Part shown: one piece after another, positions 1 through 64,000 of the stretch | Numbering within the stretch: position 1 is the stretch's first letter | Layout of the letters: each line of letters opens with the position of its first letter | DNA from: Candidatus Sungiibacteriota bacterium | GTDB lineage: Bacteria; Patescibacteriota; Minisyncoccia; Sungbacterales; HO2-52-23 | Reading direction: 5' to 3' | Assembly: GCA_016432465.1 (NCBI GenBank) | Contig: CP066690.1 | Span: forward strand, 122,702-186,701 | Length of the DNA stretch: 64,000 nucleotides | Position numbers and translations under genes: made by a program | The notes under the pieces: generated by a model | The model's input: the letters and a program-made list of their open reading frames with translations, nothing else | The model's database searches: none | Told to the model about the DNA's origin: nothing

Positions 1-842
1 CTCTGACGCCAAAACCGCTTTCTTGGGCTCTCCCAAATACGCTTTTACCGCCCTTATCTCGGACATGAGGCGGTTAAGTCCTGTAAGCTCAAGGCTGGCT
101 GCTTGATCCGAACCCCACATAGCGCGATCCAAAGTAATATGCCTTTCTACCATACAAGCACCCAAGGTTGCTGCCACCAGTGTCGGATACGCGCCGACTT
201 CATGACCGGAGTACCCAATAAAGGCGCGCGGATATTTCTTAATTAAATGCGGTATGGTGGCAAGATGAAGTTCTTCGTGATTGGCAGGATATGTGGATAC
301 GCAATGCAGCAGCACGAGATTATCCTCGCCCAAAAAATTCACCATGCGAGCAGTGGCCGCCTCGTCCGACATGCCGGTAGAAACAACTATGGGTCTGCCT
401 TTGGATTTAATATATGCCATAAGTTCCCGGTCTTGATTACAGGCCGAGGCAACTTTGTAACAGGGTGGATCATATTGTTCCAGAAAATCTACACTTGCTT
501 CGTCCCAAGGAGAAGCATACCACAAAATGCTCTTGGCTTTGCAGTATTTATCAATTTCATCATACTGTTTCTTGTCAAATTCCAGTCCGCGTTTCAAATC
601 GCCATTGGTAGACCCAAACGGATTCTCGCGGGGACGAGCAAGCTCCTCCGAAGTATACACCACATCCACGGTTCGCTTCTGAAATTTTACCGCATCACAG
701 CCCGCCTCCACCGCGCCATCAATCAACTTCTTGGCGGTTTCCACGTTGCCGTTATGGTTGATGCCTATTTCTGCCACCACAAAAACTGGTTCTCCGTAAC
801 CAACATAACGATCGCCTATTTTAACCCTTCTTTGCCCGTTCA
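1..842 (-). CDS. NeuB-family nonulosonic (sialic/pseudaminic/legionaminic) acid synthase, C-terminally truncated by window edge
   Basis: Reverse-strand translation from ATG at 842 gives MNGQRRVKIGDRYVGYGEPVFVVAEIGINHNGNVETAKKLI..., the classic NeuB/PseI N-terminus with the AEIGxNHNG motif. This ORF is not in the six-frame track because it runs off the window. The plus-strand ORF 247..876 is its antisense shadow. Confidence 0.7.
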
Positions 843-950
843 TGGTAGGAAATCCGGACGTTGTTTACACTTTTGAGACAACGAAACATACAAGTCTTGT
901 CGAAAAAGTGGAAACAACACCCTAAAATCTTATGACCTCTGCCGGTTAGT

Positions 951-2024
951 TTATAAAACAATCTGGTCCTCGGTAAGCACGGTATCTGCCGGGATATCTA
1001 CTTTAGCGGTCTTGCCCACCACTGTATGAATCAGTGTCGGTTTTATTCCGTGTCCGGGACTCTTACAAGTAAGCATGTCCTCTCTGACCAAAGTGCCCTG
1101 CGGTATGGGAATCTTACTGACCAGACTTTTACCGTGCTTATTGCGCATGGAAATCTCCCTATCGTGTAACCTAACTTCGCGATCTTTCACCGCCCGTTCT
1201 ATTCTACGAATTTGTTTGACCATCTCTGTAAATTCCAAAGGGTCAAGACTGACTGTGCTGTGGTCTGGTCCGGGCAAGGCTTTGTCTAGTGTAAAGTGCC
1301 GCTCCACTGACGCGGCCCCCAACGTTACGGCTGCAATAGTAGGTACAAATCCCACTTCGTGGCCGGAGTAACCGACCGGGAGAGGCCGGTAGCGCTCGCG
1401 CATAGCAGTAATAGCTCCTATATTCAAATCCTCATCCGGAGTAGGATATATAGACACGCAATGTTTTATAATCAACTGGTTACTGTGTTTCAAAATTGTA
1501 TTTACCGCTTCGTCCATTTCTTCCTGATCGGCCATGCCTGTTGACATAAAAACTGGCTGTCCGATTTTGGCCACAAATTCCAAAAGTGGCCTGTTGTTTA
1601 CGTCAAAAGAGGCAATCTTCCAGCAATCCATGCCAATATGCGCTAAAGACTCTGCACTTTTTAAATCAAAAGCTGTTACAAAAAAGGCAAGCCCTAAAGA
1701 ATGAGCAATGTTTTTAAGCTCCGAAAACTGTTCATCGCTAAGTTCCAATTTCTGCCGGTATTCGCCATAAGTTTTACCCAAAGAAGTAGAATGGGTCTGG
1801 GGCTTGGACAAAAGATCTTGCGTAAAGACTTCGTTTAAACGACGTCTCTGAAATTTGACCGCATCCGCACCGGCAAGCGCGGCCGAGATCACTGACTTTC
1901 GGGCAAGCTCCATCTCGCCATTATGATTATTGCCGACTTCAGCAATAACAAAGGTAGGGTGGCCCTCCCCCACGTATTTATCACGTATCTTTATGGCTCT
2001 GGGAAGCGTTGAATCCAGCCTCAT
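951..2024 (-). CDS. NeuB-family nonulosonic acid synthase with C-terminal SAF (antifreeze-like) domain; second tandem paralog
   Basis: FVIAEVGNNHNGEMELARK motif. The C-terminus (IPIPQGTLVREDMLTCKSPGHGIKPT) is typical of a SAF domain. Start placed at the internal Met (MRLDSTLPRAIKIRDKYVGEGHPTFVIAE); the longer track ORF to 2114 would overlap the upstream gmhA-like gene by 47 nt. Confidence 0.7.
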   Translation of the reverse strand: MRLDSTLPRAIKIRDKYVGEGHPTFVIAEVGNNHNGEMELARKSVISAALAGADAVKFQRRRLNEVFTQDLLSKPQTHSTSLGKTYGEYRQKLELSDEQFSELKNIAHSLGLAFFVTAFDLKSAESLAHIGMDCWKIASFDVNNRPLLEFVAKIGQPVFMSTGMADQEEMDEAVNTILKHSNQLIIKHCVSIYPTPDEDLNIGAITAMRERYRPLPVGYSGHEVGFVPTIAAVTLGAASVERHFTLDKALPGPDHSTVSLDPLEFTEMVKQIRRIERAVKDREVRLHDREISMRNKHGKSLVSKIPIPQGTLVREDMLTCKSPGHGIKPTLIHTVVGKTAKVDIPADTVLTEDQIVL

Positions 2025-2067
2025 AAATAGTAAAACGTGGCCGTATTGACGGTGGTAACGAGTAACT

Positions 2068-2640
2068 TCATGCAAATAAGGCCCGTTCAACCAAATCGCA
2101 TATAATATGTCCAAGTGTTATGTGCGTCTCCTGAATGCGTTGCGTATCGTCTGAAGGCACCACCAAGGCGCAATCAACCAAGTCCTTAAGCTTTCCGCCC
2201 CCACGGCCCAAAAATCCGATCACCCGCAAGTTTCGTTTTTTTCCTTCCTCCACTGCCCGCATCACATTGGGCGAGTTGCCACTGGTGCTTATCGCCAACA
2301 AAAGATCCTTGGGGTGGTTGGCCAAGGCCTCCACTTGTCTGGCAAAAATCAGATCATATCCGTAATCGTTGCCCAAGGCCGTAAGAATAGAGGTATCAGT
2401 AGTAAGCGCTATAGCCGGCAGGGCCCGGCGCTCTTTCCTGAATCTGCCCACCAGTTCTCCGGCTATATGCTGGGCATCAGCCGCACTGCCGCCGTTACCC
2501 ATAATAAGCACCTTACCCCCGCCTTGATACGTATCCGCGATCATCTCGGCGGCCTGCACTACCAAATCAGCCAGTGTCTCGGCTGATTTTACTTTTACCT
2601 CGGCGCTCTCCTGCAATTGTCTTATAACTTCTTTTTTCAT
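2068..2640 (-). CDS. gmhA: SIS-domain phosphoheptose isomerase (D-sedoheptulose-7-phosphate isomerase, GmhA-like)
   Basis: 190 aa. SIS motifs [11 protein letters not shown] and [10 protein letters not shown]; size and pattern match GmhA. Confidence 0.7.
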
Positions 2641-3491
2641 ACGTAGTGGCTGTCAAAACGCCGACAAGCTTCTTGGTAGCGTTCTGGTGTTCCAATATCT
2701 AATAATTCTCCCTTGGCAAGAAATCCTCTACACTTTCCGCTTTCCGCAAGTTTAGGAAAAACGTCATATTCTAAGGAGAATGTTTTATCCTGCGGAAAAA
2801 AAACTGTAATTTCTTTCCCCATCAGATATATTCCTGCACTAATAAATCCCCCCACCTTCCCAGCGGGGTATTGGACCCCGCGGGAAGGATTTATACGGCG
2901 CCCATTCATCCCCGCAACAAGGGAAGTCTGACTTCCCAAGCTGCGGGAATTCTGGGAAGGTGGGGGGACAAATCGGGCCAGGGTATTTAAATCTTTCTCA
3001 TGAAAAGCAGTAATGAGGAGGTCGTCATTACAAATTACTGTTCCTCCGTCGGTTTTTGCCCTGACGGCAAGCGCAAACGACGCAACCGGTGCAAGCTTTT
3101 TGTGGGTACGCAGGAGTCCGGAAAAATTAACAGGGCAAAAGGAGTCGCCGTTCATTACAAAAAAGGGGTCACTGCTTATAAGCGGGAGTGCTTTTTTCAG
3201 AGCTCCCCCCGTTCCCAGAGGCGTCTTCTCCTCCGAAAATAAAATTTTAACATCAGGGTCTTTACCGTATTTTTTTTTCACATGCTCTTTCACCTGTTCA
3301 CCCAGATGCCCGATACATAAAATAAAACGCCGAAACCCAACCCGACTTAGATCTCCTAGCAAAAGGTCAATAAACGCCAGCTCGCCGATTGGAGCCAATA
3401 CCTTGGGACGATCCTTCACTACCGTCTGCAAGCGCACTCCAAGGCCCCCGCAAAGAATTACAACATCAGTTTTGGAAAGTGGAACGTACAT
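2637..3491 (-). CDS. Sugar-1-phosphate nucleotidyltransferase (HddC/GmhC-like, GDP-heptose type) carrying an in-frame insertion of about 40 aa from a palindromic repeat element
   Basis: N-terminus [13 protein letters not shown]...PKVLAPIG is an NTP_transferase G-loop. At 284 aa it is about 40 aa longer than typical. The extra segment ([40 protein letters not shown]) is encoded exactly by the 120-bp palindromic element at 2848-2967. Confidence 0.6.
2848..2967. mobile_element. About 120-bp GC-rich palindromic MITE/RPE-like element, copy 1, inserted in frame within the nucleotidyltransferase CDS
   Basis: Inverted termini CCCCCCACCTTCCCAG (2848-2863) and CTGGGAAGGTGGGGGG (2952-2967). Internal nested hairpins GCGGGGTATTGGACCCCGC and CCCGCAacaaGGGAAGTCTGACTTCCCaagcTGCGGG. 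A near-identical copy is at 29708-29828. Confidence 0.6.
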
Positions 3492-3503
3492 AAAATAAGC
3501 CTC

Positions 3504-4412
3504 TTAACTAAAACCCCCGTCCCACAAAACAGGCTGCCTTAATTTCCCTGTTTCCGCGCTGCCGTGTCTTACAAAATCCCAGGATTTTTTAAAAATTTTC
3601 CACGGTCGCGCGAGGAACGGAAGCTCACGGTCTAAATTGCGTAGACGATATTTTAAATAAAACCACGGGGAGCAGTACTCTTTGACCAAACGTCTGGAAT
3701 CTGCCAGATGTCCTTTCGAATTAATCACAACCATGCTGTGATCGTATATAAAGTGGTGAAAGGTATTAAGACGGCAAAATTTAACAACCATGCCCTTTTT
3801 TATAAACTCCAGCACAAACCCGTTATCGGCGTTGGGACTTTCCGGAAAAAGCATGGCCGAACGCACCAAGGCGTCACGGCGGAAAAACCACCCAACCTCC
3901 GCCGCCCCCTTATAACGAAATACGTCCTCTACACTCTTTCCATAATTTACCCCCGGAGGCACGCAGTATTCGGTTATGACACCGTTTCTTTCTTTGGTAC
4001 CGCCGCAGATCAAAAGATCAATTTCCGGATGCGCTTCCAAAGCTTTAATCGCCTGTTTTACCCCTTCCGGATGATAAATATCATCGTCCATCAGCGGTTT
4101 CAAAAACTTTCCCCGCGCCAAAAGTATGGCCTTATTCTGCGCTTCCTGTCCGCAAGTGTCCGGTTCCGAAATAAATACATCTATTAAATCGCGGTAGCGT
4201 GCAGCTACTTCTCCCGTGTGATCTACGGAGTCCCCATCTATCACTATAAGTTCGTCCTGGGGTCCAATAAATTTTTTTGCCCCTTCCAGCGCCCGCGCCA
4301 AATATTCAGCCCTGTTTTTGGTGATGATAAAAAATGAGACACGCTTGGGAGAATACGCATCAAAAGTATATTTTTCGGCCGTTGTTTTTACTACTGAATT
4401 TTTAAAGCTCAT
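3504..4412 (-). CDS. Glycosyltransferase family 2 (GT-A fold)
   Basis: FFIITKNRAEYLARALEG...LIVIDGDSVD pattern typical of GT2. Confidence 0.65.
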   Translation of the reverse strand: MSFKNSVVKTTAEKYTFDAYSPKRVSFFIITKNRAEYLARALEGAKKFIGPQDELIVIDGDSVDHTGEVAARYRDLIDVFISEPDTCGQEAQNKAILLARGKFLKPLMDDDIYHPEGVKQAIKALEAHPEIDLLICGGTKERNGVITEYCVPPGVNYGKSVEDVFRYKGAAEVGWFFRRDALVRSAMLFPESPNADNGFVLEFIKKGMVVKFCRLNTFHHFIYDHSMVVINSKGHLADSRRLVKEYCSPWFYLKYRLRNLDRELPFLARPWKIFKKSWDFVRHGSAETGKLRQPVLWDGGFS

Positions 4413-5400
4413 CTTGCGGCATTCTATAAATTACTTGGCTTCCCGAGAACTCAAATTTGAAAGGCACTTCCAAGAGTCCTGCTAACGCCTCTTGGACCTT
4501 ATCGCGTAATTCCGGTTTTACGAAAATAAGCATAAAACCTCCGCCTCCTGCGCCTAAAATCTTGCCCCCCAAGGCTCCGGCATGCATGGCCGCCTCATAC
4601 ACTTCGTCAATAAAAGGGTTGGTAATTTTTGACGAAAGCGACTTCTTAAGACGCCAACCCTCATGCAAGAGTCTGCCCAAACGTTCCACGGACTCCTTGG
4701 GACTTACTAGGACTTGGGTAGCCTCGTCAACCAAAGCGTGAAGCGCTTTAAGTTCAATTACCTTATGCGGCGTATTTTTTATCTGCTCGGCCGCAACCTC
4801 GGAGGCGTTCCGGGGAAATCCTGTAAAAAAAAGCGCCAAGTGCTTCTCTAGTTCCTGCATACGCTCGCGCGGCAAATCAAGAGGTTTGACCGCGACGTCA
4901 TCTTTGCCTCCGAATCTGATTTGGTTAAGACCGCCAAAAGCAGCGATGGCCTGATCCTGCGACCCCACGTTCTCCCCAATTCTTTTCTGTTCTACGTGAA
5001 TAGCGTCCAGCGCAAGCTTAAGCTTGCTGACTTCCTGTCCCCGCAGGGCGTAAAGGGAATTCAGAAGGCCTACGGTAAAAGAGGAACTTGAACCGAGCCC
5101 CGACATACCCGGCACATCGGTATTATGTTGTATTTCCACCCCTTCATTAAATTCCAAATGATTCAGGCATTCACGAACCGAGGGGTGCTCAATCTCGGCA
5201 ATAGTCTTTGTTTCCTCGTATTTGCTGTAACGGATGCGGTAGTTGCAATCAAAAAAAGGCGGAAGATACCGGCTGATAACATAACAATATTTATTGATGG
5301 AAGCCGAAAGCACTGCTCCTCCATTTTTTTTGTACCAGACCGGATAGTCAGTTCCACCACCGAAAAAAGAGATACGAAAAGGTGTACGGGTGATTATCAT
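4402..5400 (-). CDS. GHMP-family sugar kinase (D-glycero-D-manno-heptose 7-phosphate kinase HddA-like)
   Basis: GHMP motif PGMSGLGSSSSFTVGLL. The C-terminal GAGGGGF is typical of HddA/GHMP kinases. It lies in a cluster with the GmhA-like and HddC-like genes. Confidence 0.65.
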   Translation of the reverse strand: MIITRTPFRISFFGGGTDYPVWYKKNGGAVLSASINKYCYVISRYLPPFFDCNYRIRYSKYEETKTIAEIEHPSVRECLNHLEFNEGVEIQHNTDVPGMSGLGSSSSFTVGLLNSLYALRGQEVSKLKLALDAIHVEQKRIGENVGSQDQAIAAFGGLNQIRFGGKDDVAVKPLDLPRERMQELEKHLALFFTGFPRNASEVAAEQIKNTPHKVIELKALHALVDEATQVLVSPKESVERLGRLLHEGWRLKKSLSSKITNPFIDEVYEAAMHAGALGGKILGAGGGGFMLIFVKPELRDKVQEALAGLLEVPFKFEFSGSQVIYRMPQDEL

Positions 5401-5489
5401 GGTTAAATCGCTAACTGTTATTAAAACGTGGCAGAGTCCCTATTGGTTTTGTGTGGAATCATAATTCCCCACCGTGGTGGGGAATGAAT

Positions 5490-6914
5490 TTAACGCCTGA
5501 TATAAACATCAAATTTACTGCATACGACATCGGCAAATTGCTTTCCCGTATCAGTCACAACGATGGTGTCATCCGTAAGTTCAACGATGCCGTCATCTTG
5601 ACACTGCTGCAGCGCTACCATCTCGGGCTGGAAATATTCCGCAAATCTTATATCGTACTTCGTCTCCAGCTCCCTTAAATCAAGTAAAAAGTAATTGCGG
5701 ATGGTCTGTATAATTTCACGACGGAGCTGGTCGTCCCGACTCAGCTTGTGTCCCCGGAAAACTGGAAATTGGTTATGCAGAACGGCTGCCGTATAATCTT
5801 TAAGTCCGGTTTCGGGCGAACTAAAAATATTTTGAAAGTCGTAAAGCGATGCCAAACCGCTCACTGCGCCAACCCCAACACCCAAGACCGCCTGATACCT
5901 GCCGGCTGTAACGCCCATACGGTTCCAGGCCATTTTTCCTTCCCTCATGGCCTCAACTACATCATCGGCGGGTTTTGCAAAATGGTCATAACCAGTACGA
6001 ATATATCCCCCTTCCGTTAAAATTTCCGTGGCCTCAAGAAACAACATCTTGCGCTCGGCATTATCAGGGAAAGACGGCATCAACAACTGGTGAGGGAAAA
6101 ATTGCGGTATAAAGTGCATATAGTTTAAGCAGATCCTGTCCGGAGCCATTTCCACTACCTTTTTCATGGTCCTACGCATAGATTCTCTGGTTTGCTTGGG
6201 TAAACCGCAGATAATGTCAAAGTTTATTCCGTTTCTAAAAAGGCGCCGCAGCTCTGGAGCAATAAGTCTCTCAGTTAACACGGCCGGTTGTACCCGCGCC
6301 ACTGCCTTTTGCACTTCCAAATCAAAATCCTGAACGCCAAAAGAAACTCTGGAAATGCCCTTGCTGGCATAATAGCGCATCCCTTCTTCTTTCACGTGAC
6401 GCGGATCAATCTCTATGGCAAACTCGTCCAAAGAATCAAGGTCTGCGACTTCCCTTAACTTTTCAAGCAACCGATCAAAGTCCTCGTTTGTAAGATAGGT
6501 CGGAGATCCGCCGCCAAGATGTACCTCCCGAAAATTTGGCCGGATTTTGTTTTCTTCCAAAAACCGCTTTAATAGCTCTACCTCCTGATAAAGCACCTCC
6601 AGATATCTTTTTATGTCGCTGTAATTTCTGCTTATAACTACATGGCAGGTACAATAAAGGCACTGGACAGGACAATGGGGAATATGAACATAAAGCATGA
6701 GCGGCACCGTCGGATTTCCAAGAAAAAGTTCCCGCAACGCGTCACGATACTGCTTGTCTCCCTCTTCTGCGGACTGGAAAGCAGTCCAAAAACGCAAATT
6801 AGGATATTCGGTGTACATAAAAGAGCGTTCACCGTATTTCTTAACCAAACGGGGGTCGGGATTGCGCAGGGTCACGACTCTATCTCCAAAAAGAGAACTG
6901 TATAGATTATACAA
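5490..6914 (-). CDS. HemN-like radical SAM enzyme (oxygen-independent coproporphyrinogen oxidase-like / class C rSAM family)
   Basis: 474 aa with HIPHCPVQCLYC CxxxCxxC cluster. Overall length and layout are HemN-like. Confidence 0.65.
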   Translation of the reverse strand: MYNLYSSLFGDRVVTLRNPDPRLVKKYGERSFMYTEYPNLRFWTAFQSAEEGDKQYRDALRELFLGNPTVPLMLYVHIPHCPVQCLYCTCHVVISRNYSDIKRYLEVLYQEVELLKRFLEENKIRPNFREVHLGGGSPTYLTNEDFDRLLEKLREVADLDSLDEFAIEIDPRHVKEEGMRYYASKGISRVSFGVQDFDLEVQKAVARVQPAVLTERLIAPELRRLFRNGINFDIICGLPKQTRESMRRTMKKVVEMAPDRICLNYMHFIPQFFPHQLLMPSFPDNAERKMLFLEATEILTEGGYIRTGYDHFAKPADDVVEAMREGKMAWNRMGVTAGRYQAVLGVGVGAVSGLASLYDFQNIFSSPETGLKDYTAAVLHNQFPVFRGHKLSRDDQLRREIIQTIRNYFLLDLRELETKYDIRFAEYFQPEMVALQQCQDDGIVELTDDTIVVTDTGKQFADVVCSKFDVYIRR

Positions 6915-6961
6915 AAATAGCCGCCATCTGTCGATAGCTAAAAGCCATACCGCATGCCCGC

Positions 6962-6995
6962 TCCAAAAACTGGAAAACCCGCCTGAAGGGCGGGT
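6962..6995 (-). terminator. Rho-independent terminator candidate downstream of the B12-rSAM gene
   Basis: Hairpin CCCGCCtgaaGGGCGGG (6978-6994) followed on the minus strand by a T-rich tract. Confidence 0.45.
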
Positions 6996-7003
6996 AGAAA
7001 AAC

Positions 7004-8371
7004 TTAGGCAGGTTGGGAGCGCGTTTCAACCTTGCCGCCAAAAAACTCAAAAGAATTCAGTCCTCTCTCCCTAAGTCTTTGTAGAAGCTCCGTATAATTT
7101 TTGATAATTTGCTCCGGGGTCATACTTCTCCCCCAAGGAGTTTCTTCTTCATATACAAAAGTAAGTTGCGGCAGCTCGTCCCTGTACTTCCCGTGCTGAT
7201 GCATCATCTTTTTCCAGTCACGGAGCACTTCCCGAATACCAAATCTTTCCGGATGATTATAAACTTCTGTCCCCGGACGTAACGTAAAAATAGCCAAATA
7301 AACAAGGTCGGGTTGGGTTTCTTCAATAAAAGACCACGTTCGCTCCACAATGTCCTCTGGCTCTCCCGGAAGACCAATAATTAAATAGATCCTTGCCTCA
7401 ATGTCATTTTCTTTCAGCACCCTTATGGTGTTTTTAGCTCCTTCAACCGTGGTACGCTTGTTAATTATATCAAGCGATCTTTGCCAAACGCTCTCTACTC
7501 CCAAACCCATGGCCATGCATCCGCTTTGTCTGGCCAAAGCCGCAAGAGAGGACGTAATCCCATCCACACGACATTGCCCCCTCCAAACAATGCTGGTTCT
7601 GCCTATGGCTTCCAGATGACGCTGGGCCTGATCCTCTTTTAGGGGAAGAACGATTTCGTCCGAAAGCGACAAACCCTGAATTCCATATTGGGATTTAAGA
7701 TATTCTATTTCCTCTTCCACCCTTTCAGGGGCCCGATATCTTATACCGGGCACCTCAAGCCGCGCATACTCAATGGCGCAAAAATGACAGCGGTACGGAC
7801 ACCCCCTACTAAACATGGCCGTAGTGCCCAAAAGTTCTTCATAGCCCATTTTGTGTTTGAGATTCATAACACTCTTCCTTGCAGTTGCGCTAGCCGGAAG
7901 AAAATGTCTGCGCCAGTGAGGATAAATATTAATATCTACCGGTTTTGGGTCTCTATATATACGCTCTAGCCTCTGCCCCATGAAGTCTTCCAGCGCCTGA
8001 ATAACGGTTCGTTCTCCTTCGCCCAGAATTAAAGCATCAAATACCTCCAGTGACTCTTGAGTAAACATATTAGCATGCGGCCCGCCCGCAATGTGCCGCG
8101 CCCGGGGATAGTGACTGCGCAACGATTTCACTATGGAACATTGCTCTTCATAGTCCAGGGTATAAACAGAATGCAGATAAACATCGCACTCGGGAATGTG
8201 GTAGATGGCCGAGTCTCTTTTGATGCCGCGTAGATCAACTAATCTGGCCTCCACGTCGCGTCCGAAGTGATCCTCCAAAATGGTTAATAACTGAAAGTGA
8301 ACAAAGGGGTCCCCGCGAAAAGGGTCAAACAGATAGTCGCTCGACGGGAATATAAATCCTACCTCCAGCAT
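7004..8371 (-). CDS. B12-binding (cobalamin) radical SAM enzyme
   Basis: N-terminal B12-binding-like domain, then rSAM cluster SRGCPYRCHFCA. Confidence 0.7.
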   Translation of the reverse strand: MLEVGFIFPSSDYLFDPFRGDPFVHFQLLTILEDHFGRDVEARLVDLRGIKRDSAIYHIPECDVYLHSVYTLDYEEQCSIVKSLRSHYPRARHIAGGPHANMFTQESLEVFDALILGEGERTVIQALEDFMGQRLERIYRDPKPVDINIYPHWRRHFLPASATARKSVMNLKHKMGYEELLGTTAMFSRGCPYRCHFCAIEYARLEVPGIRYRAPERVEEEIEYLKSQYGIQGLSLSDEIVLPLKEDQAQRHLEAIGRTSIVWRGQCRVDGITSSLAALARQSGCMAMGLGVESVWQRSLDIINKRTTVEGAKNTIRVLKENDIEARIYLIIGLPGEPEDIVERTWSFIEETQPDLVYLAIFTLRPGTEVYNHPERFGIREVLRDWKKMMHQHGKYRDELPQLTFVYEEETPWGRSMTPEQIIKNYTELLQRLRERGLNSFEFFGGKVETRSQPA

Positions 8372-8472
8372 TTTTTGTCCCTGTTATAAAAGATCATTAT
8401 TTTTAATTTTACTATAAAAACTGCTCTCTAGCAAGCTTGGCATGGAAACTTGGATGATTATTGGCGTCAAAC

Positions 8473-8506
8473 TTAAAAAGAAAGTACCGCATCGGGGTGA
8501 TGCGGC
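8473..8506 (-). terminator. Rho-independent terminator candidate
   Basis: Hairpin CCGCATCggggtGATGCGG (8487-8505) followed by a T-run on the minus strand, downstream of the stop at 8523. Confidence 0.5.
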
Positions 8507-8522
8507 AGTAAGTATCTGCTGC

Positions 8523-10379
8523 TTAATTAGCTGGCTGACGGAGTCGTATATCTTCTTCCACGCGGCGCATAATCTCGTTTAGTCCGAGGACGGCAAAACG
8601 CAAACGCCAGTAGGCTACGCTTTCGGAGAATGTCTTGGCCAGCGCAAGTCGTCTTTGGGCCTCTTCCGGTCTTCCCAACTTAAATTCCAAAACTGCAAAA
8701 TAAAGATTGACTAGAGCGTTATTGGCGTGGGTTTTGTCGCAAATGTTCACAAAGAGCTTTCTTAACATTTCAAGTTTTATAGGATTTTCCTCCCGCCAGA
8801 TTTTTCCTTCATAATTTATTTTCCAGTCCATCACCATCCAAATATCCGCGATCTCGTCTCTCTGGGGAACATAAACAGGATCTCCATCCAGTAAATTTAC
8901 AAATTCCTTGGCCCGCTCCTTTTGTCCGGCGACATTACGGATATGCTGTCCGGTGGATCCTGTAAACGGCCGCTCTGTTCCGTCAATCAGCTGCTGTTGG
9001 GTAAGAAGACCGGTATTGAGCGCGTGGTTGGTAATTTCTACGCCGGGAATGTAGTTCAAAACCTGAATAGTGGACCAATCGGGCTGCGTTTCAACGCAAA
9101 GCTTAATGGTCTGCCAAACCTCACCAATAGTTTCATCAGGAAACCCAACGATTAAAAGAAACTTGGTAAAAATCTGGGGATATTTTCGCAGTATCTCCAT
9201 GCAACGGTGGAAGTGGCGCACACCGCTAGGTTTCTTAACGGATCGCAAAATCCTCTCACTGCCTGACTCTACGCCAAAACTCAAGCCAATGCATCCTGAT
9301 TCGTACGCGGCCTGTGCAATTTCCTCGGTCATGGCAGAAGCAATGATGCCATTGGACGCATCCCACGTGATTCCAAGGTTCCTCCTGACCATTTCGTTAA
9401 ATAAAGCCACCGGGCCTCCATAAAGAAGATCATCGTCCAGCCACATAATATGCCGGACTCCATAGGTATCACGGATGTACTCAATTTCATCCACCACGTC
9501 GCTAGCCGGCCGGTCAAAGACTCCCCGACCGTTAAAATTACGTACCGAACAGAAAGTGCATTGAGCCCGACACCCGACGTTAGCCAGAACCGTAGAAGCG
9601 CGGGTGCCTTCCGGCCATAACCAATAGTAAACCCCTATTCGTCCGTTTTTGGGACTGTAATCGCCAATCCTTAAATCATGGTAGTAGGGCCGGACACTTA
9701 CCGAGGTTCTGTTTTTAGCGGCCCTGTTTTTTAAAACGGTATATTCGCCATCAATTAGCGCGGCTATCTGTGATAGCGCCTCTTCTCCGGCTCTGCCGTT
9801 TACAAAATCCAGCAAGTCACCAAAAGCCGTATTGCCTTCGTAAAGACCAATAAAATCAATCTCCGGACAATCTTTCAAAACCATTTCTCCTGCCTGCGTA
9901 GTATGTACTCCTCCGGCAATAATGGAGACGTAGGGATAATTTTCACGGATAAACTCCGCAGTTCTTTTCATGGCGCGGTGTGTAACTGTAAACATGCAGG
10001 TCAGAGCAACAAGGTCGGGTTGAAAATTTTCTATCCTTTCCCGAAGCCATTCTTCCCACACATCGTAGTTAAACCCCTGACGCCCTGATTGTAATTCTTC
10101 CTGAAGATCAAAGTTGAGATCAATAAGGTCTGTCTCGTATCCGCGCTCTCTTAGGTTTCGGGAAAGAACGCCAAGCCCGTATGGAGGATAAACCGGATAG
10201 CGATTACCGACTGCAACTTCCACAGAGTAATCTTCTTTGGGAACATGGACCGGATTAACCAGTAGAACACGACGGCAACCTTGAGGCAATTTAAATCGTA
10301 GCTTCTCGGCTATTAGGCGCCGAAGCAGGTTATCTGCCTTTGACGTAACTGTTTTTAGCTCCACCACCAGCTGCCCCAA
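8523..10379 (-). CDS. B12-binding radical SAM enzyme with C-terminal helical/TPR-like extension
   Basis: rSAM cluster NVGCRAQCTFCSV preceded by a B12-binding-type Rossmann region; 618 aa. Confidence 0.7.
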   Translation of the reverse strand: MGQLVVELKTVTSKADNLLRRLIAEKLRFKLPQGCRRVLLVNPVHVPKEDYSVEVAVGNRYPVYPPYGLGVLSRNLRERGYETDLIDLNFDLQEELQSGRQGFNYDVWEEWLRERIENFQPDLVALTCMFTVTHRAMKRTAEFIRENYPYVSIIAGGVHTTQAGEMVLKDCPEIDFIGLYEGNTAFGDLLDFVNGRAGEEALSQIAALIDGEYTVLKNRAAKNRTSVSVRPYYHDLRIGDYSPKNGRIGVYYWLWPEGTRASTVLANVGCRAQCTFCSVRNFNGRGVFDRPASDVVDEIEYIRDTYGVRHIMWLDDDLLYGGPVALFNEMVRRNLGITWDASNGIIASAMTEEIAQAAYESGCIGLSFGVESGSERILRSVKKPSGVRHFHRCMEILRKYPQIFTKFLLIVGFPDETIGEVWQTIKLCVETQPDWSTIQVLNYIPGVEITNHALNTGLLTQQQLIDGTERPFTGSTGQHIRNVAGQKERAKEFVNLLDGDPVYVPQRDEIADIWMVMDWKINYEGKIWREENPIKLEMLRKLFVNICDKTHANNALVNLYFAVLEFKLGRPEEAQRRLALAKTFSESVAYWRLRFAVLGLNEIMRRVEEDIRLRQPAN

Positions 10380-10435
10380 TATCGTCTTAAGTGCTGGTCA
10401 TTATTATACTACAAAACCAGTTTCAAACAAGACCG

Positions 10436-10470
10436 GAATCAAAAACTAAATCTCCACCCAAGGGTGGAGA
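10436..10470 (-). terminator. Rho-independent terminator candidate
   Basis: Hairpin TCTCCACCCaaGGGTGGAGA (10451-10470) with T-rich tail on the minus strand, just downstream of the stop at 10476. Confidence 0.5.
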
Positions 10471-10475
10471 GACAA

Positions 10476-11456
10476 TTAACTAGAGAAGAGATTAAATCGT
10501 GTCTGCCGGGCGAAATCTTTGTGGGTACGGTACCACTCCACAGTTTCGCGAATTCCTTCCTCCAACGAAATCTGCGGCTCAAAACCAAGAGACCGCGCTC
10601 TTTGAACGTCCAGGACTCTTCGGCGGTCGCCGCTGGGCCCGGAATCCTTCCAAATTGTTTTCGGCGTACACTCTGAATGCCGTAAAACTATCTCTAACAC
10701 CTGCCGTATGGTGTATCCTATGCCACTTCCCAGATTTACCGGCTCGGAGACTCCTTTCTTGGCAACCAGCATCATTCCTCGCGCCACGTCCCGCGCATGA
10801 ATGAAGTCCCTCACCTGCAGTCCGTCACTTTCCATCCTCAAAGGATTCCTGCCGCCTACTGCCTCCCGAATCAAATAAGGAATCACCATGGCCGCATCCG
10901 ACTCAAAATCATCATACGGTCCATAGGTATTGGCCGGACGCACAATGGAAATTTTTTCCCAACCATACTGGAGCCTATAGGCTTCGGCCTGAATCTCCCC
11001 CATGCGTTTAGCCAGCCCCGCAAACCAATCATTCTTAGAAGGAAAACCTTTCCAGACGTCATCTTCGTGGAATACTTCAGCCGGAGGATAAACGGCAAGA
11101 GAGCTTGCCAGTAAATAACCGTCAGCCCCCTTCTCCCGAGCGGCGCTAAGCATGTTTACGTCAAGCATCAAATTCATTTCAAAAAGCGTAGCGGGTTTTT
11201 CTTTGTTAAACCGCGGGGGGCCCTTGGCACATAATAAATTAAACACATAGTCCATCCCCTCGCAGACATGCAAACAATTATCCATTTTTAGCAAATCAAT
11301 CTTGCGAAACTCTGCTTGCTTGTGCGCACGCGATTCATGATCCAGAGATGCGATCCGGACTTGAGCTCCTTCCTGAATTAAAATCTCCACCAAGGGTATT
11401 CCAATAAGCCCAGTGCCTCCGGCAACCAACACTTTTTTATTGGCGAAGTCAAACAT
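10476..11456 (-). CDS. NAD-dependent epimerase/dehydratase (extended SDR; GDP-sugar 4-epimerase/reductase-like)
   Basis: N-terminal KVLVAGGTGLIGIPLVE Rossmann motif; extended-SDR length of 326 aa. Confidence 0.7.
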   Translation of the reverse strand: MFDFANKKVLVAGGTGLIGIPLVEILIQEGAQVRIASLDHESRAHKQAEFRKIDLLKMDNCLHVCEGMDYVFNLLCAKGPPRFNKEKPATLFEMNLMLDVNMLSAAREKGADGYLLASSLAVYPPAEVFHEDDVWKGFPSKNDWFAGLAKRMGEIQAEAYRLQYGWEKISIVRPANTYGPYDDFESDAAMVIPYLIREAVGGRNPLRMESDGLQVRDFIHARDVARGMMLVAKKGVSEPVNLGSGIGYTIRQVLEIVLRHSECTPKTIWKDSGPSGDRRRVLDVQRARSLGFEPQISLEEGIRETVEWYRTHKDFARQTRFNLFSS

Positions 11457-13426
11457 TAGAAGTGCCCTGCTTTTTCGGGTTCACATTTGATATTGCCATA
11501 AAGATACGCGCCTCTTTTGTTGCCATACCAGACAACAAGTTTATACCAATCCTCCCAGCTCTGCCAATGCTCGCTGTTGCGATCAACCCTGTAAATAAAA
11601 CTTCCCCGGACAAGCGCTACGTCACACATTGCGCGTACGCCCCGATAAAATTCCCAGATATTGTAGGAGAGCGTAAGAACGGTGTCTTCTTCAACAAAGG
11701 GAAGTTTTATAAGACCCTGATTAAGCTCTATGGCTTGACGGAGTAACTCTTCGTCAACAACGATATTATTTGTTCTGAAGAACTGCGTAAGGACCCGCCG
11801 GGCCTCGTCATAAAATTGATCCAGTTTTCCTTCTCTGCAAAGCTTAATAAAGATAAATTCGTCCACCGGCCAATAGATATTCAACCACTCCGGCGCCGGA
11901 CAATACTCTATGCCCCCGGCCATAATGCTTTTTGCCTTTGCGCGGAAAAAAGATTGTATTTCCTTAAGCACCGGGAATTCTTCCAGTTCCCCTTCGGTAA
12001 ATACCTCAATCAGACGACGATAAGACACGCCCGTGGTTTGACGCAAAACTATCAACGGTATCTGAAAAACTTTGTCAAAGTGCAGAAGCGAGGTCGTCCA
12101 GCAAAACACTCTGGTGCGCGCCCAGTCTTCCCGCGTCAGGGTGCTGGTTTCTACCACAATATCTTCGCTTTCTGCTACCTGATCTGGTGTTTCATCAATA
12201 ACACCGTGAAAGATAACTGCTTTAACCTCAACGGTTTTAAGTCCATACCTCGCTACATACTGCGGATCGGACATGGGAGCATTGGGCATCATAGAAAGAT
12301 TGCCAAACTGAATCCGGTTGTGCTGTCCCTGCTCAATGGTAAGCGCAACTCCATCGGCAAAAGAATTATAGGTTTCTTGGGGTAAAGCAATAAGCATATC
12401 GCTGTAAGTATCAATGCCGGCCTCGGTAAACCTTCTCTGAAGATTACGGAAGGCATCCATAGAAATATTTGTTCTCTCCACTGCCCGCAAAACTTCCGGA
12501 TCCTGCGACTGAAAAGCAATGGTTACACCGGTACTTAAACCGGCATCGGCAAGAATTTTTTGCGTCTGAAAAATACGTTCCTCTGCGTTTTTGGCATTCT
12601 GCGTAGAAAGGGCTCTGGGCAGACCGTAGTGCGCTTTGATCTCCGCGGCTTTTCGTGCAATATCAACGTCTCTCGGCAGCAGTCCGAAGTTGGCGTCACA
12701 ACAAAATATAAACTGTATCTTATGCTGCGCAAACCACTCCAGCTCTTTAAACAAAATCTCCAGATCAAATCTAATTACTTTATTTTTAGTGTTGGAGCCC
12801 CAGTCGCAGAAAGAACAAAAAAAAGGACAGCCGCGATTAGTTTCCCACAACGCATCCCATCTTTGATTAGGGTATGCTTCCATCAAAGGAGTAAAGGTTC
12901 CGTTAAGGTAGGGTGAGGGCATGACAGCGAGACTTCGCATCCTCGGAAGCCATTGCGTCTGAACACAGTTGCCCGAAGGGTCCAGAAAACTTACCGAAGG
13001 TACTTCCCCCCATTCTCCGGAAAAACTTTTTTCCAAAATATGGACAAAGGCTTGTTCTCCCTCGTTATGGCAGGCAAGATCTACAAAACGGTTTTTTCTC
13101 AAAAATTCTTCCGAACGATCCGGTACTTCGGGCCCGCCAAAAACAGTAATAACACTTGGTCTTTTTTGTTTTAGGCGCCGGGCAATTTCCAAAGAAATAT
13201 TGCGGTTCCAAACATAAAGACTGAATCCAACAAGATCAGCCTCCAGCAGATGCTCCACGGCGATGTCGACCGGAATACGTTTGTAAACCGGCAGAAGAAA
13301 TTGGTAGTTTCCGGGGTCAGCAACATTCTTTTGAGCATAAACCTGAAGGTCGGCGACCGAAAGCGGAAGATACGTTACTCCGGAGAATTCATTATTGATC
13401 TGCACCAAACCTATTTTCAGCGCCAT
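11456..13426 (-). CDS. B12-binding radical SAM enzyme (third paralog)
   Basis: rSAM cluster NRGCPFFCSFCDWG; N-terminal B12-binding-like region; 656 aa. Confidence 0.7.
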   Translation of the reverse strand: MALKIGLVQINNEFSGVTYLPLSVADLQVYAQKNVADPGNYQFLLPVYKRIPVDIAVEHLLEADLVGFSLYVWNRNISLEIARRLKQKRPSVITVFGGPEVPDRSEEFLRKNRFVDLACHNEGEQAFVHILEKSFSGEWGEVPSVSFLDPSGNCVQTQWLPRMRSLAVMPSPYLNGTFTPLMEAYPNQRWDALWETNRGCPFFCSFCDWGSNTKNKVIRFDLEILFKELEWFAQHKIQFIFCCDANFGLLPRDVDIARKAAEIKAHYGLPRALSTQNAKNAEERIFQTQKILADAGLSTGVTIAFQSQDPEVLRAVERTNISMDAFRNLQRRFTEAGIDTYSDMLIALPQETYNSFADGVALTIEQGQHNRIQFGNLSMMPNAPMSDPQYVARYGLKTVEVKAVIFHGVIDETPDQVAESEDIVVETSTLTREDWARTRVFCWTTSLLHFDKVFQIPLIVLRQTTGVSYRRLIEVFTEGELEEFPVLKEIQSFFRAKAKSIMAGGIEYCPAPEWLNIYWPVDEFIFIKLCREGKLDQFYDEARRVLTQFFRTNNIVVDEELLRQAIELNQGLIKLPFVEEDTVLTLSYNIWEFYRGVRAMCDVALVRGSFIYRVDRNSEHWQSWEDWYKLVVWYGNKRGAYLYGNIKCEPEKAGHF

Positions 13427-13524
13427 CTGGTCTCACCTCTTTTCAAAGATCATTCCCACTTTGGATTATAACGATATTACAATAAATGAAGTCATATGGC
13501 AAGAAAAAATATAGGGGGAATCCA

Positions 13525-14007
13525 CGCATTGTTAACACTTTCCTCCGTCCCGCTTTTGATAAAAAGGTATTGGGGGTAAAGATGCTCGGCGAAGTAAAGA
13601 CGCCCCTCTTTTATTCTCCCCGCCTCGCTAAGCGTCCGTGCCGCCCCGTAGGTTATGTCCTTGATACTTATTCCTCGCTGACAGCGGCACTTCCGATTCT
13701 TTCCCCCAGTGAGGGGCTCGACCCCGCGTACTTATAACCGAAAGCGGGGCGGAGGTACGAAAGCGTGGTTGAGCGGATGGGAGTGAACGAGGAAGTTTGG
13801 TCGAGGCTATGTTCGCCTGAAGACAATGGGAGGAGCGATTTGCTTAGTTCCGAGCCGTAAGGCTAGGAAAATCGCGACGACCCTTAGCGAGCTTGCCGCT
13901 GGAGCAAGCGAGTCGTGTCTGAAGGCGAATATGGCGGAGGGCACCGAATTCCTAGTATATCCTGATCATCAGAACACTCAACCGCGCTTTCAGTATTAAC
14001 AACGCGA
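13525..14007 (+). mobile_element. GC-rich non-coding MITE-like structured element, copy B, with terminal inverted repeats
   Basis: Termini CGCATTGTTAAC (13525-13536) and GTTAACAACGCG (13996-14007). Interior GC-rich, hairpin-rich, with no credible ORF. Blocks of strong similarity to the reverse complement of 45201-45838, e.g. CAGCGGCACTTCCGATTCTTTCC..CAGTGAGGGGCTCGA.CCC, AAGCGGGGCGGA and AACCGCGCTTTC. Confidence 0.5.
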
Positions 14008-14089
14008 CTAAATTTTATAGAAAAAAACGGCCTGATCTGTCGATAGGCCGTTAAAGCTGTGGTTGCACCAAATTCGCTGGTGCGATAAA

Positions 14090-14812
14090 TTAAATAATTG
14101 ATTGATGCAGAGTAATCTCGTACGCCACTTCACGACGTCGGGATCCCAAGGTGTAATTTTCGCCGCGCAAAATATACATAATACCAAAGTGGGGCCTGGA
14201 ACGTACAACAGAAGTATTGGGATAAGAGCCGTGAATCAGGTTACCGTGCTGAACGTATAAAGATCCTTTCGGTAAATAAAGATCACTTTTGTCATAATGA
14301 GCAGGGACCCCTACTTCATTGCCGGGATTGTCCTGCGGATCAAAACTTGGGTGCGGTACAAACGGCAGAAGCGGCTCGTGATGTGATTGCGGATAAAGAT
14401 ACATGCCACCGTTTTCCGGATCACTATCTGCCAGAGAAAAAATGGCCGAGAGCGATACACCACGGCGCGCCCGAAGATAAGCATTGTCCTGATGCGGACG
14501 CCAAGCGTGTCTGGCAAAAGGCGTACCGGGCTTTTTAAATAAAACTTGCGACCCGATGCATAATGCCTCTCCACCCAGCACCTCTTCAACTATCGCCACA
14601 AGTAACGGCTGTTTTATTAAATGCAGAATTTCTGGTGCCTTCAACTCAATGTTTAAAATCCCCGGGAAGTCCGACTCCGCGTGCGCTTCAAAAATTGCAA
14701 GTAACCAAGCGCAGTAGTCAGATGAAAGAAGGTTGTTAACGACCAAATAGCCCTTTTCTGCATAAAAAATTCTCTCGGCTTCAGTCAGTACTGACGGCAT
14801 GATCTCTACCAC
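14090..14812 (-). CDS. Phytanoyl-CoA dioxygenase (PhyH) family Fe(II)/2-oxoglutarate-dependent oxygenase
   Basis: WRPHQDNAY motif and a downstream H; about 240 aa. Confidence 0.65.
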   Translation of the reverse strand: MVEIMPSVLTEAERIFYAEKGYLVVNNLLSSDYCAWLLAIFEAHAESDFPGILNIELKAPEILHLIKQPLLVAIVEEVLGGEALCIGSQVLFKKPGTPFARHAWRPHQDNAYLRARRGVSLSAIFSLADSDPENGGMYLYPQSHHEPLLPFVPHPSFDPQDNPGNEVGVPAHYDKSDLYLPKGSLYVQHGNLIHGSYPNTSVVRSRPHFGIMYILRGENYTLGSRRREVAYEITLHQSII

Positions 14813-14875
14813 CTCGATGTCCTTTAAATTATGGTACTTGAGGGCCGTTTAGGAGTCAAGATGAAAAATTTATCG

Positions 14876-14906
14876 GTACAAAAAAGGGGTTCTAGACCCC
14901 TTTTGG
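14876..14906 (-). terminator. Rho-independent terminator candidate (symmetric, could act bidirectionally)
   Basis: AAAAAGGGGTTCTAGACCCCTTTT palindrome with flanking A/T runs, immediately downstream of the stop at 14919. Confidence 0.55.
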
Positions 14907-14918
14907 TTATTATAGAGG

Positions 14919-15755
14919 TTATGTAAACCGCCTGCATCTAACAGCTTTTTTCCAGGATTCGTGGCCGCAAGCTAAACACGCTTCTTTTCTCTGCGCTATT
15001 CTGCCCGGCACAAAGTTCTTGCCCTTGCTGATTCCTAAAGTGCCGTAAGGCACAAGCAACATGGCCCGCGACCTTTCAGACTCATTGGAACGCGATCCAT
15101 GAATAACGTTGCCATGCAGAAAAAGAACACTACCTTTCTTAAATTCAAGATCAACGGCTTGGTACCTGGATGGAACTTCTACGCAATGTCCCGGACTTTT
15201 TCCTGATTTCTCATGGAAACTTTTTACTTTAACGCTCGGCAGTATAGGCTCTTTATGTGAGCCGGGATAAATATACATTCCGCCATTCTCAACAGTGTGA
15301 TCTTCAAGAGCAATGTTGCCGGTAATGTACATACCGTAATCTGCCTGCGGGTAGGCATTGTCTTGATGCGGATTCCATGCCTGCAAGGCATAGGAAGTTC
15401 CAGCCCGTTTGAAAAGAACCATGGACTGCAAATGAACAACCTCCGCGAGCTGCAGTATACCTAAAATCTTAACCAGGCGGTGGTCGCTAATCATGGACCA
15501 GACAGCCAGACTGTCATCTGCCAAAACCTCCCTGCGCTCAACTTTTTCATTACCGTCTGCATCCTGTTCCTGATACTCAACAAAGCCGCGTTCCAAATTC
15601 ATGATGCCGCGAAAATCAGGCTTGGCATAGCGCTCATAAACCCGCAGTACGGCTCCGCACTCTGCCGGAACAAAAACATCAGGCACAACTAAATAACCGT
15701 TTTCTTTATAAAGTTGTACTTGTACTGAAGTCAGGCCGCACCCGCAAATATCCAC
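14919..15755 (-). CDS. PhyH-family Fe(II)/2OG dioxygenase (paralog)
   Basis: WNPHQDNAY motif. Paralogous to 14090..14812. Confidence 0.65.
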   Translation of the reverse strand: MDICGCGLTSVQVQLYKENGYLVVPDVFVPAECGAVLRVYERYAKPDFRGIMNLERGFVEYQEQDADGNEKVERREVLADDSLAVWSMISDHRLVKILGILQLAEVVHLQSMVLFKRAGTSYALQAWNPHQDNAYPQADYGMYITGNIALEDHTVENGGMYIYPGSHKEPILPSVKVKSFHEKSGKSPGHCVEVPSRYQAVDLEFKKGSVLFLHGNVIHGSRSNESERSRAMLLVPYGTLGISKGKNFVPGRIAQRKEACLACGHESWKKAVRCRRFT

Positions 15756-15839
15756 GGTCTCTTTCTCCTTTTACAGATGCTTTTTGGAGTATAAAGACTC
15801 GGCGTGGCCGTGTCAAATAGCATGAATGGTGATCTCCGC

Positions 15840-16529
15840 CTATATCATACTCTGTATAAGCGGATGGTCTTTGAGTTCTGTAAACTCCTCTAGTACTTCG
15901 TCCGCCTCCGCGAGCTGCTCGCGACCCAAGGTGGAAGCTATAGCAATGCAGTAAGCCCCGGCGGCTTTAGCGGCCCTTATTCCCAAGGGCGCATTTTCTA
16001 CCACTACACATTTTTCAGGATCAACACCCAGCATCCTTGCGCCTTTCAGATACGGATCTGGAAAGGGCTTACCGCGCTCTGTCATCTCGCCTGTTATAAT
16101 AGCCTTAAATTTTTCCAAAAAAGATGACGGTACAGTTACGGAAATTCTTTTAAACTGTCCGCCGCTTACGATAGCAAGGGGCACCCCTCGCTGATGCAAA
16201 GATTCCACGAGCTCCTCCACACCCGAATAAAACTTAAGCTGTTTACGGTGTCCGACGTAATGGCGATCTTTTTGCGCAACAATCTGATCGGCTAAAGTCA
16301 GGGCGTCAGGCCTGTCACCAAGTCCGCAAAAAATCTTAGCCATCTCACGGGTAGGCATACCCTCATGCGGCAAAAATTCTTCCCGCGTGAGGGCAATACC
16401 AAAATCTGCCAAGACCGAATGCCACGCCCTAAAATGATCTTCCATGGTGTCGGCCAAAACCCCGTCAAAATCAAATAATATTCCTCTAAAATTTCTCATG
16501 TAAGCAGTTGAAGCGTTTCTCTCATCCAC
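15840..16529 (-). CDS. HAD-superfamily hydrolase (HAD-IA, phosphatase/beta-phosphoglucomutase-like)
   Basis: LFDFDGVLADT motif I and a later GD motif. Confidence 0.65.
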   Translation of the reverse strand: MDERNASTAYMRNFRGILFDFDGVLADTMEDHFRAWHSVLADFGIALTREEFLPHEGMPTREMAKIFCGLGDRPDALTLADQIVAQKDRHYVGHRKQLKFYSGVEELVESLHQRGVPLAIVSGGQFKRISVTVPSSFLEKFKAIITGEMTERGKPFPDPYLKGARMLGVDPEKCVVVENAPLGIRAAKAAGAYCIAIASTLGREQLAEADEVLEEFTELKDHPLIQSMI

Positions 16530-17002
16530 TCACCCATGTATTTATAATGAGGACTTGTAACTAAGTTACCGTCTACCACCACCGACGCATCCTCGTAAGT
16601 AGCCCCCGCATTTTCAATGTCGTCCTTAATGCTGTAGTAACCGGAGATTTTTCTGCCCTTGATAATTTTGGCGGAAATCAAAAGCTGAGAGCCGTGGCAT
16701 ATCGCAGCAATAACCTTACCTTTTTCGTGAAATTCCCTGATAATGCGCAAAATGTCCTGATCCTGTCTTAAATACTCCAAAGACCGTGCGCCTCCGGGAA
16801 GAATAAGTAAATCGTAATTATCAATTTTAATTTCAGGTATGTCTAGGGTTGGCACTACTTTTACGCCTATTACGCCGAAAACCGTTTCTTTGTCCCGTAC
16901 CGCAACATCAACACCCCAACCCGCCTCCTGAAGACGATAGTAAGGATAAACATATTCCACATCCTGCACAAATTTTCCGGTTATAATTAATGCTTTCCTC
17001 AT
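16496..17002 (-). CDS. DJ-1/PfpI family protein
   Basis: 168 aa; VIAAICHGSQLL nucleophile-elbow motif. Confidence 0.65.
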   Translation of the reverse strand: MRKALIITGKFVQDVEYVYPYYRLQEAGWGVDVAVRDKETVFGVIGVKVVPTLDIPEIKIDNYDLLILPGGARSLEYLRQDQDILRIIREFHEKGKVIAAICHGSQLLISAKIIKGRKISGYYSIKDDIENAGATYEDASVVVDGNLVTSPHYKYMGEWMRETLQLLT

Positions 17003-17763
17003 GCCACTGTTTTTTTAATGGCCATTAATTCCAGAGTTTCGTCATTGGCTAAACCATCCTCACGGGCTAAATGCTGCCACAGCATAGAGTCACCTGTGGC
17101 CATTATACCTGTTCTATCCTTGCCTAAAAGTCTTCCCTGAAGCAGCGCAATAACTGTGGGCTCAAAACTATTCAGTTGTTCTTTGAGCTCCGGCCAAGAA
17201 CCGGCAGTGACTACTACCACCTCGCACTCGCCTATCTTTTTTGTACACCGATACCGTTCCTTCTCATTATGAAAATGGCAGACGGAGTCATCCCGCACCG
17301 CATGAAATTCGTGTCCTTCGTAACGTTTTCCCTGCCTGCCGTACTCGTCATCAATTCTAAAAAGATCTGTCTTGCAGGTTGGTGTCTCAACCTCCATAAT
17401 GACGGCCCAGTCAGGATTTAAAGCCTCAGTCGTATGAAATACCCCCTTTCCAAATATAAGACCCTCGCCGGCTTTAAGTTGGTGTTTGGAACTATAGGTT
17501 TTACTGCTAACTTCTCCGGCCAAAACCGTGAGCGAGGTTTTTTTGTTGGGATGACAATGAAAAGATGTTTTTGCCCCTTTTTTCATGTGGAGCGCCCATA
17601 CAGCTGCGTCTTTATTCTGGAAAATTAAATACTCAAAGCCCCAAGGCTTTTTTATAAGTACGTTCCTGTAATCAAAAGTGTCGTCTAGTTGCTGCAGCTC
17701 GCCCGGTGAAAACAGGGTGAGAGCCTTTTTGTCTTTTTCTGACTGTTGAATCCAATGAATCAT
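16999..17763 (-). CDS. Cupin-domain protein related to mannose-6-phosphate isomerase type II / GDP-mannose pyrophosphorylase C-terminal cupin
   Basis: KKPWGFEYLIF...SFHCHPNKKTSLTVLAGEV...IMEVETPTCKTDLFRIDDEYGR matches the M6P-isomerase type II cupin pattern (PWG, two His, EVQ, DivR.dDvYgR). Confidence 0.5.
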   Translation of the reverse strand: MIHWIQQSEKDKKALTLFSPGELQQLDDTFDYRNVLIKKPWGFEYLIFQNKDAAVWALHMKKGAKTSFHCHPNKKTSLTVLAGEVSSKTYSSKHQLKAGEGLIFGKGVFHTTEALNPDWAVIMEVETPTCKTDLFRIDDEYGRQGKRYEGHEFHAVRDDSVCHFHNEKERYRCTKKIGECEVVVVTAGSWPELKEQLNSFEPTVIALLQGRLLGKDRTGIMATGDSMLWQHLAREDGLANDETLELMAIKKTVA

Positions 17764-17879
17764 GGCTGGGGGTCATCTCCAAAACCTTTTTCATAGCGAG
17801 GTTGCTCAATCTGCAGCAGAAAAGGGGGTTTAGAGATGGCCCTGTAATAATAAAACGCCGGGGTTTGCTCGCTGGTATC

Positions 17880-17912
17880 AAATTAAAAACCGTCCCGATT
17901 GGTCGGGATGGT
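17880..17912 (-). terminator. Rho-independent terminator candidate
   Basis: Hairpin ACCGTCCCGAttggTCGGGATGGT followed by a T-run on the minus strand, downstream of the stop at 17922. Confidence 0.5.
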
Positions 17913-17921
17913 CTTAAATGT

Positions 17922-18899
17922 CTATTCTAGATCATGCTGCACAATATTTTCACGATACCAGGCAAGGGTACGCTTTAACCCCTCATCCAGAAGAATCTGC
18001 GGGGTCCAACCAAAATTTCTTTCAGCCTTACTTGAATCCAGAACAGGTTTGGAAGGAATAGCCGACTTGAGGGCGCCAAACTCCACCCTAAGGGGTTTTT
18101 GCATCAAAACCATAACCTTCTCCAGAAGCGCGCGCAGGGAAAGAGGGCTACCCGATCCAATACTATAGATCTCAAAGGAACTGGATTGCTTACCCAAAAG
18201 TAATTCAATAAAACGTACAAGATCCGAAACATATAGGAGGTCTACTTCCTCGCTTCCATCGCCATCTACGTTGATCGTTCCCCCGTGTGGTGCCGACATG
18301 ACTTTAGTGATAGCGGTACCGACTGTGCGGGAACTTTCGAGGTTGAATCTGTCATGCGGACCATAAATACTGGCGGGTCGCACAATACTAAATCGTGTCC
18401 TACTACGCATTGAATAAAAGTCACAAAGACGCTCTGTATATAATTTTGTTAATGCTGCGCCAATGTCTTTTTTATCAATTCGTCCCTGACCCGTAATGCT
18501 TTCCCAATCCGGACGACCCAAACACAGAAAATAAACTGCTGGGCTGCTCAAAAAAATAAATTGTTTAACAGAGTTTCTAGCTGCCTCCTCAAGTAACAAC
18601 ATATTCATCACGATATTAGCGGTTGAATCAAAGTACGGCGGGATCGCCTGATCTTTGGCATCTGAAGTTGCGGCAGCTGCATGAATAACCACATCAAAGC
18701 CTACCTGCAATATCTTTGGTATAAGATCAAGATCCCGCAGATCAACCCGAAGAAGCTTGGGGTTTACGCTGAACTTTCGCGAAAAGTAGGTGCCATAAAC
18801 TTCAAGATCTGCTCGCTGGGAAAGAGCTTCAAACAAATTTCTCCCGATAAAACCCGAGGCGCCGGTGATAAGCACACTCTGCTTTTTTGCATGTGCCAT
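17922..18899 (-). CDS. NAD-dependent epimerase/dehydratase (GDP-fucose-synthase-like extended SDR)
   Basis: VLITGASGFIGRNLFEAL Rossmann motif. Paralog of 22161..23138. Confidence 0.7.
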   Translation of the reverse strand: MAHAKKQSVLITGASGFIGRNLFEALSQRADLEVYGTYFSRKFSVNPKLLRVDLRDLDLIPKILQVGFDVVIHAAAATSDAKDQAIPPYFDSTANIVMNMLLLEEAARNSVKQFIFLSSPAVYFLCLGRPDWESITGQGRIDKKDIGAALTKLYTERLCDFYSMRSRTRFSIVRPASIYGPHDRFNLESSRTVGTAITKVMSAPHGGTINVDGDGSEEVDLLYVSDLVRFIELLLGKQSSSFEIYSIGSGSPLSLRALLEKVMVLMQKPLRVEFGALKSAIPSKPVLDSSKAERNFGWTPQILLDEGLKRTLAWYRENIVQHDLE

Positions 18900-19044
18900 A
18901 CCAATACCTCCTCCATTTTTTAGGCGCTGTCTATTATGTATCAGTTACTTTACAAATTGTCAATCAACCCGTTTTCAGCGCTTTTATCCACGCACCAAAA
19001 GACCACGGGCTTGCCCGTGGAGCTTCATCTTTAAAAAGGAACTA

Positions 19045-19082
19045 GAACTTATGACTCGCGCCTAGGCGCGAGTCATAAGTTC
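19045..19082 (-). terminator. Perfect 17-3-17 palindrome overlapping the stop of the transketolase C-subunit gene; probable terminator or protein-binding site
   Basis: GAACTTATGACTCGCGCC-TAG-GCGCGAGTCATAAGTTC, followed on the minus strand by a T-rich stretch. An additional hairpin CCACGGGCttGCCCGTGG lies at 18999-19016. Confidence 0.45.
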
Positions 19083-19967
19083 TTTTACTTTTTTCATAAT
19101 GCGTTCCGGTGTGGGCGGCAGGTTATCAAGATGGGGCGCAAAACCCGCGGTGCGTTCCTCCAGACACAAAACATCAATCTTCTTTGAGCTTTGGCGCATA
19201 ATGTCAAAACCAATACACTTGGCCACGCCGTTTTCAAAATCGCCATCAATAATCAGCCCTCCATGGCGTGAACTCTCCAACGGCCCCAGAATCCGTTCGT
19301 CGGCAAGAAACGGCTTAAGCCAAAAGAGATGCACAATGTTTACTGCTATGCCCTCTTTAGCCAGTTCCTGCGCAGCCGCTATGGCATTAAGGCGGGTGGA
19401 AGAAATGGGGTAAAGTGTAACGTCGGCGTTGGGGTGCACCACGTCTTCCATTTCATAATCAATTTTAAAACTGGTGCGATGTTCGGATACATACATAGGA
19501 CTGTCATGCTCCATAAAAAAATCCCAAGCTTTTCGGTACTCTCCCGATGTCATAGGGGCTACAATAAATACTCCCGGCATACGCTCAAACATTCCATGAT
19601 GACTCCCGGAAGCCACAGGACCCATTCCTCCGTCCATACCAATAGAGCGGACAAAAAGAGGACAGGGAATTCCCCAAAGTTCTTTTGACTTGGCGGCATA
19701 ATTAGCTATGTGCGCAGCATTAAACCACTGAAATCCCTGATAGCGCACGATATATATGGGCCGTCGGCCTGCTAGAGCATAGCCAACCGCAATTCCGCCC
19801 CCAGACACATCGGCCATGGCAAGCTCTACGATGCCCTCTTCCACCGTCATTTCGGGTACTGTTCCGCCCACCCAGCCAACAGCCGTAAGACACTGCCCCA
19901 AAGCAACACCGTTGTTTTCTTTCAGGTGCTTACGCGTTATTTCCCTGATAGTTTCTGCTGAAGTCAT
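19062..19967 (-). CDS. Transketolase-family C-terminal (pyrimidine-binding plus C-terminal domain) subunit
   Basis: Similar to the split transketolase / E1-beta layout. Adjacent to the TPP-binding N-terminal subunit gene. Confidence 0.65.
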   Translation of the reverse strand: MTSAETIREITRKHLKENNGVALGQCLTAVGWVGGTVPEMTVEEGIVELAMADVSGGGIAVGYALAGRRPIYIVRYQGFQWFNAAHIANYAAKSKELWGIPCPLFVRSIGMDGGMGPVASGSHHGMFERMPGVFIVAPMTSGEYRKAWDFFMEHDSPMYVSEHRTSFKIDYEMEDVVHPNADVTLYPISSTRLNAIAAAQELAKEGIAVNIVHLFWLKPFLADERILGPLESSRHGGLIIDGDFENGVAKCIGFDIMRQSSKKIDVLCLEERTAGFAPHLDNLPPTPERIMKKVKELMTRA

Positions 19968-19975
19968 AAAATTAA

Positions 19976-20977
19976 TTATTTAAACTCTGGCTGCCAAATA
20001 AGAGCAACCTCTTCTTCTGTCTTTTTTTCAATATTTTCTGACTTTTCTTTCAAACCAATACGGGCCAATTCCTCTTTTACCATTTGAAACCGGTCCCACT
20101 CCGGAGGGCCGTCGCAGCCAGTACCGTTGTGCCAGAGATGGCGAACTACATGTATATTAAGCAGCGCCGGCAGATTTTGCTGCAACTCTGCCGTATGACG
20201 CATGATAAGCCACGGATCATCGGTGATTTCAACGGCGGACATTTTAAAGGCCTTGGCCAGATCTGTCGCGGTCCAGTGTCTTCGCACCTTAACTTCTGTT
20301 AGTACCGAAAGATTATTATCCAGACAAATAAAAAGTATGGGCGCTTTTTTAAAAGCCGCAAAGGCCGTGGCGGCCATAACATAATCCTCTTCCAGGGCAG
20401 CATCACCCATAATTGATAGAATCTTTTCTTTGCTGTCTTTTCCCAACGCATACCCTACCGCGATGGGAACCTGCGTGCCCAAAAGACCATCATGTCCCAC
20501 CATACCTATTTTAGGCGAATGAATTGATGCTGAACCACCCATACCGCCTGCACAACCCGTAGGACGGTGCAGAAGTTCATCACGCAAGGCCACGGGATCG
20601 CCGCCATAAGCAAGATAAACATCATGGCAACGATGCTGGCCGAAAATCTTGGGCTGCTGGTAAACCATAGAAAGCGCTGCTGCCACTGACTCCTGTCCCA
20701 CTGAAAGATAAATAGGCGCCTTGATCAACTTTTTATCAGACGCCTCTTTTACTTTCAGCTCAAAATAGCGGATAAAACAGATCCTTCTAAAAACCTCAAG
20801 ATTCTCGTCTTCGCTAAAACTTTCAGAAAGACGAGAGATTTGTCCAAAGTCTTGAGACCTCATAACACACATAATACAACGAAAAATACGGTTGTCTAGT
20901 TTTTTAACAAATCCTGCTCTTGACACAAATCTGTGATATGTTTTATGCTTATTGTAGACCCTTAGGGTAGACGCCAT
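19976..20977 (-). CDS. Transketolase-family N-terminal TPP-binding subunit
   Basis: TPP motif region GDAALEEDYVMAATAFAAFKKAPILFICLDNN. The start is uncertain: internal Met residues at 20872 and 20863 are alternatives. Confidence 0.6.
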   Translation of the reverse strand: MASTLRVYNKHKTYHRFVSRAGFVKKLDNRIFRCIMCVMRSQDFGQISRLSESFSEDENLEVFRRICFIRYFELKVKEASDKKLIKAPIYLSVGQESVAAALSMVYQQPKIFGQHRCHDVYLAYGGDPVALRDELLHRPTGCAGGMGGSASIHSPKIGMVGHDGLLGTQVPIAVGYALGKDSKEKILSIMGDAALEEDYVMAATAFAAFKKAPILFICLDNNLSVLTEVKVRRHWTATDLAKAFKMSAVEITDDPWLIMRHTAELQQNLPALLNIHVVRHLWHNGTGCDGPPEWDRFQMVKEELARIGLKEKSENIEKKTEEEVALIWQPEFK

Positions 20978-20989
20978 ACGGGTGAGCTG

Positions 20990-21580
20990 ATGGATCTGGA
21001 ACTTTTAACGCCTCAAAAAGTAGGCGAGGCGACTGAACTGGTAAAAAGGGTTTTTGGGAAAACGCTTCTTAGCCAAAAATTTCGCAAGCCAACTACCGGA
21101 GAGATCTATGAATACGCGATGCATGACTATAAGTCGGGTAAGGTGCCTTCCTTGGTCTTTCCCCTAAACGTAAAACACGAAGTTGTTGCCCTTAGACAAT
21201 TCAGGCATGCTGCCAATCACTGGCTCTGGGAGTTCCCCGGAGGAAATCAGGTGACAGATGAATTGCCGGAAGAGGTGGCCAAACGAGAACTGCTGGAAGA
21301 AACCGGCTATGCCCCCACTCAACTAATCTTGCTAACCCCAAAACCCATTTGGTGCGAGCCGGCTGACTACGTTAATCCTTTTTATGCGTTTCTGGCCACA
21401 GACTGCAACCTTACCAGTAAACCACTGCTTGACCCCACAGAGTATCTGGAAGTTAAAACTTTTCCGCTATCCCAGTGGCTGGCCATGATCTGGGATGGAA
21501 AAATACGAGATTCCAAAACTATTGCAATCACTATGCTGGCACTTCCGCATCTTAATACAGAGGTCAGAAACTATAAATAA
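20990..21580 (+). CDS. NUDIX hydrolase
   Basis: Nudix box [26 protein letters not shown]. Confidence 0.7.
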   Translation: MDLELLTPQKVGEATELVKRVFGKTLLSQKFRKPTTGEIYEYAMHDYKSGKVPSLVFPLNVKHEVVALRQFRHAANHWLWEFPGGNQVTDELPEEVAKRELLEETGYAPTQLILLTPKPIWCEPADYVNPFYAFLATDCNLTSKPLLDPTEYLEVKTFPLSQWLAMIWDGKIRDSKTIAITMLALPHLNTEVRNYK

Positions 21581-21585
21581 CAACG

Positions 21586-21619
21586 GCCTCGACGTTACGT
21601 CGAGGCTGTTCTTTTTTTT
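21586..21619 (+). terminator. Rho-independent terminator (between convergent genes, likely bidirectional)
   Basis: GCCTCGACGTtACGTCGAGGC hairpin followed by a TTCTTTTTTTT run. Confidence 0.7.
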
Positions 21620-21642
21620 ATTCCAGAAAAAATATGAAGCGA

Positions 21643-22161
21643 CTAGCCATGCGGCAGGGAACGTATTTTTTCAATTATATCCGAGGTGGACAGATCTCCG
21701 TGCCCGGGTATGAGGGAACGCTCCGATATCACAAGTTCTACACCGTGTTTTTGCGCTAACTCCCGTCTATAAGGAATATCCCAAGCATCGGTGTTGATGA
21801 CGTATTTATCGGGTTTTAAAAGCTCCATTACCGTGCCCAAAAAGGCAAGCGGGTAACCTTCCACAGGAACATCCAGAAAGCAAAAATCTACGACCCTTAG
21901 CGATCCAACCATTTTCAGTCGGGCCTGCTCATTTAAAATCGGCCTTCCTTCTCCTTTGTTTTTTCTAATTAAGGCATCATGGGCTACCTCGACCACCAGT
22001 ATATCGCCAAGTTTTTTACACTTCTCAAAAAAAGCAACGTGCGCCGCGTGAAGGAGGTCAAACGCTCCGGAAACAAAAACTATGACTTGGCCCCGGAACT
22101 TACTTCTTACCAGAGGCAAATCTCTATACTCTATGAAAGTCCCCAGATCCTTGACAGCCAT
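21643..22161 (-). CDS. Cytidylyltransferase-like (HxGH) nucleotidyltransferase, RfaE domain II / glycerol-3-P cytidylyltransferase-like
   Basis: VSGAFDLLHAAHV HxGH-type motif; 172 aa. Confidence 0.6.
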   Translation of the reverse strand: MAVKDLGTFIEYRDLPLVRSKFRGQVIVFVSGAFDLLHAAHVAFFEKCKKLGDILVVEVAHDALIRKNKGEGRPILNEQARLKMVGSLRVVDFCFLDVPVEGYPLAFLGTVMELLKPDKYVINTDAWDIPYRRELAQKHGVELVISERSLIPGHGDLSTSDIIEKIRSLPHG

Positions 22162-23138
22162 TACCTCTTCCGCCTCTTTAAAATGTGGTCACGATACCAT
22201 TGGATTGTTTTTTGAAGACCTTCGTCTAATGAAATCTGCGGACTCCAGCCAAGCTTTTCACCTGCTTTAGAAATATCAAGCTTAAGTTTAGTCGGAATAG
22301 TTGGTCCAGCTGGATCAAAGTGAATTCTAACCATTCTGCCTGATAAACCAATAATCTTATCGGCAAGGGCCCGAACCGAAATTGTCTCACCCAGCCCAAC
22401 ATTAAAAATTTCATAAGCAGAACTCTGTTTGTCTATGGCCATTTCAAGAAAACGGGTCAGATCCGCAACATAAAGCAAGTCTCTTTCCTCACTGCCATCA
22501 CCGCCCAGAGTAAACACTCTACCTTCAGGCGTTTCCAGCGCGCGGGTAATGACTGTTGCGGTAACGTGCGCGCCCTCAGAGCCGAACTTGTCGTAAGGAC
22601 CGTAAATGTTGGAGTGTCTCACTACGGTAAATTTGTTTCTTCCGAGACGCGCAAAGAATTCGCACTGCTTCTCGGAAAAAATCTTCATCCAGGCTCCCCC
22701 AAAATATTTCTCATACGGACCTTGGTTCAGGTCCAGATCTTCTTCTTTAAGAATACGTCCCGTATTCATCTGATAAACCACAGCACAGCTAAGAAATACT
22801 ACGTGCGGTACACAATAGTCAAAGGCAGATCTTAACACCCAAGAATTCATAACCGCATTATCGGTCACATGAATTTCGGGACGGCTAACAATATCCTTAA
22901 CACCCGAAGTTATGGCTGCTGCCATAATAAGAACGTCATATTTCTCCCTAAGAAGCCGGGTTACGTCCTCCTGTCTGGTTAAATCCGCCGCAATCAGTCT
23001 GGGAGAAAGGGTTAAATCCCCGCGATCGGTAGCAAAAGTTCCGTACACATCAAGGTCGTCTCTTTGCGATAGCGCCTCAAAAAAATTTCTGCCTATAAAA
23101 CCAGAAGCGCCGCAAATAAGTACACGCCGTTTTTTCAT
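22161..23138 (-). CDS. NAD-dependent epimerase/dehydratase (paralog of 17922..18899)
   Basis: VLICGASGFIGRNFFEAL motif; the sequence is similar along its whole length to 17922..18899. Confidence 0.7.
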   Translation of the reverse strand: MKKRRVLICGASGFIGRNFFEALSQRDDLDVYGTFATDRGDLTLSPRLIAADLTRQEDVTRLLREKYDVLIMAAAITSGVKDIVSRPEIHVTDNAVMNSWVLRSAFDYCVPHVVFLSCAVVYQMNTGRILKEEDLDLNQGPYEKYFGGAWMKIFSEKQCEFFARLGRNKFTVVRHSNIYGPYDKFGSEGAHVTATVITRALETPEGRVFTLGGDGSEERDLLYVADLTRFLEMAIDKQSSAYEIFNVGLGETISVRALADKIIGLSGRMVRIHFDPAGPTIPTKLKLDISKAGEKLGWSPQISLDEGLQKTIQWYRDHILKRRKR

Positions 23139-23956
23139 ACGATGGACCTCACCGTGCCGCCATCAACATCAATACAGGTGCCGGTGATGAAGTTAGCGAC
23201 CGGAGATGCCAAAAAAACCACAAGATTGGCAACGTCCTCCAAGGTGCCGAGTCTGGACAGAGGGTTTTTCTTTTTATCTGTCTCCTCTGTTTTTCTTGCG
23301 GCCTCCTCCTCGCTTATACCCTCTCGTAGGGCGCGTTTCTTTACGTTGGTATCCCATCCTCCACCCCTCAAAGTGCTTGGACAGATAGCATTTACCAAGA
23401 TGTTGTACTGCCCCAGCTGATTGGCAAGGTGCTTGGAAAGATTCAACAAGGCGGCTTTAGCCGCAGAGTAATGCGGATTATAGCCACCCGGTTGACGAGC
23501 AGGCACCGAGGATATATTTATAATCCTTCCATTTCCTGATTTTTGGAGCCAAGGTAACGCCTCGCGTGAAAAATACACCGCACTCATAAAATTAAGCTCG
23601 TAGGCCCTGATCCAATCTCTGTCTTTCAAGTCACAAAATCCGCCAAAACTTTCTGCGCCGCCCACGTTATTAACCAGAACATCCAGAGATCCAATTGCTG
23701 ATATCAACCCCAAGGGCGAGAATAAGGCCATGGCTTCCTCTGACTTGGTAGCGTCTAGAACACACGTAAAAATTGTTTTAGAACAGCTGTTTTCAACGCC
23801 GCAAAGTTCCTCTCTAGCTTTCCTAAGCGACTCTGCATCACGCCCACAAATTACTACCCGTGCTCCTTCAGCCACAAAGGCGCGCGCAATAGCTTTCCCA
23901 ACACCCCGGCTTCCACCAGTAATCAATACCGTACGGTTTTTAAGATTAAGGTTCAT
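23135..23956 (-). CDS. Short-chain dehydrogenase/reductase (classical SDR)
   Basis: VLITGGSRGVGKAIA glycine-rich motif; 273 aa. Confidence 0.7.
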   Translation of the reverse strand: MNLNLKNRTVLITGGSRGVGKAIARAFVAEGARVVICGRDAESLRKAREELCGVENSCSKTIFTCVLDATKSEEAMALFSPLGLISAIGSLDVLVNNVGGAESFGGFCDLKDRDWIRAYELNFMSAVYFSREALPWLQKSGNGRIINISSVPARQPGGYNPHYSAAKAALLNLSKHLANQLGQYNILVNAICPSTLRGGGWDTNVKKRALREGISEEEAARKTEETDKKKNPLSRLGTLEDVANLVVFLASPVANFITGTCIDVDGGTVRSIV

Positions 23957-24022
23957 ATCATTCCCTCGTTAAGGTGCTTATATACTAATAAAACATCCTG
24001 TGACAAAAATCAAGTCACGCCC

Positions 24023-24051
24023 TTGACAGGAAAACCGAGTAAGGATAATAT
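24023..24051 (+). promoter_or_regulatory. Sigma-70-like promoter candidate for the NUDIX gene at 24098
   Basis: TTGACA (24023-24028), 17-nt spacer, TAATAT (24046-24051). A GGGGGT RBS lies just before the ATG at 24098. Confidence 0.4.
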
Positions 24052-24097
24052 AAATTGTCCGTACTTTGTCATTACAACACAACGACGGGGGTAACCA

Positions 24098-24667
24098 ATG
24101 CTCCACAGGCCCGTACCAATCGGTGAATTAATTTATCTAGTGGATCCGGTCTTTGGTAAAACTCTTGCCAAGCAAAGATTTCGTCACCCTACTACCGGCG
24201 AAGAATACGACTACATCTTTCTTCACGGAACAGCTCGTTGGTCCTCCATGGTAATGCCCATAACCGAAGATGGAAAAGTTGTCATAGTCTATCAATTCCG
24301 TCATGGCGCCAACGACTATATTTATGAATTCCCCGGAGGTAACGCGGATGGTGCAGAGTCTCCAATAGAGGTGGCCGCAAGAGAACTAACGGAAGAGACC
24401 GGATTTGTGGCTAAGAAAGTTTTGCCGCTGGTGCCAGAAAACATATTCATTGAACCGGTCAGCAGTATGGGAAGACTTTATGTGTATTTAGCGGTTGGCT
24501 GTCAAAAAGTAAAAGAGCCGACCCTTGATCCTTACGAATTTTTAGAAATCCAATGTTTCCCTCTGGAAAAGTGGTTTCAAATGATTCGGCAGGGAACGAT
24601 CGTAGACATGAAAACCGTTGCTATAACCCATCTGGCAGAACCCCTGCTTAAAGAAGTTGGATACTAG
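24098..24667 (+). CDS. NUDIX hydrolase (paralog)
   Basis: Nudix box EFPGGNADGAESPIEVAARELTEETG; sequence similar along its whole length to 20990..21580. Confidence 0.7.
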   Translation: MLHRPVPIGELIYLVDPVFGKTLAKQRFRHPTTGEEYDYIFLHGTARWSSMVMPITEDGKVVIVYQFRHGANDYIYEFPGGNADGAESPIEVAARELTEETGFVAKKVLPLVPENIFIEPVSSMGRLYVYLAVGCQKVKEPTLDPYEFLEIQCFPLEKWFQMIRQGTIVDMKTVAITHLAEPLLKEVGY

Positions 24668-24673
24668 ATAAAT

Positions 24674-24706
24674 CCGCAGCTGACTACTGCGGTTATTAAT
24701 TTGTTT
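24674..24706 (+). terminator. Terminator candidate
   Basis: Hairpin CCGCAGctgactaCTGCGG followed by a T-rich stretch. Confidence 0.45.
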
Positions 24707-24722
24707 GGTTCTTTGCTCCGAA

Positions 24723-25262
24723 CTAAATTTCACTAAGCTCTGGCGGCGCCAACCTCCACTTAATAAGAAAAAGTACGCCCAGCAAGCCAACCGGTTGAGG
24801 GTCTGTCTTCGTAAACATATCTATAAACTCACTTGGGGTAGCGGTTAAAACCTCTATGCCCTCCTCGGCTTGGACGCTACCTTTGTTTTTTTTTGCATTG
24901 CGGCCAAAAAAAACATGTATGTTGTCATTGATCCTATCGGCCGCCCCCAAAGCATTACCGACAAACTGCAGGTTAGAACAGACATAACCGGTTTCTTCTA
25001 AAAGTTCTCTCTGGGCGGCCTCCAGCGGAGATTCGCCCTGCTTTATTCCGCCTGCCGGTAATTCCAAAACAATCCTGTTGACTACCGGCCTAAACTGCCG
25101 TACCAAAACCATCTTCCCCTCTTCTGTAAAAACAGCCAGCACCACGCTTTGGGGAACATTAAGACGATAAATCGGTTTGCCGCATAAGGCAGGGAGATTT
25201 GGATATTCCTCGCTCTCTATATCAAACCAGTCAGTATGCAAAACAACTATTTTATTGGGCAT
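24723..25262 (-). CDS. NUDIX hydrolase (ADP-ribose/GDP-sugar pyrophosphatase-like)
   Basis: Nudix box [27 protein letters not shown]. Confidence 0.7.
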
Positions 25263-25286
25263 AATGTATTTATCTTCCGGGCGTAT

Positions 25287-25781
25287 TTAAATCGCCCTTA
25301 TCTTTTCAATAAGTTTTGTCGTTGACACTTGATCAAATTTTTTAGGGCAGCGTCTTTTAAGAACAGCAAACTTTATCCCTAATTTTTGGATAAGGTGCCT
25401 ACGGGTAGGTATATCAAAAGCGTCTTCGTTGACTACGTAGACATCGGGTTTAAGCCTGCGAAACATTTCCTCCATAAAACCAAGCGGCCGTCCCTTGGGG
25501 GCGGAAGACACAAGACAATAATCAACGGGTTTCAGGGAGTTTATCATTTTTGCCCGCATGTGGTGATTGAAGATGGGACGCTTTTCACCCTTGATGTCGC
25601 GTATGGAGACATCATCCCCGACGGCCACCACCAAAATATCTCCTTGCTTTTTGCAGTCTTCCAAAAATAAAACATGGCCGGGATGGGTCAAATCAAAAGT
25701 GCCGGAGCAAAAAACAATGGTTTTATGACGATGCTTACGTCTAACTTCGGCTAATTTATTTATGCTGATTAGTGACGCCAT
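25287..25781 (-). CDS. Cytidylyltransferase-like (HxGH) nucleotidyltransferase, paralog of 21643..22161
   Basis: FCSGTFDLTHPGHV motif; 164 aa. Confidence 0.6.
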   Translation of the reverse strand: MASLISINKLAEVRRKHRHKTIVFCSGTFDLTHPGHVLFLEDCKKQGDILVVAVGDDVSIRDIKGEKRPIFNHHMRAKMINSLKPVDYCLVSSAPKGRPLGFMEEMFRRLKPDVYVVNEDAFDIPTRRHLIQKLGIKFAVLKRRCPKKFDQVSTTKLIEKIRAI

Positions 25782-25789
25782 TTTGGTAA

Positions 25790-25970
25790 AAATCCTATTA
25801 TCTCTGGCAGAATACCTCGCGGCTTTGCCGCGAGGATGAATGCCAGCCCGGAGTCCCGGCTTGCCGGGACGGAGGAGATAACCCCGACGGTGTCGTCCGA
25901 TTTCAGGACGCGTATTCCATCAGGAATACCGCGCAGCTTGGGAAGTCAGACTTCCCTTGCTGCGCGGTCG
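25790..25970. repeat. Intergenic cluster of GC-rich hairpins including a GGGAAGTCaGACTTCCC palindrome module
   Basis: Hairpins CCTCGCGGCtttGCCGCGAGG, GTCCCGGCttGCCGGGAC and GCGCAGCttGGGAAGTCAGACTTCCCttGCTGCGC. The last one shares the GGGAAGTCnGACTTCCC core with the 120-bp element and with 45794-45810. Confidence 0.4.
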
Positions 25971-25971
25971 G

Positions 25972-27933
25972 TTATTTAAACAGCGCTTCAATCCGTTTAG
26001 CGATGGATTCGGCGTCTAGTTTGTGATATTCCAGCACCTCCTGATTCTGACCGCACACGGGAATTTCCTCTACCCCAAGATTAACAACTTTGGGGTGAAT
26101 CGTAAACGCCTTAGCAACGGCGCTGGAAAGTAATGTCCCCTGCCCCAAGGTAACATAGTGATCGTCAATTGTTATTATGATACGAAAAGAAGCAAGATGC
26201 TGAAGAAACCATTTCTCGTCAACCCGATTTAGCCAAGGAAAATTGATAACGGCGGCTGATATTCCTTTGAACATAAGAAGATCGGCGGCTTTTACAGCTT
26301 CGCTAAGCATCACCGGGCCATAAGCAAATATGGCCGCATCTTTACCGTCCCGAAGCACTACTCCTTGCCCTATATGTAACTCGTATGTTTCCGGTAACTC
26401 GTACGGAGTCTCGCAGGGAATACTAACTAGTCGGATATAGGTTGATTCCGGATTTTTCTCAACGGCCCAGCGCAGGGTCAACCGCGTTTCTTTTTCATTA
26501 CAGGGTTGGATAAGCGTCAGGCCCGGAATAGCGCCGAGTGCCGAAATTCCGCGTACTGACTGATGAGAGTGTCCGGGCGTTCCCGGAAGAAGTCCGGCCA
26601 GCGAACCTGTATAAATAATTTTTGTCTTCTCCGTAGCGTTGTTATAAAAATGTTCGTTGGGGCGGGTAGAAAGAAAACACTCAAAGGAATGCACCACAGG
26701 AAGCATGCCCTTAAGTGCCATACCTCCAGCCAGAGACACCATGTCCTGTTCGGCAATGCCGCACTCAACGTAGCGTTCCGGAAACTCTTTTTTAAATGGA
26801 ATAAGGCCGGTATCCAACACCAGGTCTGCATCCATCGCAACGACCTCTTTTCGCTCACTCGCTATTTTTACAAGTTCGTCTGTATAAGCGGTTATAAGTT
26901 TCTGCGCATGGGGCGCTGGCGCGACTCGGGGCGGTATTTCTTTTGTTTCCAAAACAACCGGCGCTTCGCCCCAAACAGCAAGATGATTGTTGATGCGATC
27001 CGTAAGTTCTTTTACGGCCGCCTCGTAGTGCTCAGGACTTGGTGCGCCGCTATGGAATTTATAAAGACCGTCTTCTCCTAACCTTTCCATAAACGACACC
27101 CCTTTCCCTTTAATGGTATCCGCAATAAGAATTTGGGGCCGATCTTGGACGCTTTTGAAGTGCGCCAAAATTTCGGCAAGTTTATGAAAGTCGTGGCCGT
27201 CGGAACGAGCCACTACCCACCCAAAGGATCGGAATTTATCTTCAAGGTTTCCAAGATCGCTGGTTTCTTTTATATGACTATCGGACTGCATTTTGTTGTG
27301 ATCCACAATTACGGTAATTTCTGCAAATCCGCCATTTACAGTTGGCTGCAAAGACTCCCAAACTTGGCCCTCCTGCAGTTCTCCGTCGCCGGTAAGCACG
27401 TAAAGCCTTCCGGACTTTCCTTGGAGTCTATTGGCCAGAGCCATTCCGCGCGCTTTAGAAATCCCCATGCCTAAGGAGCCTGTGTTGGCCATCACGTAAG
27501 GCGTGTCTATATCAGGGTGTCCGGGCAGACCGCCAAGACGCCGTAACTTATGGACGTATTCATACGGTAATTTCTCAAGGCCAATTAGCAAAGAGTATAA
27601 TGCCGGCGCGTCATGGCCTTTGGAAGAAAAGTAAGTGTCGCTAGGATTTGCGTCCTTGTCATTCGGGTTTTGCATCTCCTCCAGCCACAACCAGGTCAAA
27701 ATATCCATACAGCTAAAACTCGTTCCTATATGTCCGGAACCGGCCTCCATAATCATGGAAAGAGTATTTAGCCGGAAAACATCTGCCAGAATCTGGGCGC
27801 GCAAAAACGGGTCCGTGATTATCTCCCGGATACGACTCATTTCCCGAGGTGGAACATATTTGATATTTATCATTTTGGTTATTATCTCAATATAACGTTT
27901 ACTCCCCCTTCGTAGTATCACTGTCCAGAACAA
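25972..27933 (-). CDS. Transketolase-family TPP enzyme, fused single chain
   Basis: 653 aa. N-terminal GSGHIGTSFSCMDIL TPP motif plus C-terminal transketolase domains. The true start is probably an internal Met (MINIKY... or MSRIRE...). Confidence 0.65.
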   Translation of the reverse strand: MFWTVILRRGSKRYIEIITKMINIKYVPPREMSRIREIITDPFLRAQILADVFRLNTLSMIMEAGSGHIGTSFSCMDILTWLWLEEMQNPNDKDANPSDTYFSSKGHDAPALYSLLIGLEKLPYEYVHKLRRLGGLPGHPDIDTPYVMANTGSLGMGISKARGMALANRLQGKSGRLYVLTGDGELQEGQVWESLQPTVNGGFAEITVIVDHNKMQSDSHIKETSDLGNLEDKFRSFGWVVARSDGHDFHKLAEILAHFKSVQDRPQILIADTIKGKGVSFMERLGEDGLYKFHSGAPSPEHYEAAVKELTDRINNHLAVWGEAPVVLETKEIPPRVAPAPHAQKLITAYTDELVKIASERKEVVAMDADLVLDTGLIPFKKEFPERYVECGIAEQDMVSLAGGMALKGMLPVVHSFECFLSTRPNEHFYNNATEKTKIIYTGSLAGLLPGTPGHSHQSVRGISALGAIPGLTLIQPCNEKETRLTLRWAVEKNPESTYIRLVSIPCETPYELPETYELHIGQGVVLRDGKDAAIFAYGPVMLSEAVKAADLLMFKGISAAVINFPWLNRVDEKWFLQHLASFRIIITIDDHYVTLGQGTLLSSAVAKAFTIHPKVVNLGVEEIPVCGQNQEVLEYHKLDAESIAKRIEALFK

Positions 27934-27983
27934 AATTAAAGGGCTCCTAACGGGGCCCCTAACTTGGCTTTAAAAATAATTTA

Positions 27984-28679
27984 CTAACCCTTCTTGCGGG
28001 CAACAGAAACCTGTGCAGCAAAATGCTCCGCGGCTTCGGAAATCTCTTTCCAAGCATTACGACTCACAACATCCTGTTTGACCATTCCTCCGCTAATAAC
28101 AAACAAGTAGCCTTCCTGTAAAAACCAAGCAGCATTATCAAGATTGATGCCGCCGGTTACGGCAAATCCAGTCCGCGGAAAACATCCCCGGAATTGTTGC
28201 AGACGTAAAGTACTATCACGGACATCAAGCGGGCTTGGCATAAAAAGTTTTATCGCTAACGGATTATAGGGTAGAAGGGAACGTACTTCTTCTTGTGTTT
28301 CCGCGGCCGGCATCACTAAGATACCTTTAGTGTTGGCAGCTTTCACGACTTCTATGGCTGCGGCATTACTTACCACAAACTGAGCGCCATAAGCATGGGC
28401 CAAGCTTACGTCTTCTGCTGTCTGCAGCGTACCGCATCCAATCAAAAATCTTGTGCCGGCCAAAGCTCTTCGTATCTCACGGATCGCTTCAAAACGTCCT
28501 ATGGGAATCTCACTCAAAACGGGTCTATAAAGAATTTCCATGGCAGGGATTCCGCCCTCCAGTAAAGCACGAGCAATTTCAACGTAGTTTCCAACGGTTG
28601 TTTCTACGTTAACAGTGGGGAGTACCCCCACTTTTGTCAGGCGCTCCAAAACCGCAACCCTTTCCGGCCAACTTGTCAT
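27984..28679 (-). CDS. KDPG/KHG aldolase family protein (Eda-like)
   Basis: Start placed at MTSWPERVAV (ATG at 28679), which is preceded by a GGGGGAG RBS with a 6-nt spacer. The longer track ORF to 28727 lacks an RBS. Confidence 0.55.
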   Translation of the reverse strand: MTSWPERVAVLERLTKVGVLPTVNVETTVGNYVEIARALLEGGIPAMEILYRPVLSEIPIGRFEAIREIRRALAGTRFLIGCGTLQTAEDVSLAHAYGAQFVVSNAAAIEVVKAANTKGILVMPAAETQEEVRSLLPYNPLAIKLFMPSPLDVRDSTLRLQQFRGCFPRTGFAVTGGINLDNAAWFLQEGYLFVISGGMVKQDVVSRNAWKEISEAAEHFAAQVSVARKKG

Positions 28680-28825
28680 CCCCAACTCCCCCTTTAAGTG
28701 AAAAACAGCTAAAACTAGCTGTTGCACATAAATAACTAGGTGTCAATGGTTGACACTGGTGCAAAAAACTGGCGTGTAAATACGCCAGTCACTGTAGGTG
28801 TTGCTGAAAGCAACACTTGGCCTTT

Positions 28826-29671
28826 TTAGCCCCTCCAGCCCGGAGGAGGCACGCAGCCACTCTGGCCTGGAAAAGGATTGGGGTCGTAAATTTTCGGACG
28901 ATTCGCAAGATCAATACCCTTGGCCTTCAGCCCCTCACGGTCATCGTAATAGATCGTGAGAACGGCATTCGGCGTCTCGGTTGCCTTATCAAAGCGTACT
29001 CGAACAACCCGATGCCCAACCTGATGACCAAAACCAGTACCGATGTTCTGCGCTCGCCCCTGAAGCTCCGACAAACCAGACGTGGTGCTCTTGACAGAGC
29101 GCAACTTCTCGCCAAACCTACGGGTCACATTCGGCTCATCCATAAAATAGTAGTCCGGCCGCACAGGAACTGGCGGCTTTTCGTAAAACACGGCACAGCC
29201 AATGACTCCCACATCTGTCGGCTTACCCATTTGAGCCGCATACGATTCCCCGAAGGTGGTTGAAAACAAAAACTGGGCAACGGTTTCATCGTTTAGGCGC
29301 CACCCGGGAATGACAATGCTAGAAAAACCATCTACCACATAACCGCTTGACTTATAATTTCCGGTTTTCCCATCCATGACTGAAAGCCCATCAACTGTAA
29401 TTACGGCCAAAAGTCTCCGAGCAGAATGGTTATGAAATTGTAAAGAGTAGGCAGAACCCTTTCTCCCTTCTACATAGGTTCTACCTTCGTGTAGGTACTC
29501 TTTAATCGCACTGCCATAAACCAGCACGTCTAACTCAAAACCCCCAAAACCTTCTCCGTAAAACCAATGCTGCACTGGTTCACTCCTCTCCGGTGGACTT
29601 CTGCCCGGACCACCCGGGACTTCTGCCACCACTGGAGTTTTTAACTCCAGCGATCTGGAGGATGATGACAT
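28826..29671 (-). CDS. Hypothetical protein
   Basis: Uninterrupted 281-aa ORF with ordinary amino-acid composition; no family recognised. A cluster of small hairpins at 28740-28815 downstream may be its terminator(s). Confidence 0.35.
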   Translation of the reverse strand: MSSSSRSLELKTPVVAEVPGGPGRSPPERSEPVQHWFYGEGFGGFELDVLVYGSAIKEYLHEGRTYVEGRKGSAYSLQFHNHSARRLLAVITVDGLSVMDGKTGNYKSSGYVVDGFSSIVIPGWRLNDETVAQFLFSTTFGESYAAQMGKPTDVGVIGCAVFYEKPPVPVRPDYYFMDEPNVTRRFGEKLRSVKSTTSGLSELQGRAQNIGTGFGHQVGHRVVRVRFDKATETPNAVLTIYYDDREGLKAKGIDLANRPKIYDPNPFPGQSGCVPPPGWRG

Positions 29672-29707
29672 CCTTCCAAGTCGCTGGAGTCAAAAAATTC
29701 AATAAAT

Positions 29708-29828
29708 CCCCCCACCTTCCCAGCAGGGTATTGGACCCCGCGGGAAGGATTTCTACGGCGCCCATTCGTCCCCGCAGCAAGGGAAGTCTGACTTCTCAAG
29801 CTGCGGGGTATTCTAGGAAGGTGGGGGG
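29708..29828. mobile_element. About 120-bp palindromic MITE/RPE-like element, copy 2 (intergenic)
   Basis: CCCCCCACCTTCCCAG ... CTAGGAAGGTGGGGGG. About 90% identical to 2848-2967, including the AATAAATCC leader and the GGGAAGTCTGACTTC core. Confidence 0.6.
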
Positions 29829-29922
29829 ATAAAAGAGCCAGACCGTATATTACTTAGAGTATAGCAAATAAAATAATCCCTGTCAATTAAAAAAATATAC
29901 CGCCGCAGGGCGGTATATTCCT

Positions 29923-31377
29923 TTAAAATTCCCTTGTTGAATGATAATCTATGCTCACCTGTTTCCATTCCGAGTAAAAATCCAGAGCAGCAAATCCGGG
30001 CTCGCGCCAGCCATTGCCTGAAATTCCTAACCCCCCAAAAGGAACATGCGGCTCTGACCCATGCGTAGGGCCATTAACCCGCACTACTCCCCCTTGAAAC
30101 TCGTTAATAAATTCCTGCGCCCGATCCATATTTTTGGTATGAATAGCGGCGGTAAGCCTAAAGGGTGAGCTCTTGGCCAGCATCACTGCCTCGCTAAAAT
30201 ACTTCGCCCTATAAATACAGACCACCGGCCCAAAAAGTTCGCTTTGAGAAATGTCATCATCAGGAGACACACTGGAAATTACAGTTGGCTCCATAAAATA
30301 TCCGGGTCTATCTACTCTGTTACCGCCAGAAAGCAGTTCTGCTCCCCGCGAAACTGCAGAATTAACCGCTTTCAAAATCGCATTTAGGCGCGGCTCGCTA
30401 ATAATAGCGCCGAAATCATCAGTATCGTTAGTTCCCGCCCGCAGCTGTTTTACCTTTTCCAAAAATAAACGCAGAAAATCATCATAAATGGTATTCATCA
30501 CAATAATGCGGCTGGCCGCGGCGCAGCGCTGTCCGGCGTCCACAAAAGCTGACTTGACCGCCCACTCCACTGCCCGATTAAGATCCGCGTCGTCGCAAAC
30601 CACAAAAGGATTCTTTCCTCCAGCCTCTATAAGAACTTTGGCCAGACGATTGGCTGTTTCTTTTAGTATGAATCTGGCTGTTTCTACCGAGCCCGTAAAA
30701 CTGACAAATTTAACATTGCGGTCAGCAATCAGCGGAGCCCCAACGCCGCTTCCCGATCCTTGCACTACTGATATCACATCAGCCGGCACACCCGCTTCCC
30801 TAAAAATCTTGGCGTACAAAACCGGCGTATAGGGCGTGTATTCGTGGGCCTTGATCACCACAGCGTTGCCGCAAAGAAGCGCGGGAAAAAGCTTCCAAGC
30901 AATACCAGCCGCAGGATTATTAAAGGGGGTAATCAGCGCGCCCACGCCCATACTCTGTCGTATCAGAGAAATAGTTCTTCTGTCGGCGCCGCTCGGGAGC
31001 ACTACTCCGTTGTAACGCTGTCCTTCTCCAGCAAAGAAAAATCCGCACTCTACTGCTGCTTCAATTTCAGAACGCGCATCTTTCTTTGATTTTCCGCACT
31101 CCTGCGCTATGACTTCCGCCAACTCCTCTTTTCTCTCTTGAATCAAGAGGGCGGCCTGACGAAGTATTTTGGCGCGATCCAAAACCGGTATTTTACGCCA
31201 ACGTTCATACCCGCGATGGACCCCCCCTATAGCTTTTTCGGCATCCTCGGCTGTGCCCCCAGCCACTTCAGTAAGTTTCTCTCCGGTGGCTGGATCATAC
31301 TTATCAAAAAACTTGCCGCGCTGCGGCTCTGTTTCCCGATCATCAATCCAGTGAAGTACTTTTTTTGGATAGTCCAT
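29923..31377 (-). CDS. NAD(P)-dependent aldehyde dehydrogenase
   Basis: ALDH architecture with EAGGKNP and a GQRCAAAS catalytic-Cys region; 484 aa. Confidence 0.7.
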   Translation of the reverse strand: MDYPKKVLHWIDDRETEPQRGKFFDKYDPATGEKLTEVAGGTAEDAEKAIGGVHRGYERWRKIPVLDRAKILRQAALLIQERKEELAEVIAQECGKSKKDARSEIEAAVECGFFFAGEGQRYNGVVLPSGADRRTISLIRQSMGVGALITPFNNPAAGIAWKLFPALLCGNAVVIKAHEYTPYTPVLYAKIFREAGVPADVISVVQGSGSGVGAPLIADRNVKFVSFTGSVETARFILKETANRLAKVLIEAGGKNPFVVCDDADLNRAVEWAVKSAFVDAGQRCAAASRIIVMNTIYDDFLRLFLEKVKQLRAGTNDTDDFGAIISEPRLNAILKAVNSAVSRGAELLSGGNRVDRPGYFMEPTVISSVSPDDDISQSELFGPVVCIYRAKYFSEAVMLAKSSPFRLTAAIHTKNMDRAQEFINEFQGGVVRVNGPTHGSEPHVPFGGLGISGNGWREPGFAALDFYSEWKQVSIDYHSTREF

Positions 31378-31424
31378 AAGTCTAACCCTGTTTTAGAGTG
31401 CTGTTTAAAACTTGTAGCATAAAT

Positions 31425-33020
31425 CTATCTTGCTGTCCAACCCCCATCAATAACTAAGGCGGAGCCTGTCATGTATGAGGAGGCGTGGTGTGATGCGAGA
31501 AACAAAATAGCCGCATTGTATTCATGCTCTTCGGCCATACGGCCAAGGACGGTACGTTTGCTGTACTCCTTAAGGAAAATCTCGTTTTGTCCGGCATAAA
31601 CGCCGCCGGGAACAAGGGTGTTTACGCGGACCGGAATCCCAGATTGTCTGCAGTATTCCGCAAGCCATCTGGTAAAATTTAAAACCCCGGCTTTGGCCAC
31701 GCTGTAGGTTATGGGTTTATAAAATTCTTCTCCATTTTCTCTACGAAAATCGTACACGGATTGATCCGGAGCAACCAGACCATAGGTGGAAGAAATATTT
31801 ATAATGCTCCCCTTCTTTCCTGATGTTTTAATGTGGCGGATAAATTCCTGCGATACAAAGTGGGCACCGGTTAGGTGAGAATGAAGAACTTCATGCCAAG
31901 CATCTTCCGGATAGTCTTCGTAAGGACCGTTGACGGCCGCAGAAGCATCAGGAGACGCGTCCAGGCCGGCGTTATTTACTAAAATTGTAGGAACCCCAAA
32001 ACGCGCCACCACCTCCCTAAACCCCCTTGCTACTTCCTGCTTTTTAGTAATATCAACTTTATGACAGGAGACAGAGAAACCGCCTTCCTGCAGGGCCCGA
32101 ATTTTTTGACTGGGAATGTCTTTTAAATCAAAAATGGCTACAGCCGATCCTGCCCCAACTAATGCTTTTGTAAATTCGCCCCCCAACCTTCCCATGCCGC
32201 CGGTAACAACTGCTATCTCACCGGTTAAATCAAAAAGGTTTCTGTACAAGGAATCTTTTATTTTTATGTCCAGGTCGGGACGAATTTCTTTGGCGCGTCG
32301 GGCCGCCCTTTCCTGTAAAATGGCCTCGGCGCGTTCAAAGTCTTTTTCCGTATCTATATCTACGGCTTCGTCAATAACGTGATAACGGACCCGGTCTCCA
32401 GCCATAGACTTATTTTCTACTAAAGTTTTCCAGCGTATAGCCGAGGAATCAATGTAAAAATAAGCTCGGGGGTAAGACTGACGAGGCTTGTTGTAGGCAT
32501 CTCTGATGCCGGTAAAAGATTCTGTTAGAAACGGCTCAATAGCGTCTCCTTTTATACGCCACATTTTGTAAGGATGCTTGGCCGGCTCCATAATGGTGTA
32601 AGCAGAATCGGCCGTTGGATCGTCCAACAGCAGTTTAATCGTTGCGTCAACATCTTCGGTGCGGCAAATAGGAGAAGTGGGCGGAAGACGAACAATAACA
32701 TCGGCCTTCCATCCCTCGTTTTCTGCCAGCCACACGGCCGCATGATGTAACCAATCAAAATCCGGCACATGATCTTCGGCCAGCTCCTTGGGACGCAAAA
32801 ATGGAGTTTCGGCTCCATAACGCCTTCCAATTTCGGCATATTCCGGGGAGTCGGTTGATAAAACTACCCGCGTAAGGTATTGGGAACGTTTGGCCGCCTC
32901 AATGATCCAAGACAGAAGCGGTTTCCCTAAAAGCGGCTTTATGTTTTTGTGCGGTATGGTTTTGGAACCGGAACGCGCTCCAACTACTCCAAGAATTTTT
33001 AGATTTTGGAACTCGGTCAT
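31425..33020 (-). CDS. Fusion protein: N-terminal NeuA-like CMP-nonulosonate cytidylyltransferase plus C-terminal SDR oxidoreductase
   Basis: N-terminus ILGVVGARSGSKTIPHKNIKPLLGKPLL (CTP_transf_3 / NeuA pattern). The C-terminal half has AVVTGGMGRLGGEF and an SDR layout. Confidence 0.6.
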   Translation of the reverse strand: MTEFQNLKILGVVGARSGSKTIPHKNIKPLLGKPLLSWIIEAAKRSQYLTRVVLSTDSPEYAEIGRRYGAETPFLRPKELAEDHVPDFDWLHHAAVWLAENEGWKADVIVRLPPTSPICRTEDVDATIKLLLDDPTADSAYTIMEPAKHPYKMWRIKGDAIEPFLTESFTGIRDAYNKPRQSYPRAYFYIDSSAIRWKTLVENKSMAGDRVRYHVIDEAVDIDTEKDFERAEAILQERAARRAKEIRPDLDIKIKDSLYRNLFDLTGEIAVVTGGMGRLGGEFTKALVGAGSAVAIFDLKDIPSQKIRALQEGGFSVSCHKVDITKKQEVARGFREVVARFGVPTILVNNAGLDASPDASAAVNGPYEDYPEDAWHEVLHSHLTGAHFVSQEFIRHIKTSGKKGSIINISSTYGLVAPDQSVYDFRRENGEEFYKPITYSVAKAGVLNFTRWLAEYCRQSGIPVRVNTLVPGGVYAGQNEIFLKEYSKRTVLGRMAEEHEYNAAILFLASHHASSYMTGSALVIDGGWTAR

Positions 33021-33751
33021 ATGGTGTTAAGCCCCACCCTCCTTCTTAGAAGCTCTTCGGCTATTAAAAAATCTATATCAGAATCAATATCTATAGCATC
33101 GGTTTTGGGTATTAAATGATACCTGACTTTTTTGCCGGCCATAGACTTTTCTTCTACCAGAGTTTTCCAGCGAAGCGCAATCACATCCACGTGCTGATAC
33201 GCCTTGGGGAAAGCTTGACGCGGCATATTATGGGCATCTTTAAAGCCGGTAAATTCTTCTGATAAAAACGGTTCCAGATACTCGCCCTTAGCCCGCCAAA
33301 GTTTATAAGGATGTTTAGAGGCAGAAGTTATCGTCCGAGAAGAATCAGCCAAAGGGTCAGCGATTAAAAGTTTAACACATTCATCAATGTGTTCGGGCCG
33401 GCAAAGCGGAGTGGTGGGCGGAAGACGCAAAATTATATCCGCCTGCCAACCTTCGTTGTCACGAAGCCAAGTCGCGGCATGATACAAAAAATCAAAATCA
33501 GGAACGTGATCCTCGGCCAGTTCCTTAGGTCGTAAAAAAGGCATCTCGGCTCCATAACTTTTAGCAATTTCCCCGTACTCCGGAGAGTCTGTGGAAATTA
33601 TGAGGCGTGTTACGTACCCCGATGCATTGGCCGCCTCAATGATCCAAGCCAGCAACGGCTTACCCAAAAGCGGTTTTATGTTTTTATGGGGTATGGAACG
33701 CGAGCCCGAGCGCGCGCCTACCACTCCCAAAACCTTTAACGATTGGTCCAT
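33017..33751 (-). CDS. NeuA-like acylneuraminate (nonulosonate) cytidylyltransferase
   Basis: VLGVVGARSGSRSIPHKNIKPLLGKPLLAW. Close paralog of the N-terminal domain of 31425..33020. Confidence 0.65.
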   Translation of the reverse strand: MDQSLKVLGVVGARSGSRSIPHKNIKPLLGKPLLAWIIEAANASGYVTRLIISTDSPEYGEIAKSYGAEMPFLRPKELAEDHVPDFDFLYHAATWLRDNEGWQADIILRLPPTTPLCRPEHIDECVKLLIADPLADSSRTITSASKHPYKLWRAKGEYLEPFLSEEFTGFKDAHNMPRQAFPKAYQHVDVIALRWKTLVEEKSMAGKKVRYHLIPKTDAIDIDSDIDFLIAEELLRRRVGLNTI

Positions 33752-33768
33752 ATGAGATAGAACTAAAC

Positions 33769-34620
33769 TTAAAAATAACTAGTCTCACCTCTTTTTCTCT
33801 CAAAAATATAATTAAATGTTTGTGGCCTTTTTCTTTTATAGGAGTTGGACATAACCAATCCCGCGCTATGCAGCCGTTCTTTAATTTCAGCAGCACCGGC
33901 GAGGGATTCATTAATTTCAATAAGCAGCGATTTCAGGGTGGGACTGGCCAGAGTACGCTCTGCCCCCTTAATAACACGCAGCTCTTCGCCGTCAACATCA
34001 ATTTTTAAATGCGTCGGGTGCGGCAGATTAAATTTTTCTATAAAATCATCCAATCGCCAACCCAACATTGGTTGGCTAAATGCCGGATGCGGAACTCTTT
34101 GGGCAGAAGCAGAAAAGTCACTTAGTTCGTGCAGGGCATGTCCCGGAGAAATATCTGAATAATGAAAATAAAAAATCTCTGTTCTATCGGCCAGCGCCAC
34201 CGGCAGAGGTATAATTTTATCTCCGCACTTATTCAAAATTAAATTCTGGACGAGCGCATCAAAAGTGGAAAATCCGGGTTCAAAAGCATAAATTCTGCCC
34301 TGCCCCGCCGTGACGGTCCAAGCGATCAATGAATAGGCACCAACGTTGGCGCCAATGTCATACAGTATCTCACCGGGACGAAAATTATTTTCAAGCCAAG
34401 CCACAGTTTCCGGCTCTCGCTGACAGGATTTAAGGTGATCAAGTTGACTGTAAGATTTAACTTCCATCACCAACGGTCTTTTGGCGTAATCCAATATGCC
34501 CAGACCCTTCAATGCCCAGGAAAGGGGCCTCCAACCCGACCCTTCTATCATAAACTTAATATTATGCCCCCAAAGCCGTAAAACTCTCCTTAGGGTTTTG
34601 GGGATTAAAAGACGTAGCAT
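33769..34620 (-). CDS. FkbM-family SAM-dependent methyltransferase
   Basis: LYDIGANVGAYSL...AFEPG motifs. Confidence 0.6.
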   Translation of the reverse strand: MLRLLIPKTLRRVLRLWGHNIKFMIEGSGWRPLSWALKGLGILDYAKRPLVMEVKSYSQLDHLKSCQREPETVAWLENNFRPGEILYDIGANVGAYSLIAWTVTAGQGRIYAFEPGFSTFDALVQNLILNKCGDKIIPLPVALADRTEIFYFHYSDISPGHALHELSDFSASAQRVPHPAFSQPMLGWRLDDFIEKFNLPHPTHLKIDVDGEELRVIKGAERTLASPTLKSLLIEINESLAGAAEIKERLHSAGLVMSNSYKRKRPQTFNYIFERKRGETSYF

Positions 34621-34629
34621 ACCTTTAAA

Positions 34630-35982
34630 TCACTTTATTAGAGATATCACTGTATCAAAAATCCGCTGGGATGCGCCCCCAATCGGCCCCACCAAGGTCT
34701 CTACCAAACGCCGCCTGCCCTCTTCGTGAAGTTTGGGATTTTCTAAATAAGTTTTAACAGCCTGAATCAATTCTTTTTCGTTTCGCACTTTCCATACGCC
34801 GCCTGTTTCTTCCACGTCTTTATAGTGCACGGTGTTAGCCAGCGTTACCGAAAGCTTATTCTGCCACGGCAGTTTATCTTCATCATAACCATTAAAAGCG
34901 GCAAGGATAATCGGACGATTAAAAATGGCTGCTTCCAAAGCAATGGTAGAACCAAGGTTTATAGTAACGTCGCTCAACCTCAAAACATTCAGGAGCAACT
35001 TTACATCGTCCCATCCGAACTTGAAATCTTTACCAAAATCAAGAATGGGAATCTTAGCCGCCTCCCCCTGCAAAATAATGTTGTCATTGGGGTGCACACG
35101 TACCAAAATTTGGGCATTGCCAAATTCACCGCGCTCGCACGAGCGCTTCAGCATTAACACATGGTCCGTATAATCACGTTTATTAAGAACTGAAAGCGGC
35201 AGCCCGCCGGTAAAATAAGTTATCCAACGCTTGCCCGGATCCAGATTAAAACGTGCGGCCAGCTCTTCTCGTGACATGTGCCAAGCTGAATCAAAGTACT
35301 TCTCAAATTGCGGGAAACCTACTATCCTAATCCGTTCTCGGGGATAATCACCCAACTTGGTTGCTTCTTCCACCATATGGGGATTTTGCACCAGTAGCCT
35401 ATCCGGGTGGATTCGCAAAAAAGTCTTGGAAGTAAGATTGTCCCAACTGCGCACCATACCTACAGTAGGAATGCGGCGACGCTTGGCATACTTTAACAGG
35501 GCGGTGTCTTCATCCAGAGTCAAACTGGTACCCATAACAACTGCCGGCCGGTATCGTTCAAAATACTTCTTCCATATCTGATCATCATGCAAAATATAGT
35601 ACTCAAAAGAACGAAGAAGCAATTTCCATATTTTAAAATGCCCCAAGATCCAGATAAAATGCTTGAAAAGATAGTTAATCATAGATCCCCCATTGAGGTA
35701 GGCGCGTTTTTGACGAAACTGAATGGTGGGAGTGGCAATACTGGCATAGCAGATAAGATTTAAAAAACGCCGCAGGGGCTTTTGGGCTGTTTGAATATCG
35801 GGAACCGGCTCTATTGTCTGGTTTTTTTGCGAGAATTTATTTTTACAGAACTCGTACTTAACCGCCTCCACAAAAAACACCACCCGCATATCCTGTTTTT
35901 CCTGAAGAAAACGGTAAAAATCACTTACTAAAAAATTTCTTATTTCCAGCCCGGTTAAGGCCGTTACAAAAATTGTTCTCAT
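34630..35982 (-). CDS. GT-B-like TagF/KpsC-family (glycerophospho- or Kdo-type) transferase, paralog 1 of 3
   Basis: About 450 aa with a conserved C-terminal block GSTIALEAAIFNRPII. Paralogous to 40638..42038 and 42035..43408. Family assignment is tentative. Confidence 0.35.
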   Translation of the reverse strand: MRTIFVTALTGLEIRNFLVSDFYRFLQEKQDMRVVFFVEAVKYEFCKNKFSQKNQTIEPVPDIQTAQKPLRRFLNLICYASIATPTIQFRQKRAYLNGGSMINYLFKHFIWILGHFKIWKLLLRSFEYYILHDDQIWKKYFERYRPAVVMGTSLTLDEDTALLKYAKRRRIPTVGMVRSWDNLTSKTFLRIHPDRLLVQNPHMVEEATKLGDYPRERIRIVGFPQFEKYFDSAWHMSREELAARFNLDPGKRWITYFTGGLPLSVLNKRDYTDHVLMLKRSCERGEFGNAQILVRVHPNDNIILQGEAAKIPILDFGKDFKFGWDDVKLLLNVLRLSDVTINLGSTIALEAAIFNRPIILAAFNGYDEDKLPWQNKLSVTLANTVHYKDVEETGGVWKVRNEKELIQAVKTYLENPKLHEEGRRRLVETLVGPIGGASQRIFDTVISLIK

Positions 35983-35990
35983 AACAAAAT

Positions 35991-37784
35991 TTATAATTTA
36001 ACCTCCTGCAGGTGATGCATTTTATGAAAATATGACGCGGGGTTTGCTAAAAGCTCCTCCGGCGTTCCCTCCTCTACGATCTTGCCCTGATCCAATACCA
36101 AAAGCCGATCCACGTGCTTTACGGTGGAAAGACGGTGGGCAATAATTATGACCGTAACTTCTCCTTTAAGCTTTTCTATGGCCCGCTGAATAGCGCTTTC
36201 CGACTCGCTGTCCAAGGCGCTGGTGGCTTCATCCAGAATTAAAACTGCGGGACGGCGCGCCAAAATACGCGCGAGAGCCACACGCTGCCTCTGCCCTCCG
36301 GAAAGCATAGTGCCGCGCTCTCCTACCAAAGTTTCAAAATCATGAGGCAAACTTTTTATAAAATCATAAATTTGGGCGCGCTCGGCGGCTTCTGCTACAT
36401 CTTTATCTTGTAGAATACGATCATAAAAAATAATATTTTCTTTAATGGTATCATTTAAAAGGAACGGGTCCTGCGCCACGTACCCGATATTTTTACGCCA
36501 GCTTATTAAATCAAATTCTTTACTCAAAATACCATCTACAACTACAACGCCACTGCTGGGATCATAAAGCCGCATCAAGATATCGGCCAGAGAAGTTTTG
36601 CCCGCACCAGACGGCCCCATTAAACCCACAACTTCCCCTTTTTTTATACGTAAATTAATGTCCGCCAGCACCGGGGCTCTTGACGACGGATAGGAAAAAA
36701 ATACGCTCTGCAGTAATAGTTCCCGCTCCATTACAAACGGTTTTCCTTTTATCACCTCTTCACGCTCTTGGGCCAAAGCCTCTTTGAAACGTACCACATG
36801 CGTTGCATGCGGAATCGTGTCATTGATGAGATGGAGTGCGGTCTGGCCGTTATTTAAATAAAGAAAGATCCTTTGGATAAGAAAAAGGGTGGCAGCAAAT
36901 ACTTGAATGTTAAATCCCGGCGCTTTATACGCCACAGCAAAGGCGTAAGCCACAAATACAATACTGATGGGTTCAAACGCCACACCCGTGAAGGTGGCGA
37001 GGATCGCACGCTTTAATTCCAGAATCCTTCTTTGAGCAAAATAAGCAAAGCCGCGGACACGTACGGCTTCTTCACTGGCTGTACTTTTGACGGTTTTCAT
37101 CCCTAGGGTATGTTCCGTCACAAACTGCGAAATATCTTTGTTCAAACTGGCACCGGCTTGGCCCAACTTTCTGGTTTTTCGCACCAAGGGACGAAATAAA
37201 AAAAGGAGAAAGGCACCGGCAACAACTATCATCAAGGTAAGCCGCGGCTCTGCCGCAAAAGCAAAAGCAGACAAAATAACTATGCTTAGAAAAGAGAGAA
37301 GGACCAGAGCCAACGATTCCAGAAGTTTCCCCGCCGAATCAACGTCCCGAAAAATTACATCATTCACATAGCCAACTTTTTGGGTACCGAAAAAAGACCA
37401 ACGGGAACGAAGCATATAAGAAATAATTTCTGTGGTGGTGCGCTCTTTGAAATCGGCGCGGATATAGGCGCTTAAATACCCAAAAATCATAAGAATCACT
37501 GCCCGGGCCATAAAAAGAACAACAATGCCCAGCAGCAGGTATTTCAGGGTAAAGGGGATGGAAAAAAATTTAAAAATCAGGGCAATATAGCGCGCAATTC
37601 CTCCGGCCGAAGATTCACCCGCATCTCCTATCACAAAGGATAGAAACGGTATAACCGCGCCAATCCCGATACCGGCAATTAAGCTGGATAAAAAACCAAG
37701 CACTCCGAGGAGTGCGATATACCATTTGTAGCCGCCAAAGGCCTTACGCAGTAATGCAAAAGTTGGGATGGGTTTTGCTTCCAT
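35991..37784 (-). CDS. ABC transporter, fused permease/ATPase (MsbA-like exporter; candidate glycan/lipid flippase)
   Basis: Walker A GPSGAGKT, signature LSGGQRQRVALAR, Walker B ILDEATSALD; N-terminal half has multiple TM helices. Confidence 0.8.
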   Translation of the reverse strand: MEAKPIPTFALLRKAFGGYKWYIALLGVLGFLSSLIAGIGIGAVIPFLSFVIGDAGESSAGGIARYIALIFKFFSIPFTLKYLLLGIVVLFMARAVILMIFGYLSAYIRADFKERTTTEIISYMLRSRWSFFGTQKVGYVNDVIFRDVDSAGKLLESLALVLLSFLSIVILSAFAFAAEPRLTLMIVVAGAFLLFLFRPLVRKTRKLGQAGASLNKDISQFVTEHTLGMKTVKSTASEEAVRVRGFAYFAQRRILELKRAILATFTGVAFEPISIVFVAYAFAVAYKAPGFNIQVFAATLFLIQRIFLYLNNGQTALHLINDTIPHATHVVRFKEALAQEREEVIKGKPFVMERELLLQSVFFSYPSSRAPVLADINLRIKKGEVVGLMGPSGAGKTSLADILMRLYDPSSGVVVVDGILSKEFDLISWRKNIGYVAQDPFLLNDTIKENIIFYDRILQDKDVAEAAERAQIYDFIKSLPHDFETLVGERGTMLSGGQRQRVALARILARRPAVLILDEATSALDSESESAIQRAIEKLKGEVTVIIIAHRLSTVKHVDRLLVLDQGKIVEEGTPEELLANPASYFHKMHHLQEVKL

Positions 37785-37787
37785 GTG

Positions 37788-38369
37788 CTAGCGAAGAAGA
37801 AGCGAAGTTACGTCAACTCCTTTGGCATCCAGTATAAAATTGGCCAGATCACGTATAGCTCCATGCCCACCGCGACGAGGAGTTACGAAATGAACAACTT
37901 TTTTAACAACATCTTCCGCCTGCGCAGGCGCAGCGGCAAGGCCCACATGACGCAGGAGATCGTAATCAGTAAGGTCGTCACCGAGGGCAGCGCAATCACC
38001 CAAATTCAGCCGGTGACTTGCAAGCCACGATTCCACAACCGCTACTTTTTGCAAACGCTCCACCCCGCTGAAAATTTTAATGGGTAGCCATTTGCCGGAC
38101 GCTACCGAAGGAAGGCCATTCCACTTTTCCACCAACCGCTCTAAAAAAGCCGCATGCTGTCCATGCTCTCCAGTGACGCAGACAATAGGAATACCCGCGG
38201 CGCGCAGCAGCGAAACCCCTTGCCCATCAGCATGACAACGTGTCTTGGCCAACGGTCCTTCTTTTCCTTCAATCACATGCCCTGTAAAAATAACTCCGTC
38301 GCTGTCCAAAGCCACGGCCTTTATGTTACGGGCGCGGGCTAAAATGTCCTCTGGATATTTATAATTCAT
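37788..38369 (-). CDS. KdsC-family HAD phosphatase (3-deoxy-ulosonate phosphate phosphatase-like)
   Basis: IKAVALDSDGVIFTG ... GDDLTDYD; KdsC/YrbI length and pattern. Confidence 0.65.
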   Translation of the reverse strand: MNYKYPEDILARARNIKAVALDSDGVIFTGHVIEGKEGPLAKTRCHADGQGVSLLRAAGIPIVCVTGEHGQHAAFLERLVEKWNGLPSVASGKWLPIKIFSGVERLQKVAVVESWLASHRLNLGDCAALGDDLTDYDLLRHVGLAAAPAQAEDVVKKVVHFVTPRRGGHGAIRDLANFILDAKGVDVTSLLLR

Positions 38370-38439
38370 ATTAACTACTATAACGCTTACGGAACATAAA
38401 TGGTAAATCCCGCATGAAGCTCATGCGGGATAAATTAAG

Positions 38440-39621
38440 TTAACTTTGTCTTGCATACTTCTGGATCGTAGCCGCCATTTTGCTTACTGCAATTCCGGGT
38501 TCACGGTACGGATACTCACGCTCCTGCAGTCTCTTCTGACCCACATACCCATCATAAAAAAGAAGACCGGCAATCACCTGCCAAAGATGGGTGGGGTCGC
38601 CGTATACACCAATGGAAGCGCCCAGAACCGCAGGCTGCCACTCTTCCTGCCCATATGATTCAGGATTTCTGCCACGAGAATAACAAGAAAGGTAAGAGAC
38701 AGCCGGTTTACGCCGATGGGCAGCTTCAACCTCTGAAGTTGAAGCAGGGCCAATTACCAAATCGCTCCCTACAATCAACCTGGAGGTGCTCATCCCGCCA
38801 ATACCACTTTTGCGATCACCGGGAATCACTCGAAAAGGAACACCGCAATATCTCGTCACCGCAGCTTCTTCGTAGTAAATCTTAGGTTCTGGATATTTTA
38901 TCAATGAATCGGTCAAATCGTTTTGGGGATTAAGGGTGACATCGCTGGGGTGAAGTGAAAGTAAAACCTGAAATTTTCTATACATTTTATGTGGCACGTG
39001 TAAGGCCTCCATTACCCCAATAACCATGGGCATATTAGTATAGGGCGACTTGCTGCCGCTTAAAACAATCAGCTTCTCGTCAAGTCCAACACCAAGCTCC
39101 GCTCTTACTTCCTCGTACGAGGACAAAGGCAGAAACCATTCTTCCCAGATGGGATTACCGCTGGCAACCACTTCTGCCTTGGGAAAAAGTTTTTGGGCCG
39201 AAGCCGCTTCAGAATCGCTAATCTGGAAAAGAAAACTTGCGCTGTTACGAAACTCCTCAAACCAAGGACGATAGTGACAGCCATAAATATCGCAATAAAA
39301 ACCAAAAGGAATACCTTGATCCAAAGCGGCTTTAGCAGCAACAATTTCCACAACCGCATTATCTGCGGGATTGGACATGCCGAGAACCACAACCGCAGCT
39401 TGCTTAACCGCACTAATTATTTCTTCGATACTTGCCTTAGACGGCTTTCCGTAACCAAGAAAGGCAGTAACTGGCCAAGTGGGATTAAGATGCCGGGGAG
39501 CATTAGGATCAGCGGCTGACCATGCGGACTGTTCTTCCAAATTCTTCTTAACCCGATCCAGCGCCTGCGAAGGAGCAGTATCATGAGCTACCAAAACAAC
39601 CGGCCTTACATCCTTAACCAT
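38440..39621 (-). CDS. Hypothetical protein (possible GT-B-fold enzyme)
   Basis: 393-aa ORF; no confident family assignment. Confidence 0.3.
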   Translation of the reverse strand: MVKDVRPVVLVAHDTAPSQALDRVKKNLEEQSAWSAADPNAPRHLNPTWPVTAFLGYGKPSKASIEEIISAVKQAAVVVLGMSNPADNAVVEIVAAKAALDQGIPFGFYCDIYGCHYRPWFEEFRNSASFLFQISDSEAASAQKLFPKAEVVASGNPIWEEWFLPLSSYEEVRAELGVGLDEKLIVLSGSKSPYTNMPMVIGVMEALHVPHKMYRKFQVLLSLHPSDVTLNPQNDLTDSLIKYPEPKIYYEEAAVTRYCGVPFRVIPGDRKSGIGGMSTSRLIVGSDLVIGPASTSEVEAAHRRKPAVSYLSCYSRGRNPESYGQEEWQPAVLGASIGVYGDPTHLWQVIAGLLFYDGYVGQKRLQEREYPYREPGIAVSKMAATIQKYARQS

Positions 39622-39780
39622 CCTGCTACCTCCTCAAATGAAAAGAGCTGGACCCCTCCAGCCCAAAATATATATTAAGAAATTGTTAAGAAAAGTCAAG
39701 CCGGTCTTAACCATTCGCAACATCCATGAGTCGTATCACGAAAGAATTACCGAACTTTTGTTACCAATGTCTTGAAGGAT

Positions 39781-39806
39781 TAAAAAAACCCTGACCAGGG
39801 GTCAGA
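39781..39806 (-). terminator. Rho-independent terminator candidate
   Basis: Hairpin CTGACCaggGGTCAG followed on the minus strand by GGTTTTTTT. Confidence 0.55.
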
Positions 39807-39822
39807 GCTTATCGAGTTTTTG

Positions 39823-40482
39823 TTACAGATGCGGCCGTCGTATTCTAGAACGAGGTGCCCTCGTCGTAGTCCGTGAAGACTTGCTTGGGACCTGTGCTGC
39901 CTGCCTAAACGAACGGTACGGTTCTTCTGCACTCCAGTGAGTTAGATTCAAGTCTCTCCAGCACAAACCACAAATATCGAAGTTACATTCGTGTCGACAG
40001 CAAATTCCAATTATGTGGTCACCCACAAGGTTTTCTAACCGTTGCCACTCTCTTTTGGCGGTCCTTATCTTCATATCATAAGGCTGAAGCCTTCTAGCTA
40101 ACTCTGTCCCGGAAAGTCCTTCAACGATTGCTTGTACCTGTGCTTTATGCTGTTCAATCGCCGCTGCGCCAACAATTTCTGCCTTTTTCCTGAAAACTTC
40201 CCGTATTCTTTGTAGCAGAGGGGCATTTATTCCTAGCCCTGTATCCCTTTCGGGATCACCCCAAAGAGTGGGATAGAAGCCAAATTCTTTTTCAAATATG
40301 CGGCGCTCCCTATTCAAATATATATATTTGATAAGCCAATAGGAACCGGCAAGAGCCAAAGGTATAGAGACGAACACCACACCTTTGATGAAAAAGATGA
40401 GGGTGAGTGCGACCAAAACACTAACTACTCCTGTATCCAACAGAGAAAGAATATACCACTTGCCGCAGTTGAACTTACCCAT
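39823..40482 (-). CDS. Membrane protein with C-terminal Cys-rich motif (hypothetical)
   Basis: Start placed at MGKFNCGKWY, which is preceded by a GGAGAAGGGGA RBS. Two TM helices, then CCRHECNFDICGLC. Hairpins at 40521-40590 sit upstream in the 5' region. Confidence 0.4.
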   Translation of the reverse strand: MGKFNCGKWYILSLLDTGVVSVLVALTLIFFIKGVVFVSIPLALAGSYWLIKYIYLNRERRIFEKEFGFYPTLWGDPERDTGLGINAPLLQRIREVFRKKAEIVGAAAIEQHKAQVQAIVEGLSGTELARRLQPYDMKIRTAKREWQRLENLVGDHIIGICCRHECNFDICGLCWRDLNLTHWSAEEPYRSFRQAAQVPSKSSRTTTRAPRSRIRRPHL

Positions 40483-40637
40483 TCCGTCCCCTTCTCCGAT
40501 GTTCCTCATCGGATGTCCACGGTTCGTCCGTGGCCCGGCGTTCCCCGCCAGGAGTAAAAGTTTCTTGTCAAACCCTTACTCCTGGCAACGATCTATGCCT
40601 AAGACCATTAAAATCCTAACATGTAATAAGTTTTACG

Positions 40638-42038
40638 TCAAGCTCGCTCCAGAGAAAGTAAAACTTGTGCCAACAGTTCTGTGGCTCTTCCGTCCTGCGG
40701 CCCCAAAAAGCGGGAACGCAGACATTCCCGCCCCTTCTCGTCCAGAGACGGGTTTTTAAGATACTTGCTAATTGTTCTTTCAAACTCTTTAGGGGAAGAT
40801 ACCGCCCGTACTCCTCCCGTTGTGATAAGATCTGTCCAATAAAAAGCCGTACCGTCATAAAAACGGGCAAAAGATTTCCAATACGGAACATCGGGCGCAG
40901 CATCAAAAGCAGTAACCACCATGGGTTTTTTAAAAACTGCGGCCTCAAGCAGAATGGCGCCTCCGGGTGTTATCAGCATCTCGCTGTAGCGCATGGCGTT
41001 TATAAAACTGTTTATGTTTCCCCGGTCTATGGTCGGGTCAGGATATTTGAGATTGGTGGTATTTACAAAATCAACCACCACCGAATCAAAACGACGCGAC
41101 CTTAACTCTTTTAGGGCTTCAGCCGCGCCGGCATAATAGGGTTGGGGCCTGAAGATCATAACCAAATCTTTGGGCAGGCGTCCGTTTTGGACCAATTTTC
41201 CAAAAAGCTCTACAAAAGCAAGATCGCGCCCCAGATCCCCAATGCCGCTATCGGCATAAAGGATACAGCGTTTTCGCGGGTCAATTCCGAGTGCCCTGCA
41301 AAACTCCTCGCGCGACGGCAGGGACTGATCTGTCTTAAACCAGTCAAAATAAGGAAATCCGGTGACATGAATTCTGTTTTTCGGAAAAAAGTTAAATCGT
41401 ACTGCCATGTCTTTTAAAAATTCATTCTGTAAAATCAGATGGTCGGGGTGAAAAAGCAAAAAAGAAGTCGGACCAAGGTTGGTCCACATACGTACCGAAG
41501 CGGCTGTTGTTGCGCCGTAACTTCGGGCCGCAAGAAGTATAGGAACATCAAAAGTCCATTCAGTAAGCGACGTTGCAAATACCAGATCTGGTTTTATCTC
41601 CTGAAAAAGAGGGGACAGAGATGAAGATACTGAAATCTTGGCAACCACCCGCCTGACAAGTCGCTGGGTGAGGCGTGAAGGAATAAATCCCACCAGGCGC
41701 CACAACAAAAGACGCGGTATAAGAAGAAACCAAGACTTGCCACGACGCACGCTGCGGTAAATCTGATGACGCACTGCTGCAAAATTAACCAAAACATTCT
41801 CGGAGACCAAAACGCAAATCCTAAATAAAAAAGAAGGGCGTCCTGTCCCCACCCGCACCCCCATAACTCTTACCCGTTCCCCTTCAAATTCTTCCTGATA
41901 TTGTTTTTCAAATCCTTTCTCAACCAGAAGCACCACCTTTACATTTCCGCTTGAGACAAGTTTTTCCAGAAGCCCGCTTCTTAAAAAATAACGCTGAATA
42001 AGCTTAGTGTTTTTTACGCAAATACAAATAGTCTTCAT
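40638..42038 (-). CDS. GT-B-like TagF/KpsC-family transferase, paralog 2
   Basis: Paralogous to 34630..35982, with a shared N-terminal layout and a C-terminal block ITPGGAILLEAAVFKKPMV. Confidence 0.35.
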   Translation of the reverse strand: MKTICICVKNTKLIQRYFLRSGLLEKLVSSGNVKVVLLVEKGFEKQYQEEFEGERVRVMGVRVGTGRPSFLFRICVLVSENVLVNFAAVRHQIYRSVRRGKSWFLLIPRLLLWRLVGFIPSRLTQRLVRRVVAKISVSSSLSPLFQEIKPDLVFATSLTEWTFDVPILLAARSYGATTAASVRMWTNLGPTSFLLFHPDHLILQNEFLKDMAVRFNFFPKNRIHVTGFPYFDWFKTDQSLPSREEFCRALGIDPRKRCILYADSGIGDLGRDLAFVELFGKLVQNGRLPKDLVMIFRPQPYYAGAAEALKELRSRRFDSVVVDFVNTTNLKYPDPTIDRGNINSFINAMRYSEMLITPGGAILLEAAVFKKPMVVTAFDAAPDVPYWKSFARFYDGTAFYWTDLITTGGVRAVSSPKEFERTISKYLKNPSLDEKGRECLRSRFLGPQDGRATELLAQVLLSLERA

Positions 42039-43408
42039 GAATACAGCTTCTTAAGCAAAATACGCGCGATTCTTTCCCCCACCCTTCCGTCATACGGCTC
42101 AAGAAATTGTTCTCGGACGCGTTCCCTCCCCTCAAAGTCCAGATGCGGATTTTTAAGATAAGATCTGATGGCATTTGCAAATTCCTCCGCAGTATCAGCC
42201 CGACGAAAACCGCCGGTTTCAAGCAACGCTTGCCAATGCGACCAATGGTCCAAAAACCGTCCTGCCGAAAACCAGTAGGGCGCGGGTCCGGCCTCAAAGC
42301 CCACTGATATGGCGGGTTTATCCAAAACAATACCGTCAATACCCAAAGTGGAGGCAACGGTCACCACCATTTCGCTGTGGAAAATAGAATTCATAAGATG
42401 CGCCGTCTCTTTCTCCCGCATCTCCCAAACATCAGCCGCTGACTTGGTAAAAGAACTGATATCAGGCACCACATAACGCAGTCCCTCTATTCTTTCCATA
42501 GAACCGGTGGATCCGGGATAAGGACGAAAGAGCATAATAAGATCTTGCGGAAGCTTTCCCGACTCTACCAGATTATTAAAAATACGGGCAATTTCTCCAT
42601 CGCGCGGAAACCAGAAATATTCCATAGCGCCAAAAAATATAACGCGTTTTTTGGGATCAATGCCCAGACGCGCCAAAAAATCCTGACGGCTATCAATTAA
42701 GTCCTTCCTTAAAAACCAGTCGTTTCTGGGGAATCCAACGCGGATTGTGCGTTGGTCAGGGATAAATTGATATTTTTGCGCGGTCTTGCCGGCAAAACGG
42801 CTGTGCACCAATAAAATATCCGGCACCACCCTCATCACACCGCTATTGGTAAAGTTATCCCAGCCGCGCGTAATACCAATGGTCTGAACCATCCGGCGTC
42901 TGGCTTCGCGCAAAATAGGAACATCCATCTGGGCAAACATGGCTACCGTGGAAAAAACTAAACTGGGATGGTAACGCTCAAAAAGCTGTCCGACACTCGG
43001 ATGCGGCGGCAAAAAGGTTTCGGCCGTGCGCAAAAACTTTTGGAAAATACGCGAGCGTCCGAGAAAAAACCAAAGACCGCGTTTTAGAAAAAAAGCAATA
43101 TGCCGCATCAATCCCTGCGTCGTTAAGTATTTACGCATCTGATTCAAGGTAACGGTACTGGTACGCAGAGCATTGAGGGCCAAAAATAGCATCAGCCGCT
43201 CAAGAGTAGAAAAAGGAATGGATGGAAGCGCCTCTACCAAGATATTGTCTCCGCTAAATTCTTTTCTGTATTCTTCGGCTTTAGACGGAGGCACAATAAG
43301 GACAATACGAAAATTACGTCCTGCCAAAAGCTTCCTCCAAAATTCGCCGCGCAGAAGATGATGCGCCACGCTGGCCTCTCCCACGGTAATAAAAATAGTC
43401 TTGGTCAT
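42035..43408 (-). CDS. GT-B-like TagF/KpsC-family transferase, paralog 3
   Basis: Paralogous to the two above (TVASTLGIDGIVLDKPAI). Confidence 0.35.
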   Translation of the reverse strand: MTKTIFITVGEASVAHHLLRGEFWRKLLAGRNFRIVLIVPPSKAEEYRKEFSGDNILVEALPSIPFSTLERLMLFLALNALRTSTVTLNQMRKYLTTQGLMRHIAFFLKRGLWFFLGRSRIFQKFLRTAETFLPPHPSVGQLFERYHPSLVFSTVAMFAQMDVPILREARRRMVQTIGITRGWDNFTNSGVMRVVPDILLVHSRFAGKTAQKYQFIPDQRTIRVGFPRNDWFLRKDLIDSRQDFLARLGIDPKKRVIFFGAMEYFWFPRDGEIARIFNNLVESGKLPQDLIMLFRPYPGSTGSMERIEGLRYVVPDISSFTKSAADVWEMREKETAHLMNSIFHSEMVVTVASTLGIDGIVLDKPAISVGFEAGPAPYWFSAGRFLDHWSHWQALLETGGFRRADTAEEFANAIRSYLKNPHLDFEGRERVREQFLEPYDGRVGERIARILLKKLYS

Positions 43409-45159
43409 TTTTTCTTCAAAAGATAGGGGCCCAAGACAAGATAGCGAAGCCCGGAATTATCAAAAACGTGCAGTGCGTCCTCCGGCGTATAAACTATGGG
43501 GTGGCCGTGAAGGTTAAAAGACGTATTGAGGATAATCCCTTCTCCGGTCAATCGCTCAAATTCAGAAATTATCCGAAAATAAGACGGGTTAGAATCTGAC
43601 GACACTTCCTGGGGTCGGCAAGTGTTATCGTAAGGATGAAGGGCCGCCGCAAGCTTATCCACCTTCCCCTCTTTTACGTCAAAAGTAAGAATCATGAAGG
43701 GCGCAGGAACGCATTTGGGATTTTCAACATAGCGATCAAGCTCAATACAGGACGGAGCAAAAGGCATCCAAAAATCCCGTGATTTTATCATGCGATTAAT
43801 TTCCTTAACGACCCCCCACTCGCGAGGATCCGCAAGAATAGAACGATTACCCAAAGCCCGCGCCCCAAATTCCATTTTTCCGTCAAAACGCGCGACTACA
43901 GCGCGGCCGGCAAGAAGCTCCGCAATTTTTCTCTCCACATTTTCCGGGCGTTCCCACTCTACGGCGTTTCGAAAAGCATAGGAGCGTATGGACTTCTCCA
44001 CCTCTTTATCCGAAAAATCTCCACCAAGATACAAATGCCGCAAGGGCTGCGGCACCTTGCCGGTCAAATTTTGATAAGCAAGATAAAGACCGCCAAAAAC
44101 ATTGGATTCGTCCCCGCAGGACGGGAATACAAAAAGCTTTTTCACCCCTTCAAGCTCCATTATTTTTTTATTGAGCTTGACGTTCATAAATAAACCCCCG
44201 GAAAGAGCAAGATTGCTGATCTTTAGGGTGCCCAGGATGTTATGAACCCACTCCGTCACAAATTCTTCCACAAAAAGCTGAAGACCGGCTGCAATGTGGT
44301 CAAAACGATAAAACTTAAGGTCGCGCGTAAGACGCGGCCCCAGTTTATACGTTGCCTCAATTCCCGGTGACCTGTGATAGGTCAAACCATCGTCGTTTAG
44401 CAGAAAAAATTTTTTAAAATAAGCGCAAAGCTCGCGGGCAGAGCGTGAATCCTGCGCATAGGGCGCCAAACCCATTACTTTATACTCATGCTCCAGCGGC
44501 ACCATGCCAAGATAATAGGTAATCAGGGCATAAAGGCGCGCAATGGAATCTTCCACGGGGATTAGGGCCAGACGCTTCAGCACTCCGCCCTCCAAAACAC
44601 TGACGCTGCCCGACAAATTGTCTCCGGCGCCGTCAGAAGTAATTACCACCAGCTTCTCCCCCAGACCCCATCCGTAAGCGGCTGATGCGGCATGGCACAG
44701 GTGATGATCAAAAAATTTAATTTTTGATCTAGAAACCCCTAGATCCAACAGGGGTTTCATCCGGCGCTCTAAAAACTCCGCCCTTTTCCTTTCCTGCAAA
44801 ATCCCAAAAACCGGAGAAGGAAGAAAGCCGACTAAGCTCTTTTGGGCTGTACGCAAAAAGGAAACAGGAGACAGTTTTCTTTCTTCAAAAAGATTTCTGT
44901 GTTTTTGCATCAGATACTCCACCCCTTGCCCCTTTTTCCACCCTCCGGTATTTAGCGCATCGGTGAATACAAAAATATCAACATCCCGGATATGGAGTTG
45001 GTGCCTTTGCAGGAGCTCCTGCAAAGCAAGCTCCGGAAAACCGGCTGTATTTTTTATCCGCGTAAGTCGCTCCTCTTGTATGGCAAACTTCACTTCGCCT
45101 TCTTCCATATAAGCAAGGGAGGCGTTGTGGCCGTCTTGTATGGCGACAATTTTAATCAT
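43405..45159 (-). CDS. Carbamoyltransferase (NodU/CmcH family)
   Basis: N-terminus IVAIQDGHNASLAY...EERLTR and overall 584-aa layout typical of O-carbamoyltransferases. Confidence 0.7.
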   Translation of the reverse strand: MIKIVAIQDGHNASLAYMEEGEVKFAIQEERLTRIKNTAGFPELALQELLQRHQLHIRDVDIFVFTDALNTGGWKKGQGVEYLMQKHRNLFEERKLSPVSFLRTAQKSLVGFLPSPVFGILQERKRAEFLERRMKPLLDLGVSRSKIKFFDHHLCHAASAAYGWGLGEKLVVITSDGAGDNLSGSVSVLEGGVLKRLALIPVEDSIARLYALITYYLGMVPLEHEYKVMGLAPYAQDSRSARELCAYFKKFFLLNDDGLTYHRSPGIEATYKLGPRLTRDLKFYRFDHIAAGLQLFVEEFVTEWVHNILGTLKISNLALSGGLFMNVKLNKKIMELEGVKKLFVFPSCGDESNVFGGLYLAYQNLTGKVPQPLRHLYLGGDFSDKEVEKSIRSYAFRNAVEWERPENVERKIAELLAGRAVVARFDGKMEFGARALGNRSILADPREWGVVKEINRMIKSRDFWMPFAPSCIELDRYVENPKCVPAPFMILTFDVKEGKVDKLAAALHPYDNTCRPQEVSSDSNPSYFRIISEFERLTGEGIILNTSFNLHGHPIVYTPEDALHVFDNSGLRYLVLGPYLLKKK

Positions 45160-45200
45160 AAATTAAATAAATTAGTATAATTATAATCGTAAGAAATCAT

Positions 45201-45838
45201 CGCGTTGTTTACGCTTTGGAAAGCGCGGTTCCCTCGTCCCCCCCTTCTCCGCTCACGGGTTCCAGCGCGGACAAATTCTACGCGCTCCGCTCAAGGAACC
45301 CTCGGTGTTCTCCGACTACGGTCGGAGCCACCGTTTCCCCTTCGCTCCGCCTGCGTGAATTTGTAGCCGCGCTTCCACAGTTCGCGGAAGAAGGGGGGGC
45401 TCGACCGCGCTTTCAGGATTTCCGCCCCGCTTTTTGTATAGATACACGGGTTCGAGCCCCTCACTTGGTGGAAAGAATCGGAAGTGCCGCTGTCAATGGG
45501 GGGCCGGGGAGAGAAGACATCACGGAGCGGCACGGACGTCCCGCACATATCCCGAACGCAGTGAGGTTAAAGTGCGCGATCCCGTACTGTCCGCGAATGA
45601 TGACCTTGGTATTACCAAGAACTCATTCGGGATATAACGGGATCCTCGCAACTGGTAGCCGCTCACTATGTTCGCGGACAGTTGCGGGACTTAGCGAGGC
45701 GGGGAGAATAGAGGAAGAATTTTTACCCCGCCGAGCGTCTTTACACCAAGTGAGGGACGAGGGGCACCCGTGATACCTTTTTACAAAAAGCGGGGAAAGT
45801 CTGACTTCCCGGGGCGGAAAAGTGTAAACAACGCGGTT
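45201..45838 (-). mobile_element. GC-rich non-coding MITE-like structured element, copy A, with perfect 12-bp terminal inverted repeats
   Basis: Termini CGCGTTGTTTAC (45201-45212) and GTAAACAACGCG (45827-45838). The interior is about 60% GC with many hairpins. It is block-homologous, in inverted orientation, to 13525-14007, with an extra insertion of about 160 nt. It contains a GGGAAAGTCTGACTTCCC palindrome at 45794-45810. The plus-strand ORF 45216..45773 is low-complexity and judged spurious. Confidence 0.5.
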
Positions 45839-45848
45839 AAATCTTACA

Positions 45849-47006
45849 TCATAATCTACTTAGCATGAAATTAAAAATATTATCACTTCTCCGCTCCCAG
45901 GAATACTTCTCCACTTCTTTTTGGGCGGCCAGTCCGCGCTTTTTTGCCTCTTCTTGGTGCTCTTCTATATAACGAACGGTATCCGCAATTGACCTCGCAT
46001 TGTCCGGCTCAAAAAAGAATACCAGTTCTTCGTCAACTATATCGCGGATGGAGGGAAGGTCGGAAGCGGCAATGGGGCGACCAGAGGCCATATATTCAAA
46101 AAGCTTCACCGGAGAGGTTTCGTACTTTGATTCCGGAAATTTAGCGCTATTGGGCAACACTAAAACATCCGCGGCCCTTTGCCAAAGTGGAATTTCTTTA
46201 TGCGGCCTTCTTCCTACAATAATTATATTATTAGATTTTAAGTTTAAAGTTTTAAGTCTAAAGTTCTTAATATCTTCATCCGTCCCTCCCACAAAATAAA
46301 CTACCTCATCCTCGCCCAGAAACTGGTGAGCATCAAAAAGAGTATCCACTCCCTTCCAGTCAAAAAGATGACCGGTATAAAGAATTATGGTGGAGTTCTC
46401 CGGTAAATTCAGGCTCCGGCGCGCTTCCTCACGAGAAACATCAATCCTAAACATACCCACGTCCACGGCATTGGGTTGATGCAGCATTCGCTCCTCGGTA
46501 ACTCTAAAATCCTGGTGGAGTTTTTTCATCTTAAGGCGGTTGGTCACGATAAAACCACTTATGGCAGAAAAAACCCAATTATTAACCTGACTCCTTCCCG
46601 ATTTATAGAAATCATGAATTTCTAAAAACATGGGTCTGCCCCAAAATTTAAGCAGCGCCGCGTCCCGAACATCGTGAAAATAAAAAACAACATCATCCCC
46701 AAGAACCCGAAACAATGCATACAAAAAAAGCGACAGGTTAAAAGTTGCCACCATCAAGATAAAAAATAAATTTCCGTGAAAAATTCCCGTAAGATCAAGA
46801 GACGGCAATCTTCTGATTACAAAATTGCGCTCTACGCCGTGATGCAAAAACGGATCCAGTTGCAAAAAGCCGCGGTTTTGACGCCACGGGACCCAGAGTT
46901 CAACCCCCAGACCCTTGCGAGCCAGCCCCTCGCAGGTTTTCATAATCAAGGGAGACATGGTTTTCTCGGAAGGGAACCGCCAATGAGAAATATATATGAT
47001 ACGCAT
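45849..47006 (-). CDS. Glycosyltransferase family 4 (GT-B)
   Basis: Start at MRIIYISHW (ATG at 47006), which abuts the upstream gene's stop at 47008 without overlap. C-terminal GT4 motifs are present. Confidence 0.65.
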   Translation of the reverse strand: MRIIYISHWRFPSEKTMSPLIMKTCEGLARKGLGVELWVPWRQNRGFLQLDPFLHHGVERNFVIRRLPSLDLTGIFHGNLFFILMVATFNLSLFLYALFRVLGDDVVFYFHDVRDAALLKFWGRPMFLEIHDFYKSGRSQVNNWVFSAISGFIVTNRLKMKKLHQDFRVTEERMLHQPNAVDVGMFRIDVSREEARRSLNLPENSTIILYTGHLFDWKGVDTLFDAHQFLGEDEVVYFVGGTDEDIKNFRLKTLNLKSNNIIIVGRRPHKEIPLWQRAADVLVLPNSAKFPESKYETSPVKLFEYMASGRPIAASDLPSIRDIVDEELVFFFEPDNARSIADTVRYIEEHQEEAKKRGLAAQKEVEKYSWERRSDNIFNFMLSRL

Positions 47007-47007
47007 G

Positions 47008-47796
47008 TTAAAATAGTTCCTTGACAATAAGAGACAGGAGACGAATCTCAAACTTGATACGCAACCACTCGTAACTCCAAGGCAGACGATAGCCGCGGCA
47101 GAAAAAAAGATTCCGCAAAAATCTGATAGTATAAGAAACTAATGTCCTTGTCTGATGCTTGATCAGTCGTAAAAGCTTTTTGGTATGAGCGCCCTCATAA
47201 ATTTTTCTCTCTAGAGGAATATAACGCTCCCAGCGCGCCTTAAGATGCTCCAAAGATTCCAATGGCACATATTCAAATCCGTTGATTATCCCAACCTGAA
47301 CCCCTTCTTTTAGTTCAATCCGCTCATGCACCGGCTTTATAAAGCTCTTGACCCAACCGCGGTGAAATAGCCGGATTTGTTGATTGGGATAGGTCATGGC
47401 ACAATCCACCACCTTTCCATCTAAAACATATTTTCGCGGCTGCCAAAAGGCATAGACGCGCGGTGCGGGACTAGTCGTAATAGAACGAATATCGGCAACC
47501 GCTTCAGGCGAGAGGTATTCGTCCGAATCAATAAACATAAACCAATCATGGCTTGCCAGACGCAGCCCCTTATTACGAACTTCCGAATAATCTTTTATAG
47601 CGACATTCGGCTCGTCGGTATCATACTGTTTATAAATTCTGCAACCGTAACGCTGTGCAATCTCGAGTGTTTTATCTATACTGTTACCGTCCAAAATAAT
47701 AATCTCGGCAAGGTCCTTCACGGATTCCAAACAGCGCTCCAGAGTTAGCGCTGAATTTCTTGTAAGAATTTCTACGGAACAAGGAATTTTGTCCAT
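47008..47796 (-). CDS. Glycosyltransferase family 2
   Basis: VEILTRNSALTLERCLESV...IILDGNSID pattern. Confidence 0.65.
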   Translation of the reverse strand: MDKIPCSVEILTRNSALTLERCLESVKDLAEIIILDGNSIDKTLEIAQRYGCRIYKQYDTDEPNVAIKDYSEVRNKGLRLASHDWFMFIDSDEYLSPEAVADIRSITTSPAPRVYAFWQPRKYVLDGKVVDCAMTYPNQQIRLFHRGWVKSFIKPVHERIELKEGVQVGIINGFEYVPLESLEHLKARWERYIPLERKIYEGAHTKKLLRLIKHQTRTLVSYTIRFLRNLFFCRGYRLPWSYEWLRIKFEIRLLSLIVKELF

Positions 47797-47863
47797 AATA
47801 GTATCTTGATATAGAACGAAGGGCGACGAGGCAAGGTTGTAGATGATTGAAGTCGAACTTCAC

Positions 47864-48580
47864 TCATAGTAGCCGTAACCGCAGGTATCTTAATTTACTA
47901 TCCACAGATACTATACAAAATATTTTTGGAATTGAGAACGCCGCACGGAATAAACACGTGCGGCGTTGAAATTTCCCAAGGATCAAAGAGCTATTCACGA
48001 GGGCGGAGGAGACGGCCAAGGGGTCCCCAGCCGCTCCTGAGCCGAGAAGGCCAATGTAAAATCCACTGCCCGCCGAGCCAGCCGAGGCACGCGACGCAGG
48101 GGTAGCCGCTCGGGCGCCGCCAAACCGTCCCGGGGAAAACCAGGTAGTACTGAGGAACTCCGCGGGGATCTCCTCCTGATGCTCCAGGAGGAACTCCGCA
48201 TCTTCCTGCCCCAGATGCGTGCCGAGCTCGTAGCGCGCCCGGCCGATCAGGTCGTAGCCTTGAATCGAGCTCTCACCCGGCCGAAGAAACGGGACGAGCT
48301 CGAGATTAACGCCAGAAGTGATGCTCTGCGAGACATGCTCAATTAGATCCCAGTTCTCCTTCCGCTTATCATAGCGGAAGTTGAGCTTTTTGCTCCTCTG
48401 CGAGATGACCCCAAACGGATTACGGTGTTCGGTCATCGCCTGCAGTTGATCAAGGCTGAGTCCCTTGGTGGGATCCTGCAGGCCCCGAATCAACTGTTGA
48501 TCAATTTCGGAGAATACCCTTCTCCGCTTCTCGAGCCAGCCCGGCATCTGATCCGGGCTCACGACGACGATTTTACCCAT
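47864..48580 (-). CDS. Hypothetical protein in a compositionally atypical (GC-rich) segment; C-terminal part low-complexity and possibly not real
   Basis: The first 150 or so residues have ordinary composition; the remainder is Gly/Ala/Ser-rich. The region 47990-48600 is markedly more GC-rich than its neighbours. A strong hairpin CGCCGCACGgaataaacaCGTGCGGCG sits at 47940-47966 inside the ORF tail. Confidence 0.3.
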   Translation of the reverse strand: MGKIVVVSPDQMPGWLEKRRRVFSEIDQQLIRGLQDPTKGLSLDQLQAMTEHRNPFGVISQRSKKLNFRYDKRKENWDLIEHVSQSITSGVNLELVPFLRPGESSIQGYDLIGRARYELGTHLGQEDAEFLLEHQEEIPAEFLSTTWFSPGRFGGARAATPASRASAGSAGSGFYIGLLGSGAAGDPLAVSSALVNSSLILGKFQRRTCLFRAAFSIPKIFCIVSVDSKLRYLRLRLL

Positions 48581-48701
48581 CGCCGTTTCTCCTTTCTCCC
48601 CGCCTCCAGCGGGCTTTTGGCCTCGCCTTGTCCCGCACCATGCGGGATTTCGGCAGGCCTGTTTCGTATATCCTTATTATACACTTCTTATACACCAAAA
48701 C

Positions 48702-50405
48702 CTATTTTTTTGCAAGGTACGGACCAATAGCTAAATAATCAACGTCTGTCTTTTTGAAAAACAACACAGCTTCTTCCGGAGTATTTACAATTGGCTCGCC
48801 TTTGACGTTTAGGGAGGTATTAAGCACAACCGGCACGCCGGTCTTTTGGAAAAAATACTCAATCATTTTTGCGTACAGAGGATTTGTTGCGTGAAAAACT
48901 TCTTGTGGCCGGACAGTATTATCTACGTGACATACTGCCGTAATTTTTTCCCGCCATTCGGGCTTTACGGAAAAAGACATAACCATATAAGGAGATGGCA
49001 TATAATGTTCCAGAAACTCCTCCCCGTGTCCCTCCAAAAATGAAGGACAAAAAGGACGGAAGGGTTCACGGAATTTTACTTTGGCGTTAATTATATCCTT
49101 CATCTGGGCGGTCCTCGGGTCGGCGAGCACGGAACGAGAACCCAAGGCGCGGGGACCAAATTCCATCCTGCCCTGAAACCAAGCCACAATTTTCTTCTGC
49201 GACAAAAGGTTGACAACCTCATCCGCAATATCGTCTGATTTTTTATAATTAAGACCGCTTCTGGCAAGGGACTTTTCTATTTCGGCTTGAGAATATTCTG
49301 GCCCAAGATAAAGATGCCGCAACGGCTCCGGATGCCTGCCTGTTTTTTGATAATAAAGAAGCCAAGCCGCTCCAAAAACATTACCCATATCTCCGGCTGC
49401 GGGCTGTATCCACATATTTTTTACCAGCCCAGATTCCCAGATGGCTTTATTCATTTTGACGTTTAGAGCAACGCCGCCGGCCAGACATAAACTTTCAGCT
49501 TTTAGCTTATAGCTTTTAGCTGTCAGCAGAAGCTCCCGTACGTAATAAAGCGTCGCTTTTTCCAGACGATCTTGCAAAGTCGCGGCAATATCGGTGTTGG
49601 GCTGCGGCGGCGTATCCTCCTGATACTCTCTGTTGATATTCGGAAATCGGGCCTCCAAGCTGCGGATGGAAAAAGGATAAAGCGAATAGCGGGTGTTAAT
49701 TCTCACGCCCCTATCGCCCACTGAAATTACGTCATCCATCTCGTAGACAGCTTTTCCGTAGGGCGCAAGCCCCATTACTTTGTATTCGCCATCATTTATA
49801 CGAAATCCCAAAAAATCGGTGATGGAGCCGTAAAGATAGCCGAGGGAATTAAAAATGCCGTAGCGCTTAAGCAGTTTAAGACCTCCGCCCTTCCCGTACC
49901 ACATAGAGATGGACGTCGCCTCGCCCTTGCCATCCATACATAAAATCGCTGCCTCATCAAACCCGGAACCATAATAGGCCGAAGCGGCATGGCACAAATG
50001 GTGGTCAAAAGAATAAACTTTCCGCGCTCTAACCCCCATAACTTCAAAAATCCGCTTATACGAGGCTAAGCCTCGTAGTGCCGAGAATAAACCCTGTACC
50101 TGTACCTTCACTAAAGCGAACATATAGCGAAGTTCGGTAAAATTCCGTGGTGGACGCATTAAAAAATACCAGCCCACCTTAAGAAACGTGGAGAAGTTTT
50201 TGGCACGCGCAAAAACAATATAATCCACCTCGTCCAGGGTTAAATTACGCGTGGAAAGACAGTAGCGAATGGATTTTTCCGGGAAAAAATCGGCGGCATG
50301 CTTCACCCGATTAAATCTCTCTTCCTCCACCGCCGCAATGATTTTCCCGTCCTCCAAAAGACAGGCAGCAGGGTCGTGTCCGGTTTTAAAACTTAGTATA
50401 CGCAT
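48702..50405 (-). CDS. Carbamoyltransferase (NodU/CmcH family), second paralog
   Basis: N-terminus ILSFKTGHDPAACLL...EEERFNR; 567 aa. Confidence 0.7.
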   Translation of the reverse strand: MRILSFKTGHDPAACLLEDGKIIAAVEEERFNRVKHAADFFPEKSIRYCLSTRNLTLDEVDYIVFARAKNFSTFLKVGWYFLMRPPRNFTELRYMFALVKVQVQGLFSALRGLASYKRIFEVMGVRARKVYSFDHHLCHAASAYYGSGFDEAAILCMDGKGEATSISMWYGKGGGLKLLKRYGIFNSLGYLYGSITDFLGFRINDGEYKVMGLAPYGKAVYEMDDVISVGDRGVRINTRYSLYPFSIRSLEARFPNINREYQEDTPPQPNTDIAATLQDRLEKATLYYVRELLLTAKSYKLKAESLCLAGGVALNVKMNKAIWESGLVKNMWIQPAAGDMGNVFGAAWLLYYQKTGRHPEPLRHLYLGPEYSQAEIEKSLARSGLNYKKSDDIADEVVNLLSQKKIVAWFQGRMEFGPRALGSRSVLADPRTAQMKDIINAKVKFREPFRPFCPSFLEGHGEEFLEHYMPSPYMVMSFSVKPEWREKITAVCHVDNTVRPQEVFHATNPLYAKMIEYFFQKTGVPVVLNTSLNVKGEPIVNTPEEAVLFFKKTDVDYLAIGPYLAKK

Positions 50406-51423
50406 TGATTATTTTCTGAATAGTATTTTCTAAACCATGCTTTTCTTCCACCAACCTGCGCAGTGTCAAATTGGGACGAGGCTCATCCGCAAGTATTTTT
50501 ATGTGCTCGGCCAGAAACTCCGGACTTCTGGTCTCAAGGAAATACGTCTCTGGCAGCAGAGATTTGAAAGCTTCGTTGGCCGTAATAATCGTAAGACCAG
50601 AGGACATAGCTTCCAGCACCGATTTGTCCATAGACCCCGTGGTGGACATAGAAATAAAAATATCGTGATCAAGATAAGCCGAAGGAACCTCGTTGTATGG
50701 TATAGAACCGTGAAAGCTAACGTAGTGTTCTAGTTGTTTTTCTTTTACCATCTTTTTAAGCGACTCCAAATAGTCATTATCACGCGGCATAAGCGGACCG
50801 CCAACAATAGAAAGAGTCCAAGCTCTCTGCCATGTATTTTTTAAAACTTCACAGGCGCGAATGGCAGTCTCAATATCTTTAACCGGTGAAATCCGGCCCA
50901 AAATCAAAAGTCGTATTCCAGAACTGGAAACTGGGAATTGGGAATTGGGAATTGGCCGGAACGTTCCCGTATCAATCGCGTGTCCGGTGTACAAGACCCT
51001 TAGAGAGGGCAGACGAAAACTTAACTCCGAAGCAGTAAAAATCCAATCCACCATACGTTCCGCCCACCTTAGAGTCGGGGTAACGCTTTTATGCACATAC
51101 CATAGCCCGCTCGGCTTTTTTAGTGACACAAGAAATGGGGCCGCCGCCATTACGTATTCTGGAATCATATGAAAAAAAACCGCATCGGTACGTGCGTAGT
51201 GATACGAGAAAAGCTCCCAAAATTTCCAAAGTTTTGCAATCCTTGAGTTTCTTTTCCCGAAGGTAAAGACTGAAACGTTTTTGGGGAGTGAGTGTACTCC
51301 TTCTTGCAGGGCAATCACTCGTACCCCATCCGTGAACTTGGCAAACTCTTCCAGCCATCGGTGAAAAAATCCGAGATTCTCGTCATTTTTATCTACTTTT
51401 TGAGTTACCACCAGTAGCCTCAT
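50386..51423 (-). CDS. Glycosyltransferase family 4 (GT-B)
   Basis: 345 aa with C-terminal GT4 motifs. Contains the heptanucleotide repeat at 50926-50955. Confidence 0.65.
   Translation of the reverse strand: MRLLVVTQKVDKNDENLGFFHRWLEEFAKFTDGVRVIALQEGVHSLPKNVSVFTFGKRNSRIAKLWKFWELFSYHYARTDAVFFHMIPEYVMAAAPFLVSLKKPSGLWYVHKSVTPTLRWAERMVDWIFTASELSFRLPSLRVLYTGHAIDTGTFRPIPNSQFPVSSSGIRLLILGRISPVKDIETAIRACEVLKNTWQRAWTLSIVGGPLMPRDNDYLESLKKMVKEKQLEHYVSFHGSIPYNEVPSAYLDHDIFISMSTTGSMDKSVLEAMSSGLTIITANEAFKSLLPETYFLETRSPEFLAEHIKILADEPRPNLTLRRLVEEKHGLENTIQKIINAYTKF
50926..50955. repeat. Heptanucleotide tandem repeat (GGGAATT)x3 plus one degenerate unit, inside the GT4 CDS
   Basis: ggaaact gggaatt gggaatt gggaatt gg. 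The unit length of 7 is not a multiple of 3. Confidence 0.5.
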
Positions 51424-51439
51424 GCCGATATTATACGAA

Positions 51440-51470
51440 TTTCTCTCTTAAATTAAAATGGCGGCACTCA
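51440..51470 (-). terminator. Terminator candidate
   Basis: Hairpin GCGGCactcataaccGCCGC with an A/T tract. Confidence 0.4.
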
Positions 51471-51511
51471 TAACCGCCGCGGGTCCAAAAAATACCCAAT
51501 GAAGAAGCCTT

Positions 51512-52189
51512 TTAGTATTCCACACTCTCTTTGCCGGTCATTAAATCAACGGAGTGAACGTGCGGAAGTGCGGAAAGAGAAGAAACAACCCTTTCAGGAC
51601 CCAGGCCCTCGGCAAGTTCAACCGCCAAAGAATATTCCATCTCCTCACCGGAAGACTTTATATGTAACACATGGTAAGTAACACCCAACGATCGGAAAAG
51701 TTCATTAAGCTTTATGGGATCAAACGCGCTGCCGGCCTGAAGCATGATAAGGTATCCTGTCCGAAAGGCCGCACCCAGACGCTTACGATGAACCACTAAA
51801 AGTGCTATGGCAATAAAAGTAAGGGCAATGCCGGCAATAGCATAATTGCCGGTGCCAATGGCCACTCCTTCTACCAGAGCGAAAAAAACATAAGCTACGT
51901 CTTTAGTATCTTTTACAATAGTGCGAAATCTTATCATGGAAAAAGCACCCAGCAGAGCAAAAGCACCGATCAAATTCTCTTGTACCACCATCATAACTAC
52001 CGAGCCCAGAGTACAAACCATCATCAGGGTCACTACAAAAGAACGCGAATAAGAAAGTCCGCGGTGGGTTTTACGATATACCCCAACAATCACCGCTGCG
52101 GCTGCAAAAGACAATAAAATATTCAGCACAATTACGGCGGCATTAAGTTCAGTGGAGGTTAAGTTGTAGAAATTTTGCATCGAAGGCAT
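51512..52189 (-). CDS. DUF4956-like integral membrane protein
   Basis: About 225 aa with 4-5 TM helices. This type typically accompanies VTC-domain and CotH genes. Confidence 0.5.
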   Translation of the reverse strand: MPSMQNFYNLTSTELNAAVIVLNILLSFAAAAVIVGVYRKTHRGLSYSRSFVVTLMMVCTLGSVVMMVVQENLIGAFALLGAFSMIRFRTIVKDTKDVAYVFFALVEGVAIGTGNYAIAGIALTFIAIALLVVHRKRLGAAFRTGYLIMLQAGSAFDPIKLNELFRSLGVTYHVLHIKSSGEEMEYSLAVELAEGLGPERVVSSLSALPHVHSVDLMTGKESVEY

Positions 52190-52206
52190 AATTAATATCT
52201 GAAAAC

Positions 52207-52935
52207 TTATCTTGGCATGGGGTGGAACGATCGTAACGCCTCCATGGCGCGGCCATATTTGGAAATACTAATTCGTTCCAGCTCCAAAAATTTAATAAGA
52301 GTTCCGAACCAAGCAGGAAGATTCTTAACAAATTTCACCTCCATAATAACCATATTTTGCTCAATCGGAACCCACGAGAAAGGATACCATAAATCGGGTT
52401 TTGCGCAAGTCTGAAGCCCGGAATCAAAAGTAATACGGAGGAGCTCACCAGCATAAAATCCTACATAAGGGCGGCGCTGATACTTAACAAGGAGCAACGG
52501 TTTACGGCACCCCATGATTATTTTGGAAAGTATGGCCTCGCCTTCCTGCCGGTATTCGTGACCGGACAAAGACTGAAAAAAAGAAGGAGCTCCTGCCTTA
52601 AGTAACTTCTCAAAATCAGAGCGTCCCAAACGGATCCTGGTTTTTCTCGTCAGGGCATCAAAACGCTCTTTGGCTTCGAGCCAAATTTCATTCGTGTTCT
52701 CGGTGATCCGGGGCGCATAAATCCTGGCCCGAACCTTAGTACGATGTAGAAACCCACCACTTTTATCGTAGTAATCGCTCTTGGGCGGGGTGTCAAAATA
52801 AAGACTCGTGACAGTATACTCCCCTGCCTGCGCATTAGTATCAGGCTTCAATCCTACAGACTGAATAAAACGCTCCGCGCGCCGCGCGGCTACGGGATCA
52901 ATAAGGTATTTAAACTCAAAACGATACTTGGTCAT
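52207..52935 (-). CDS. VTC-domain (polyphosphate-polymerase-like / CYTH-like) protein
   Basis: YRFEFKYLI...TSLYFDT...KVRARIY pattern characteristic of bacterial VTC domain proteins. Confidence 0.55.
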   Translation of the reverse strand: MTKYRFEFKYLIDPVAARRAERFIQSVGLKPDTNAQAGEYTVTSLYFDTPPKSDYYDKSGGFLHRTKVRARIYAPRITENTNEIWLEAKERFDALTRKTRIRLGRSDFEKLLKAGAPSFFQSLSGHEYRQEGEAILSKIIMGCRKPLLLVKYQRRPYVGFYAGELLRITFDSGLQTCAKPDLWYPFSWVPIEQNMVIMEVKFVKNLPAWFGTLIKFLELERISISKYGRAMEALRSFHPMPR

Positions 52936-55208
52936 GGCCTTAAAGGAGTAGCAACCTCAATTTGAGAGCGCCCATCGCTTTTAATATCTTCCTTATTTTT
53001 TAGAAAAGTCGGATTTATCACCAGCGCGTAACCGCCGCCAAATTCATGTTTTTTTTGATAGGCGGAGATGGCAACATCGTCCTCCTTAAAAATATTGGAA
53101 AAAATACGGGCGCGGCTTGAGTCTTTAACCGCTACTCCCACGGAACAGGAAGTAATTACGTTTTTGATAATAATCGGCCGCGAGGCCTCACCCACACTAA
53201 TTCCTTTATCAGCGCAGCCAAGAATAATATTTCTTTGAATCAAAACCTGCGAAAAACTTAGATCAATAGCATCCCCGCCGGTCTCTTTTGTGCCCAAGGG
53301 GGAGGCAAAGGTGTTATCTTCCACAATGCTAGTCGCATCCACGGCGTCAAAGTCAAGAGCATCGGAATTTGTCTTGAAAAAGGTGGAGCGACGTATTATG
53401 GCCCGGCCGTATTTTACATTAATTGCATCGTCATCATGCGAGTCAGAAAAAATACTTTGAGAAACCTCAAGATCACTATCGTGTACTGCCAACATACCCG
53501 TGGCTCTGATACCGTTTATCTCAACACCTGATCCTCCGGAAACTTGAGCAAACTCAACCCTGCTGGGAGTTTTACTATTATTAAGTATCAAAATAGAGCC
53601 CCATGGTTTTTGCGCATCCAGAGCCGCAACAATGACTGGTGCGCCGCTGCTACCCACGATCTCCACCGGACCGTAGGAAACTAAGGATACCCCTTCACCC
53701 AGCAGTAGCGTTGTTCCCGCATTTATACGAAGTGTAACGCCCGCAGGGATGATCGTAGTCTCGGTAATAATTGTAGTTCCGGTGCCAAGTGAAACCGTCT
53801 TTTCATCAAGCGCATAAAACCGGGGATTATAGGCCAAAAACTCTATCAGGCTTCGGCTGATTTCTGGAAAACGTGCAAATTCGGTAGGCATAACTAAACT
53901 GCCGGTTTTTTGCAAAAAATACGGCGGTGACACTCGCCCCAAAAAAGCCGTGGCTTTTTGAAAATTACTTTCCGTAAGATCGCGTAACCTGCTTATCTCG
54001 CTCAAATACTTCAGATTGCTGTGAAATTTTAGAGAGTCGCTCAAAAATTCAGGTTTCATGCGTCTTGCTAAACTATCATAAAAGGCAAGATCGTCGCGCA
54101 GGTTATCTTCGTTAAGATAGCTCTTTAGAACCTCGTCGCGCTCTTTACGAAATTCCGGGATGGAAAAGACGCGGCTGGCAAGTTTCTCCGCTGCCTCGTC
54201 CCGCAGATACTCACCCATTTCCATACCCATGTCAAAAGGTACTGTCTCAAATTTTCCGGTGGCGGTATTAAAAATAACAATCAGGTTTGCTGCCTCCCAC
54301 TGATGAGCGCTGTCAGCCAGCGCCCGCAGCGCATGCCAAGCATAAAACTTAGGTAAATCAATAATATGCGGTATGAGTTTAGTGAACATGGTATCATCGG
54401 TCTTTTCAATAATCTCAACTAAAGCTTCCAGTTCCGGAAACGACTTTGTGTTATTTTGGGTATAACTCTTCCAGCGGCGCAATCCTTCCCTGGAAAAAAG
54501 CGGGGCAGTATCTTCAAAAAGGCCGGGTTTTCCGTCATCAACCGCAAGAATATGGGAAGTATCGGGAAGGCCGGAACGCGAAAGCCAACGATTGGACCAC
54601 TGCTCCCAAGCCATATAAACGCCTGCATCCCAACCGTTTATTTTCAGCCGCACAAACCAAATATCCGGCACGTTAAGTCCCAATTTACGAGCACGGTAGG
54701 CGTTTAAAAGTTCTATAAAATAGAGCCGATCATAGGGAATCACCAAATTCAGACCCTTCATGCCTTGAAAACGAGACTCTTTAGAAAAATTTATCCGCCA
54801 GGACTTCTGCGCTGCCGCCCAATGGTTATTTTTAAAACCCCTATACCTTAGTTCTACCCGCTCCCTAAAATCTCCGGCAGCAAAGTCGGCTTTAACCCTT
54901 ACCCGATTATCATCAAGAAGCGGCGCCCCAAAAGGGTCAGGAAGACCGGCGTTTAAGGTGGCAAGATCCTGCTTTTTTATAACAAGCTTGTAAACAGGGA
55001 GCCGGGTTTTGTAGAAAAAATACGGGGAAAACACTAAATCAGGAAGTTTGCGCACCGACCTGTAGGTTGGCACCAATTGCTGAAACATCGGGCTTTGTAT
55101 CAAACGATAACGAAGTGATTCTGATTTTATAACAATAAGTCCGGCCACAAATATAAGGACAAGAAGGAGGACTGATATTTTTTGATTTTTATAAACCGAC
55201 GCAAACAT
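52932..55208 (-). CDS. CotH-family atypical protein kinase fused to a C-terminal right-handed beta-helix (PbH1 repeat) domain; N-terminal signal/anchor
   Basis: N-terminal TM segment. CotH-like core across residues 100-450. The C-terminus has PbH1-like repeats (NIILGCADKGISVG, NVITSCSVGVAVKDSS). Confidence 0.55.
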   Translation of the reverse strand: MFASVYKNQKISVLLLVLIFVAGLIVIKSESLRYRLIQSPMFQQLVPTYRSVRKLPDLVFSPYFFYKTRLPVYKLVIKKQDLATLNAGLPDPFGAPLLDDNRVRVKADFAAGDFRERVELRYRGFKNNHWAAAQKSWRINFSKESRFQGMKGLNLVIPYDRLYFIELLNAYRARKLGLNVPDIWFVRLKINGWDAGVYMAWEQWSNRWLSRSGLPDTSHILAVDDGKPGLFEDTAPLFSREGLRRWKSYTQNNTKSFPELEALVEIIEKTDDTMFTKLIPHIIDLPKFYAWHALRALADSAHQWEAANLIVIFNTATGKFETVPFDMGMEMGEYLRDEAAEKLASRVFSIPEFRKERDEVLKSYLNEDNLRDDLAFYDSLARRMKPEFLSDSLKFHSNLKYLSEISRLRDLTESNFQKATAFLGRVSPPYFLQKTGSLVMPTEFARFPEISRSLIEFLAYNPRFYALDEKTVSLGTGTTIITETTIIPAGVTLRINAGTTLLLGEGVSLVSYGPVEIVGSSGAPVIVAALDAQKPWGSILILNNSKTPSRVEFAQVSGGSGVEINGIRATGMLAVHDSDLEVSQSIFSDSHDDDAINVKYGRAIIRRSTFFKTNSDALDFDAVDATSIVEDNTFASPLGTKETGGDAIDLSFSQVLIQRNIILGCADKGISVGEASRPIIIKNVITSCSVGVAVKDSSRARIFSNIFKEDDVAISAYQKKHEFGGGYALVINPTFLKNKEDIKSDGRSQIEVATPLRP

Positions 55209-55229
55209 ATTGAGGTCTATCTTATAACT

Positions 55230-58200
55230 TTATCCTTCACTGGCGCAAACGCGGAGCACCTGTTGATATGCCGCAACATAAGATTCCCAGCCCCGATGAG
55301 GAAGTTGCTTTATCTTCTCTTCGGCCGCATGCGCCAAGTAACTACGTAATTCTTTATCCTGATAAAGTCGAAGGAGTGCCTTGAGAAATTGTTTTTTGTC
55401 ACCCACTGGCACCACTAATCCATTCTCTCCATTGTGCACCACCTCCCCCGCCAAACCTACGTCAGTCATAAGAATGGGTAGAGAAGCGGCCATGGCTTCT
55501 ATAATAACCCGCCCCCACCCCTCATAATTTGATGATAAAACAAAGAGATCAAAAGATTTATAAAACGACGGTAGATCATCACGCCACGGCTCAATAAAAA
55601 CGTTTTTGTCTAATCCGTAATTTCTAATTTGTAATCTGTAGTTGTCTCTATCGGGCCCGTCTCCCACCAACACTAAAAGCGTCTTGGGGTACATCTTCGT
55701 CAAATTCCGCATCAACTCAATAAGCATGGAAAAGTTTTTTTCTTTATCTACGAAACGCCCCACACTTACTATTTTAAATTCGTAGTCCCAAAAACGCTCC
55801 TCGGTTTTAGGATCTCTATCGGAATTAAGAAATTTAGAAATGTCGGTAAAGATAGGCAAAACCGTAATTTTATCTTCGGTGGCAAGTCCTGCCTCCTTTA
55901 AAGAACTTTTAATACGTTCCGAAACTACTCTAATACGGCTTGCTCTGGGTATCAAGAATTTAACCATGAGATATCTAGTAAATTCTTTTAAGGAGGCCTT
56001 CCTGTACCACGGGCTTAAAATATCAGTATGCACTTGAAGCTGAAAGGGCTGCCCAAAACGCCTGCTAAGAAGCCACGCCACCATCCCCTCTTCAAACGGA
56101 TTTTCAGAGCTTATCACCCAACGGCCGCGTCGCTGGAGCAGCCGTGCTCCTTCTTTATAAAGAAGGTACCACGACAAAAGCTTACTGGAGTGAATCGGAC
56201 GTAAAACCAAAGTACCCTCCTTCATAGCAGGCAGCTTATGATGGCTGCGGCAAAGAACATGAAATGAAGAAAATGGTTCGGCGTAAAATTGCGCCCTTTC
56301 CCGAAGCGGAGAATTATGTTGAAAAATACTCTCATCCGTGCCGATGGTTAAAATATTTAACCCCGCGGGCGGCCCGATAATCTTTTTAAAAAGTGAGATC
56401 CAGTCCTCTGCAACTTCTTTCCACAGTCTCACTGTCAAGACTGACTTAATGGTCCCTACCGTATCTTTCTTGGCCAACATCACTAACTTTTGGGCAATAT
56501 CGTCTTCAGACAACGGATTTACCAGTACTGCGCTATCGCCCACGTATTCTTTTAAGCCGGACTCCTGCGTCATAACAAATGGTGTCCCCAGTGCCCAAGC
56601 TTCAGCGATAACATTGGGCCCAACATCAGAAAAAGATGGCAGTAAAAATACGGACGCCTCCTGGATTTTTTTAAGAAGTGGGTCATGCGGTACTGGCGTT
56701 AAAAATTTGACTCTGGAAATTTTGTTTTCCTTTACAAACTCCTGCAACCTTTCTTTTTCAGGACCATCACCTACTAAATGAAGTTCATAATCACGCAGGC
56801 CCGATTTGGTAAAAGCGCGGATCAGACGGTAAAGATTCTTCAAATAAAGCATCCTTCCTGCCCATAGGATAACGGGTTTCCGGGTTAATCCTGCGCTGGC
56901 TCCCATTTGCTCCTGTACATTTTGGACAATAGCCGTCTTATTTTTGTCTAAACCATAGGCCTGCTCCACCATTTTCCTGCGCCAATCAGAAGAAAATACC
57001 AACGCATCGGCCCTGTGCATAACCCAGCTACTAATAAATTTTATAACACGCTCTTTCCAGGACAGAGGCATAGGAAGCGTATAAAACTGCGGAAGGGTAA
57101 CATCATTTCGGGTCCTCTCCACAAAAGATTCCCACAGAAAATCGCCTTCCAATCTAATGACCAGCGGCTTTTTATACAAAAAGGATATCAGGGCTGCCGG
57201 CGCTCCCACGCTGAAATAGTCCAAGGAAAAAATTAAATCAGCGTTTTTGGCTCGCTTAACGAGCGAAAGCAAATAAAAAAGATGACGAATCAGGGTTGGG
57301 TATTTTAAAAAGCGGCCAAAAGAAACTACCGAGACGCCGAGGCCTTGCGAGCGAAACTCACGGGAAAGATTCTCGGCATAAAGCGCCGGGCCTCCAAGTT
57401 GAGGAGGGTAAAGAGGTGTAGCAATCAGAAGACGGGTACGAGCTATGTTTTGTGAAAATACGTTTTGATATTTTTGGGCTATGACGTCCCATAAAAAGCG
57501 CTCCTTTATCATTCGTCTTCCATCCTCCACCATTTTTTGCGCTAAAATTTTTTCATCCAAAAGAAACCGGATTTTGGCCGCAAGATCAAGATGATCATCC
57601 ACTTTGACAAAAAGACCGGTTGCTCCGTCTTTGATAATATCCGTTATGCCGCCTACAGCCGTACCAATTATGGGAAGACCCGCGGCCAACGCCTCTATGA
57701 ACGAGATGCCCATGCCTTCGGAACGAGAGGGACGGACAAAAACGTCGGCTTCATGAAGATATTCGGGTATCTTCTCATGCGGGATTTCACCGAAAAATTT
57801 AATATCAGCTTGTAGCTTGCCCGCTCCGCCGGAGCTTGAGCGAGGCGAGTAGCTTGTCCCTAGGCTCTTTGAGCCGGGATCCCGGCCACTTTGTGGCCTA
57901 GGGATAGCTTGTAGCTCAAGATTTTTACGCTCTGGACCGTCGCCGATAATCCAACATTGAACATTAGGAATGGCTTTTTTCACTTCTGCCATTGCCCGAA
58001 TCAAAATATCAATTCCGTTTTTTGGCACCAACCGTGAGGTCGTAATGATGGTAGAAGCAGATTTACGCAAATAGCTATGCGGATTTGCGCGGATATCATT
58101 TCTAAATTTCTCTGCGTCAACGCCGTTATGAATGATCTCTCCCGGTCCCCTATATCCATAACTTCTTGCCAGATTCAAAAGATAAGTAGAGATTGCCGTT

Positions 58201-58664
58201 ACGTAATCGGCCTGCCAAAGAATAAAACGAAAGGCCGCATTTATCGCGCCAAACCGTCCAGAAGCAAGCCGAGCATCCCCTTCCCCGTATTGAATGTTCA
58301 AAATAAAAGGAATTCGGGGATGAAATAACTTATAAATTGCCGCCGTAACAGAGGCATGCGAAATATCCACCCCCACTACCGCACTTGGACACGGCGTGTC
58401 CAAGTTGGACGTTAGGCACCAGAACGGCAGAAGGTATTTATCAAACCGGGAGCCGAATCCGGCTCTTATAATTTTTACGCCCTGATAGGAATCCTCACGC
58501 GGTAAGTCTTTTTTGAATCTGGAAGTTACAATATAAAAATCGAAGCGGTCTTTTAACCGCCTGCAAACCTCCGCTATGGCAATCTCCGCTCCACCAATAA
58601 ACGGGTGGTAGGAGGTAGTAAATACAAAAACTTTTGGCTTCATTGCATTAAAGACAGAAATCAT
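55230..58664 (-). CDS. Giant multidomain glycosyltransferase: three tandem GT4 (GT-B) modules in one 1144-aa polypeptide
   Basis: Three successive GT4-like units, each with its own N-terminal sugar-acceptor half and C-terminal E-x7-E region. The first unit carries an in-frame palindromic insertion at 57806-57918. Confidence 0.65.
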   Translation of the reverse strand: MISVFNAMKPKVFVFTTSYHPFIGGAEIAIAEVCRRLKDRFDFYIVTSRFKKDLPREDSYQGVKIIRAGFGSRFDKYLLPFWCLTSNLDTPCPSAVVGVDISHASVTAAIYKLFHPRIPFILNIQYGEGDARLASGRFGAINAAFRFILWQADYVTAISTYLLNLARSYGYRGPGEIIHNGVDAEKFRNDIRANPHSYLRKSASTIITTSRLVPKNGIDILIRAMAEVKKAIPNVQCWIIGDGPERKNLELQAIPRPQSGRDPGSKSLGTSYSPRSSSGGAGKLQADIKFFGEIPHEKIPEYLHEADVFVRPSRSEGMGISFIEALAAGLPIIGTAVGGITDIIKDGATGLFVKVDDHLDLAAKIRFLLDEKILAQKMVEDGRRMIKERFLWDVIAQKYQNVFSQNIARTRLLIATPLYPPQLGGPALYAENLSREFRSQGLGVSVVSFGRFLKYPTLIRHLFYLLSLVKRAKNADLIFSLDYFSVGAPAALISFLYKKPLVIRLEGDFLWESFVERTRNDVTLPQFYTLPMPLSWKERVIKFISSWVMHRADALVFSSDWRRKMVEQAYGLDKNKTAIVQNVQEQMGASAGLTRKPVILWAGRMLYLKNLYRLIRAFTKSGLRDYELHLVGDGPEKERLQEFVKENKISRVKFLTPVPHDPLLKKIQEASVFLLPSFSDVGPNVIAEAWALGTPFVMTQESGLKEYVGDSAVLVNPLSEDDIAQKLVMLAKKDTVGTIKSVLTVRLWKEVAEDWISLFKKIIGPPAGLNILTIGTDESIFQHNSPLRERAQFYAEPFSSFHVLCRSHHKLPAMKEGTLVLRPIHSSKLLSWYLLYKEGARLLQRRGRWVISSENPFEEGMVAWLLSRRFGQPFQLQVHTDILSPWYRKASLKEFTRYLMVKFLIPRASRIRVVSERIKSSLKEAGLATEDKITVLPIFTDISKFLNSDRDPKTEERFWDYEFKIVSVGRFVDKEKNFSMLIELMRNLTKMYPKTLLVLVGDGPDRDNYRLQIRNYGLDKNVFIEPWRDDLPSFYKSFDLFVLSSNYEGWGRVIIEAMAASLPILMTDVGLAGEVVHNGENGLVVPVGDKKQFLKALLRLYQDKELRSYLAHAAEEKIKQLPHRGWESYVAAYQQVLRVCASEG
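57806..57918. mobile_element. About 100-bp GC-rich palindromic element inserted in frame in the first GT4 module, flanked by 11-bp direct repeats
   Basis: Direct repeats AGCTTGTAGCT at 57807-57817 and 57907-57917. Nested palindromes CCCTAGGC..GCCGGGATCCCGGC..GCCTAGGG and GCTCCGccGGAGC. Encodes an extra Ser/Gly/Pro-rich segment of about 35 aa (IPRPQSGRDPGSKSLGTSYSPRSSSGGAG) between conserved GT4 blocks. Confidence 0.5.
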
Positions 58665-58694
58665 TCACCCTCCCGCCATATTTGGTGGGAGGGC

Positions 58695-60068
58695 TCACCC
58701 GCCACGAATCCGGCTTTTTATCATAATAAATGCCCCGGCCGCAAGAACGCCCACACCCAGCGCTGCGAACAAAAATGCAAAACTGGCAGGGCGGTCGGAC
58801 CGGACGAGGGCCGCACTTTCCGAAGCAGGGTCAGACCCCGTATTTTTTCCCACACTCTCTACTGGGGAAACAACAACAGCTTCTGGTCTAGAAGAAATTG
58901 TGGGCTCCTGACCAGTAACGGCTTTTGCCCATGTCACCGCAACAATACCGTTGGGGTAACGAAGATTTACCAAACTAACTCCATAGTGGAAAAGGCCGGT
59001 GGTACGATTGGAAAACGCGACGGTTGAGCGTCCGCTAATTTTTGTTTGGGAAGGAATAATAAAATTCTGACTGATACCGTCATCAATAATCCAGGCGCCA
59101 ATATCAAGATCAAAGTCATCCGGATTGGTGAATTCAATAAATCCTGCCTCACCCTCTACAACGCGTAAAATCTTTACTTTGTTTGGGATGACATTGACCC
59201 TAACGTAATCAGAAACCGCATGGGTACCTGAAGAAACATGAAGACCCACAAGATACACCCCCGAAGTATTGAAAGTATGGGTAAGCGAGCGGCCCTCGGC
59301 GGTTGCGCCATCACCAAAATTCCACCAAAATCTTGCATTCCCCAACTCACTGCCATCCAGATATTCAGCATAGCCGGGAAAATCTACAATTGCTCCGGCA
59401 ATCACATTTTTATCTTCTCCGGCATATACTCTAAAGGGCGGCGGGGCAATATTCGATATCTGCGTACTTGATGGAGACGACGATTGTTGTTTAGGTTGCT
59501 CCGACATGCCCGAACCTTGATTAGCAGCACGAGGAGTTGCTTTGGCCGTAATCCATGATGGGCCGCCTCTTTGCATTGTATCTTTAGTCGTGTTATCGCC
59601 TGCCGGCCAACCCGAAGAGGCGTTTATTTCGTCAACAGTTTCTCCGCTAGAATTTTTGAGAAATATGTGCTCTCCAAGATTGGAAAGCGCATTATTTTTA
59701 AAGGGGTATATAATATCGGCCGGAGTGCCAGCTACAACCTCATCGCTGCCCCGCTCCAGCAAAAAATATCCTCCGGCCGGAATGGAACCAGATAGCAAAA
59801 AATCAGGCATAGTGTCCGAAGCCACAATTTTCCAACCCCCTAGGGACAGTGCCGAGTCGGTAGGATTATGGAGCTCAACCCACTCGTTATTGGCAGCGGC
59901 CTGTGCGGACTCGCCTTCTTTGGGAAGCGTCCCCATCCAGGCAATTTCGTTAATTAAAATACCCGCTCCCGAAACAGAAAGCGGTATAAAAATACTTATC
60001 AAAATAATTGACACCCGTGGTCCAGCCTTCATTAAAACATCTGTAGCAAAAACCGCTGGAAACGTCAA
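58695..60068 (-). CDS. Cell-surface protein with two lamin-tail domains (LTD), a PKD-like domain and a C-terminal membrane anchor
   Basis: N-terminal signal/TM. LTD signatures ILINEIAW...NEWVELHN and VKILRVVEGE...EFTNPDD. PKD-like WWNFGDGATAEGRSLTHTF. C-terminal hydrophobic helix then RIRGG. Confidence 0.5.
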   Translation of the reverse strand: MTFPAVFATDVLMKAGPRVSIILISIFIPLSVSGAGILINEIAWMGTLPKEGESAQAAANNEWVELHNPTDSALSLGGWKIVASDTMPDFLLSGSIPAGGYFLLERGSDEVVAGTPADIIYPFKNNALSNLGEHIFLKNSSGETVDEINASSGWPAGDNTTKDTMQRGGPSWITAKATPRAANQGSGMSEQPKQQSSSPSSTQISNIAPPPFRVYAGEDKNVIAGAIVDFPGYAEYLDGSELGNARFWWNFGDGATAEGRSLTHTFNTSGVYLVGLHVSSGTHAVSDYVRVNVIPNKVKILRVVEGEAGFIEFTNPDDFDLDIGAWIIDDGISQNFIIPSQTKISGRSTVAFSNRTTGLFHYGVSLVNLRYPNGIVAVTWAKAVTGQEPTISSRPEAVVVSPVESVGKNTGSDPASESAALVRSDRPASFAFLFAALGVGVLAAGAFIMIKSRIRGG

Positions 60069-60835
60069 CTTTTAACCAAAGCCGCTGCGAGCGTCACGCC
60101 ATACCAGTGCAGTTTTGGGAAATAACGCAGGAAACGGCGAAAACCTGAAAGTTTCCCCGCCTCCCAAAATTTCTCAAGGCGCATGCCCAAACTCTCCAGC
60201 TCCCGGATAACCTCGTAGGAAGACGCAAGATAACGCAGGTCATCGTCCTTTTTTTCATAACGACCGGTGGCGTCTGTAAAATTTTCTTTTACGATCCGGA
60301 AGGTAAAAATTCCAAAAATTCTTAAAAAATAGTCAAGCATGCGCAGGGCCACAAAACCGATCCGCCAGAAAGCGGATCTATGCCGTAGGGCGGATGGTCG
60401 CGAAAAAGGAAACTCAAGGTTAGGCGCAAGAATAACGAGACTTCCTCCTCTTTTTAAAACCCGTACACACTCGGCCAAAACCTGCCGAGGATGGAAGACA
60501 TGCTCAATCACAAACAATAAAAGCACGGTATCAAAGCGTGCTTCTGAAAAAGGGAGATTCTCCGCCTCTCCAACAAGAAAAGTTGCATCCGGAAAAATGC
60601 CGGCCCACTTTTCTTTAGCCCCCCTTACTGCGTAGTCTGAACGCTCCAAACCATAATAGCTTACGCCCGAAGGCAGAAAGGATAGAATTTCAGCCGTACC
60701 GCACCCCACTTCAAGAACTGAAGATCCGACTTTTAAATTGGCCCGCAAGTATTCAAGCACCTTAGATCTTGGAAAAGATGACCAATCGCCTTCTTCCCGC
60801 GCCATCTCATAGTAACGGGGTTCAAAAGAAGTCAT
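60065..60835 (-). CDS. Class I SAM-dependent methyltransferase
   Basis: VLEVGCGTAEILSFL motif I and LKRGGSLVILAPN. Confidence 0.6.
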   Translation of the reverse strand: MTSFEPRYYEMAREEGDWSSFPRSKVLEYLRANLKVGSSVLEVGCGTAEILSFLPSGVSYYGLERSDYAVRGAKEKWAGIFPDATFLVGEAENLPFSEARFDTVLLLFVIEHVFHPRQVLAECVRVLKRGGSLVILAPNLEFPFSRPSALRHRSAFWRIGFVALRMLDYFLRIFGIFTFRIVKENFTDATGRYEKKDDDLRYLASSYEVIRELESLGMRLEKFWEAGKLSGFRRFLRYFPKLHWYGVTLAAALVKS

Positions 60836-61714
60836 TTATGGTGCGGGTTCTAGCCTCAATTTAATTTTTGTGATTCTGGATTCAACATCGCTGTCTCCCG
60901 GAAAAAGCTCGTTTACCTTCTGCCACCACTCCAGCGCCTTTCCCCATTCTTTTCTTTGTTCATACAAATAAGCAAGGCGGCTCATTAAAGTTTGGTTTTG
61001 AGGATTAGCCTCAAGCCCCCGCAGTAAAACATCGTCTGCCTCCTCCGCCTTTTCTTTATAGGAATAATAATAAAGTTCAGCAAGCGAAACGTGGGTTTGG
61101 ACATCAGCGGGTTTATTCTTTAGGGAAATTTTAAGATTGGCTTCAGCTTTAGGAAAATCTTTAAGGTATCTCCAGTAAAGCTCTCCTAGATTGGCAAAAG
61201 ATAAAGAGTTTAAGGGCTCAAGCAAACTCGCGTATTCCCAAGCATCCCGCGCTCCTTCAAAATCTCCTATAATTTTTTTGAAAATTCCGACCTGAATCCA
61301 GCCCGTAAAAAAGTTGGGCCGGGCTTTTACTGAACGGCCATGCATATCAAGAGAAGCATAAAGCTCCTGTTTTTGGGCTTCCGTAAATAATTTAACTTCT
61401 TCCGGAATCGGACGAACCTCAATCGGGTCGCGACCGATATAGGGGGGTGGTGGTAGGCCGGCAGTAGTTCGGGTATCTGGGTTTGCCCCCAAAGGAGTTT
61501 TAGTCTGCCCTGTGGGTAAGGATGCCGACTCCGGGACTTCAGTATTTTTCGGAATTTGCGGTAACGGAGCCGATCCCGCTGACGGCTCTAATTTTTTACC
61601 TAAATTTAAAGAGAGGAAACGTGATATCTCGTCTTGAAAAAATATCCCCGCCACAACAATGACGAGCACCAACAAACCCAAAATAGCGTTTTTGTAAAAA
61701 CTTTCTTTTAGCAT
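60836..61714 (-). CDS. TPR-repeat protein with N-terminal membrane anchor
   Basis: N-terminal TM helix, Pro-rich linker, then TPR-like repeats (AWEYASLLEP..., ANLGELYWRY...). Confidence 0.55.
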   Translation of the reverse strand: MLKESFYKNAILGLLVLVIVVAGIFFQDEISRFLSLNLGKKLEPSAGSAPLPQIPKNTEVPESASLPTGQTKTPLGANPDTRTTAGLPPPPYIGRDPIEVRPIPEEVKLFTEAQKQELYASLDMHGRSVKARPNFFTGWIQVGIFKKIIGDFEGARDAWEYASLLEPLNSLSFANLGELYWRYLKDFPKAEANLKISLKNKPADVQTHVSLAELYYYSYKEKAEEADDVLLRGLEANPQNQTLMSRLAYLYEQRKEWGKALEWWQKVNELFPGDSDVESRITKIKLRLEPAP

Positions 61715-61727
61715 ATAGAAAAAGTTA

Positions 61728-62897
61728 TCACAGCGGCGGCTCTTTGGTCAAGAGGAAGTCCCAGCCGCCAACCGTACTTATGTTGGTGACCGTATTGATT
61801 TTCGTGGTTTTGATTTGTAACTTCCCGCTTTTTACATATTTAAACTGTTCCACCCAAAGACTGAACTTCCTCTCCTCTCCTTGTTTTACCGTAACATCAA
61901 AACCCAGTGATAGGACGGATTTGTGGGGACTCCCGATTTTGGGATGCTCGGTAATAAAAGTAAACTCGGTTTTACTAATTAACTTATCGGCTGAGGAAGT
62001 TCCATCCCGTAAAATAAGATATATTTTGCGGGCGCGATTGGGGGTTGAGTCCATCTCGTCTATAATTAGAGTCTCAAAATTGGCCAACAGCACATCCGAG
62101 GTTGTCCCGTTATAAATTGTAAAGTCACCCAGTTTATACGGGTCCACTTCCACCTCTGGAAAAGAATTAGTAAATACCGTAAGTAAATTTATCCAGTTGG
62201 GGGTAGTAAAAGAGACATCGGCCCTGACCGGATTACCCGCCTGATCTTTTACGCTCACCGTACAAGAATAGTCAGTATGCGGCTCCGGAAAGTATTCGGT
62301 GAGACGTCCGGCTGGCTTGGCTACTTTTATGGTGGGGGTACAGGTTACAGACTCATCCACCACACCCGTCTCATCCACTGCCCAATCAAAGACCACCCGA
62401 TAGGGATAGTGAACGCCAAGCGGAGAATTGTCTATAAAGCCCTTTTTGAAAACTTGAGGTTTTTTAACGAAACTAGGCGGGGTAGTATCGGCGGGAACCG
62501 TGGTGGTTGATACCTGCTCTTTTGCCAGCTTTTCCTGAAGCGCCTTAAGTTCTGCCTGCAGCTTTTGTATTTGCTCAATAATCGCCTCTTTGGTTACGGG
62601 CGCTGTTTTTTGGGCCAAAACCGTATTGGCCCGCGCCCTGGTTTTAGGACCAAAGTATCCGACCGCGGGTACAATTTTTTCTCTTTCCTGAAATTTTTTA
62701 ACAGCGGCTCGCGTAAGCAAGAAGAAATTTCCGGTAACCGGACCGCTATAAACCCCCTCATCCCGCAAAAACTCCTGAAGTTGAGTAACCCCGGAATCAC
62801 TTTTTAAGCCAAAATAAAGGTCACGGTCAAAAGAGGCCGCAAAACTTAAAAACGGCATAAAAACCAATATAGTAATCAAAATAACCTTTTTTAGCAT
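61728..62897 (-). CDS. Secreted protein with N-terminal peptidoglycan-binding-like domain, coiled coil and beta-rich C-terminal domain
   Basis: Signal peptide. DRDLYFGLKSDSGVTQLQEFLRDEGVYSGPVTGNFFLLTRAAVKKFQ resembles a PG_binding_1 domain. Confidence 0.45.
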   Translation of the reverse strand: MLKKVILITILVFMPFLSFAASFDRDLYFGLKSDSGVTQLQEFLRDEGVYSGPVTGNFFLLTRAAVKKFQEREKIVPAVGYFGPKTRARANTVLAQKTAPVTKEAIIEQIQKLQAELKALQEKLAKEQVSTTTVPADTTPPSFVKKPQVFKKGFIDNSPLGVHYPYRVVFDWAVDETGVVDESVTCTPTIKVAKPAGRLTEYFPEPHTDYSCTVSVKDQAGNPVRADVSFTTPNWINLLTVFTNSFPEVEVDPYKLGDFTIYNGTTSDVLLANFETLIIDEMDSTPNRARKIYLILRDGTSSADKLISKTEFTFITEHPKIGSPHKSVLSLGFDVTVKQGEERKFSLWVEQFKYVKSGKLQIKTTKINTVTNISTVGGWDFLLTKEPPL

Positions 62898-62932
62898 AAG
62901 TCTATTATAACATACCTGCCAGAATCGCGTCT

Positions 62933-63982
62933 CTACTTATCAACACCACTATTATCTGCCTGCGCCTCAAGAAGTACAAGATACTGCCCGGAGAAAGGAA
63001 TGGTTAAGCCCGGCTGTGCGGTATTTTTAAGATACGGACGGGGCATAATCAAGAAATACGGCGGCCTGAATCCCATTTTAAGACTCTCGCGCTCCACCCG
63101 CTCAATATATTTTCTGCCGCTATAATAATAGATAGTATCAAAAGAGCTCCAATCAAAACTGTAAAGCGCATGCCCCTGATCATTCTTTTTTATAAAAAGG
63201 CCTATTTCTTTCTCCTCTTTCGCATAAGGATAAGAGTAGGGAACGTTGGAAATAAAAAGCTGATAATAGGTGCTTAGCGCCCCCAAAAGCAGAAGAGCCG
63301 CAAAAACCGCAACTACGGCATAGCGTCCGGTGATACTTTGACGAATACTCCGATACCAAACTCCCCCTAGTGAGGACACTAACATACCTTCAAAAGGAAA
63401 CAACGGAATAAGGTAAAAAATGAGCTTGGTGCGGGATATGGCAAAGGTAATAAAAATAAAAAGTGCGGAGAAGAGAGAGGCCAGCGCCAACCGGCGTTCC
63501 GGAAGCTGACCCAAACGTCTCCAAAAAATCCAAAGGCCGCCACCGATAGCCGCCAGAAACCAGGGCTCGTTCAAAAGCAAAAGTTGTTTTAAATAACTCC
63601 GGGTCGTAACCGATCCTCCCAGTATCGGAGCGGCAACACGTTCAAAGACATGACGCACAAGATACACGTCCCAAAAATCCTTGCCAAACTTTATGCTCTC
63701 ACGCAGGTGCCAGGGCAGGATAATGATTAAAAAAATTATAGTCCCCAGCCAGAAGTACCAATCTCTAAGCCAGCGCCATTCTTTATACACTGCGCTAAAT
63801 ATCAAAATCACCGGCACTAAAAGCAGCGCCGGAAAACTGCGCAGCATCACTCCGATACCAAGAAAGAACCAAAATGGAGCCCAACGGGCAAGCCCGTGGT
63901 ACCCATTCTTTACGGTCAAGCCTGATGGCTTGCCTGCTGGGGCGGAATCCCGCCCCAGAAAACCGCATTCATCCACGGGCAA
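62933..63982 (-). CDS. Polytopic membrane protein, possibly GT-C fold (ArnT/PMT-like) glycosyltransferase; start uncertain
   Basis: Many TM helices, then a soluble C-terminal domain of about 100 aa. The reading frame is still open at the window end. An alternative start is the Met at 63847; GC-rich hairpins (CTGGGGCGGaatCCCGCCCCAG, CCACGGGCaaaCCCGTGG) at 63925-63990 may be non-coding. Confidence 0.35.
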   Translation of the reverse strand: MPVDECGFLGRDSAPAGKPSGLTVKNGYHGLARWAPFWFFLGIGVMLRSFPALLLVPVILIFSAVYKEWRWLRDWYFWLGTIIFLIIILPWHLRESIKFGKDFWDVYLVRHVFERVAAPILGGSVTTRSYLKQLLLLNEPWFLAAIGGGLWIFWRRLGQLPERRLALASLFSALFIFITFAISRTKLIFYLIPLFPFEGMLVSSLGGVWYRSIRQSITGRYAVVAVFAALLLLGALSTYYQLFISNVPYSYPYAKEEKEIGLFIKKNDQGHALYSFDWSSFDTIYYYSGRKYIERVERESLKMGFRPPYFLIMPRPYLKNTAQPGLTIPFSGQYLVLLEAQADNSGVDK

Positions 63983-64000
63983 ACCCGTGGTCTTCTGGGG

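Follow-up and report, generated by a model that had tools for sequence, protein, structure and literature searches.

A putatively mobile, MITE-like palindromic element inserted in frame within an HddC-like gene of a Patescibacteria genome

What is the GC-rich palindrome that lies in frame inside a conserved nucleotidyltransferase gene of a Candidatus Sungiibacteriota bacterium, and how can the gene accommodate it? The palindrome occurs in a 64-kb stretch of DNA (the whole stretch that was analysed, hereafter the window) from a MAG of this small-genome groundwater bacterium (Patescibacteria/CPR; 923-kb genome). The original prediction, made from the window's sequence, described it as a structured, selfish element tolerated inside a protein and analogous to the Rickettsia palindromic elements (RPEs). 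With a probability of roughly 80%, our observations point to a mobile palindromic element that is MITE-like and non-autonomous and belongs to a Patescibacteria (CPR) lineage.

The palindrome and its host gene

The host gene, the copy of the element inside it (copy A), and the sequences that flank this copy are as follows.

2637..3491, minus strand: gene for an HddC-like sugar-1-phosphate nucleotidyltransferase of 284 aa; ORF intact, with the insert at residues ~174-216
2843-2846, plus strand: left target-site duplication TAAA, followed by the terminal T of the element at 2847
2848..2967, plus strand: copy A, 120-bp core (C6ACCTTCC...GGAAGGTG6), inside the HddC-like CDS
2969-2972, plus strand: right duplicate CAAA, preceded by the terminal A of the element at 2968

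As predicted, the HddC-like CDS encloses the element and its 855-bp ORF is open straight through copy A in frame, such that the minus-strand reading of copy A is a 42-residue peptide within the HddC-like protein. Matches of this protein to Pfam NTP_transferase and to HddC, its best NCBIfam match, each fall into two stretches split by the insert, and its NCBIfam HddC score is 115 bits relative to an equivalog cutoff of 300. An AF2 model of the protein has the HddC crystal structures 5xhw and 6jq8 as its top structure matches (TM 0.86-0.87). The gene adjoins a GmhA-like SIS gene and an HddA-like GHMP kinase gene, both of which are intact, and a working heptose pathway would therefore need the host gene. 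Sequence, fold, and neighbours suggest that the gene is HddC-like, with a putative substrate assignment.

The insert had been described as a Pro/Ser/Gly-rich extra loop of ~40 aa that is missing from typical enzymes of this family. The block comprises 42 residues, including 5 Pro, 6 Ser, and 7 Gly, and is missing from 61 of 61 homologues (12 in a full alignment and 61 in a summary one; typically ~237 aa), contrary to what would be seen if the segment were native to the enzyme family. The total length added by copy A is 126 bp, consisting of the 120-bp core and 6 bp contributed by the element termini and the target duplication, and taking out these 126 bp restores the exact 8-residue spacing of the homologues from EK to (I/V)(N/S)AG. 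All 34 invariant and 53 nearly invariant positions of the family are kept in the host protein. The core of the AF2 model is confident (201 residues with pLDDT >= 90), and residues 170-212, located between strands 159-164 and 216-224, have pLDDT < 50 and no secondary structure, a low score that may merely reflect the lack of homologues of the insert in the alignment. Collectively, these observations suggest that the insert probably loops out between two beta-strands of the HddC-like enzyme, which is likely still functional.

The predicted 16-bp inverted termini and nested hairpins were both recovered. Copy A is bounded by perfect 16-bp terminal inverted repeats and contains two internal hairpins together with an inner hairpin that is extended, and the terminal sequence CCCCCCACCTTCCCAG is exact at 2848-2863 (plus strand), 2952-2967 (minus strand), and 29708-29723 (plus strand), with a further occurrence at 29813-29828 (minus strand) that has one mismatch. 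Six matches to CCCCCCACCTTCCCAG with three or fewer mismatches were detected in the window versus 0.54 expected from shuffles. A near-match at 32180 was rejected as due to chance, as it codes for the Gly-rich motif of a short-chain dehydrogenase, and solo terminal repeats in the 64-kb window were not detected beyond chance. Both strands of the element fold stably into a long outer stem around nested hairpins, with energies of -75.2 and -83.2 kcal/mol (z = -7.1 and -9.1 versus dinucleotide shuffles). Screening against Rfam 15 yielded zero gathering-level matches across the window, only chance-level matches around copy A (E >= 0.47), and no ribozyme or intron.

Across the family, the unit opens with T-CCCCCCACCTTCC and finishes with GGAAGGTGGGGGG-A. 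Its perfect terminal inverted repeats of 14-16 bp consist of TCCCCCCACCTTCC(CAG) and its complement, and they enclose two hairpins, the second of which is extended in the subfamily of the window. Cores range from 99 to 133 bp, and their frames encode peptides of only 33-42 aa and no transposase gene.

The window also contains a second copy (copy B) and two relics.

25804..25846, minus strand: relic without terminal repeats, in the same spacer as the following one; short hairpin-2 module, matching that of the 99-bp family (nhmmer E = 2e-5)
25923..25967, minus strand: relic without terminal repeats in an intergenic spacer; 41/44 match to the extended inner-hairpin module of copy A
29703-29706 and 29830-29833: TAAA flanks of copy B
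29708..29828, plus strand: copy B, 121-bp core, intergenic, 93% identical to copy A
29858..29886, minus strand: promoter-like site TTGACA-17-TATACT (11/12 positions plus TG extension; consensus match only)

Copies A and B are identical at 113 of 121 aligned columns (93.4%), such that the predicted intergenic copy is real and its identity had been slightly underestimated at ~90%. The prediction that the length of the element is a multiple of three holds for copy A (120 bp, with 126 bp added) but is not an inherent property, since copy B is 121 bp long. Copy B occupies the spacer that separates the stop of an aldehyde dehydrogenase gene (29923) from the start of a gene for a 281-aa protein (28829..29671), both on the minus strand, and is 36 nt upstream of the latter start (29671). 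The promoter-like site is directly upstream of copy B on the minus strand and, given this predicted promoter, copy B would be part of the 5' UTR of the downstream 281-aa gene.

Other copies, target site, and mobility

Had no further copies existed elsewhere, the original prediction would have been undermined; homologs were identified in two more proteins of the same genome and at 12 metagenomic loci. The source genome contains at least four copies and one relic, with two copies known as DNA and two as in-frame peptides only. The latter two, a prepilin leader (P0121) and a LigT-type phosphoesterase (P0122), contain an in-frame translation of the element and use other frames and orientations of it. 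The 12 related metagenomic loci have a 99-bp core and were aligned over their full length, and one more locus (L023) was also recovered. The metagenomic scan demanded exact terminal repeats, which accounts for the invariance of these repeats among metagenomic copies. Candidates L013 and L014 were rejected as unrelated hairpins, L018 was rejected as a genic copy for want of an in-frame upstream start codon and was counted as a 5' UTR copy, and P0125 looks like a spurious low-complexity ORF.

When 5.8 billion and 1.84 billion proteins were searched with six-frame peptides, the only matches were to this genome and to a few metagenomic proteins. A profile of four open-frame peptides from the 99-bp subfamily returned only three of the 5.8 billion proteins, which is an undercount, as the existing SecF protein P0126 was not returned, and an index-free phmmer search with a 44-aa insert returned P0001 and P0122 only. 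A scan of GTDB representative genomes yielded only four unrelated hairpins (L001-L004), and a scan of viral contigs yielded nothing. BLAST comparison of ORFs from the loci with those from the window revealed element-derived similarity only, together with one unrelated 47% match.

About half of the known sites are genic. Genuine host genes that are read through in frame encode a histidine kinase (HATPase_c), SecF, a YgjP-like peptidase, an S11 carboxypeptidase (Peptidase_S11), a DUF3105 protein, and a 493-aa protein of unassigned function. Nine genic sites were identified, at seven or more of the further sites the open frame continues through a genuine gene recognised by Pfam, and both orientations of the element occur within genes. 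Among the copies found here, no gene is split by an intergenic copy and none is interrupted by an out-of-frame or stop-containing copy. The insert diverges faster than the rest of its host protein (3/37 versus 3/456 residues; Fisher p = 0.007), compensatory changes are evident in 5 of 9 pairs of hairpin 2, and a change of this kind is also present in the terminal repeats of one copy. Inserts like these distort domain matches by inflating or splitting them, with those to HddC, HATPase_c, and YgjP each in two pieces, and create spurious similarity between unrelated proteins, which is relevant to the annotation of CPR metagenomes.

The left flank of copy A is common to 13 other copies. A 4-bp T(A/G)AA duplication is free of mismatches in 12-13 of 14 copies, with L010 flanked by TGAA on both sides and the other copies by TAAA, and the orientation of the element relative to this asymmetric target is identical in 14 of 14 copies. 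In copy A, the right duplicate CAAA differs from TAAA by one mismatch, which results in Val instead of Ile in the host frame. A 6-bp duplication (ATAAAT) was considered and rejected, as mismatches occur at the outer positions only and fit a 4-bp duplication plus element termini T...A.

A natural pair of filled and empty sites was identified in SecF. Alleles P0126 and P0127 share 96% identity and are set apart by exactly 35 aa, and the filled site (L010) differs from the empty site (L024) by exactly 105 bp, with a single target at the empty site. In a DNA alignment, the filled site reads AAA-ATGAAT[core]ATGAAT-TCA and the empty site reads AAA-ATGAAC-TCG. This pair supports mobility and makes it directly testable. 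The 7% divergence between copies A and B suggests that the insertion of copy A is not brand new.

The sum of core, termini, and duplication is 105 bp, or 126 bp in the subfamily of the window, and both are multiples of three. About four of the six frames of the GC-rich element are without stops, and 44 of 78 frames are open relative to 28.8 +/- 4.1 in shuffles, a count that includes related copies and thus overstates their independence. Together, an added length that is a multiple of three and frames that are mostly free of stops provide a mechanistic reason for why host frames survive.

Insertion takes place at 5'-T(A/G)AA-3' with duplication of those 4 bp, and the element always lies in one orientation relative to the target. 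About two-thirds of insertions into genes would leave the frame open and, judging from the open frames, a translated insert would be a Pro/Gly/Ser-rich, probably disordered loop of 35-42 residues. Selection would then keep copies in tolerant places only, namely strand-strand turns, linkers after membrane anchors, leader peptides, and intergenic DNA. Dense coding (the window is ~94% coding) together with such selection could explain why the copies seen are partly in frame within genes and partly intergenic.

The window (Pfam on 50 of 56 ORFs) yielded no transposase or other mobilising gene with matching ends, and no mobilising gene turned up in the fetched metagenomic loci. Classical DDE transposons with symmetric terminal repeats do not typically keep to one orientation relative to an asymmetric target, as this element does. 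A tentative and rather doubtful extension is that the element is active and is moved in one orientation at T(A/G)AA by an unconventional enzyme (a single-strand/hairpin-recognising or guided recombinase and not an ordinary DDE transposase), and that, given a length divisible by three and a scarcity of stop codons, it acts as a general source of new protein surface loops in ultra-small episymbionts. If true, Rickettsia would be joined by this CPR genome as a second clear case of a proteome remodelled by selfish palindromes.

Alternative explanations

The insertion might instead have inactivated the HddC-like gene, in which case the open frame would be a recent accident, the gene a pseudogene in waiting, and the element plain junk. 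Only ~8 residues separate the start of the insert from the preceding EK motif, a conserved part of the sugar-binding site, and ~2/3 of random insertions would be open by chance, both of which are compatible with such a history. Against it, the ORF is intact over 855 bp with its invariant and nearly invariant positions retained, and the frame is intact even though the insertion is not brand new and one duplicate has already mutated. The pathway neighbours are also intact. SecF is normally essential, and the same behaviour is observed in at least seven other conserved genes, SecF included. Moreover, four independent assemblies contain one of the filled genes in identical form. Inactivation therefore seems unlikely to us.

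We consider it highly improbable that the element is a REP/REPIN- or IS200/IS605-type repeat, mobilised in single-stranded form by a tyrosine HUH enzyme (RAYT/TnpA) beside a specific tetranucleotide. The single orientation of 14 of 14 copies relative to the asymmetric T(A/G)AA, the construction of the element from hairpins, and the fact that no DDE partner was found in the window favour such a reading. However, the long perfect terminal inverted repeats observed here are missing from those elements, and the target duplication is a true one, with TGAA on both sides of L010 and once in the empty allele. REPs are described as extragenic imperfect palindromes of 20-40 bp that have a GTAG/CGTC tag and are associated with RAYT (PMC3733652); the cores described here are 99-133 bp, frequently genic, and without a GTAG or CGTC tag, and neither a RAYT-like Pfam match nor a TnpA gene was seen in the window.

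Last, the element could be present in DNA but absent from protein, for example because the mRNA is cut at the base of the terminal stem and religated, or because the ribosome hops between duplicated codons. This would draw on the very stable structure of either strand, on the matched codons that the duplication places on either side (MN...MN, IY...IY, F(V/I)...FI), and on compensatory changes that selection on pairing could explain. Bypass elements (T4 gene 60 and the Magnusiomyces mitochondrial 'byps') are likewise GC-rich, structured coding inserts between identical codons. Their length is free of a multiple-of-three constraint and a stop usually occurs right after the take-off codon. In contrast, no stop immediately follows the 'take-off' codon here, and genic copies are all multiples of three and stop-free in the frame used, with no gene found split by an out-of-frame or stop-containing copy; a removed or bypassed element would need neither constraint, which argues against removal, albeit in a partly circular manner as genic copies were recognised by read-through. 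The presence of both orientations within genes makes a strand-specific RNA signal unlikely and Rfam identified no ribozyme or intron, such that removal or bypass is, in our estimation, scarcely credible.

Comparison with known systems

To our knowledge, the RPEs of Rickettsia are essentially the only textbook example of palindromic mobile elements that have colonised conserved genes in frame. A 2024 review of MITEs leaves open whether RPE-like protein evolution happens elsewhere (PMC10969869). The same behaviour is now evident in an unrelated, sequence-distinct family in Patescibacteria, another lineage with very small, densely coding genomes. No earlier description of MITEs or palindromic elements in CPR/Patescibacteria was found in a literature search that covered part of the journals.

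RPE-1 to RPE-10 are likewise palindromic repeats of ~100-150 bp with terminal inverted repeats of ~12 bp (Ogata et al. 2000 and 2002, reviewed in PMC10969869 and PMC2229807). Long stem-loops are predicted for both RPEs and the family described here, and both occur in intergenic regions and, in frame, within conserved genes that are unrelated to one another, in a bacterium that has a small genome and depends on other cells, with insert peptides that seem to fit the host protein's fold. However, the peptide searches of 5.8 and 1.84 billion proteins returned zero Rickettsia proteins, such that membership in the RPEs finds no support in sequence, as compared at the peptide level. The host here belongs to the Patescibacteria and not to the Alphaproteobacteria, and the element is GC-rich within a 47% GC genome. 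A 4-bp T(A/G)AA duplication and a filled/empty pair were identified here, whereas the duplication of RPEs is listed as unknown (PMC2229807, Table 1). Translation has been proven experimentally for the RPE in gmk, whereas here it is deduced from open frames. The resemblance to RPEs, in-frame and fold-compatible insertion included, is therefore one of behaviour only.

The original prediction regarded in-frame insertion as the hallmark of RPEs. The in-frame genic behaviour is indeed alike, but in-frame insertions of MITEs have also been described outside Rickettsia, including ERIC, the 107-bp Correia element, QMITE1, and MITEs of Anabaena (PMC10969869, PMC2229807), and in-frame insertion is thus not a unique hallmark of RPEs. 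Its description of an analogous selfish, structured family that is tolerated inside proteins is a fair one, with read-through judged from the open frames.

The open-frame MITEs of other bacteria (Correia/NEMIS, ERIC/IRU, RU-3, YPAL, QMITE1 of Coxiella, and those of Anabaena) are also small, with terminal inverted repeats, a target duplication, a long stem-loop transcript, and occasional in-frame fusion to a host ORF (PMC2229807, PMC10969869). They are mostly AT-rich, with TA termini and a TA duplication, and are predominantly intergenic, whereas in the family described here the termini are C6/G6, the duplicated sequence is T(A/G)AA with the element in a fixed orientation, and about half of the known sites are genic. 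Its sequences are unrelated to those MITEs and it has no known parent insertion sequence. It is, like MITEs in general, shorter than ~300 bp and dispersed in multiple copies, with terminal inverted repeats and a target duplication documented by filled and empty sites. Collectively, these comparisons indicate that this is a new MITE-like family that is RPE-like in its behaviour and, as judged at the peptide level, unrelated to RPEs in its sequence.

The element in the window and its insertion in an HddC-like gene

Features of the window are as follows (window coordinates; strand where assigned):
1-843 and 954-2114: two tandem NeuB paralogues
2637..3491, minus: HddC-like host gene of copy A, 284 aa
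2848-2967: copy A of the element, core 120 bp, 62.5% GC versus 46.7% GC for the window
5493-13426: four consecutive radical-SAM enzymes, two with B12-binding domains
25804-25846, minus: putative element relic, short-form hairpin-2 module matching the short hairpin 2
25923-25967, minus: putative element relic, extended hairpin-2 module, 41 of 44 positions matching copy A
29858-29886, minus: promoter-like site, near-consensus sigma-70-like by consensus match, TTGACA-17-TATACT with TG
29899-29920: terminator-like hairpin following an aldehyde dehydrogenase gene

The termini of copy A, CCCCCCACCTTCCCAG and CTGGGAAGGTGGGGGG, are exact 16-bp inverted repeats, and they were found again with one mismatch at 29708-29828 (copy B). 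Allowing up to three mismatches, the terminal repeat has six matches, versus 0.54 expected from shuffles. The two cores (120 and 121 bp) are identical at 113 of 121 columns (93.4%), where the original prediction had put about 90%. A long outer stem with nested hairpins inside is predicted for both strands, with fold energies of -75.2 and -83.2 kcal/mol (z = -7.1 and -9.1), in agreement with the GC-rich palindromic anatomy that had been proposed. A search of Rfam identified nothing resembling the element. A 13-mer at 32180-32192 (CCCCCAACCTTCC, in gene 31428..33020) differs from the terminal repeat at one position but was rejected as an element end. Its likeness is attributed to chance; the 13-mer codes for TGGMGRLGG, a glycine-rich motif in a short-chain dehydrogenase domain.

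The host protein of copy A has a Pfam match to NTP_transferase and a best NCBIfam match to HddC that falls in two stretches, its closest solved structures are Yersinia HddC (5xhw and 6jq8), and its gene is adjoined by a GmhA-like SIS gene and an HddA-like GHMP kinase gene. All homologues compared (12 in a full alignment and 61 in a summary alignment, usually around 237 aa long, with 43-52% identity to the window protein) lack 42 residues that the window protein carries after the conserved EK motif and before the (I/V)(N/S)AG(I/V)Y strand. Every family-invariant residue is kept in the window protein. The extra segment of about 40 aa is thus foreign to the enzyme family, as had been claimed. Removal of 126 bp in silico leaves DLNTLARF between EK and ISAG, eight residues that restore the exact homologue spacing. 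In an AlphaFold model based on a 62-sequence alignment (pTM 0.82), the core is confident (201 residues with pLDDT of at least 90), while residues 170-212 fall below pLDDT 50 and form no secondary structure. This stretch sits between strand 159-164 and strand 216-224 and is modeled, at low confidence, as the loop that had been suggested. Collectively, these comparisons of sequence indicate that copy A is an in-frame insertion in a real, intact gene, the ORF of which reads through as 284 aa.

The HddC-like gene lies within a large sugar-nucleotide and glycan island comprising two NeuB genes, four radical-SAM enzymes, several epimerases, glycosyltransferases, two PhyH-type dioxygenases, and two carbamoyltransferases. 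For a 0.92-Mb CPR genome, this island is remarkably rich. Long ORFs are predominantly on the minus strand (53/56), with a coding density of about 94%. At 51515-55208, genes for a DUF4956 protein, a VTC-domain protein, and a CotH kinase with a beta-helix region are grouped together, followed by a 1144-aa ORF at 55233-58664.

A gene for a 281-aa protein with no Pfam match (28829..29671) has its ATG 36 nt beyond the end of copy B. The promoter-like site, a strong one by its sequence, lies between the terminator-like hairpin and copy B, with copy B directly downstream of this site and ahead of the ATG. Copy B is thus probably transcribed, and it would then make up most of the gene's 5' UTR.

Further copies and in-frame residence in genes

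The source lineage belongs to the Parcubacteria group of Patescibacteria. The six concatenated translated frames of copy A, searched against 5.8 billion proteins, matched only three, all on the 923,469-bp source contig; one is the HddC-like enzyme itself (P0001, identical to the window host protein), and the element peptide in P0121 and P0122 bears out the expectation of further copies in the genome. When 1.84 billion representative proteins were queried with the 44-aa insert in index-free phmmer, only P0001 and P0122 were recovered. In the spacer at 25782-25971, between transketolase-like and cytidylyltransferase-like genes, both hairpin-2 modules occur without terminal repeats, which looks like a relic or a decayed or rearranged element copy. 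The same spacer has another small GC hairpin at 25853-25870.

A scan of metagenome contigs that demanded both terminal repeats 70-100 nt apart revealed 14 loci, 12 of them clearly homologous over their whole length, and a peptide-profile search added L023. The commonest form has a 99-bp core, and the window copies comprise a subfamily with about 21 bp extra in the second hairpin. Locus L008 carries two copies less than 1 kb apart, the second of which (L008b) has an additional nested hairpin, CCCCCACACCAAAAGTTTTGGTGTGGGGG, and terminal repeats that have both changed in a compensatory manner (CCCCAC and GTGGGG). In hairpin 2, 5/9 pairs have compensatory substitutions, with a covariation score above all 500 shuffles, and hairpin 1 is decaying (78% of cells paired). 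That the outer stem is invariant follows largely from copies having been found by their terminal repeats. The element represents a new family that is apparently rare and lineage-restricted.

Element sites in further proteins and metagenomic loci:
P0121 (HYW89_01480): leader peptide, directly before the GLTLIE prepilin motif, frame +2
P0122 (HYW89_04710): LigT/ThpR-type phosphoesterase, shortened copy between the two HxT lobes
L007: PAS/HisKA/HATPase_c histidine kinase, between the N-box region and DxGxG strand
L010 (P0126): SecF, in the periplasmic domain after TM1
L011, also L017 and L019-L022 (P0123): YgjP-like metallopeptidase, domain match split in two
L015: Peptidase_S11 carboxypeptidase, after the membrane anchor
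L023 (P0124): DUF3105 protein, in the N-terminal tail
L008a (L008 1277-1375): in frame and internal in a 493-aa gene, protein without assigned function
L008b (L008 2217-2349): after the stop codon of the 493-aa gene

Sites were considered genic where a stop-to-stop frame runs straight through the element. Nine such sites were identified (six loci, copy A, P0121, and P0122), covering four different frames, with the element in plus orientation at five sites and in minus orientation at four, and the YgjP-like gene with its element is identical in four independent assemblies. BLAST of ORFs from different loci showed that only the element-encoded 35-40 residues are common to otherwise unrelated proteins. 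The seven remaining sites (copy B; L005, which coincides with L009; L006; L012; L016; L008b; and L018) lie between genes or within a 5' UTR, and none of these splits a gene. In-frame residence in genes is therefore the rule for this family and not a peculiarity of copy A, and read-through at nine sites supports the view of a structured element that would be tolerated inside proteins.

Target site and maintenance of reading frames

The SecF protein P0126 (335 aa) falls in a 90% identity cluster whose representative, P0127 (300 aa), is 96% identical and lacks exactly the 35 inserted residues. The genes flanking the two alleles are 94-98% identical, and this pair of filled and empty sites supports mobility of the element.
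Empty SecF allele (L024): ...CAATTCAAA-ATGAAC-TCG...
Filled SecF allele (L010): ...CAATTCAAA-ATGAAT-[99-bp core]-ATGAAT-TCA...

Between the alleles (L010 5459-6481 and L024 520-1422), 8 of 13 amino-acid differences fall within about 20 residues after the insertion point; either this loop varies naturally or insertion may have relaxed local constraint.

The flanks of 14 DNA copies read N[TAAA]T-core-A[TAAA]N with only three exceptions: L010 (TGAA on both sides), copy A (TAAA and CAAA), and L012 (register shifted by a seventh C). A 6-bp duplication was considered and rejected; its mismatches are confined to the outer positions, and a 4-bp T(A/G)AA duplication with element termini T...A is therefore the best description. 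The orientation of T(A/G)AA relative to the asymmetric element interior is the same in 14/14 copies (binomial p = 1.2e-4), a bias not expected of symmetric terminal inverted repeats and a hint that insertion is strand-specific or guided.

Each insertion (core, termini, and duplication) lengthens its target by 105 bp, and copy A by 126 bp, and both lengths are divisible by three. In a set of 13 copies, stop codons are absent from 44 of 78 frames versus 28.8 +/- 4.1 in composition-matched shuffles, and 0/2,000 shuffles reached 44, although the copies are akin and their independence is hence overstated. Frames +0, -0, and -1 are open in most copies, while frame +1 is closed by the TAA of the duplication and frame -2 by the TGA in a CATTCA motif. 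This openness implies that roughly two of three random genic insertions would stay open and, given that about 94% of the window is coding, most insertions must hit genes. Within one host protein, the insert evolves faster than the remainder (3/37 residues differ versus 3/456 elsewhere; Fisher p = 0.007), as would fit a passenger loop under loose constraint.

Comparison with known elements

Literature searches for MITEs or palindromic elements in CPR or Patescibacteria returned nothing relevant. The family has the MITE features that the analysis covered: it is of MITE size, has terminal inverted repeats, duplicates its target, occurs at a site that is filled in one allele and empty in another, and is present in multiple copies. 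In-frame fusion of open-frame bacterial MITEs with host genes is described for ERIC, the 107-bp Correia element, RU-3, YPAL, QMITE1, and Anabaena MITEs (PMC2229807, PMC10969869). The Rickettsia palindromic elements (RPEs) are the extreme case, with 19/44 R. conorii copies in ORFs and with translation and activity demonstrated for an RPE-bearing gmk (PMC2229807, PMC10969869). Collectively, our findings indicate that the element observed is real and support its interpretation as RPE-like: the family behaves as RPEs do but differs from them in sequence and in host, such that the likeness is one of behavior.

What the first reader, a model, noticed from the sequence alone, without database searches (positions are those of the whole stretch)
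5490..13426. Four radical SAM enzymes in a row (one HemN-like plus three cobalamin-binding) embedded in a sugar-biosynthesis cluster
The stretch encodes:
- a HemN-like rSAM (CPVQCLYC);
- three separate B12-binding rSAM proteins (GCPYRCHFC, GCRAQCTFC, GCPFFCSFC);
- an NAD-dependent epimerase/dehydratase, interleaved with them.

B12-rSAM enzymes typically methylate unactivated carbons, or catalyse other difficult C-H chemistry, on sugars (aminoglycosides), lipids or peptides. Three paralogs plus a class-C-type rSAM next to GDP-heptose and nonulosonic-acid genes implies an unusually heavily C-modified, possibly multiply methylated, glycan building block. Alternatively they could belong to a separate secondary-metabolite pathway hitch-hiking in the island. 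The substrate cannot be deduced from sequence.
Basis: partly seen in the sequence, partly recalled or inferred. Interest (0 to 1): 0.6.

Follow-up and report, generated by a model that had tools for sequence, protein, structure and literature searches.

The report
Radical-SAM sugar-tailoring cassette in CPR bacterium
Four radical-SAM enzyme genes sitting inside a cell-surface sugar gene island of a tiny-genome (CPR) bacterium belong to a gene set that recurs in many bacterial phyla. It most likely builds an unusually carbon-modified sugar by chemistry not yet described for cell-envelope glycans.

Summary
Window 5490-13426 (minus strand) encodes four radical-SAM (rSAM) proteins and one Fcl-like SDR, with the quoted CxxxCxxC motifs.

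- **Not close paralogs.** The three "B12-type" proteins share only 19-24% identity.
- **rSAM-A** is 38% identical to the carbapenem methylase TokK and keeps the two tryptophans specific to TokK/ThnK/CysS.
- **rSAM-B** has a clear B12 domain but belongs to no curated family.
- **rSAM-C** has the Rossmann+rSAM architecture. Its B12-domain score is below threshold, and its best structural match is the sugar diol-dehydratase AprD4.
- **The HemN-like protein** just passes NCBI's HemN model (348 bits; E. coli HemN scores 808). It belongs to a subfamily found in glycan loci, not heme loci.

rSAM-A relatives occur in at least 584 species genomes, usually next to a heptose-type kinase, a nucleotidyltransferase, SDRs and a TPP E1 enzyme. 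All four rSAMs recur together, in shuffled order, in at least eight other distinct loci. Natural fusions (rSAM-A::HemN-like; HemN-like::PhyH) tie them together functionally.

Best reading: a conserved, uncharacterised radical tailoring cassette for a GDP-activated sugar. The chemistry and the product are inferred, not shown.

The parts
11456..13426 (-). rSAM-A: TokK-like cobalamin-type radical SAM protein (656 aa; GenBank QQG45438)
   Evidence: Pfam B12-binding 45.8 bits plus Radical_SAM. PDB: TokK 7kdx E 2e-102, CysS 9n1b E 2e-53. 38% identity to TokK over 462 aa. W73 and W209 correspond to TokK Trp76 and Trp215 and are invariant in 21 homologs. The NCBIfam KedN5 subfamily scores 246 bits against a cutoff of 700.
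10476..11456 (-). Fcl-like extended SDR (326 aa), start overlapping the rSAM-A stop
   Evidence: Pfam Epimerase 141 bits and GDP_Man_Dehyd 80 bits. The NCBIfam GDP-L-fucose synthase model scores 127 bits against a cutoff of 500. The same rSAM-A-SDR pair is seen in L005, L006, L008 and L090.
8523..10379 (-). rSAM-B: B12-binding radical SAM protein (618 aa, or 614 aa from 10367)
   Evidence: Pfam B12-binding 66.5 bits plus Radical_SAM 67.5 bits. Best NCBIfam matches are Sden_1168 (143 bits, cutoff 575) and PhpK (109 bits, cutoff 600). The family is small: 297 clusters at 50% identity with E<=1e-30. It is often adjacent to HemN-like and PhyH genes.
7004..8371 (-). rSAM-C: Rossmann+radical SAM protein (455 aa), cobalamin use uncertain
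   Evidence: Radical_SAM 63 bits; B12-binding 27.2 bits, below the gathering score of 32.1. AF2 model pLDDT 86. Foldseek top hit is AprD4 6fd2 (TM 0.69), followed by MgmA, TsrM, TokK, CysS and OxsB. The family is 57-68% identical across CPR, Elusimicrobia, Nitrospirota and Geomonas. It usually sits next to E1 alpha/beta, DJ-1 and cupin genes.
5490..6914 (-). HemN-like radical SAM protein (474 aa; probable start ATG at 6875 = 461 aa; GenBank QQG45434, named coproporphyrinogen III oxidase)
   Evidence: Radical_SAM plus HemN_C. TIGR00538 scores 348 bits against a cutoff of 325, whereas E. coli HemN scores 808. 1OLT scores 244 bits and NocN 64 bits. The subfamily alignment is A3. Homolog contexts are glycan loci only. 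It is found fused to rSAM-A and to PhyH.
4402..5400 (-). HddA-like GHMP sugar kinase
   Evidence: Pfam GHMP_kinases_N and _C. NCBIfam HddA scores 146 bits against a cutoff of 600. A relative (>=44% identity) is present in 42 of 62 rSAM-A-anchored loci.
3504..4412 (-). GT2 glycosyltransferase
   Evidence: Pfam Glycos_transf_2. It has the same position in L005.
2637..3491 (-). HddC-like sugar-1-phosphate nucleotidyltransferase
   Evidence: Pfam NTP_transferase. NCBIfam HddC scores 115 bits against a cutoff of 300.
2068..2640 (-). GmhA-like sedoheptulose-7-P isomerase (SIS)
   Evidence: SIS_2 103 bits. TIGR00441 scores 205.7 bits against a cutoff of 209.45.
951..2114 (-). NeuB-family nonulosonic acid synthase-like gene, overlapping the GmhA end
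   Evidence: Pfam NeuB 250 bits. TIGR03569 scores 311 bits against a cutoff of 400.
14090..15755 (-). Two PhyH-family Fe(II)/2-oxoglutarate dioxygenase genes (14090-14812, 14919-15755)
   Evidence: Pfam PhyH. They co-occur with HemN-like and rSAM-B. P0137 is a HemN-like::PhyH fusion.
15840..20977 (-). HAD phosphatase, DJ-1/PfpI, cupin, Fcl-like SDR, and TPP-dependent E1 beta and E1 alpha. This sub-module travels with rSAM-C.
   Evidence: Pfam and NCBIfam. In 32 rSAM-C-anchored loci the frequencies are E1b 84%, E1a 78%, DJ-1 72% and cupin 69%.
10451..10470 (-). Terminator-like hairpin between the SDR and rSAM-B
   Evidence: Consensus scan. This is a pattern match only.
8485..8507 (-). Terminator-like hairpin between rSAM-B and rSAM-C
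   Evidence: Consensus scan. This is a pattern match only.

Best explanation
The four radical-SAM genes and the SDR are tailoring enzymes of a conserved, multi-phylum cassette. The cassette remodels a GDP-activated manno-type sugar (GDP-heptose here; GDP-mannose-derived in some relatives) before it is built into a cell-surface glycan.

**Proposed flow (inferred)**
1. GmhA, an HddA-like kinase, a phosphatase and an HddC-like transferase make the nucleotide heptose.
2. Fcl-like SDRs and a cupin generate and later reduce keto intermediates.
3. The TPP-dependent E1 alpha/beta enzyme adds a two-carbon branch.
4. rSAM-A, a TokK/CysS-type cobalamin-dependent methylase, transfers one or more methyl groups to an unactivated carbon. 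This is possibly an extension of the branch. The translationally coupled SDR then reduces the neighbouring ketone.
5. rSAM-B, a second B12-domain enzyme, works in a sub-module with the HemN-like protein and the PhyH dioxygenases.
6. The HemN-like protein is not a heme enzyme. It performs a second radical step on the same sugar: either a HemN-type oxidative decarboxylation or a two-SAM methylene/methyl transfer.
7. rSAM-C works with the E1/DJ-1/cupin sub-module. It is either another B12 methylase or an AprD4-like radical dehydratase.

**What is shown:** domain content, family placement, conserved co-localisation and gene fusions.

**What is inferred:** substrates, order of steps, the chemistry of each enzyme, and the product.
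For: **Domains and motifs:**

**rSAM-A**
- TokK 7kdx E 2e-102 and 38% identity.
- It keeps Trp76 and Trp215, which the TokK paper reports as conserved only in TokK, ThnK and CysS. These are W73 and W209, invariant in alignment A1.
- TokK's carboxylate-binding Arg280 is replaced by an invariant Ser274. This fits a different substrate.
- At least 584 species genomes carry rSAM-A relatives.
- In 62 loci of at least 12 kb: Fcl-like SDR 87%, HddA-like kinase 68%, E1-like 66%, HddC-like 55%.
- The ortholog on an Azospirillum sp. TSA2s plasmid sits next to GDP-mannose 4,6-dehydratase, SDRs, a split transketolase, GT61 and NUDIX.
- The Kovacikia minuta and JGI loci have GmhA, a kinase and an HddC-HAD fusion.

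**Co-localisation of the four rSAMs**
- All four co-localise in L005, L008, L101, L102, L125, L146, L159/L171 and L167, in different gene orders.
- In 32 rSAM-C-anchored loci: E1b 84%, DJ-1 72%, rSAM-A 66%, HemN-like 62%, rSAM-B 38%.

**Fusions**
- The Geomonas limicola 1117-aa protein is rSAM-A (47% identity) fused to HemN-like (41% identity).
- P0137 is HemN-like fused to PhyH.

**HemN-like homologs** lie in glycan loci, never beside heme genes.

**E1 alpha/beta-type enzymes** installing two-carbon sugar branches: PMC4753412 and its reference to AviB1/B2.
Against: - No product, substrate or activity is known for any member.
- None of the three B12-type proteins reaches any curated NCBIfam cutoff, so their functions are extrapolated from distant relatives.
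- GmhA, HddA and HddC all score below their equivalog cutoffs. The sugar may therefore not be a heptose.
- The HemN-like protein formally passes the HemN equivalog model.
- rSAM-C's B12 domain is sub-threshold, and its best fold match is AprD4.
- Oxygen-dependent PhyH enzymes in the same cluster as oxygen-sensitive rSAMs are unexplained.
- No cobalamin uptake or salvage gene lies in the 64-kb window, and no cobalamin riboswitch was found.
- CPR bacteria are not known to make B12.
Confidence: 0.7

Rival explanations
1. The HemN-like gene is a genuine oxygen-independent coproporphyrinogen III dehydrogenase (heme biosynthesis) that merely lies inside the glycan island. This is how GenBank names it.
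For: - TIGR00538 (hemN equivalog) scores 347.9 bits, above the cutoff of 324.95.
- It aligns full-length to E. coli HemN 1OLT at 244 bits.
- Tyr56, His58, the CxxxCxxC+Cys motif, GGGxPT and Glu145 equivalents are conserved.
- GenBank and UniProt name it coproporphyrinogen III oxidase.
Against: - E. coli HemN scores 808 bits on the same model. Every glycan-associated subfamily member tested scores only 355-414.
- Identity to E. coli HemN is 34%, against 48-69% within the subfamily.
- HemN Phe310 and Gln311 are replaced: position 311 is Leu/Met and position 310 is variable. By my recollection of the HemN mutagenesis literature these residues contact the second SAM.
- All six homolog contexts inspected are glycan loci without heme genes.
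- It occurs fused to the TokK-like rSAM and to PhyH.
- CPR bacteria generally lack tetrapyrrole synthesis (general knowledge; not checked in this genome).
Confidence: 0.03
2. The rSAM block is a separate secondary-metabolite (antibiotic-type) pathway that has landed in the glycan island and is unrelated to the surrounding sugar genes.
For: The closest characterised relatives are natural-product enzymes: TokK/ThnK, CysS, KedN5, PhpK, AprD4 and NocN.
Against: - The same rSAM families are embedded among nucleotide-sugar genes, glycosyltransferases and flippases in many phyla. The order is shuffled but the membership is conserved.
- There is no NRPS, PKS, RiPP precursor or resistance gene in the window.
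- GC content (0.46-0.475) equals that of the surroundings.
- The rSAM-A stop overlaps the start of a sugar-type SDR.
Confidence: 0.05
3. rSAM-C is not a cobalamin enzyme. It is an AprD4-like radical SAM dehydratase that deoxygenates a sugar 1,2-diol, with one of the neighbouring SDRs acting as its reductase partner. On this reading the cluster has two B12 enzymes, not three.
For: - Pfam B12-binding scores only 27.2 bits, below the gathering score of 32.1.
- The best PDB sequence hit is AprD4.
- The best structural hit is AprD4, at TM 0.69 over the full length.
- AprD4 acts on an aminoglycoside sugar and pairs with a dehydrogenase/reductase (AprD3). AprD4's cobalamin independence is from my own knowledge.
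- SDRs are abundant in these loci.
Against: - Sequence identity to AprD4 is only 16%.
- The NCBIfam AprD4 model scores 47 bits against a cutoff of 500.
- True Cbl enzymes (MgmA, TsrM, TokK, CysS, OxsB) follow closely in the fold ranking.
- Most family members carry a precomputed PF02310 hit.
- A five-stranded Rossmann domain is present in the model.
Confidence: 0.35
4. The rSAM enzymes act on something other than a soluble nucleotide sugar: the assembled polymer, a lipid-linked intermediate, or the glycosylated protein.
For: - Nothing in the sequence fixes the substrate.
- TokK and CysS act on carrier-tethered substrates (9n1b description).
- rSAM-C has weak similarity to a lipid-biosynthesis B12/rSAM family (TIGR04072, 80 bits).
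Against: - The tightest and most widespread partners are cytoplasmic nucleotide-sugar enzymes (kinase, nucleotidyltransferase, SDRs, TPP enzyme), more so than polymerases or flippases.
- The proteins have no evident membrane or export features in their domain content.
- rSAM-A is translationally coupled to an Fcl-like SDR.
Confidence: 0.15

Closest known systems
TokK / ThnK (carbapenem C6 sequential methylases) and CysS (cystobactamid alkoxy-extending methylase), the cobalamin-dependent radical SAM class B
   Same: rSAM-A shares the three-part layout (N-terminal Cbl Rossmann domain, rSAM barrel, large C-terminal domain). It is 38% identical to TokK over 462 residues, more than the 29% reported between CysS and TokK. 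It has both clade-specific tryptophans, Trp76 under the corrin and Trp215 after the third cluster cysteine.
   Different: - TokK's substrate-anchoring Arg280 is an invariant Ser.
- The C-terminal domain (residues 475-656) has no detectable similarity.
- It scores far below the KedN5-subfamily cutoff (246 vs 700).
- Its genomic context is nucleotide-sugar/glycan, not beta-lactam or polyketide.
- It is present in at least 584 species across many phyla.
GenK / GenD1 / Fms7 / MoeK5, the cobalamin-dependent rSAM C-methylases acting on sugars of antibiotics
   Same: They show the same general idea: B12-rSAM methylation of an unactivated sugar carbon (listed in PMC9204698).
   Different: Those enzymes tailor aminoglycoside or moenomycin secondary metabolites in actinomycetes and belong to other sequence clusters. 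Here the enzymes sit in cell-envelope glycan loci and are TokK-like (rSAM-A) or unclassified (rSAM-B, rSAM-C). I could not align against GenK directly because no sequence was available in the tools.
HemN (E. coli coproporphyrinogen III dehydrogenase, PDB 1OLT) and HemN-like class C radical SAM methylases (NosN/NocN, TbtI, C10P, Jaw5, ChuW)
   Same: It has the full-length HemN fold signature, the cluster motif with the fourth Cys, GGGxPT, the Glu145 equivalent and the SAM-II-stacking Tyr56 equivalent. It passes TIGR00538 marginally.
   Different: It scores less than half the HMM score of real HemN. Positions 310/311 are changed. It has a subfamily-specific N-terminal motif (FMYTEYPHKxFW). It is always in glycan loci and is fused to a TokK-like rSAM or to PhyH. 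It is only distantly related to NocN (64 bits). The 2022 review of HemN-like proteins mentions no sugar or polysaccharide role.
AprD4 (radical SAM 1,2-diol dehydratase of apramycin biosynthesis, PDB 6FD2)
   Same: It is the best structural and best PDB sequence match of rSAM-C. Both have the same two-domain Rossmann+rSAM layout and similar length (455 vs 457 aa), and AprD4 also has a sugar substrate.
   Different: Identity is only 16%. The NCBIfam AprD4 model scores 47 bits against a cutoff of 500. The partner genes differ (E1 alpha/beta, DJ-1, cupin).
Sden_1168 (SD_1168) / PhpK family B12-rSAM methyltransferases
   Same: These are the best curated-family matches of rSAM-B across both the B12 and rSAM domains (143 and 109 bits).
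   Different: The scores are far below the cutoffs (575 and 600). No phosphonate genes (PEP mutase) are in the window. SD_1168's own physiological substrate is unknown (PMC9204698). rSAM-B also has an extra C-terminal domain of about 150 aa.
Campylobacter-type GDP-heptose remodelling (GmhA/HddA/HddC plus Fcl-like reductases and cupin epimerases) and E1-type two-carbon sugar branching (AviB1/AviB2)
   Same: The window and related loci hold the same enzyme types: SIS isomerase, GHMP kinase, nucleotidyltransferase (fused to a GmhB-like HAD in L006/L007), several Fcl-like SDRs, a cupin, and TPP E1 alpha/beta.
   Different: No known heptose or branched-sugar pathway includes radical SAM enzymes. 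All of the heptose-pathway proteins here score below their equivalog cutoffs.

Membership tests
Radical SAM superfamily | CxxxCxxC cluster motif within a PF04055 domain | tested here: met
   All four proteins have it: motifs read, and PF04055 at E 7e-12 to 2e-18, above the gathering score.
Cobalamin-dependent (class B) radical SAM enzymes | N-terminal B12-binding Rossmann domain (PF02310) at or above the gathering score | tested here: met
   rSAM-A scores 45.8 bits and rSAM-B 66.5 bits against a gathering score of 32.1.
Cobalamin-dependent (class B) radical SAM enzymes | The same domain in rSAM-C | tested here: inconclusive
   27.2 bits, below 32.1. The AF2 model has a five-stranded Rossmann domain. 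However, the top fold match is AprD4, followed by true Cbl enzymes.
Cobalamin-dependent (class B) radical SAM enzymes | Actual binding and use of cobalamin | not testable with these tools
   This needs purified protein. These enzymes bind Cbl base-off/His-off, so there is no universal sequence motif (PMC13331322).
TokK/ThnK/CysS sequential methylase clade | Trp76 (under the corrin) and Trp215 (active site), reported as conserved only in this clade | tested here: met
   W73 and W209 of rSAM-A align to them and are invariant in 21 homologs. The clade-specificity statement comes from bioRxiv 10.1101/2021.07.10.451909.
TokK/ThnK/CysS sequential methylase clade | Substrate carboxylate anchor Arg280 (TokK) | tested here: not met
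   It aligns to Ser274, which is invariant in the rSAM-A family.
TokK/ThnK/CysS sequential methylase clade | Iterative (two or more) methyl transfers | not testable with these tools
   This requires an enzyme assay.
KedN5 subfamily (NCBIfam NF033712) | Score at or above the curated cutoff of 700 bits | tested here: not met
   246 bits, matching only residues 63-415.
HemN, coproporphyrinogen III dehydrogenase (TIGR00538 equivalog) | HMM score at or above the cutoff of 324.95 | tested here: met
   347.9 bits. This is marginal: E. coli HemN scores 808.3, and eight subfamily members score 355-414.
HemN, coproporphyrinogen III dehydrogenase (TIGR00538 equivalog) | Conservation of Phe310/Gln311 (second-SAM/substrate region of E. 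coli HemN; their role is recalled from the mutagenesis literature) | tested here: not met
   E. coli 'NFQGYT' aligns to 'NRMGVT' here. Across the subfamily the motif is 'WNxLGVT'.
HemN, coproporphyrinogen III dehydrogenase (TIGR00538 equivalog) | Association with tetrapyrrole biosynthesis genes, or an organism that makes heme | tested here: not met
   The window and loci L005, L008, L088-L091 show only glycan genes around it. The whole-genome heme pathway was not checked.
Class C (HemN-like) radical SAM methylases | Two-SAM site, marked by a conserved Tyr stacking on SAM-II | tested here: met
   The Tyr56 equivalent is invariant in alignment A3. Its role is described in PMC13266988. This feature is shared with HemN itself, so it does not discriminate.
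Class C (HemN-like) radical SAM methylases | Methyl/methylene transfer to an sp2 carbon | not testable with these tools
Similarity to NocN is only 64 bits, and ChuW/HutW scores 119 bits against a cutoff of 400.
AprD4 family radical SAM diol-dehydratase (NF033070) | Score at or above the cutoff of 500 | tested here: not met
   rSAM-C scores 47 bits, on the rSAM core only. The fold similarity (TM 0.69) is the best in the PDB.
Sden_1168 / PhpK P-methyltransferases | Score at or above the cutoffs (575 / 600) | tested here: not met
   rSAM-B scores 143 and 108.6 bits.
GDP-D-glycero-alpha-D-manno-heptose pathway (GmhA, HddA, GmhB, HddC) | Each enzyme reaching its equivalog cutoff | tested here: inconclusive
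   GmhA scores 205.7 vs 209.45, just below. HddA scores 146 vs 600 and HddC 115 vs 300. There is no clear GmhB in the window, although HddC is fused to a GmhB-like HAD in L006/L007. The Azospirillum locus uses GDP-mannose 4,6-dehydratase instead.

The most novel reading that the evidence does not exclude
This is a widespread, undescribed "radical alkyl-branch builder" for bacterial cell-surface sugars.

- A TPP enzyme puts an acyl branch on a GDP-4-keto sugar.
- A TokK-like cobalamin radical SAM enzyme then extends it by iterative methylation, giving ethyl- or isopropyl-type branches.
- A HemN-derived enzyme, fused to the methylase in Geomonas, adds a second radical step such as oxidative decarboxylation or methylene/cyclopropane formation.

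The product would be a class of sugars not yet seen in glycans. It would also make vitamin B12, which an ultra-small CPR cell must obtain from others, a requirement for building its envelope.
Probability: 0.2. Interest if true: 0.85.

Novelty: new variant of a known kind. Interest (0 to 1): 0.65.

Why it matters
- **New setting for these enzymes.** Cobalamin-dependent and HemN-like radical SAM enzymes are known almost entirely from antibiotics, cofactors and lipids. Two recent reviews of these families contain no mention of sugars or polysaccharides of the cell envelope.
- **Scale.** If the cassette works as proposed, hundreds of species from more than ten phyla use radical C-C chemistry to make an unknown rare sugar. 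They include CPR bacteria, Elusimicrobia, cyanobacteria, alphaproteobacteria and one archaeal MAG.
- **New chemistry to look for.** It would add enzyme subfamilies, possibly new sugar structures, and a new role for B12 at the cell surface.
- **CPR dependence.** For CPR bacteria it would be a concrete example of dependence on a cofactor supplied by the community.
- **Annotation error.** A systematic mis-annotation is flagged: this HemN-like subfamily is being named coproporphyrinogen oxidase.
- **Testable now.** Cultured carriers exist, so the question can be addressed experimentally.

Tried and rejected
- **Cobalamin riboswitch or other known RNA upstream of the block.** Rfam gathering on the whole window gave 0 hits. 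Permissive scans of both long intergenic regions gave nothing credible; the only hit was a chance miRNA match at E 0.03.
- **tRNA genes or integration signs.** None found. GC profile is flat.
- **Small ORFs in the 663-nt gap upstream of rSAM-A.** Nothing convincing. The RNA fold z-score is only -1.9.
- **Literature.** Searches on radical SAM/cobalamin combined with heptose, LPS, capsule, flagellin glycosylation, CPR, branched sugars, or HemN combined with polysaccharide found no paper describing this cassette. The C. jejuni HS:19 capsule "radical SAM metalloprotein" is mentioned only as an annotation.
- **"Three recent paralogs".** Rejected, because pairwise identity is 19-24%.
- **True HemN.** Rejected as the main reading.
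- **Phosphonate P-methylation by rSAM-B.** Considered because of the PhpK/Sden_1168 similarity. No PEP-mutase-type gene is in the window and the scores are far below the cutoffs.
- **Cobalamin uptake or salvage in the whole genome.** Not possible: only the 64-kb window was available, and it contains none.

Full report
**1. Observation**

Every gene in the 64-kb window is on the minus strand, apart from a few short plus-strand ORFs. The stated interval holds five ORFs exactly as described:

| Name used here | Coordinates | Length | Cluster motif |
|---|---|---|---|
| rSAM-A | 11456-13426 | 656 aa | GCPFFCSFC |
| SDR | 10476-11456 | 326 aa | none; its start overlaps the rSAM-A stop |
| rSAM-B | 8523-10379 | 618 aa | GCRAQCTFC |
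| rSAM-C | 7004-8371 | 455 aa | GCPYRCHFC |
| HemN-like | 5490-6914 | 474 aa | CPVQCLYC |

- Pfam finds Radical_SAM in all four rSAM proteins and HemN_C in the last.
- B12-binding is above threshold in rSAM-A (45.8 bits) and rSAM-B (66.5 bits). It is below threshold in rSAM-C (27.2 vs 32.1).
- The SDR matches Epimerase/GDP_Man_Dehyd.
- The HemN-like protein probably starts at the ATG at 6875 (461 aa). This is the form called on other assemblies. It fits the homolog N-termini and lies behind an 11/12 promoter-like site at 6934-6906.
- The three B12-type proteins are only 19-24% identical to one another. They are three different families, not recent paralogs.

**2. Source and surroundings**

- The five proteins are GenBank QQG45434-QQG45438 from a Candidatus Sungiibacteriota MAG (Parcubacteria, CPR). 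They lie on a 923,469-bp contig. They also occur on Logan assemblies of SRR12113384/385/420/422.
- GenBank already names them generically. The HemN-like one is called "oxygen-independent coproporphyrinogen III oxidase".
- The whole window is one glycan island.
  - Downstream of the block lie an HddA-like GHMP kinase, a GT2, an HddC-like nucleotidyltransferase, a GmhA-like isomerase and a NeuB-like synthase.
  - Upstream lie two PhyH dioxygenases, a HAD phosphatase, DJ-1/PfpI, a cupin, Fcl-like SDRs and TPP-dependent E1 alpha/beta.
  - Further upstream are RfaE-II-like nucleotidyltransferases with NUDIX partners, a transketolase, a KDPG-type aldolase, an aldehyde dehydrogenase and CMP-sugar synthetase-like genes.
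  - The rest of the island holds an FkbM methyltransferase, three TagF-like transferases, an ABC exporter, two carbamoyltransferases and many glycosyltransferases.
- GC content in the block equals that of the rest of the window.
- No tRNA, no Rfam family and no cobalamin riboswitch were found.
- No cobalamin transport or salvage gene is in the window.

**3. rSAM-A**

- Its best solved relatives are TokK (E 2e-102, 38% identity over 462 residues) and CysS (E 2e-53).
[quoted passage not shown] It also states that Arg280 anchors the substrate carboxylate.
- In rSAM-A these positions are W73, W209 and S274. All three are invariant in an alignment of 21 homologs.
- rSAM-A therefore belongs to the TokK/CysS-type clade but has a different substrate pocket and an unrelated C-terminal domain.
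- It fails the KedN5-subfamily cutoff (246 vs 700 bits).
- The family is large. There are 3453 hits below 1e-10 and relatives in at least 584 species-representative genomes.
- Phyla represented: Elusimicrobia, Patescibacteria, Planctomycetota, Omnitrophota, Acidobacteriota, Nitrospirota, Cyanobacteria, Verrucomicrobiota, Beta- and Alphaproteobacteria, and one Methanoperedens MAG.
- Cultured carriers include Reyranella soli, Enhydrobacter aerosaccus, Kovacikia minuta, and Azospirillum sp. TSA2s, where it is on a plasmid.
- In 62 rSAM-A-anchored loci of at least 12 kb, an Fcl-like SDR is present in 87%, an HddA-like kinase in 68%, an E1-like TPP enzyme in 66% and an HddC-like transferase in 55%. 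The other three rSAMs are present in only 2-5%.
- In Azospirillum the neighbours include GDP-mannose 4,6-dehydratase.
- The common denominator is a GDP-activated manno-type sugar that passes through keto intermediates.

**4. The other three rSAMs**

*rSAM-C*
- Its family is tight (57-68% identity, 747 hits). It occurs in CPR lineages, Elusimicrobia, Nitrospirota and the cultured Geomonas limicola.
- A confident AF2 model (pLDDT 86) has a five-stranded Rossmann domain plus an rSAM barrel.
- Its best PDB match is AprD4 (TM 0.69). Genuine Cbl enzymes follow: MgmA, TsrM, TokK, CysS and OxsB.
- AprD4 is a sugar 1,2-diol dehydratase. To my knowledge it does not use cobalamin. Cobalamin use by rSAM-C is therefore open.

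*rSAM-B*
- It has a solid B12 domain.
- It matches only SD_1168/PhpK-type models, far below their cutoffs. The physiological role of SD_1168 is itself unknown (PMC9204698).
- Its family is small, with 297 clusters at 50% identity and E<=1e-30.

*HemN-like protein*
- It is 34% identical to E. coli HemN. It keeps the cluster motif with the fourth Cys, GGGxPT, and the Tyr56, His58 and Glu145 equivalents.
- Tyr56 stacks on the second SAM and is conserved in HemN-like enzymes (PMC13266988).
- It passes TIGR00538 at 348 bits against a cutoff of 325. E. coli HemN scores 808, and eight subfamily members score 355-414.
- Positions 310/311 of HemN are changed.
- It is only weakly similar to the class C methylase NocN (64 bits).

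**5. Linkage**

- Thirty-two metagenome loci of at least 12 kb were anchored on rSAM-C. Among them E1 beta appears in 84%, E1 alpha in 78%, DJ-1 in 72%, cupin in 69%, rSAM-A in 66%, HemN-like in 62% and rSAM-B in 38%.
- All four rSAMs are present in seven of these loci, two of which (L159/L171) carry the same gene arrangement. They are also all present in L005 (73% identical rSAM-A) and in an Elusimicrobia genome (L008).
- The gene orders and strands differ among these loci. That pattern is expected when co-localisation is selected and not merely inherited.
- Three sub-modules recur:
  - rSAM-A with an Fcl-like SDR or an aldo-keto reductase.
  - PhyH with HemN-like and rSAM-B.
  - DJ-1, cupin, E1 alpha and E1 beta with rSAM-C.
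- Two natural fusions link the parts:
  - A 1117-aa Geomonas limicola protein is full-length rSAM-A (47% identity) joined to full-length HemN-like (41% identity).
  - P0137 is HemN-like joined to PhyH.
- HemN-like homolog neighbourhoods in three further large contigs are glycan loci with no heme genes.

**6. Mechanism (inferred)**

- The kinase, nucleotidyltransferase and isomerase set makes a GDP-heptose-type sugar. Related loci carry an HddC-GmhB-like fusion.
- Fcl-like SDRs and the cupin resemble the Campylobacter GDP-heptose remodelling enzymes (own knowledge).
- E1 alpha/beta-type TPP enzymes install two-carbon branches on keto sugars in antibiotic pathways (PMC4753412).
- A TokK/CysS-type enzyme abstracts a hydrogen with 5'-dA radical and delivers a methyl radical from methylcobalamin, often repeatedly on a growing alkyl group.
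- I therefore propose that rSAM-A C-methylates the nucleotide sugar, possibly extending a branch. The coupled SDR then reduces the adjacent ketone.
- The HemN-like enzyme performs a further radical step on the same molecule. This is either an oxidative decarboxylation or a two-SAM methylene transfer.
- rSAM-B is a second methylase.
- rSAM-C is either a third methylase or an AprD4-like dehydratase.
- Only the family placements, co-localisation and fusions are shown. All of the chemistry is inference.

**7. Rivals**

- *True HemN* is very unlikely (section 4).
- *A hitch-hiking secondary-metabolite cluster* is not supported (sections 2, 3, 5).
- *rSAM-C without cobalamin* is a serious sub-alternative, at about one in three.
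- *Action on polymer or lipid-linked substrates* cannot be excluded.
- The coexistence, and even fusion, of O2-dependent PhyH with O2-sensitive rSAM domains is unexplained. It could mean that aerobic and anaerobic catalysts are provided for related steps.

**8. Novelty**

- Sugar-directed Cbl-rSAM methylases are known only from antibiotic pathways: GenK/GenD1, Fms7 and MoeK5.
- Reviews of B12-rSAM enzymes (2026) and HemN-like proteins (2022) contain no mention of sugars or polysaccharides.
- Eight full-text searches found no description of this cassette.
- The enzymes belong to known superfamilies. The subfamilies, their combination and their setting in cell-envelope glycan loci appear undescribed.
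- I rate this a new variant of a known kind, with interest 0.65.

Noticed in passing
window 13427-14089 and 45160-45848: The two unusually long intergenic regions of the window share a repeat in inverted orientation. One piece is a core of about 100 nt at 85% identity (13679-13774 vs 45399-45495). A second piece is 60 nt (13573-13632 vs 45690-45747). Three independent Logan contigs end 218 nt upstream of rSAM-A, just before the repeat, as if assemblies break there. There is no Rfam match, no convincing ORF, and the fold z-score is only -1.9. It could be a MITE-like element or an unknown small RNA.
   Followed up: partly
L091:12809-16162 (Geomonas limicola BLXZ01000004.1) and protein P0137: There are two natural gene fusions. 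One is a 1117-aa protein made of a full-length TokK-like rSAM-A and a full-length HemN-like domain. The other is a 742-aa HemN-like::PhyH protein. The second joins an oxygen-sensitive radical SAM domain to an oxygen-dependent Fe/2OG dioxygenase domain.
   Followed up: yes
window 5490-6914 (QQG45434) and homologs P0150, P0171, P0207, P0211 etc.: A whole glycan-associated HemN-like subfamily scores 348-414 bits on TIGR00538 (cutoff 325; E. coli HemN scores 808). It is therefore named 'oxygen-independent coproporphyrinogen III oxidase' in public annotation. This is probably a systematic mis-annotation.
   Followed up: yes
L058 (MAG: Candidatus Methanoperedens sp., JAQUQX010000007.1): An rSAM-A relative (49% identity) lies next to GmhA-, HddC- and HddA-like genes (52, 43 and 60% identity) on a contig binned as an archaeon. 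This suggests either inter-domain transfer of the core cassette or a binning error.
   Followed up: no
window 51512-55208; L007:18407-20770: A DUF4956 / VTC-domain / CotH-kinase+beta-helix (NosD-like) trio lies in the island. A similar 787-aa CotH/NosD/beta-helix protein lies near the rSAM-A homolog in an unrelated JGI contig. This hints at a recurring partner of these glycan loci.
   Followed up: no
window 20990-22161 and 24098-25781: Two RfaE-domain-II-like (heptose-1-P adenylyltransferase-like) small nucleotidyltransferases are each paired with NUDIX hydrolases, giving three NUDIX genes in 5 kb. NUDIX genes also sit next to rSAM-A or HemN-like homologs in L007, L088, L090 and the Azospirillum plasmid. 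Their role is unknown; one possibility is nucleotide-sugar proofreading or recycling.
   Followed up: no
window 34630-35982, 40638-42038, 42035-43408, 35991-37784, 43405-45159, 48702-50405, 55230-58664: The rest of the island encodes three TagF-like (Glyphos_transf) paralogs, an ABC exporter, two carbamoyltransferases and a 1144-aa protein with three or four GT4 modules. This suggests a teichoic-acid-like or heavily decorated polymer in a CPR bacterium.
   Followed up: no
window 10451-10470, 8485-8507, 6906-6934: Terminator-like hairpins follow the SDR and rSAM-B genes, and a near-consensus promoter-like site precedes the HemN-like gene. The "row" of rSAM genes may therefore be several transcription units and not one operon. 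These are pattern matches only.
   Followed up: partly

Follow-up and report, generated by a model that had tools for sequence, protein, structure and literature searches.

The window, a 64-kb stretch of DNA that was analysed as a whole, carries two real, diverged copies (A and B) of one uncatalogued, strongly folded non-coding element, as well as an 89-nt miniature member of the same family, which brings to three the count that the initial annotation had put at two (Table 1). We give about even chances to the reading that these are independent copies of a rare and discrete family of non-autonomous, nested-palindrome elements of CPR bacteria. A and B, the two full-length copies of the window, are old and diverged and, therefore, do not reflect a recent burst; their inverted placement around 31 kb is a coincidence.

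Table 1 Family members, their parts and other hairpin-forming features in the window
Feature	Position	Strand	Description
Element A	45189..45847	+	Full length, 659 nt, fold intact; outer ends GTAAGA...TCTTAC
A closing helix P1, 5' strand	45201..45217	+	CGCGTTGTTTACGCTTT; partner AAAGTGTAAACAACGCG at 45819-45835
A arm 1	45219..45414	+	Rod-like hairpin, ~196 nt; base GAAAGCGCGGT/ACCGCGCTTTC conserved
A core, 5' half	45422..45538	+	5' strands of P3, P4, P5; hairpin H6/H7
A-specific long hairpin	45539..45689	+	151 nt; in the three-way junction, precisely between GGACG and CTTAGCG
A core, 3' half	45690..45817	+	Hairpin H8; 3' strands of P5, P4, P3
A extra hairpin	45796-45814	+	19 nt; palindrome GGGAA(A)GTCTGACTTCCC, also in the second repeat family of the window
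Element B	13511..14018	-	~508 nt; outer ends approximate, degenerate
B closing helix P1, one arm	13525..13541	.	CGCATTGTTAACACTTT; partner AGTATTAACAACGCG at 13992-14006
B conserved core	13542..13758	-	Contains blocks identical to A
B blocks exact with A	13679-13704 (26 nt), 13612-13632 (21 nt), 13708-13721, 13741-13753, 13633-13644
B arm 1	13759..13991	-	Hairpin, ~233 nt; interior sequence its own
Miniature member	845..933	+	89 nt; both A termini, only ~31 nt between
Intrinsic-terminator-like hairpin and T-run	14020..14053	-	Read directly from sequence; outside element B
Second-family repeat	2841-2972		~132 nt, palindromic; inside NTP-transferase ORF, reading frame unbroken
Hairpin-dense spacers	25782-25971, 28728-28825, 29672-29922, 48581-48701		z about -6 to -7

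Elements A and B are present where the initial annotation had located them, flanking the 14.0-45.2 kb region that holds the glycan genes it listed there. Their proposed homology in inverted orientation is clear: the plus strand of B matched the minus strand of A (blastn E = 8e-24) in collinear blocks of 145 nt (75.9% identity), 60 nt (80%) and 22 nt (91%), and the exact runs common to both (26, 21, 14, 13, 12, and 12 nt) are all collinear in order. Every interior block that had been quoted was found in both elements. The extra stretch described in A exists, with a length of 151 nt instead of about 160 nt, and arm 1 also differs between the two copies. GC contents of 0.533 (B) and 0.570 (A), compared with 0.466 in the remainder of the window, agree with the reported GC-richness, and the folding z-scores of the two strands were -13 and -16 in A, compared with -5 and -7 in B. 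The elements are non-coding, as had been claimed, with no ORF keeping its frame or extent across the copies; A contains a 185-aa ORF (45216-45773, TTG start) that had no Pfam match, and no protein homologues were found. Two details of the ends needed correction. The right arm of B reads ATTAACAACGCG (13995-14006) and not GTTAACAACGCG, a sequence that allows 10 of 12 positions of the B arms to pair. The sequence common to the copies extends ~12 nt past the CGCG termini, to 5'-GTARG...CTTAC-3', which sets the limits of A given in Table 1.

One Parcubacteria genome and two MAGs with the label Ca. Saccharibacteria also contain full-length relatives (loci L009/L010/L021, L037, and L032). All copies have the same architecture, with a closing stem (P1), a hairpin arm of variable length (~65 to 230 nt) and a core in which P3, P4, and P5 lead into a three-way junction of almost invariant sequence. 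What had been described as a terminal inverted repeat corresponds to the helix that closes this large fold; in A, its arms pair at 17 of 17 positions, in addition to the outer GTAAGA/TCTTAC. Length variation is limited to helix tips and one junction. The interior of arm 1 of A lacks homology with the corresponding arms in B and in the L032 copy, no duplication flanks the 151-nt hairpin insert, the 5' half of the A core includes the invariant block GGAAAGAATCGGAAGTGCCGC, and H8 carries a tandem GA/GA internal loop. Taking the plus-strand orientation of A as the reference ('A(+)-like'), this orientation is antisense to the minus-strand genes adjoining A; in B, the A(+)-like strand is the minus strand of the window and, thus, co-directional with the flanking genes. 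B is a decayed copy in which the 3' strand of P5 (24 nt) and the internal loop that is conserved in arm 1 are missing. Just upstream of it on the gene strand, where the PhyH gene (14090-14800) ends, lies the terminator-like hairpin of Table 1, which our terminator scan did not list because its loop exceeds 8 nt. The miniature is identical to A at 23 of 29 positions at either 29-nt end; order and orientation of the two ends are as in A, and no such pair of ends appeared in 100 shuffles, even when at least 20 of 29 identities were accepted.

The core is the best conserved part, with a mean pairwise identity of 95%, compared with 64% at the termini and 49-59% in the loops, and the difference between core and loops indicates that the interior is under selection. 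Standard pairs make up 92.4% of the cells at the 90 pairs evaluated (5 sequences). A covariation analysis detected 9 pairs changed on both sides, compared with 4.2±1.5 in shuffled data (0 of 500 shuffles reached 9) and 0-2 in a slid-partner control, a signal that comes from only 5 sequences and would be identical for folded DNA. The compensatory changes are located in P1, P3, P4, and P5. In agreement with the initial annotation, A and B are diverged members of one structured non-coding family, to which this conserved fold belongs, and not decayed genes. In the core helices, the wobble pairs are strand-symmetric (16 G·U and 16 A·C), which fits a fold used on either strand; given this lack of bias, the data do not discriminate between RNA and DNA as the active form, or between the two strands. 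Isolated mismatches and minimum free energies lean to the A(-)-like strand. On the A(+)-like strand, 64-66% of the unpaired positions are purines in the intact L009 and L032 copies and, in our reading of the alignment, tandem GA/GA and GAA/GGA internal loops are kept in all copies. The elements exceed the GC content of their hosts by 4-10 points, and no promoter or terminator is consistent among the copies. A search of the window and four loci against Rfam 15 gave nothing at gathering score and, at E up to 10, only chance matches to microRNA-like hairpins.

An 18-mer invariant in all copies matches only 3 of 185,579 species genomes. We counted three copies in the 64 kb of the window and one per 8-kb locus elsewhere, in contexts that are unrelated and non-syntenic between genomes: the window copies are surrounded by glycan genes, the L009 copy by VKOR and CcdA-like genes (with the RNase P RNA and PGK close by), the L032 copy by PilM and HisRS, and the L037 copy by peptidoglycan (PG)-binding proteins. 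Every copy is placed between two co-directional genes and occupies most or all of the spacer, and both orientations are present within one genome. Decay has affected 2 of the 5 distinct long copies, namely B and the L037 copy, in which P1 and the 3' strand of P3 are missing. Additional copies are hinted at by Logan contigs, which in three samples are interrupted within A, at 45463/45477, and in two samples at a 30-mer of B that is conserved. The initial annotation had held that a lack of further copies combined with strict synteny would speak against its proposal; copies beyond A and B are present in the window as well as in other genomes, and their sites are non-syntenic.

The ends common to the copies, their unrelated contexts, the occurrence in both orientations, the decay of some copies and the existence of the miniature point to a discrete non-autonomous mobile unit. 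Since no empty site was found, mobility is a property that we infer. The family would inhabit a small group of CPR (Patescibacteria/Parcubacteria-like) genomes and consist of a core of ~400 nt that hairpin expansions may bring up to 660 nt. It would have moved or been transferred as a whole unit, the part under selection being most likely the interior junction, probably recognised by a trans-acting protein as folded single-stranded DNA or as RNA. Copies may afterwards decay (as B and the L037 copy) or shrink to ends-only miniatures. The L009 and L032 copies end about 8-21 nt before the next gene, which leaves no room for a promoter and implies that they are co-transcribed; there, the element would act as an intercistronic RNA structure of great stability (-180 to -330 kcal/mol) in either orientation.

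The initial annotation had called the elements 'MITE-like', a description that applies only in a loose sense. They are short (89-660 nt), non-coding and non-autonomous, and terminal inverted repeats are common to A, the miniature and the L009 and L032 copies; the discrete shared ends, the two orientations, the decayed copies and the miniature also agree with it. By contrast, we found no consistent direct repeat indicative of target-site duplication at A, B, the miniature or the L009 and L032 copies, and no transposase or other candidate partner gene within ±4-8 kb in four genomes, with the sole exception of an IS200-like Y1 gene located ~2 kb from the L037 copy, with two genes between. No parent IS or transposase with matching ends occurs in the window or within ±4-8 kb of the other loci. 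Furthermore, conservation is highest in the interior core and among the lowest at the termini.

Bacterial MITEs with long and short variants include Correia/NEMIS (Neisseria), ERIC/IRU, RUP, and BOX. Like them, the A/B family is non-coding, has inverted-repeat ends, occupies intergenic positions inside operons in either orientation, would form long hairpins if transcribed, and comprises indel variants and diverged or decayed copies. However, Correia/NEMIS-type MITEs measure about 100-300 nt, compared with 400-660 nt here, and the A/B family differs from them in its very low copy number, in having neither target-site duplication nor cognate IS that we could find, and in being most conserved at the interior junction instead of the terminal repeats. 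REP/BIME/REPIN sequences are mobilised by RAYT (IS200-like Y1) transposases, and PATEs are derived from IS200/IS605. The A/B family resembles both in its palindromic, GC-rich, mosaic or nested architecture, in the lack of target duplication and in that the fold would be recognised and not a linear terminal repeat; the Y1 gene near the L037 copy is a further likeness to the REP/RAYT system. Nevertheless, REP units (20-40 nt) and REPINs (about 100 nt) are smaller, the window encodes no RAYT that we could find, the A/B copies show no conserved flanking tetranucleotide target, and they possess true paired termini.

The initial annotation had also mentioned a large ncRNA with two paralogs as an alternative, and this remains a live rival. 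In its present form, which we consider possible but doubtful, it would be a new family of large, ornate structured ncRNA genes with a ~400-nt core and one or a few paralogues per genome, limited to one narrow clade of CPR. The functional genes among them would be A and the copies in L009 and L032; the miniature, B and the L037 copy would count as pseudogene-like relics, and the invariant three-way junction would work as a protein-binding or catalytic scaffold. The interior conservation, the expansion-segment-like indels at helix tips, the tandem G·A loops and the purine-rich unpaired positions are features of genuine structured RNA; the compensatory changes in four helices, the restriction of length variation to tips and one junction, the GC enrichment relative to the hosts, the low copy number and the lack of any Rfam match also favour such genes. 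The family resembles ROOL, GOLLD, OLE, and HEARO/ωRNA in size (400-650 nt), in its multi-helix 'ornate' fold, whose core is conserved and whose peripheral helices vary, and in being GC-rich compared with its host; HEARO is itself part of mobile elements. However, the covariance models of these RNAs did not match any copy, even at E up to 10, and the A/B family displays neither a strand-specific wobble signal nor an association with tRNAs, prophages, or IscB/TnpB genes. Covarying conserved structure is present; a match to a curated family and strand specificity are not. The balanced wobble counts, the mismatches and free energies that favour the A(-)-like strand, the inconsistent promoters and terminators, the two orientations relative to neighbouring genes, the non-syntenic contexts, the ends-only miniature, the proportion of decayed long copies and the extremely patchy distribution all argue against RNA genes, and five distinct sequences give the covariation analysis low power.

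With clear reservations, we suggest that the ~400-nt core could be an undescribed large ornate RNA, or folded ssDNA, of CPR bacteria, whose invariant three-way junction, with its tandem G·A loops, would serve a protein as recognition scaffold within a new kind of mobile unit defined by its structure. If so, the 'business end' of the mobile unit would be the interior fold and not the termini, in the spirit of ωRNA/HEARO or ORF-less introns, yet unrelated to them. Retron ncRNA (msr-msd), which combines closing inverted repeats, a structured msr and a long msd hairpin and has a reverse transcriptase (RT) gene beside it, was considered and rejected, as no RT gene adjoins any copy and the element is much larger; the topology of the A(-)-like strand resembles that of a retron, and the only RVT_3 match is an RNase H-type protein 3 kb from the element in L009.

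It is improbable, in our opinion, that the copies are host-domesticated intercistronic structures of the REP/BIME or BOX kind, with hairpins retained not through mobility but to punctuate long one-directional glycan operons via partial termination, RNase III processing or mRNA 3'-end protection. The location of all copies between co-directional genes, the transcription that some must undergo with no space for a separate promoter, a fold equally good on either strand and the occurrence of other hairpin-dense spacers in the window would suit such a role. However, it would not explain a cross-genome conservation of 95% in a junction sequence of ~70 nt, which goes beyond mere pairing, nor the precise shared ends and the ends-only miniature, and a length of 400-660 nt far exceeds what it would need.

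The proposal in the initial annotation that A and B delimit 31 kb of the glycan island as a segment able to invert or to be mobilised in the manner of a composite transposon derives from their geometry as homologous inverted elements at 13.5 kb and 45.2 kb, and we judge it very improbable, since their longest exact run is 26 nt (75-85% identity in blocks of at most 145 nt), B is degenerate, no transposase, integrase or invertase domain is encoded by the 14-45 kb ORFs or beside the elements, glycan genes extend past both (NeuB, SIS, nucleotidyltransferase, GT2, GHMP kinase, and radical-SAM enzymes; GT1/GT2/GT4 and a second carbamoyltransferase), all long genes inside and outside, apart from two short NUDIX genes, are encoded by the minus strand, the cumulative GC skew is monotonic and unbroken across A and B, the third member shows that copies are simply scattered and, instead of the alternative junctions envisaged, independent metagenome contigs spanning B from three samples show the window arrangement only, with 100% identity to its junctions.

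The window also contains a second palindromic repeat family, which shares a 17-nt palindrome with A; one of its copies forms an in-frame insertion within an NTP-transferase gene (Table 1). Rickettsia palindromic elements (RPE) are in-frame palindromic repeats within protein-coding genes. The likeness to RPE concerns this second family and not the A/B family; it involves no sequence relation and is based on the predicted reading frame.

The two GC-rich spacers that the initial annotation had placed at 13525-14007 (element B) and 45201-45838 (element A) were confirmed by inspection of their sequences, each separating minus-strand genes. They are homologous in inverted orientation, as had been described: B read on the plus strand matched the minus strand of A in collinear blocks (blastn E = 8e-24), with exact runs of 26, 21, 14, 13, 12 and 12 nt common to both in the same order. 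Their GC content is higher (0.533 in B and 0.570 in A vs 0.466 in the remaining window), and both elements fold, on both strands, far beyond shuffled sequences (z = -13/-16 for A and -5/-7 for B). The extra stretch reported in A is present as a hairpin of 151 nt. Two details required correction. The right arm of B, given as GTTAACAACGCG, is actually ATTAACAACGCG; and the copies remain alike for about 12 nt further outward, up to 5'-GTARG...CTTAC-3', so that element A extends over 45189-45847.

Coordinates of the elements, their neighbours and other features (window positions, except for loci of other genomes or metagenomes)
Feature	Position	Strand	Remark
Element A	45189-45847		
Extra hairpin of A	45539-45689		
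GT1 glycosyltransferase gene	45849-47006	minus	neighbour of A
Carbamoyltransferase gene	43405-45159	minus	other neighbour of A
Element B	about 13511-14018		
Terminator-like hairpin	14020-14053		after PhyH dioxygenase gene, B side
PhyH dioxygenase gene	14090-14800	minus	neighbour of B
B12-binding radical-SAM gene	11456-13426	minus	other neighbour of B
Miniature	845-933		89 nt
ORF overlapping miniature	247-876	plus	209 aa
132-nt family, full copies	2841-2972; 29701-29833		93-95% identical
132-nt family, partial copy	25924-25970		
NTP-transferase ORF	2637-3491	minus	contains copy 2841-2972
Hairpin-dense spacers	25782-25971; 28728-28825; 29672-29922; 48581-48701; 17764-17921		
Third small repeat	18995-19031; 63871-63900; 63972-63998		inverted-repeat pairs
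Perfect-centre palindrome	19026-19101		76 nt
ORF of foreign composition	47864-48580	minus	238 aa
Three NUDIX and two cytidylyltransferase genes	20990-21580; 24098-24667; 24723-25262; 21643-22161; 25287-25781	plus; plus; minus; minus; minus	locally duplicated modules
Bacterial class A RNase P RNA (locus L009)	2829-3215		178.7 bits; ~3.7 kb from element copy
RNase H-type (RVT_3) gene (locus L009)	3247-3687		adjoins RNase P RNA
GC-rich structured stretch and bidirectional terminator-like hairpin (locus L037)	4200-4345		directly upstream of element copy
IS200-like Y1 transposase gene (locus L037)	6769-7404		211 aa; ~2 kb downstream of element copy

A and B had been regarded as members of a family, and further copies were indeed found: three real genome homologues, two metagenome contigs and one miniature in the window. 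The 21-mer GCGGCACTTCCGATTCTTTCC matched the JGI metagenome contigs L009 and L010, and searching 185,579 species genomes for an 18-mer returned 27 loci, three of them real homologues, namely one in Parcubacteria GW2011_GWA2_45_30 (L021), identical to L009, and two in MAGs labelled Ca. Saccharibacteria (L037 and L032). The other loci were bare k-mer matches; two Clostridia look-alikes of 25-30 nt sit in coding sequence. When viral contigs were scanned for exact occurrences of three conserved blocks, the outcome was nothing or bare 18-mer chance matches, and blastn against phage and plasmid collections recovered no family member. The hosts of the homologues, together with a similar GC content, suggest that the window derives from a CPR/Parcubacteria-like bacterium. 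The miniature, which consists of the family ends only, was traced from a short blast match to the end of A. It carries both 29-nt termini of A (23/29 each) in the correct order and orientation with ~31 nt between them, and no such end pair occurred in 100 shuffles, even at a threshold of at least 20/29. The last codons and the stop codon of a 209-aa ORF with no family match fall within the miniature; either the miniature provides the 3' end of this ORF or the reading frame is a spurious one.

Alignment of the five distinct long copies (A, B and those of L009, L037 and L032) revealed a common layout. A closing helix, P1, corresponding to the terminal inverted repeats of the initial annotation, is common to all of them with the exception of the L037 copy. 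Arm 1 is a hairpin in which the base (GAAAGCGCGGT/ACCGCGCTTTC) and an internal loop are conserved, its interior measuring ~65 nt in L009 and L037 and consisting of ~196-233 nt of unrelated sequence in A, B and L032. Helices P3, P4 and P5 lead towards a three-way junction with the parts GGAAAGA/TCTTTCC, CG-GAA-GTGCCGC...GCGGCAC-GGA-CG and GC-GA-GGCGGGG...CCCCGCC-GA-GC. Two hairpins are private to A: the one of 151 nt, located in the junction, and another of 19 nt within the 3' strand of P3. Two of the five are decayed, namely B, from which the internal loop of arm 1 and the 24-nt 3' strand of P5 are missing, and the L037 copy, which has neither P1 nor the P3 3' strand.

The fold was tested on a core alignment (A4; five sequences, of limited power) from which the arm interiors and the insert of A had been taken out. 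Standard pairs occupied 92.4% of its cells, and nine pairs had changed on both sides vs 4.2±1.5 in column shuffles (none of 500 reached nine) and 0-2 in slid controls. Compensatory changes were seen in P1, P3, P4 and P5, and the junction helices are invariant. Mean pairwise identity was 95% in the junction core, 85% in P4/P5, 74% in P3, 64% in P1 at the termini, and 59% and 49% in the two hairpin loops. Within the limited power of five sequences, this unevenness by region clearly points to purifying selection on the interior sequence across genomes, beyond recent common descent alone.

The reading that we favour, to which we give about an even chance, is that of a rare and discrete non-autonomous family of nested palindromes. 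It would spread or be transferred as one unit and its copies would then decay; the interior three-way junction would be the selected part, read by a putative factor, and A, B and the miniature would be independent copies. The neighbouring genes differ and are unrelated in every genome examined: glycan enzymes around the window copies, VKOR and a CcdA-like protein in L009 (with PGK and a true RNase P RNA nearby), PilM and HisRS in L032, and PG-binding proteins in L037. No recurring candidate partner gene was found near the copies, and six ORFs without Pfam match, compared with NCBIfam and PHROGs as candidate partners, yielded nothing relevant. Two genes separate the L037 copy from an IS200-like Y1 transposase gene (211 aa) ~2 kb downstream of it. 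Inspection of the flanks with both end definitions detected no consistent target-site duplications at any copy. Likenesses to attC, IS608-type targets, retrons and single-strand origins were dropped, as the defining partner gene or motif was missing.

The main rival, which we consider possible and rather unlikely, is a genuine new family of large ncRNA genes with relic paralogues. The elements are non-coding, as initially proposed: their ORFs change frame and extent from copy to copy and had no match in Pfam, and three query translations, used also as a route to further homologues, had none in a 5.8-billion-protein database. The lack of a conserved frame and extent led us to reject a small protein gene within the element. 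The absence of a known RNA was likewise upheld. Rfam 15 at gathering score, applied to the window and the homologous loci, assigned the element to no family; at E up to 10, both elements and the shortest intact homologue gave only chance microRNA-like hairpin matches, and ARAGORN detected no tRNA or tmRNA. Fragments of RNase P, rRNA or introns were discarded, Rfam placing the genuine RNase P RNA at another position of L009, as was a cis-regulatory leader of one gene family, because the genes downstream are unrelated. The element is new to Rfam and to the searched literature, and adds a member to kinds of element that are already known.

The indicators of strand, and of RNA vs DNA, conflict. 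The core helices contain 16 G·U and 16 A·C cells (A·C being G·U on the opposite strand), and such equal wobble counts are the expectation if the fold serves on either strand, or in the form of DNA. Isolated mismatches in helices predicted on both strands comprise 16 A·C and 8 G·T, and the strand opposite to that of A read on the window plus strand has the lower MFE in all five copies. In favour of the A(+)-like strand are the conserved GA/GA and GAA/GGA internal loops, unpaired positions that are 64-66% purine in the intact L009 and L032 copies, and co-direction with neighbour genes at four of five loci. Promoter and terminator scans gave no information on strand, and tetraloops did not decide the question either. 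In L009 and L032 the next gene begins ~8-21 nt past the element, which must therefore be within a transcript there. A domesticated punctuation role of the REP/BIME type, compatible with either the mobile-element or the ncRNA-gene reading, appears improbable.

That A and B are the ends of a composite or invertible 31-kb unit, as the initial annotation had raised as a possibility, has nothing in its favour and can practically be dismissed. No transposase, integrase or invertase domains were found in the ORFs of 14-45 kb or adjoining the elements. Glycan genes lie beyond one element (NeuB, SIS, nucleotidyltransferase, GT2, GHMP kinase and three radical-SAM enzymes) and beyond the other (GT1, GT2, a triple GT4 and a further carbamoyltransferase). 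Almost all window genes are minus-strand, and cumulative GC skew drops steadily across both elements. The longest identical run between A and B is 26 bases, and in three samples the Logan contigs across B reproduce the window arrangement at 100% identity. Contigs reaching A end at 45463 or 45477 (three samples), the breaks at A all falling in the segment 45448-45492, and some end at a conserved 30-mer in B, probably because other family members of the same community or genome confuse the k = 31 assembly graph; in practice, these elements break short-read assemblies and draw spurious ORF calls. A tempting, unsupported idea of a flip-able cassette for part of the glycan island is thereby removed.

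CPR/Patescibacteria genomes are small and, to our knowledge, their non-coding and selfish DNA is scarcely documented; the literature searched on CPR structured RNAs or MITEs offered nothing relevant to structured elements of this kind. Should the core turn out to act as RNA or as a fold that a protein recognises, the very few large structured elements on record would gain one more, and it would provide a handle on a mobilisation or RNA-binding system. The window combines a 0.4-0.66-kb element with a clearly selected interior three-way junction and another family placed in frame within an enzyme gene.

The CPR-type genome of the window carries at least two GC-rich palindromic repeat families. 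The second, of ~132 nt, has the closing stem CCCCCCACCTTCCCAG/CTGGGAAGGTGGGGGG, and its 17-nt palindrome GGGAAGTCTGACTTCCC recurs in the private 19-nt hairpin of A. One full copy adds 44 codons without a stop to the NTP-transferase ORF and keeps its frame, resembling Rickettsia palindromic elements in sitting in frame within a gene. Five hairpin-dense spacers reach z values of -4 to -7 against mononucleotide shuffles, several of them -6 to -7 and some with GC of 0.54-0.58; such large structured spacers are apparently common throughout this gene array. A third small repeat carries the hairpin CCACGGGCTTGCCCGTGG, and a 76-nt perfect-centre palindrome is also present. The 238-aa ORF of foreign composition (100-nt windows up to 0.65-0.69 GC; GC3 0.72 over the first 150 codons vs 0.44-0.49 in adjacent genes) had no match in Pfam, NCBIfam or PHROGs and is called as a gene in Logan contigs; its final 88 codons show no codon periodicity and could represent GC-rich DNA that is not coding. 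Apart from the two NUDIX genes on the plus strand, the glycan island has no clear gene on that strand; duplication also affects PhyH, carbamoyltransferase, epimerase and CDP-glycerol-transferase-like genes.
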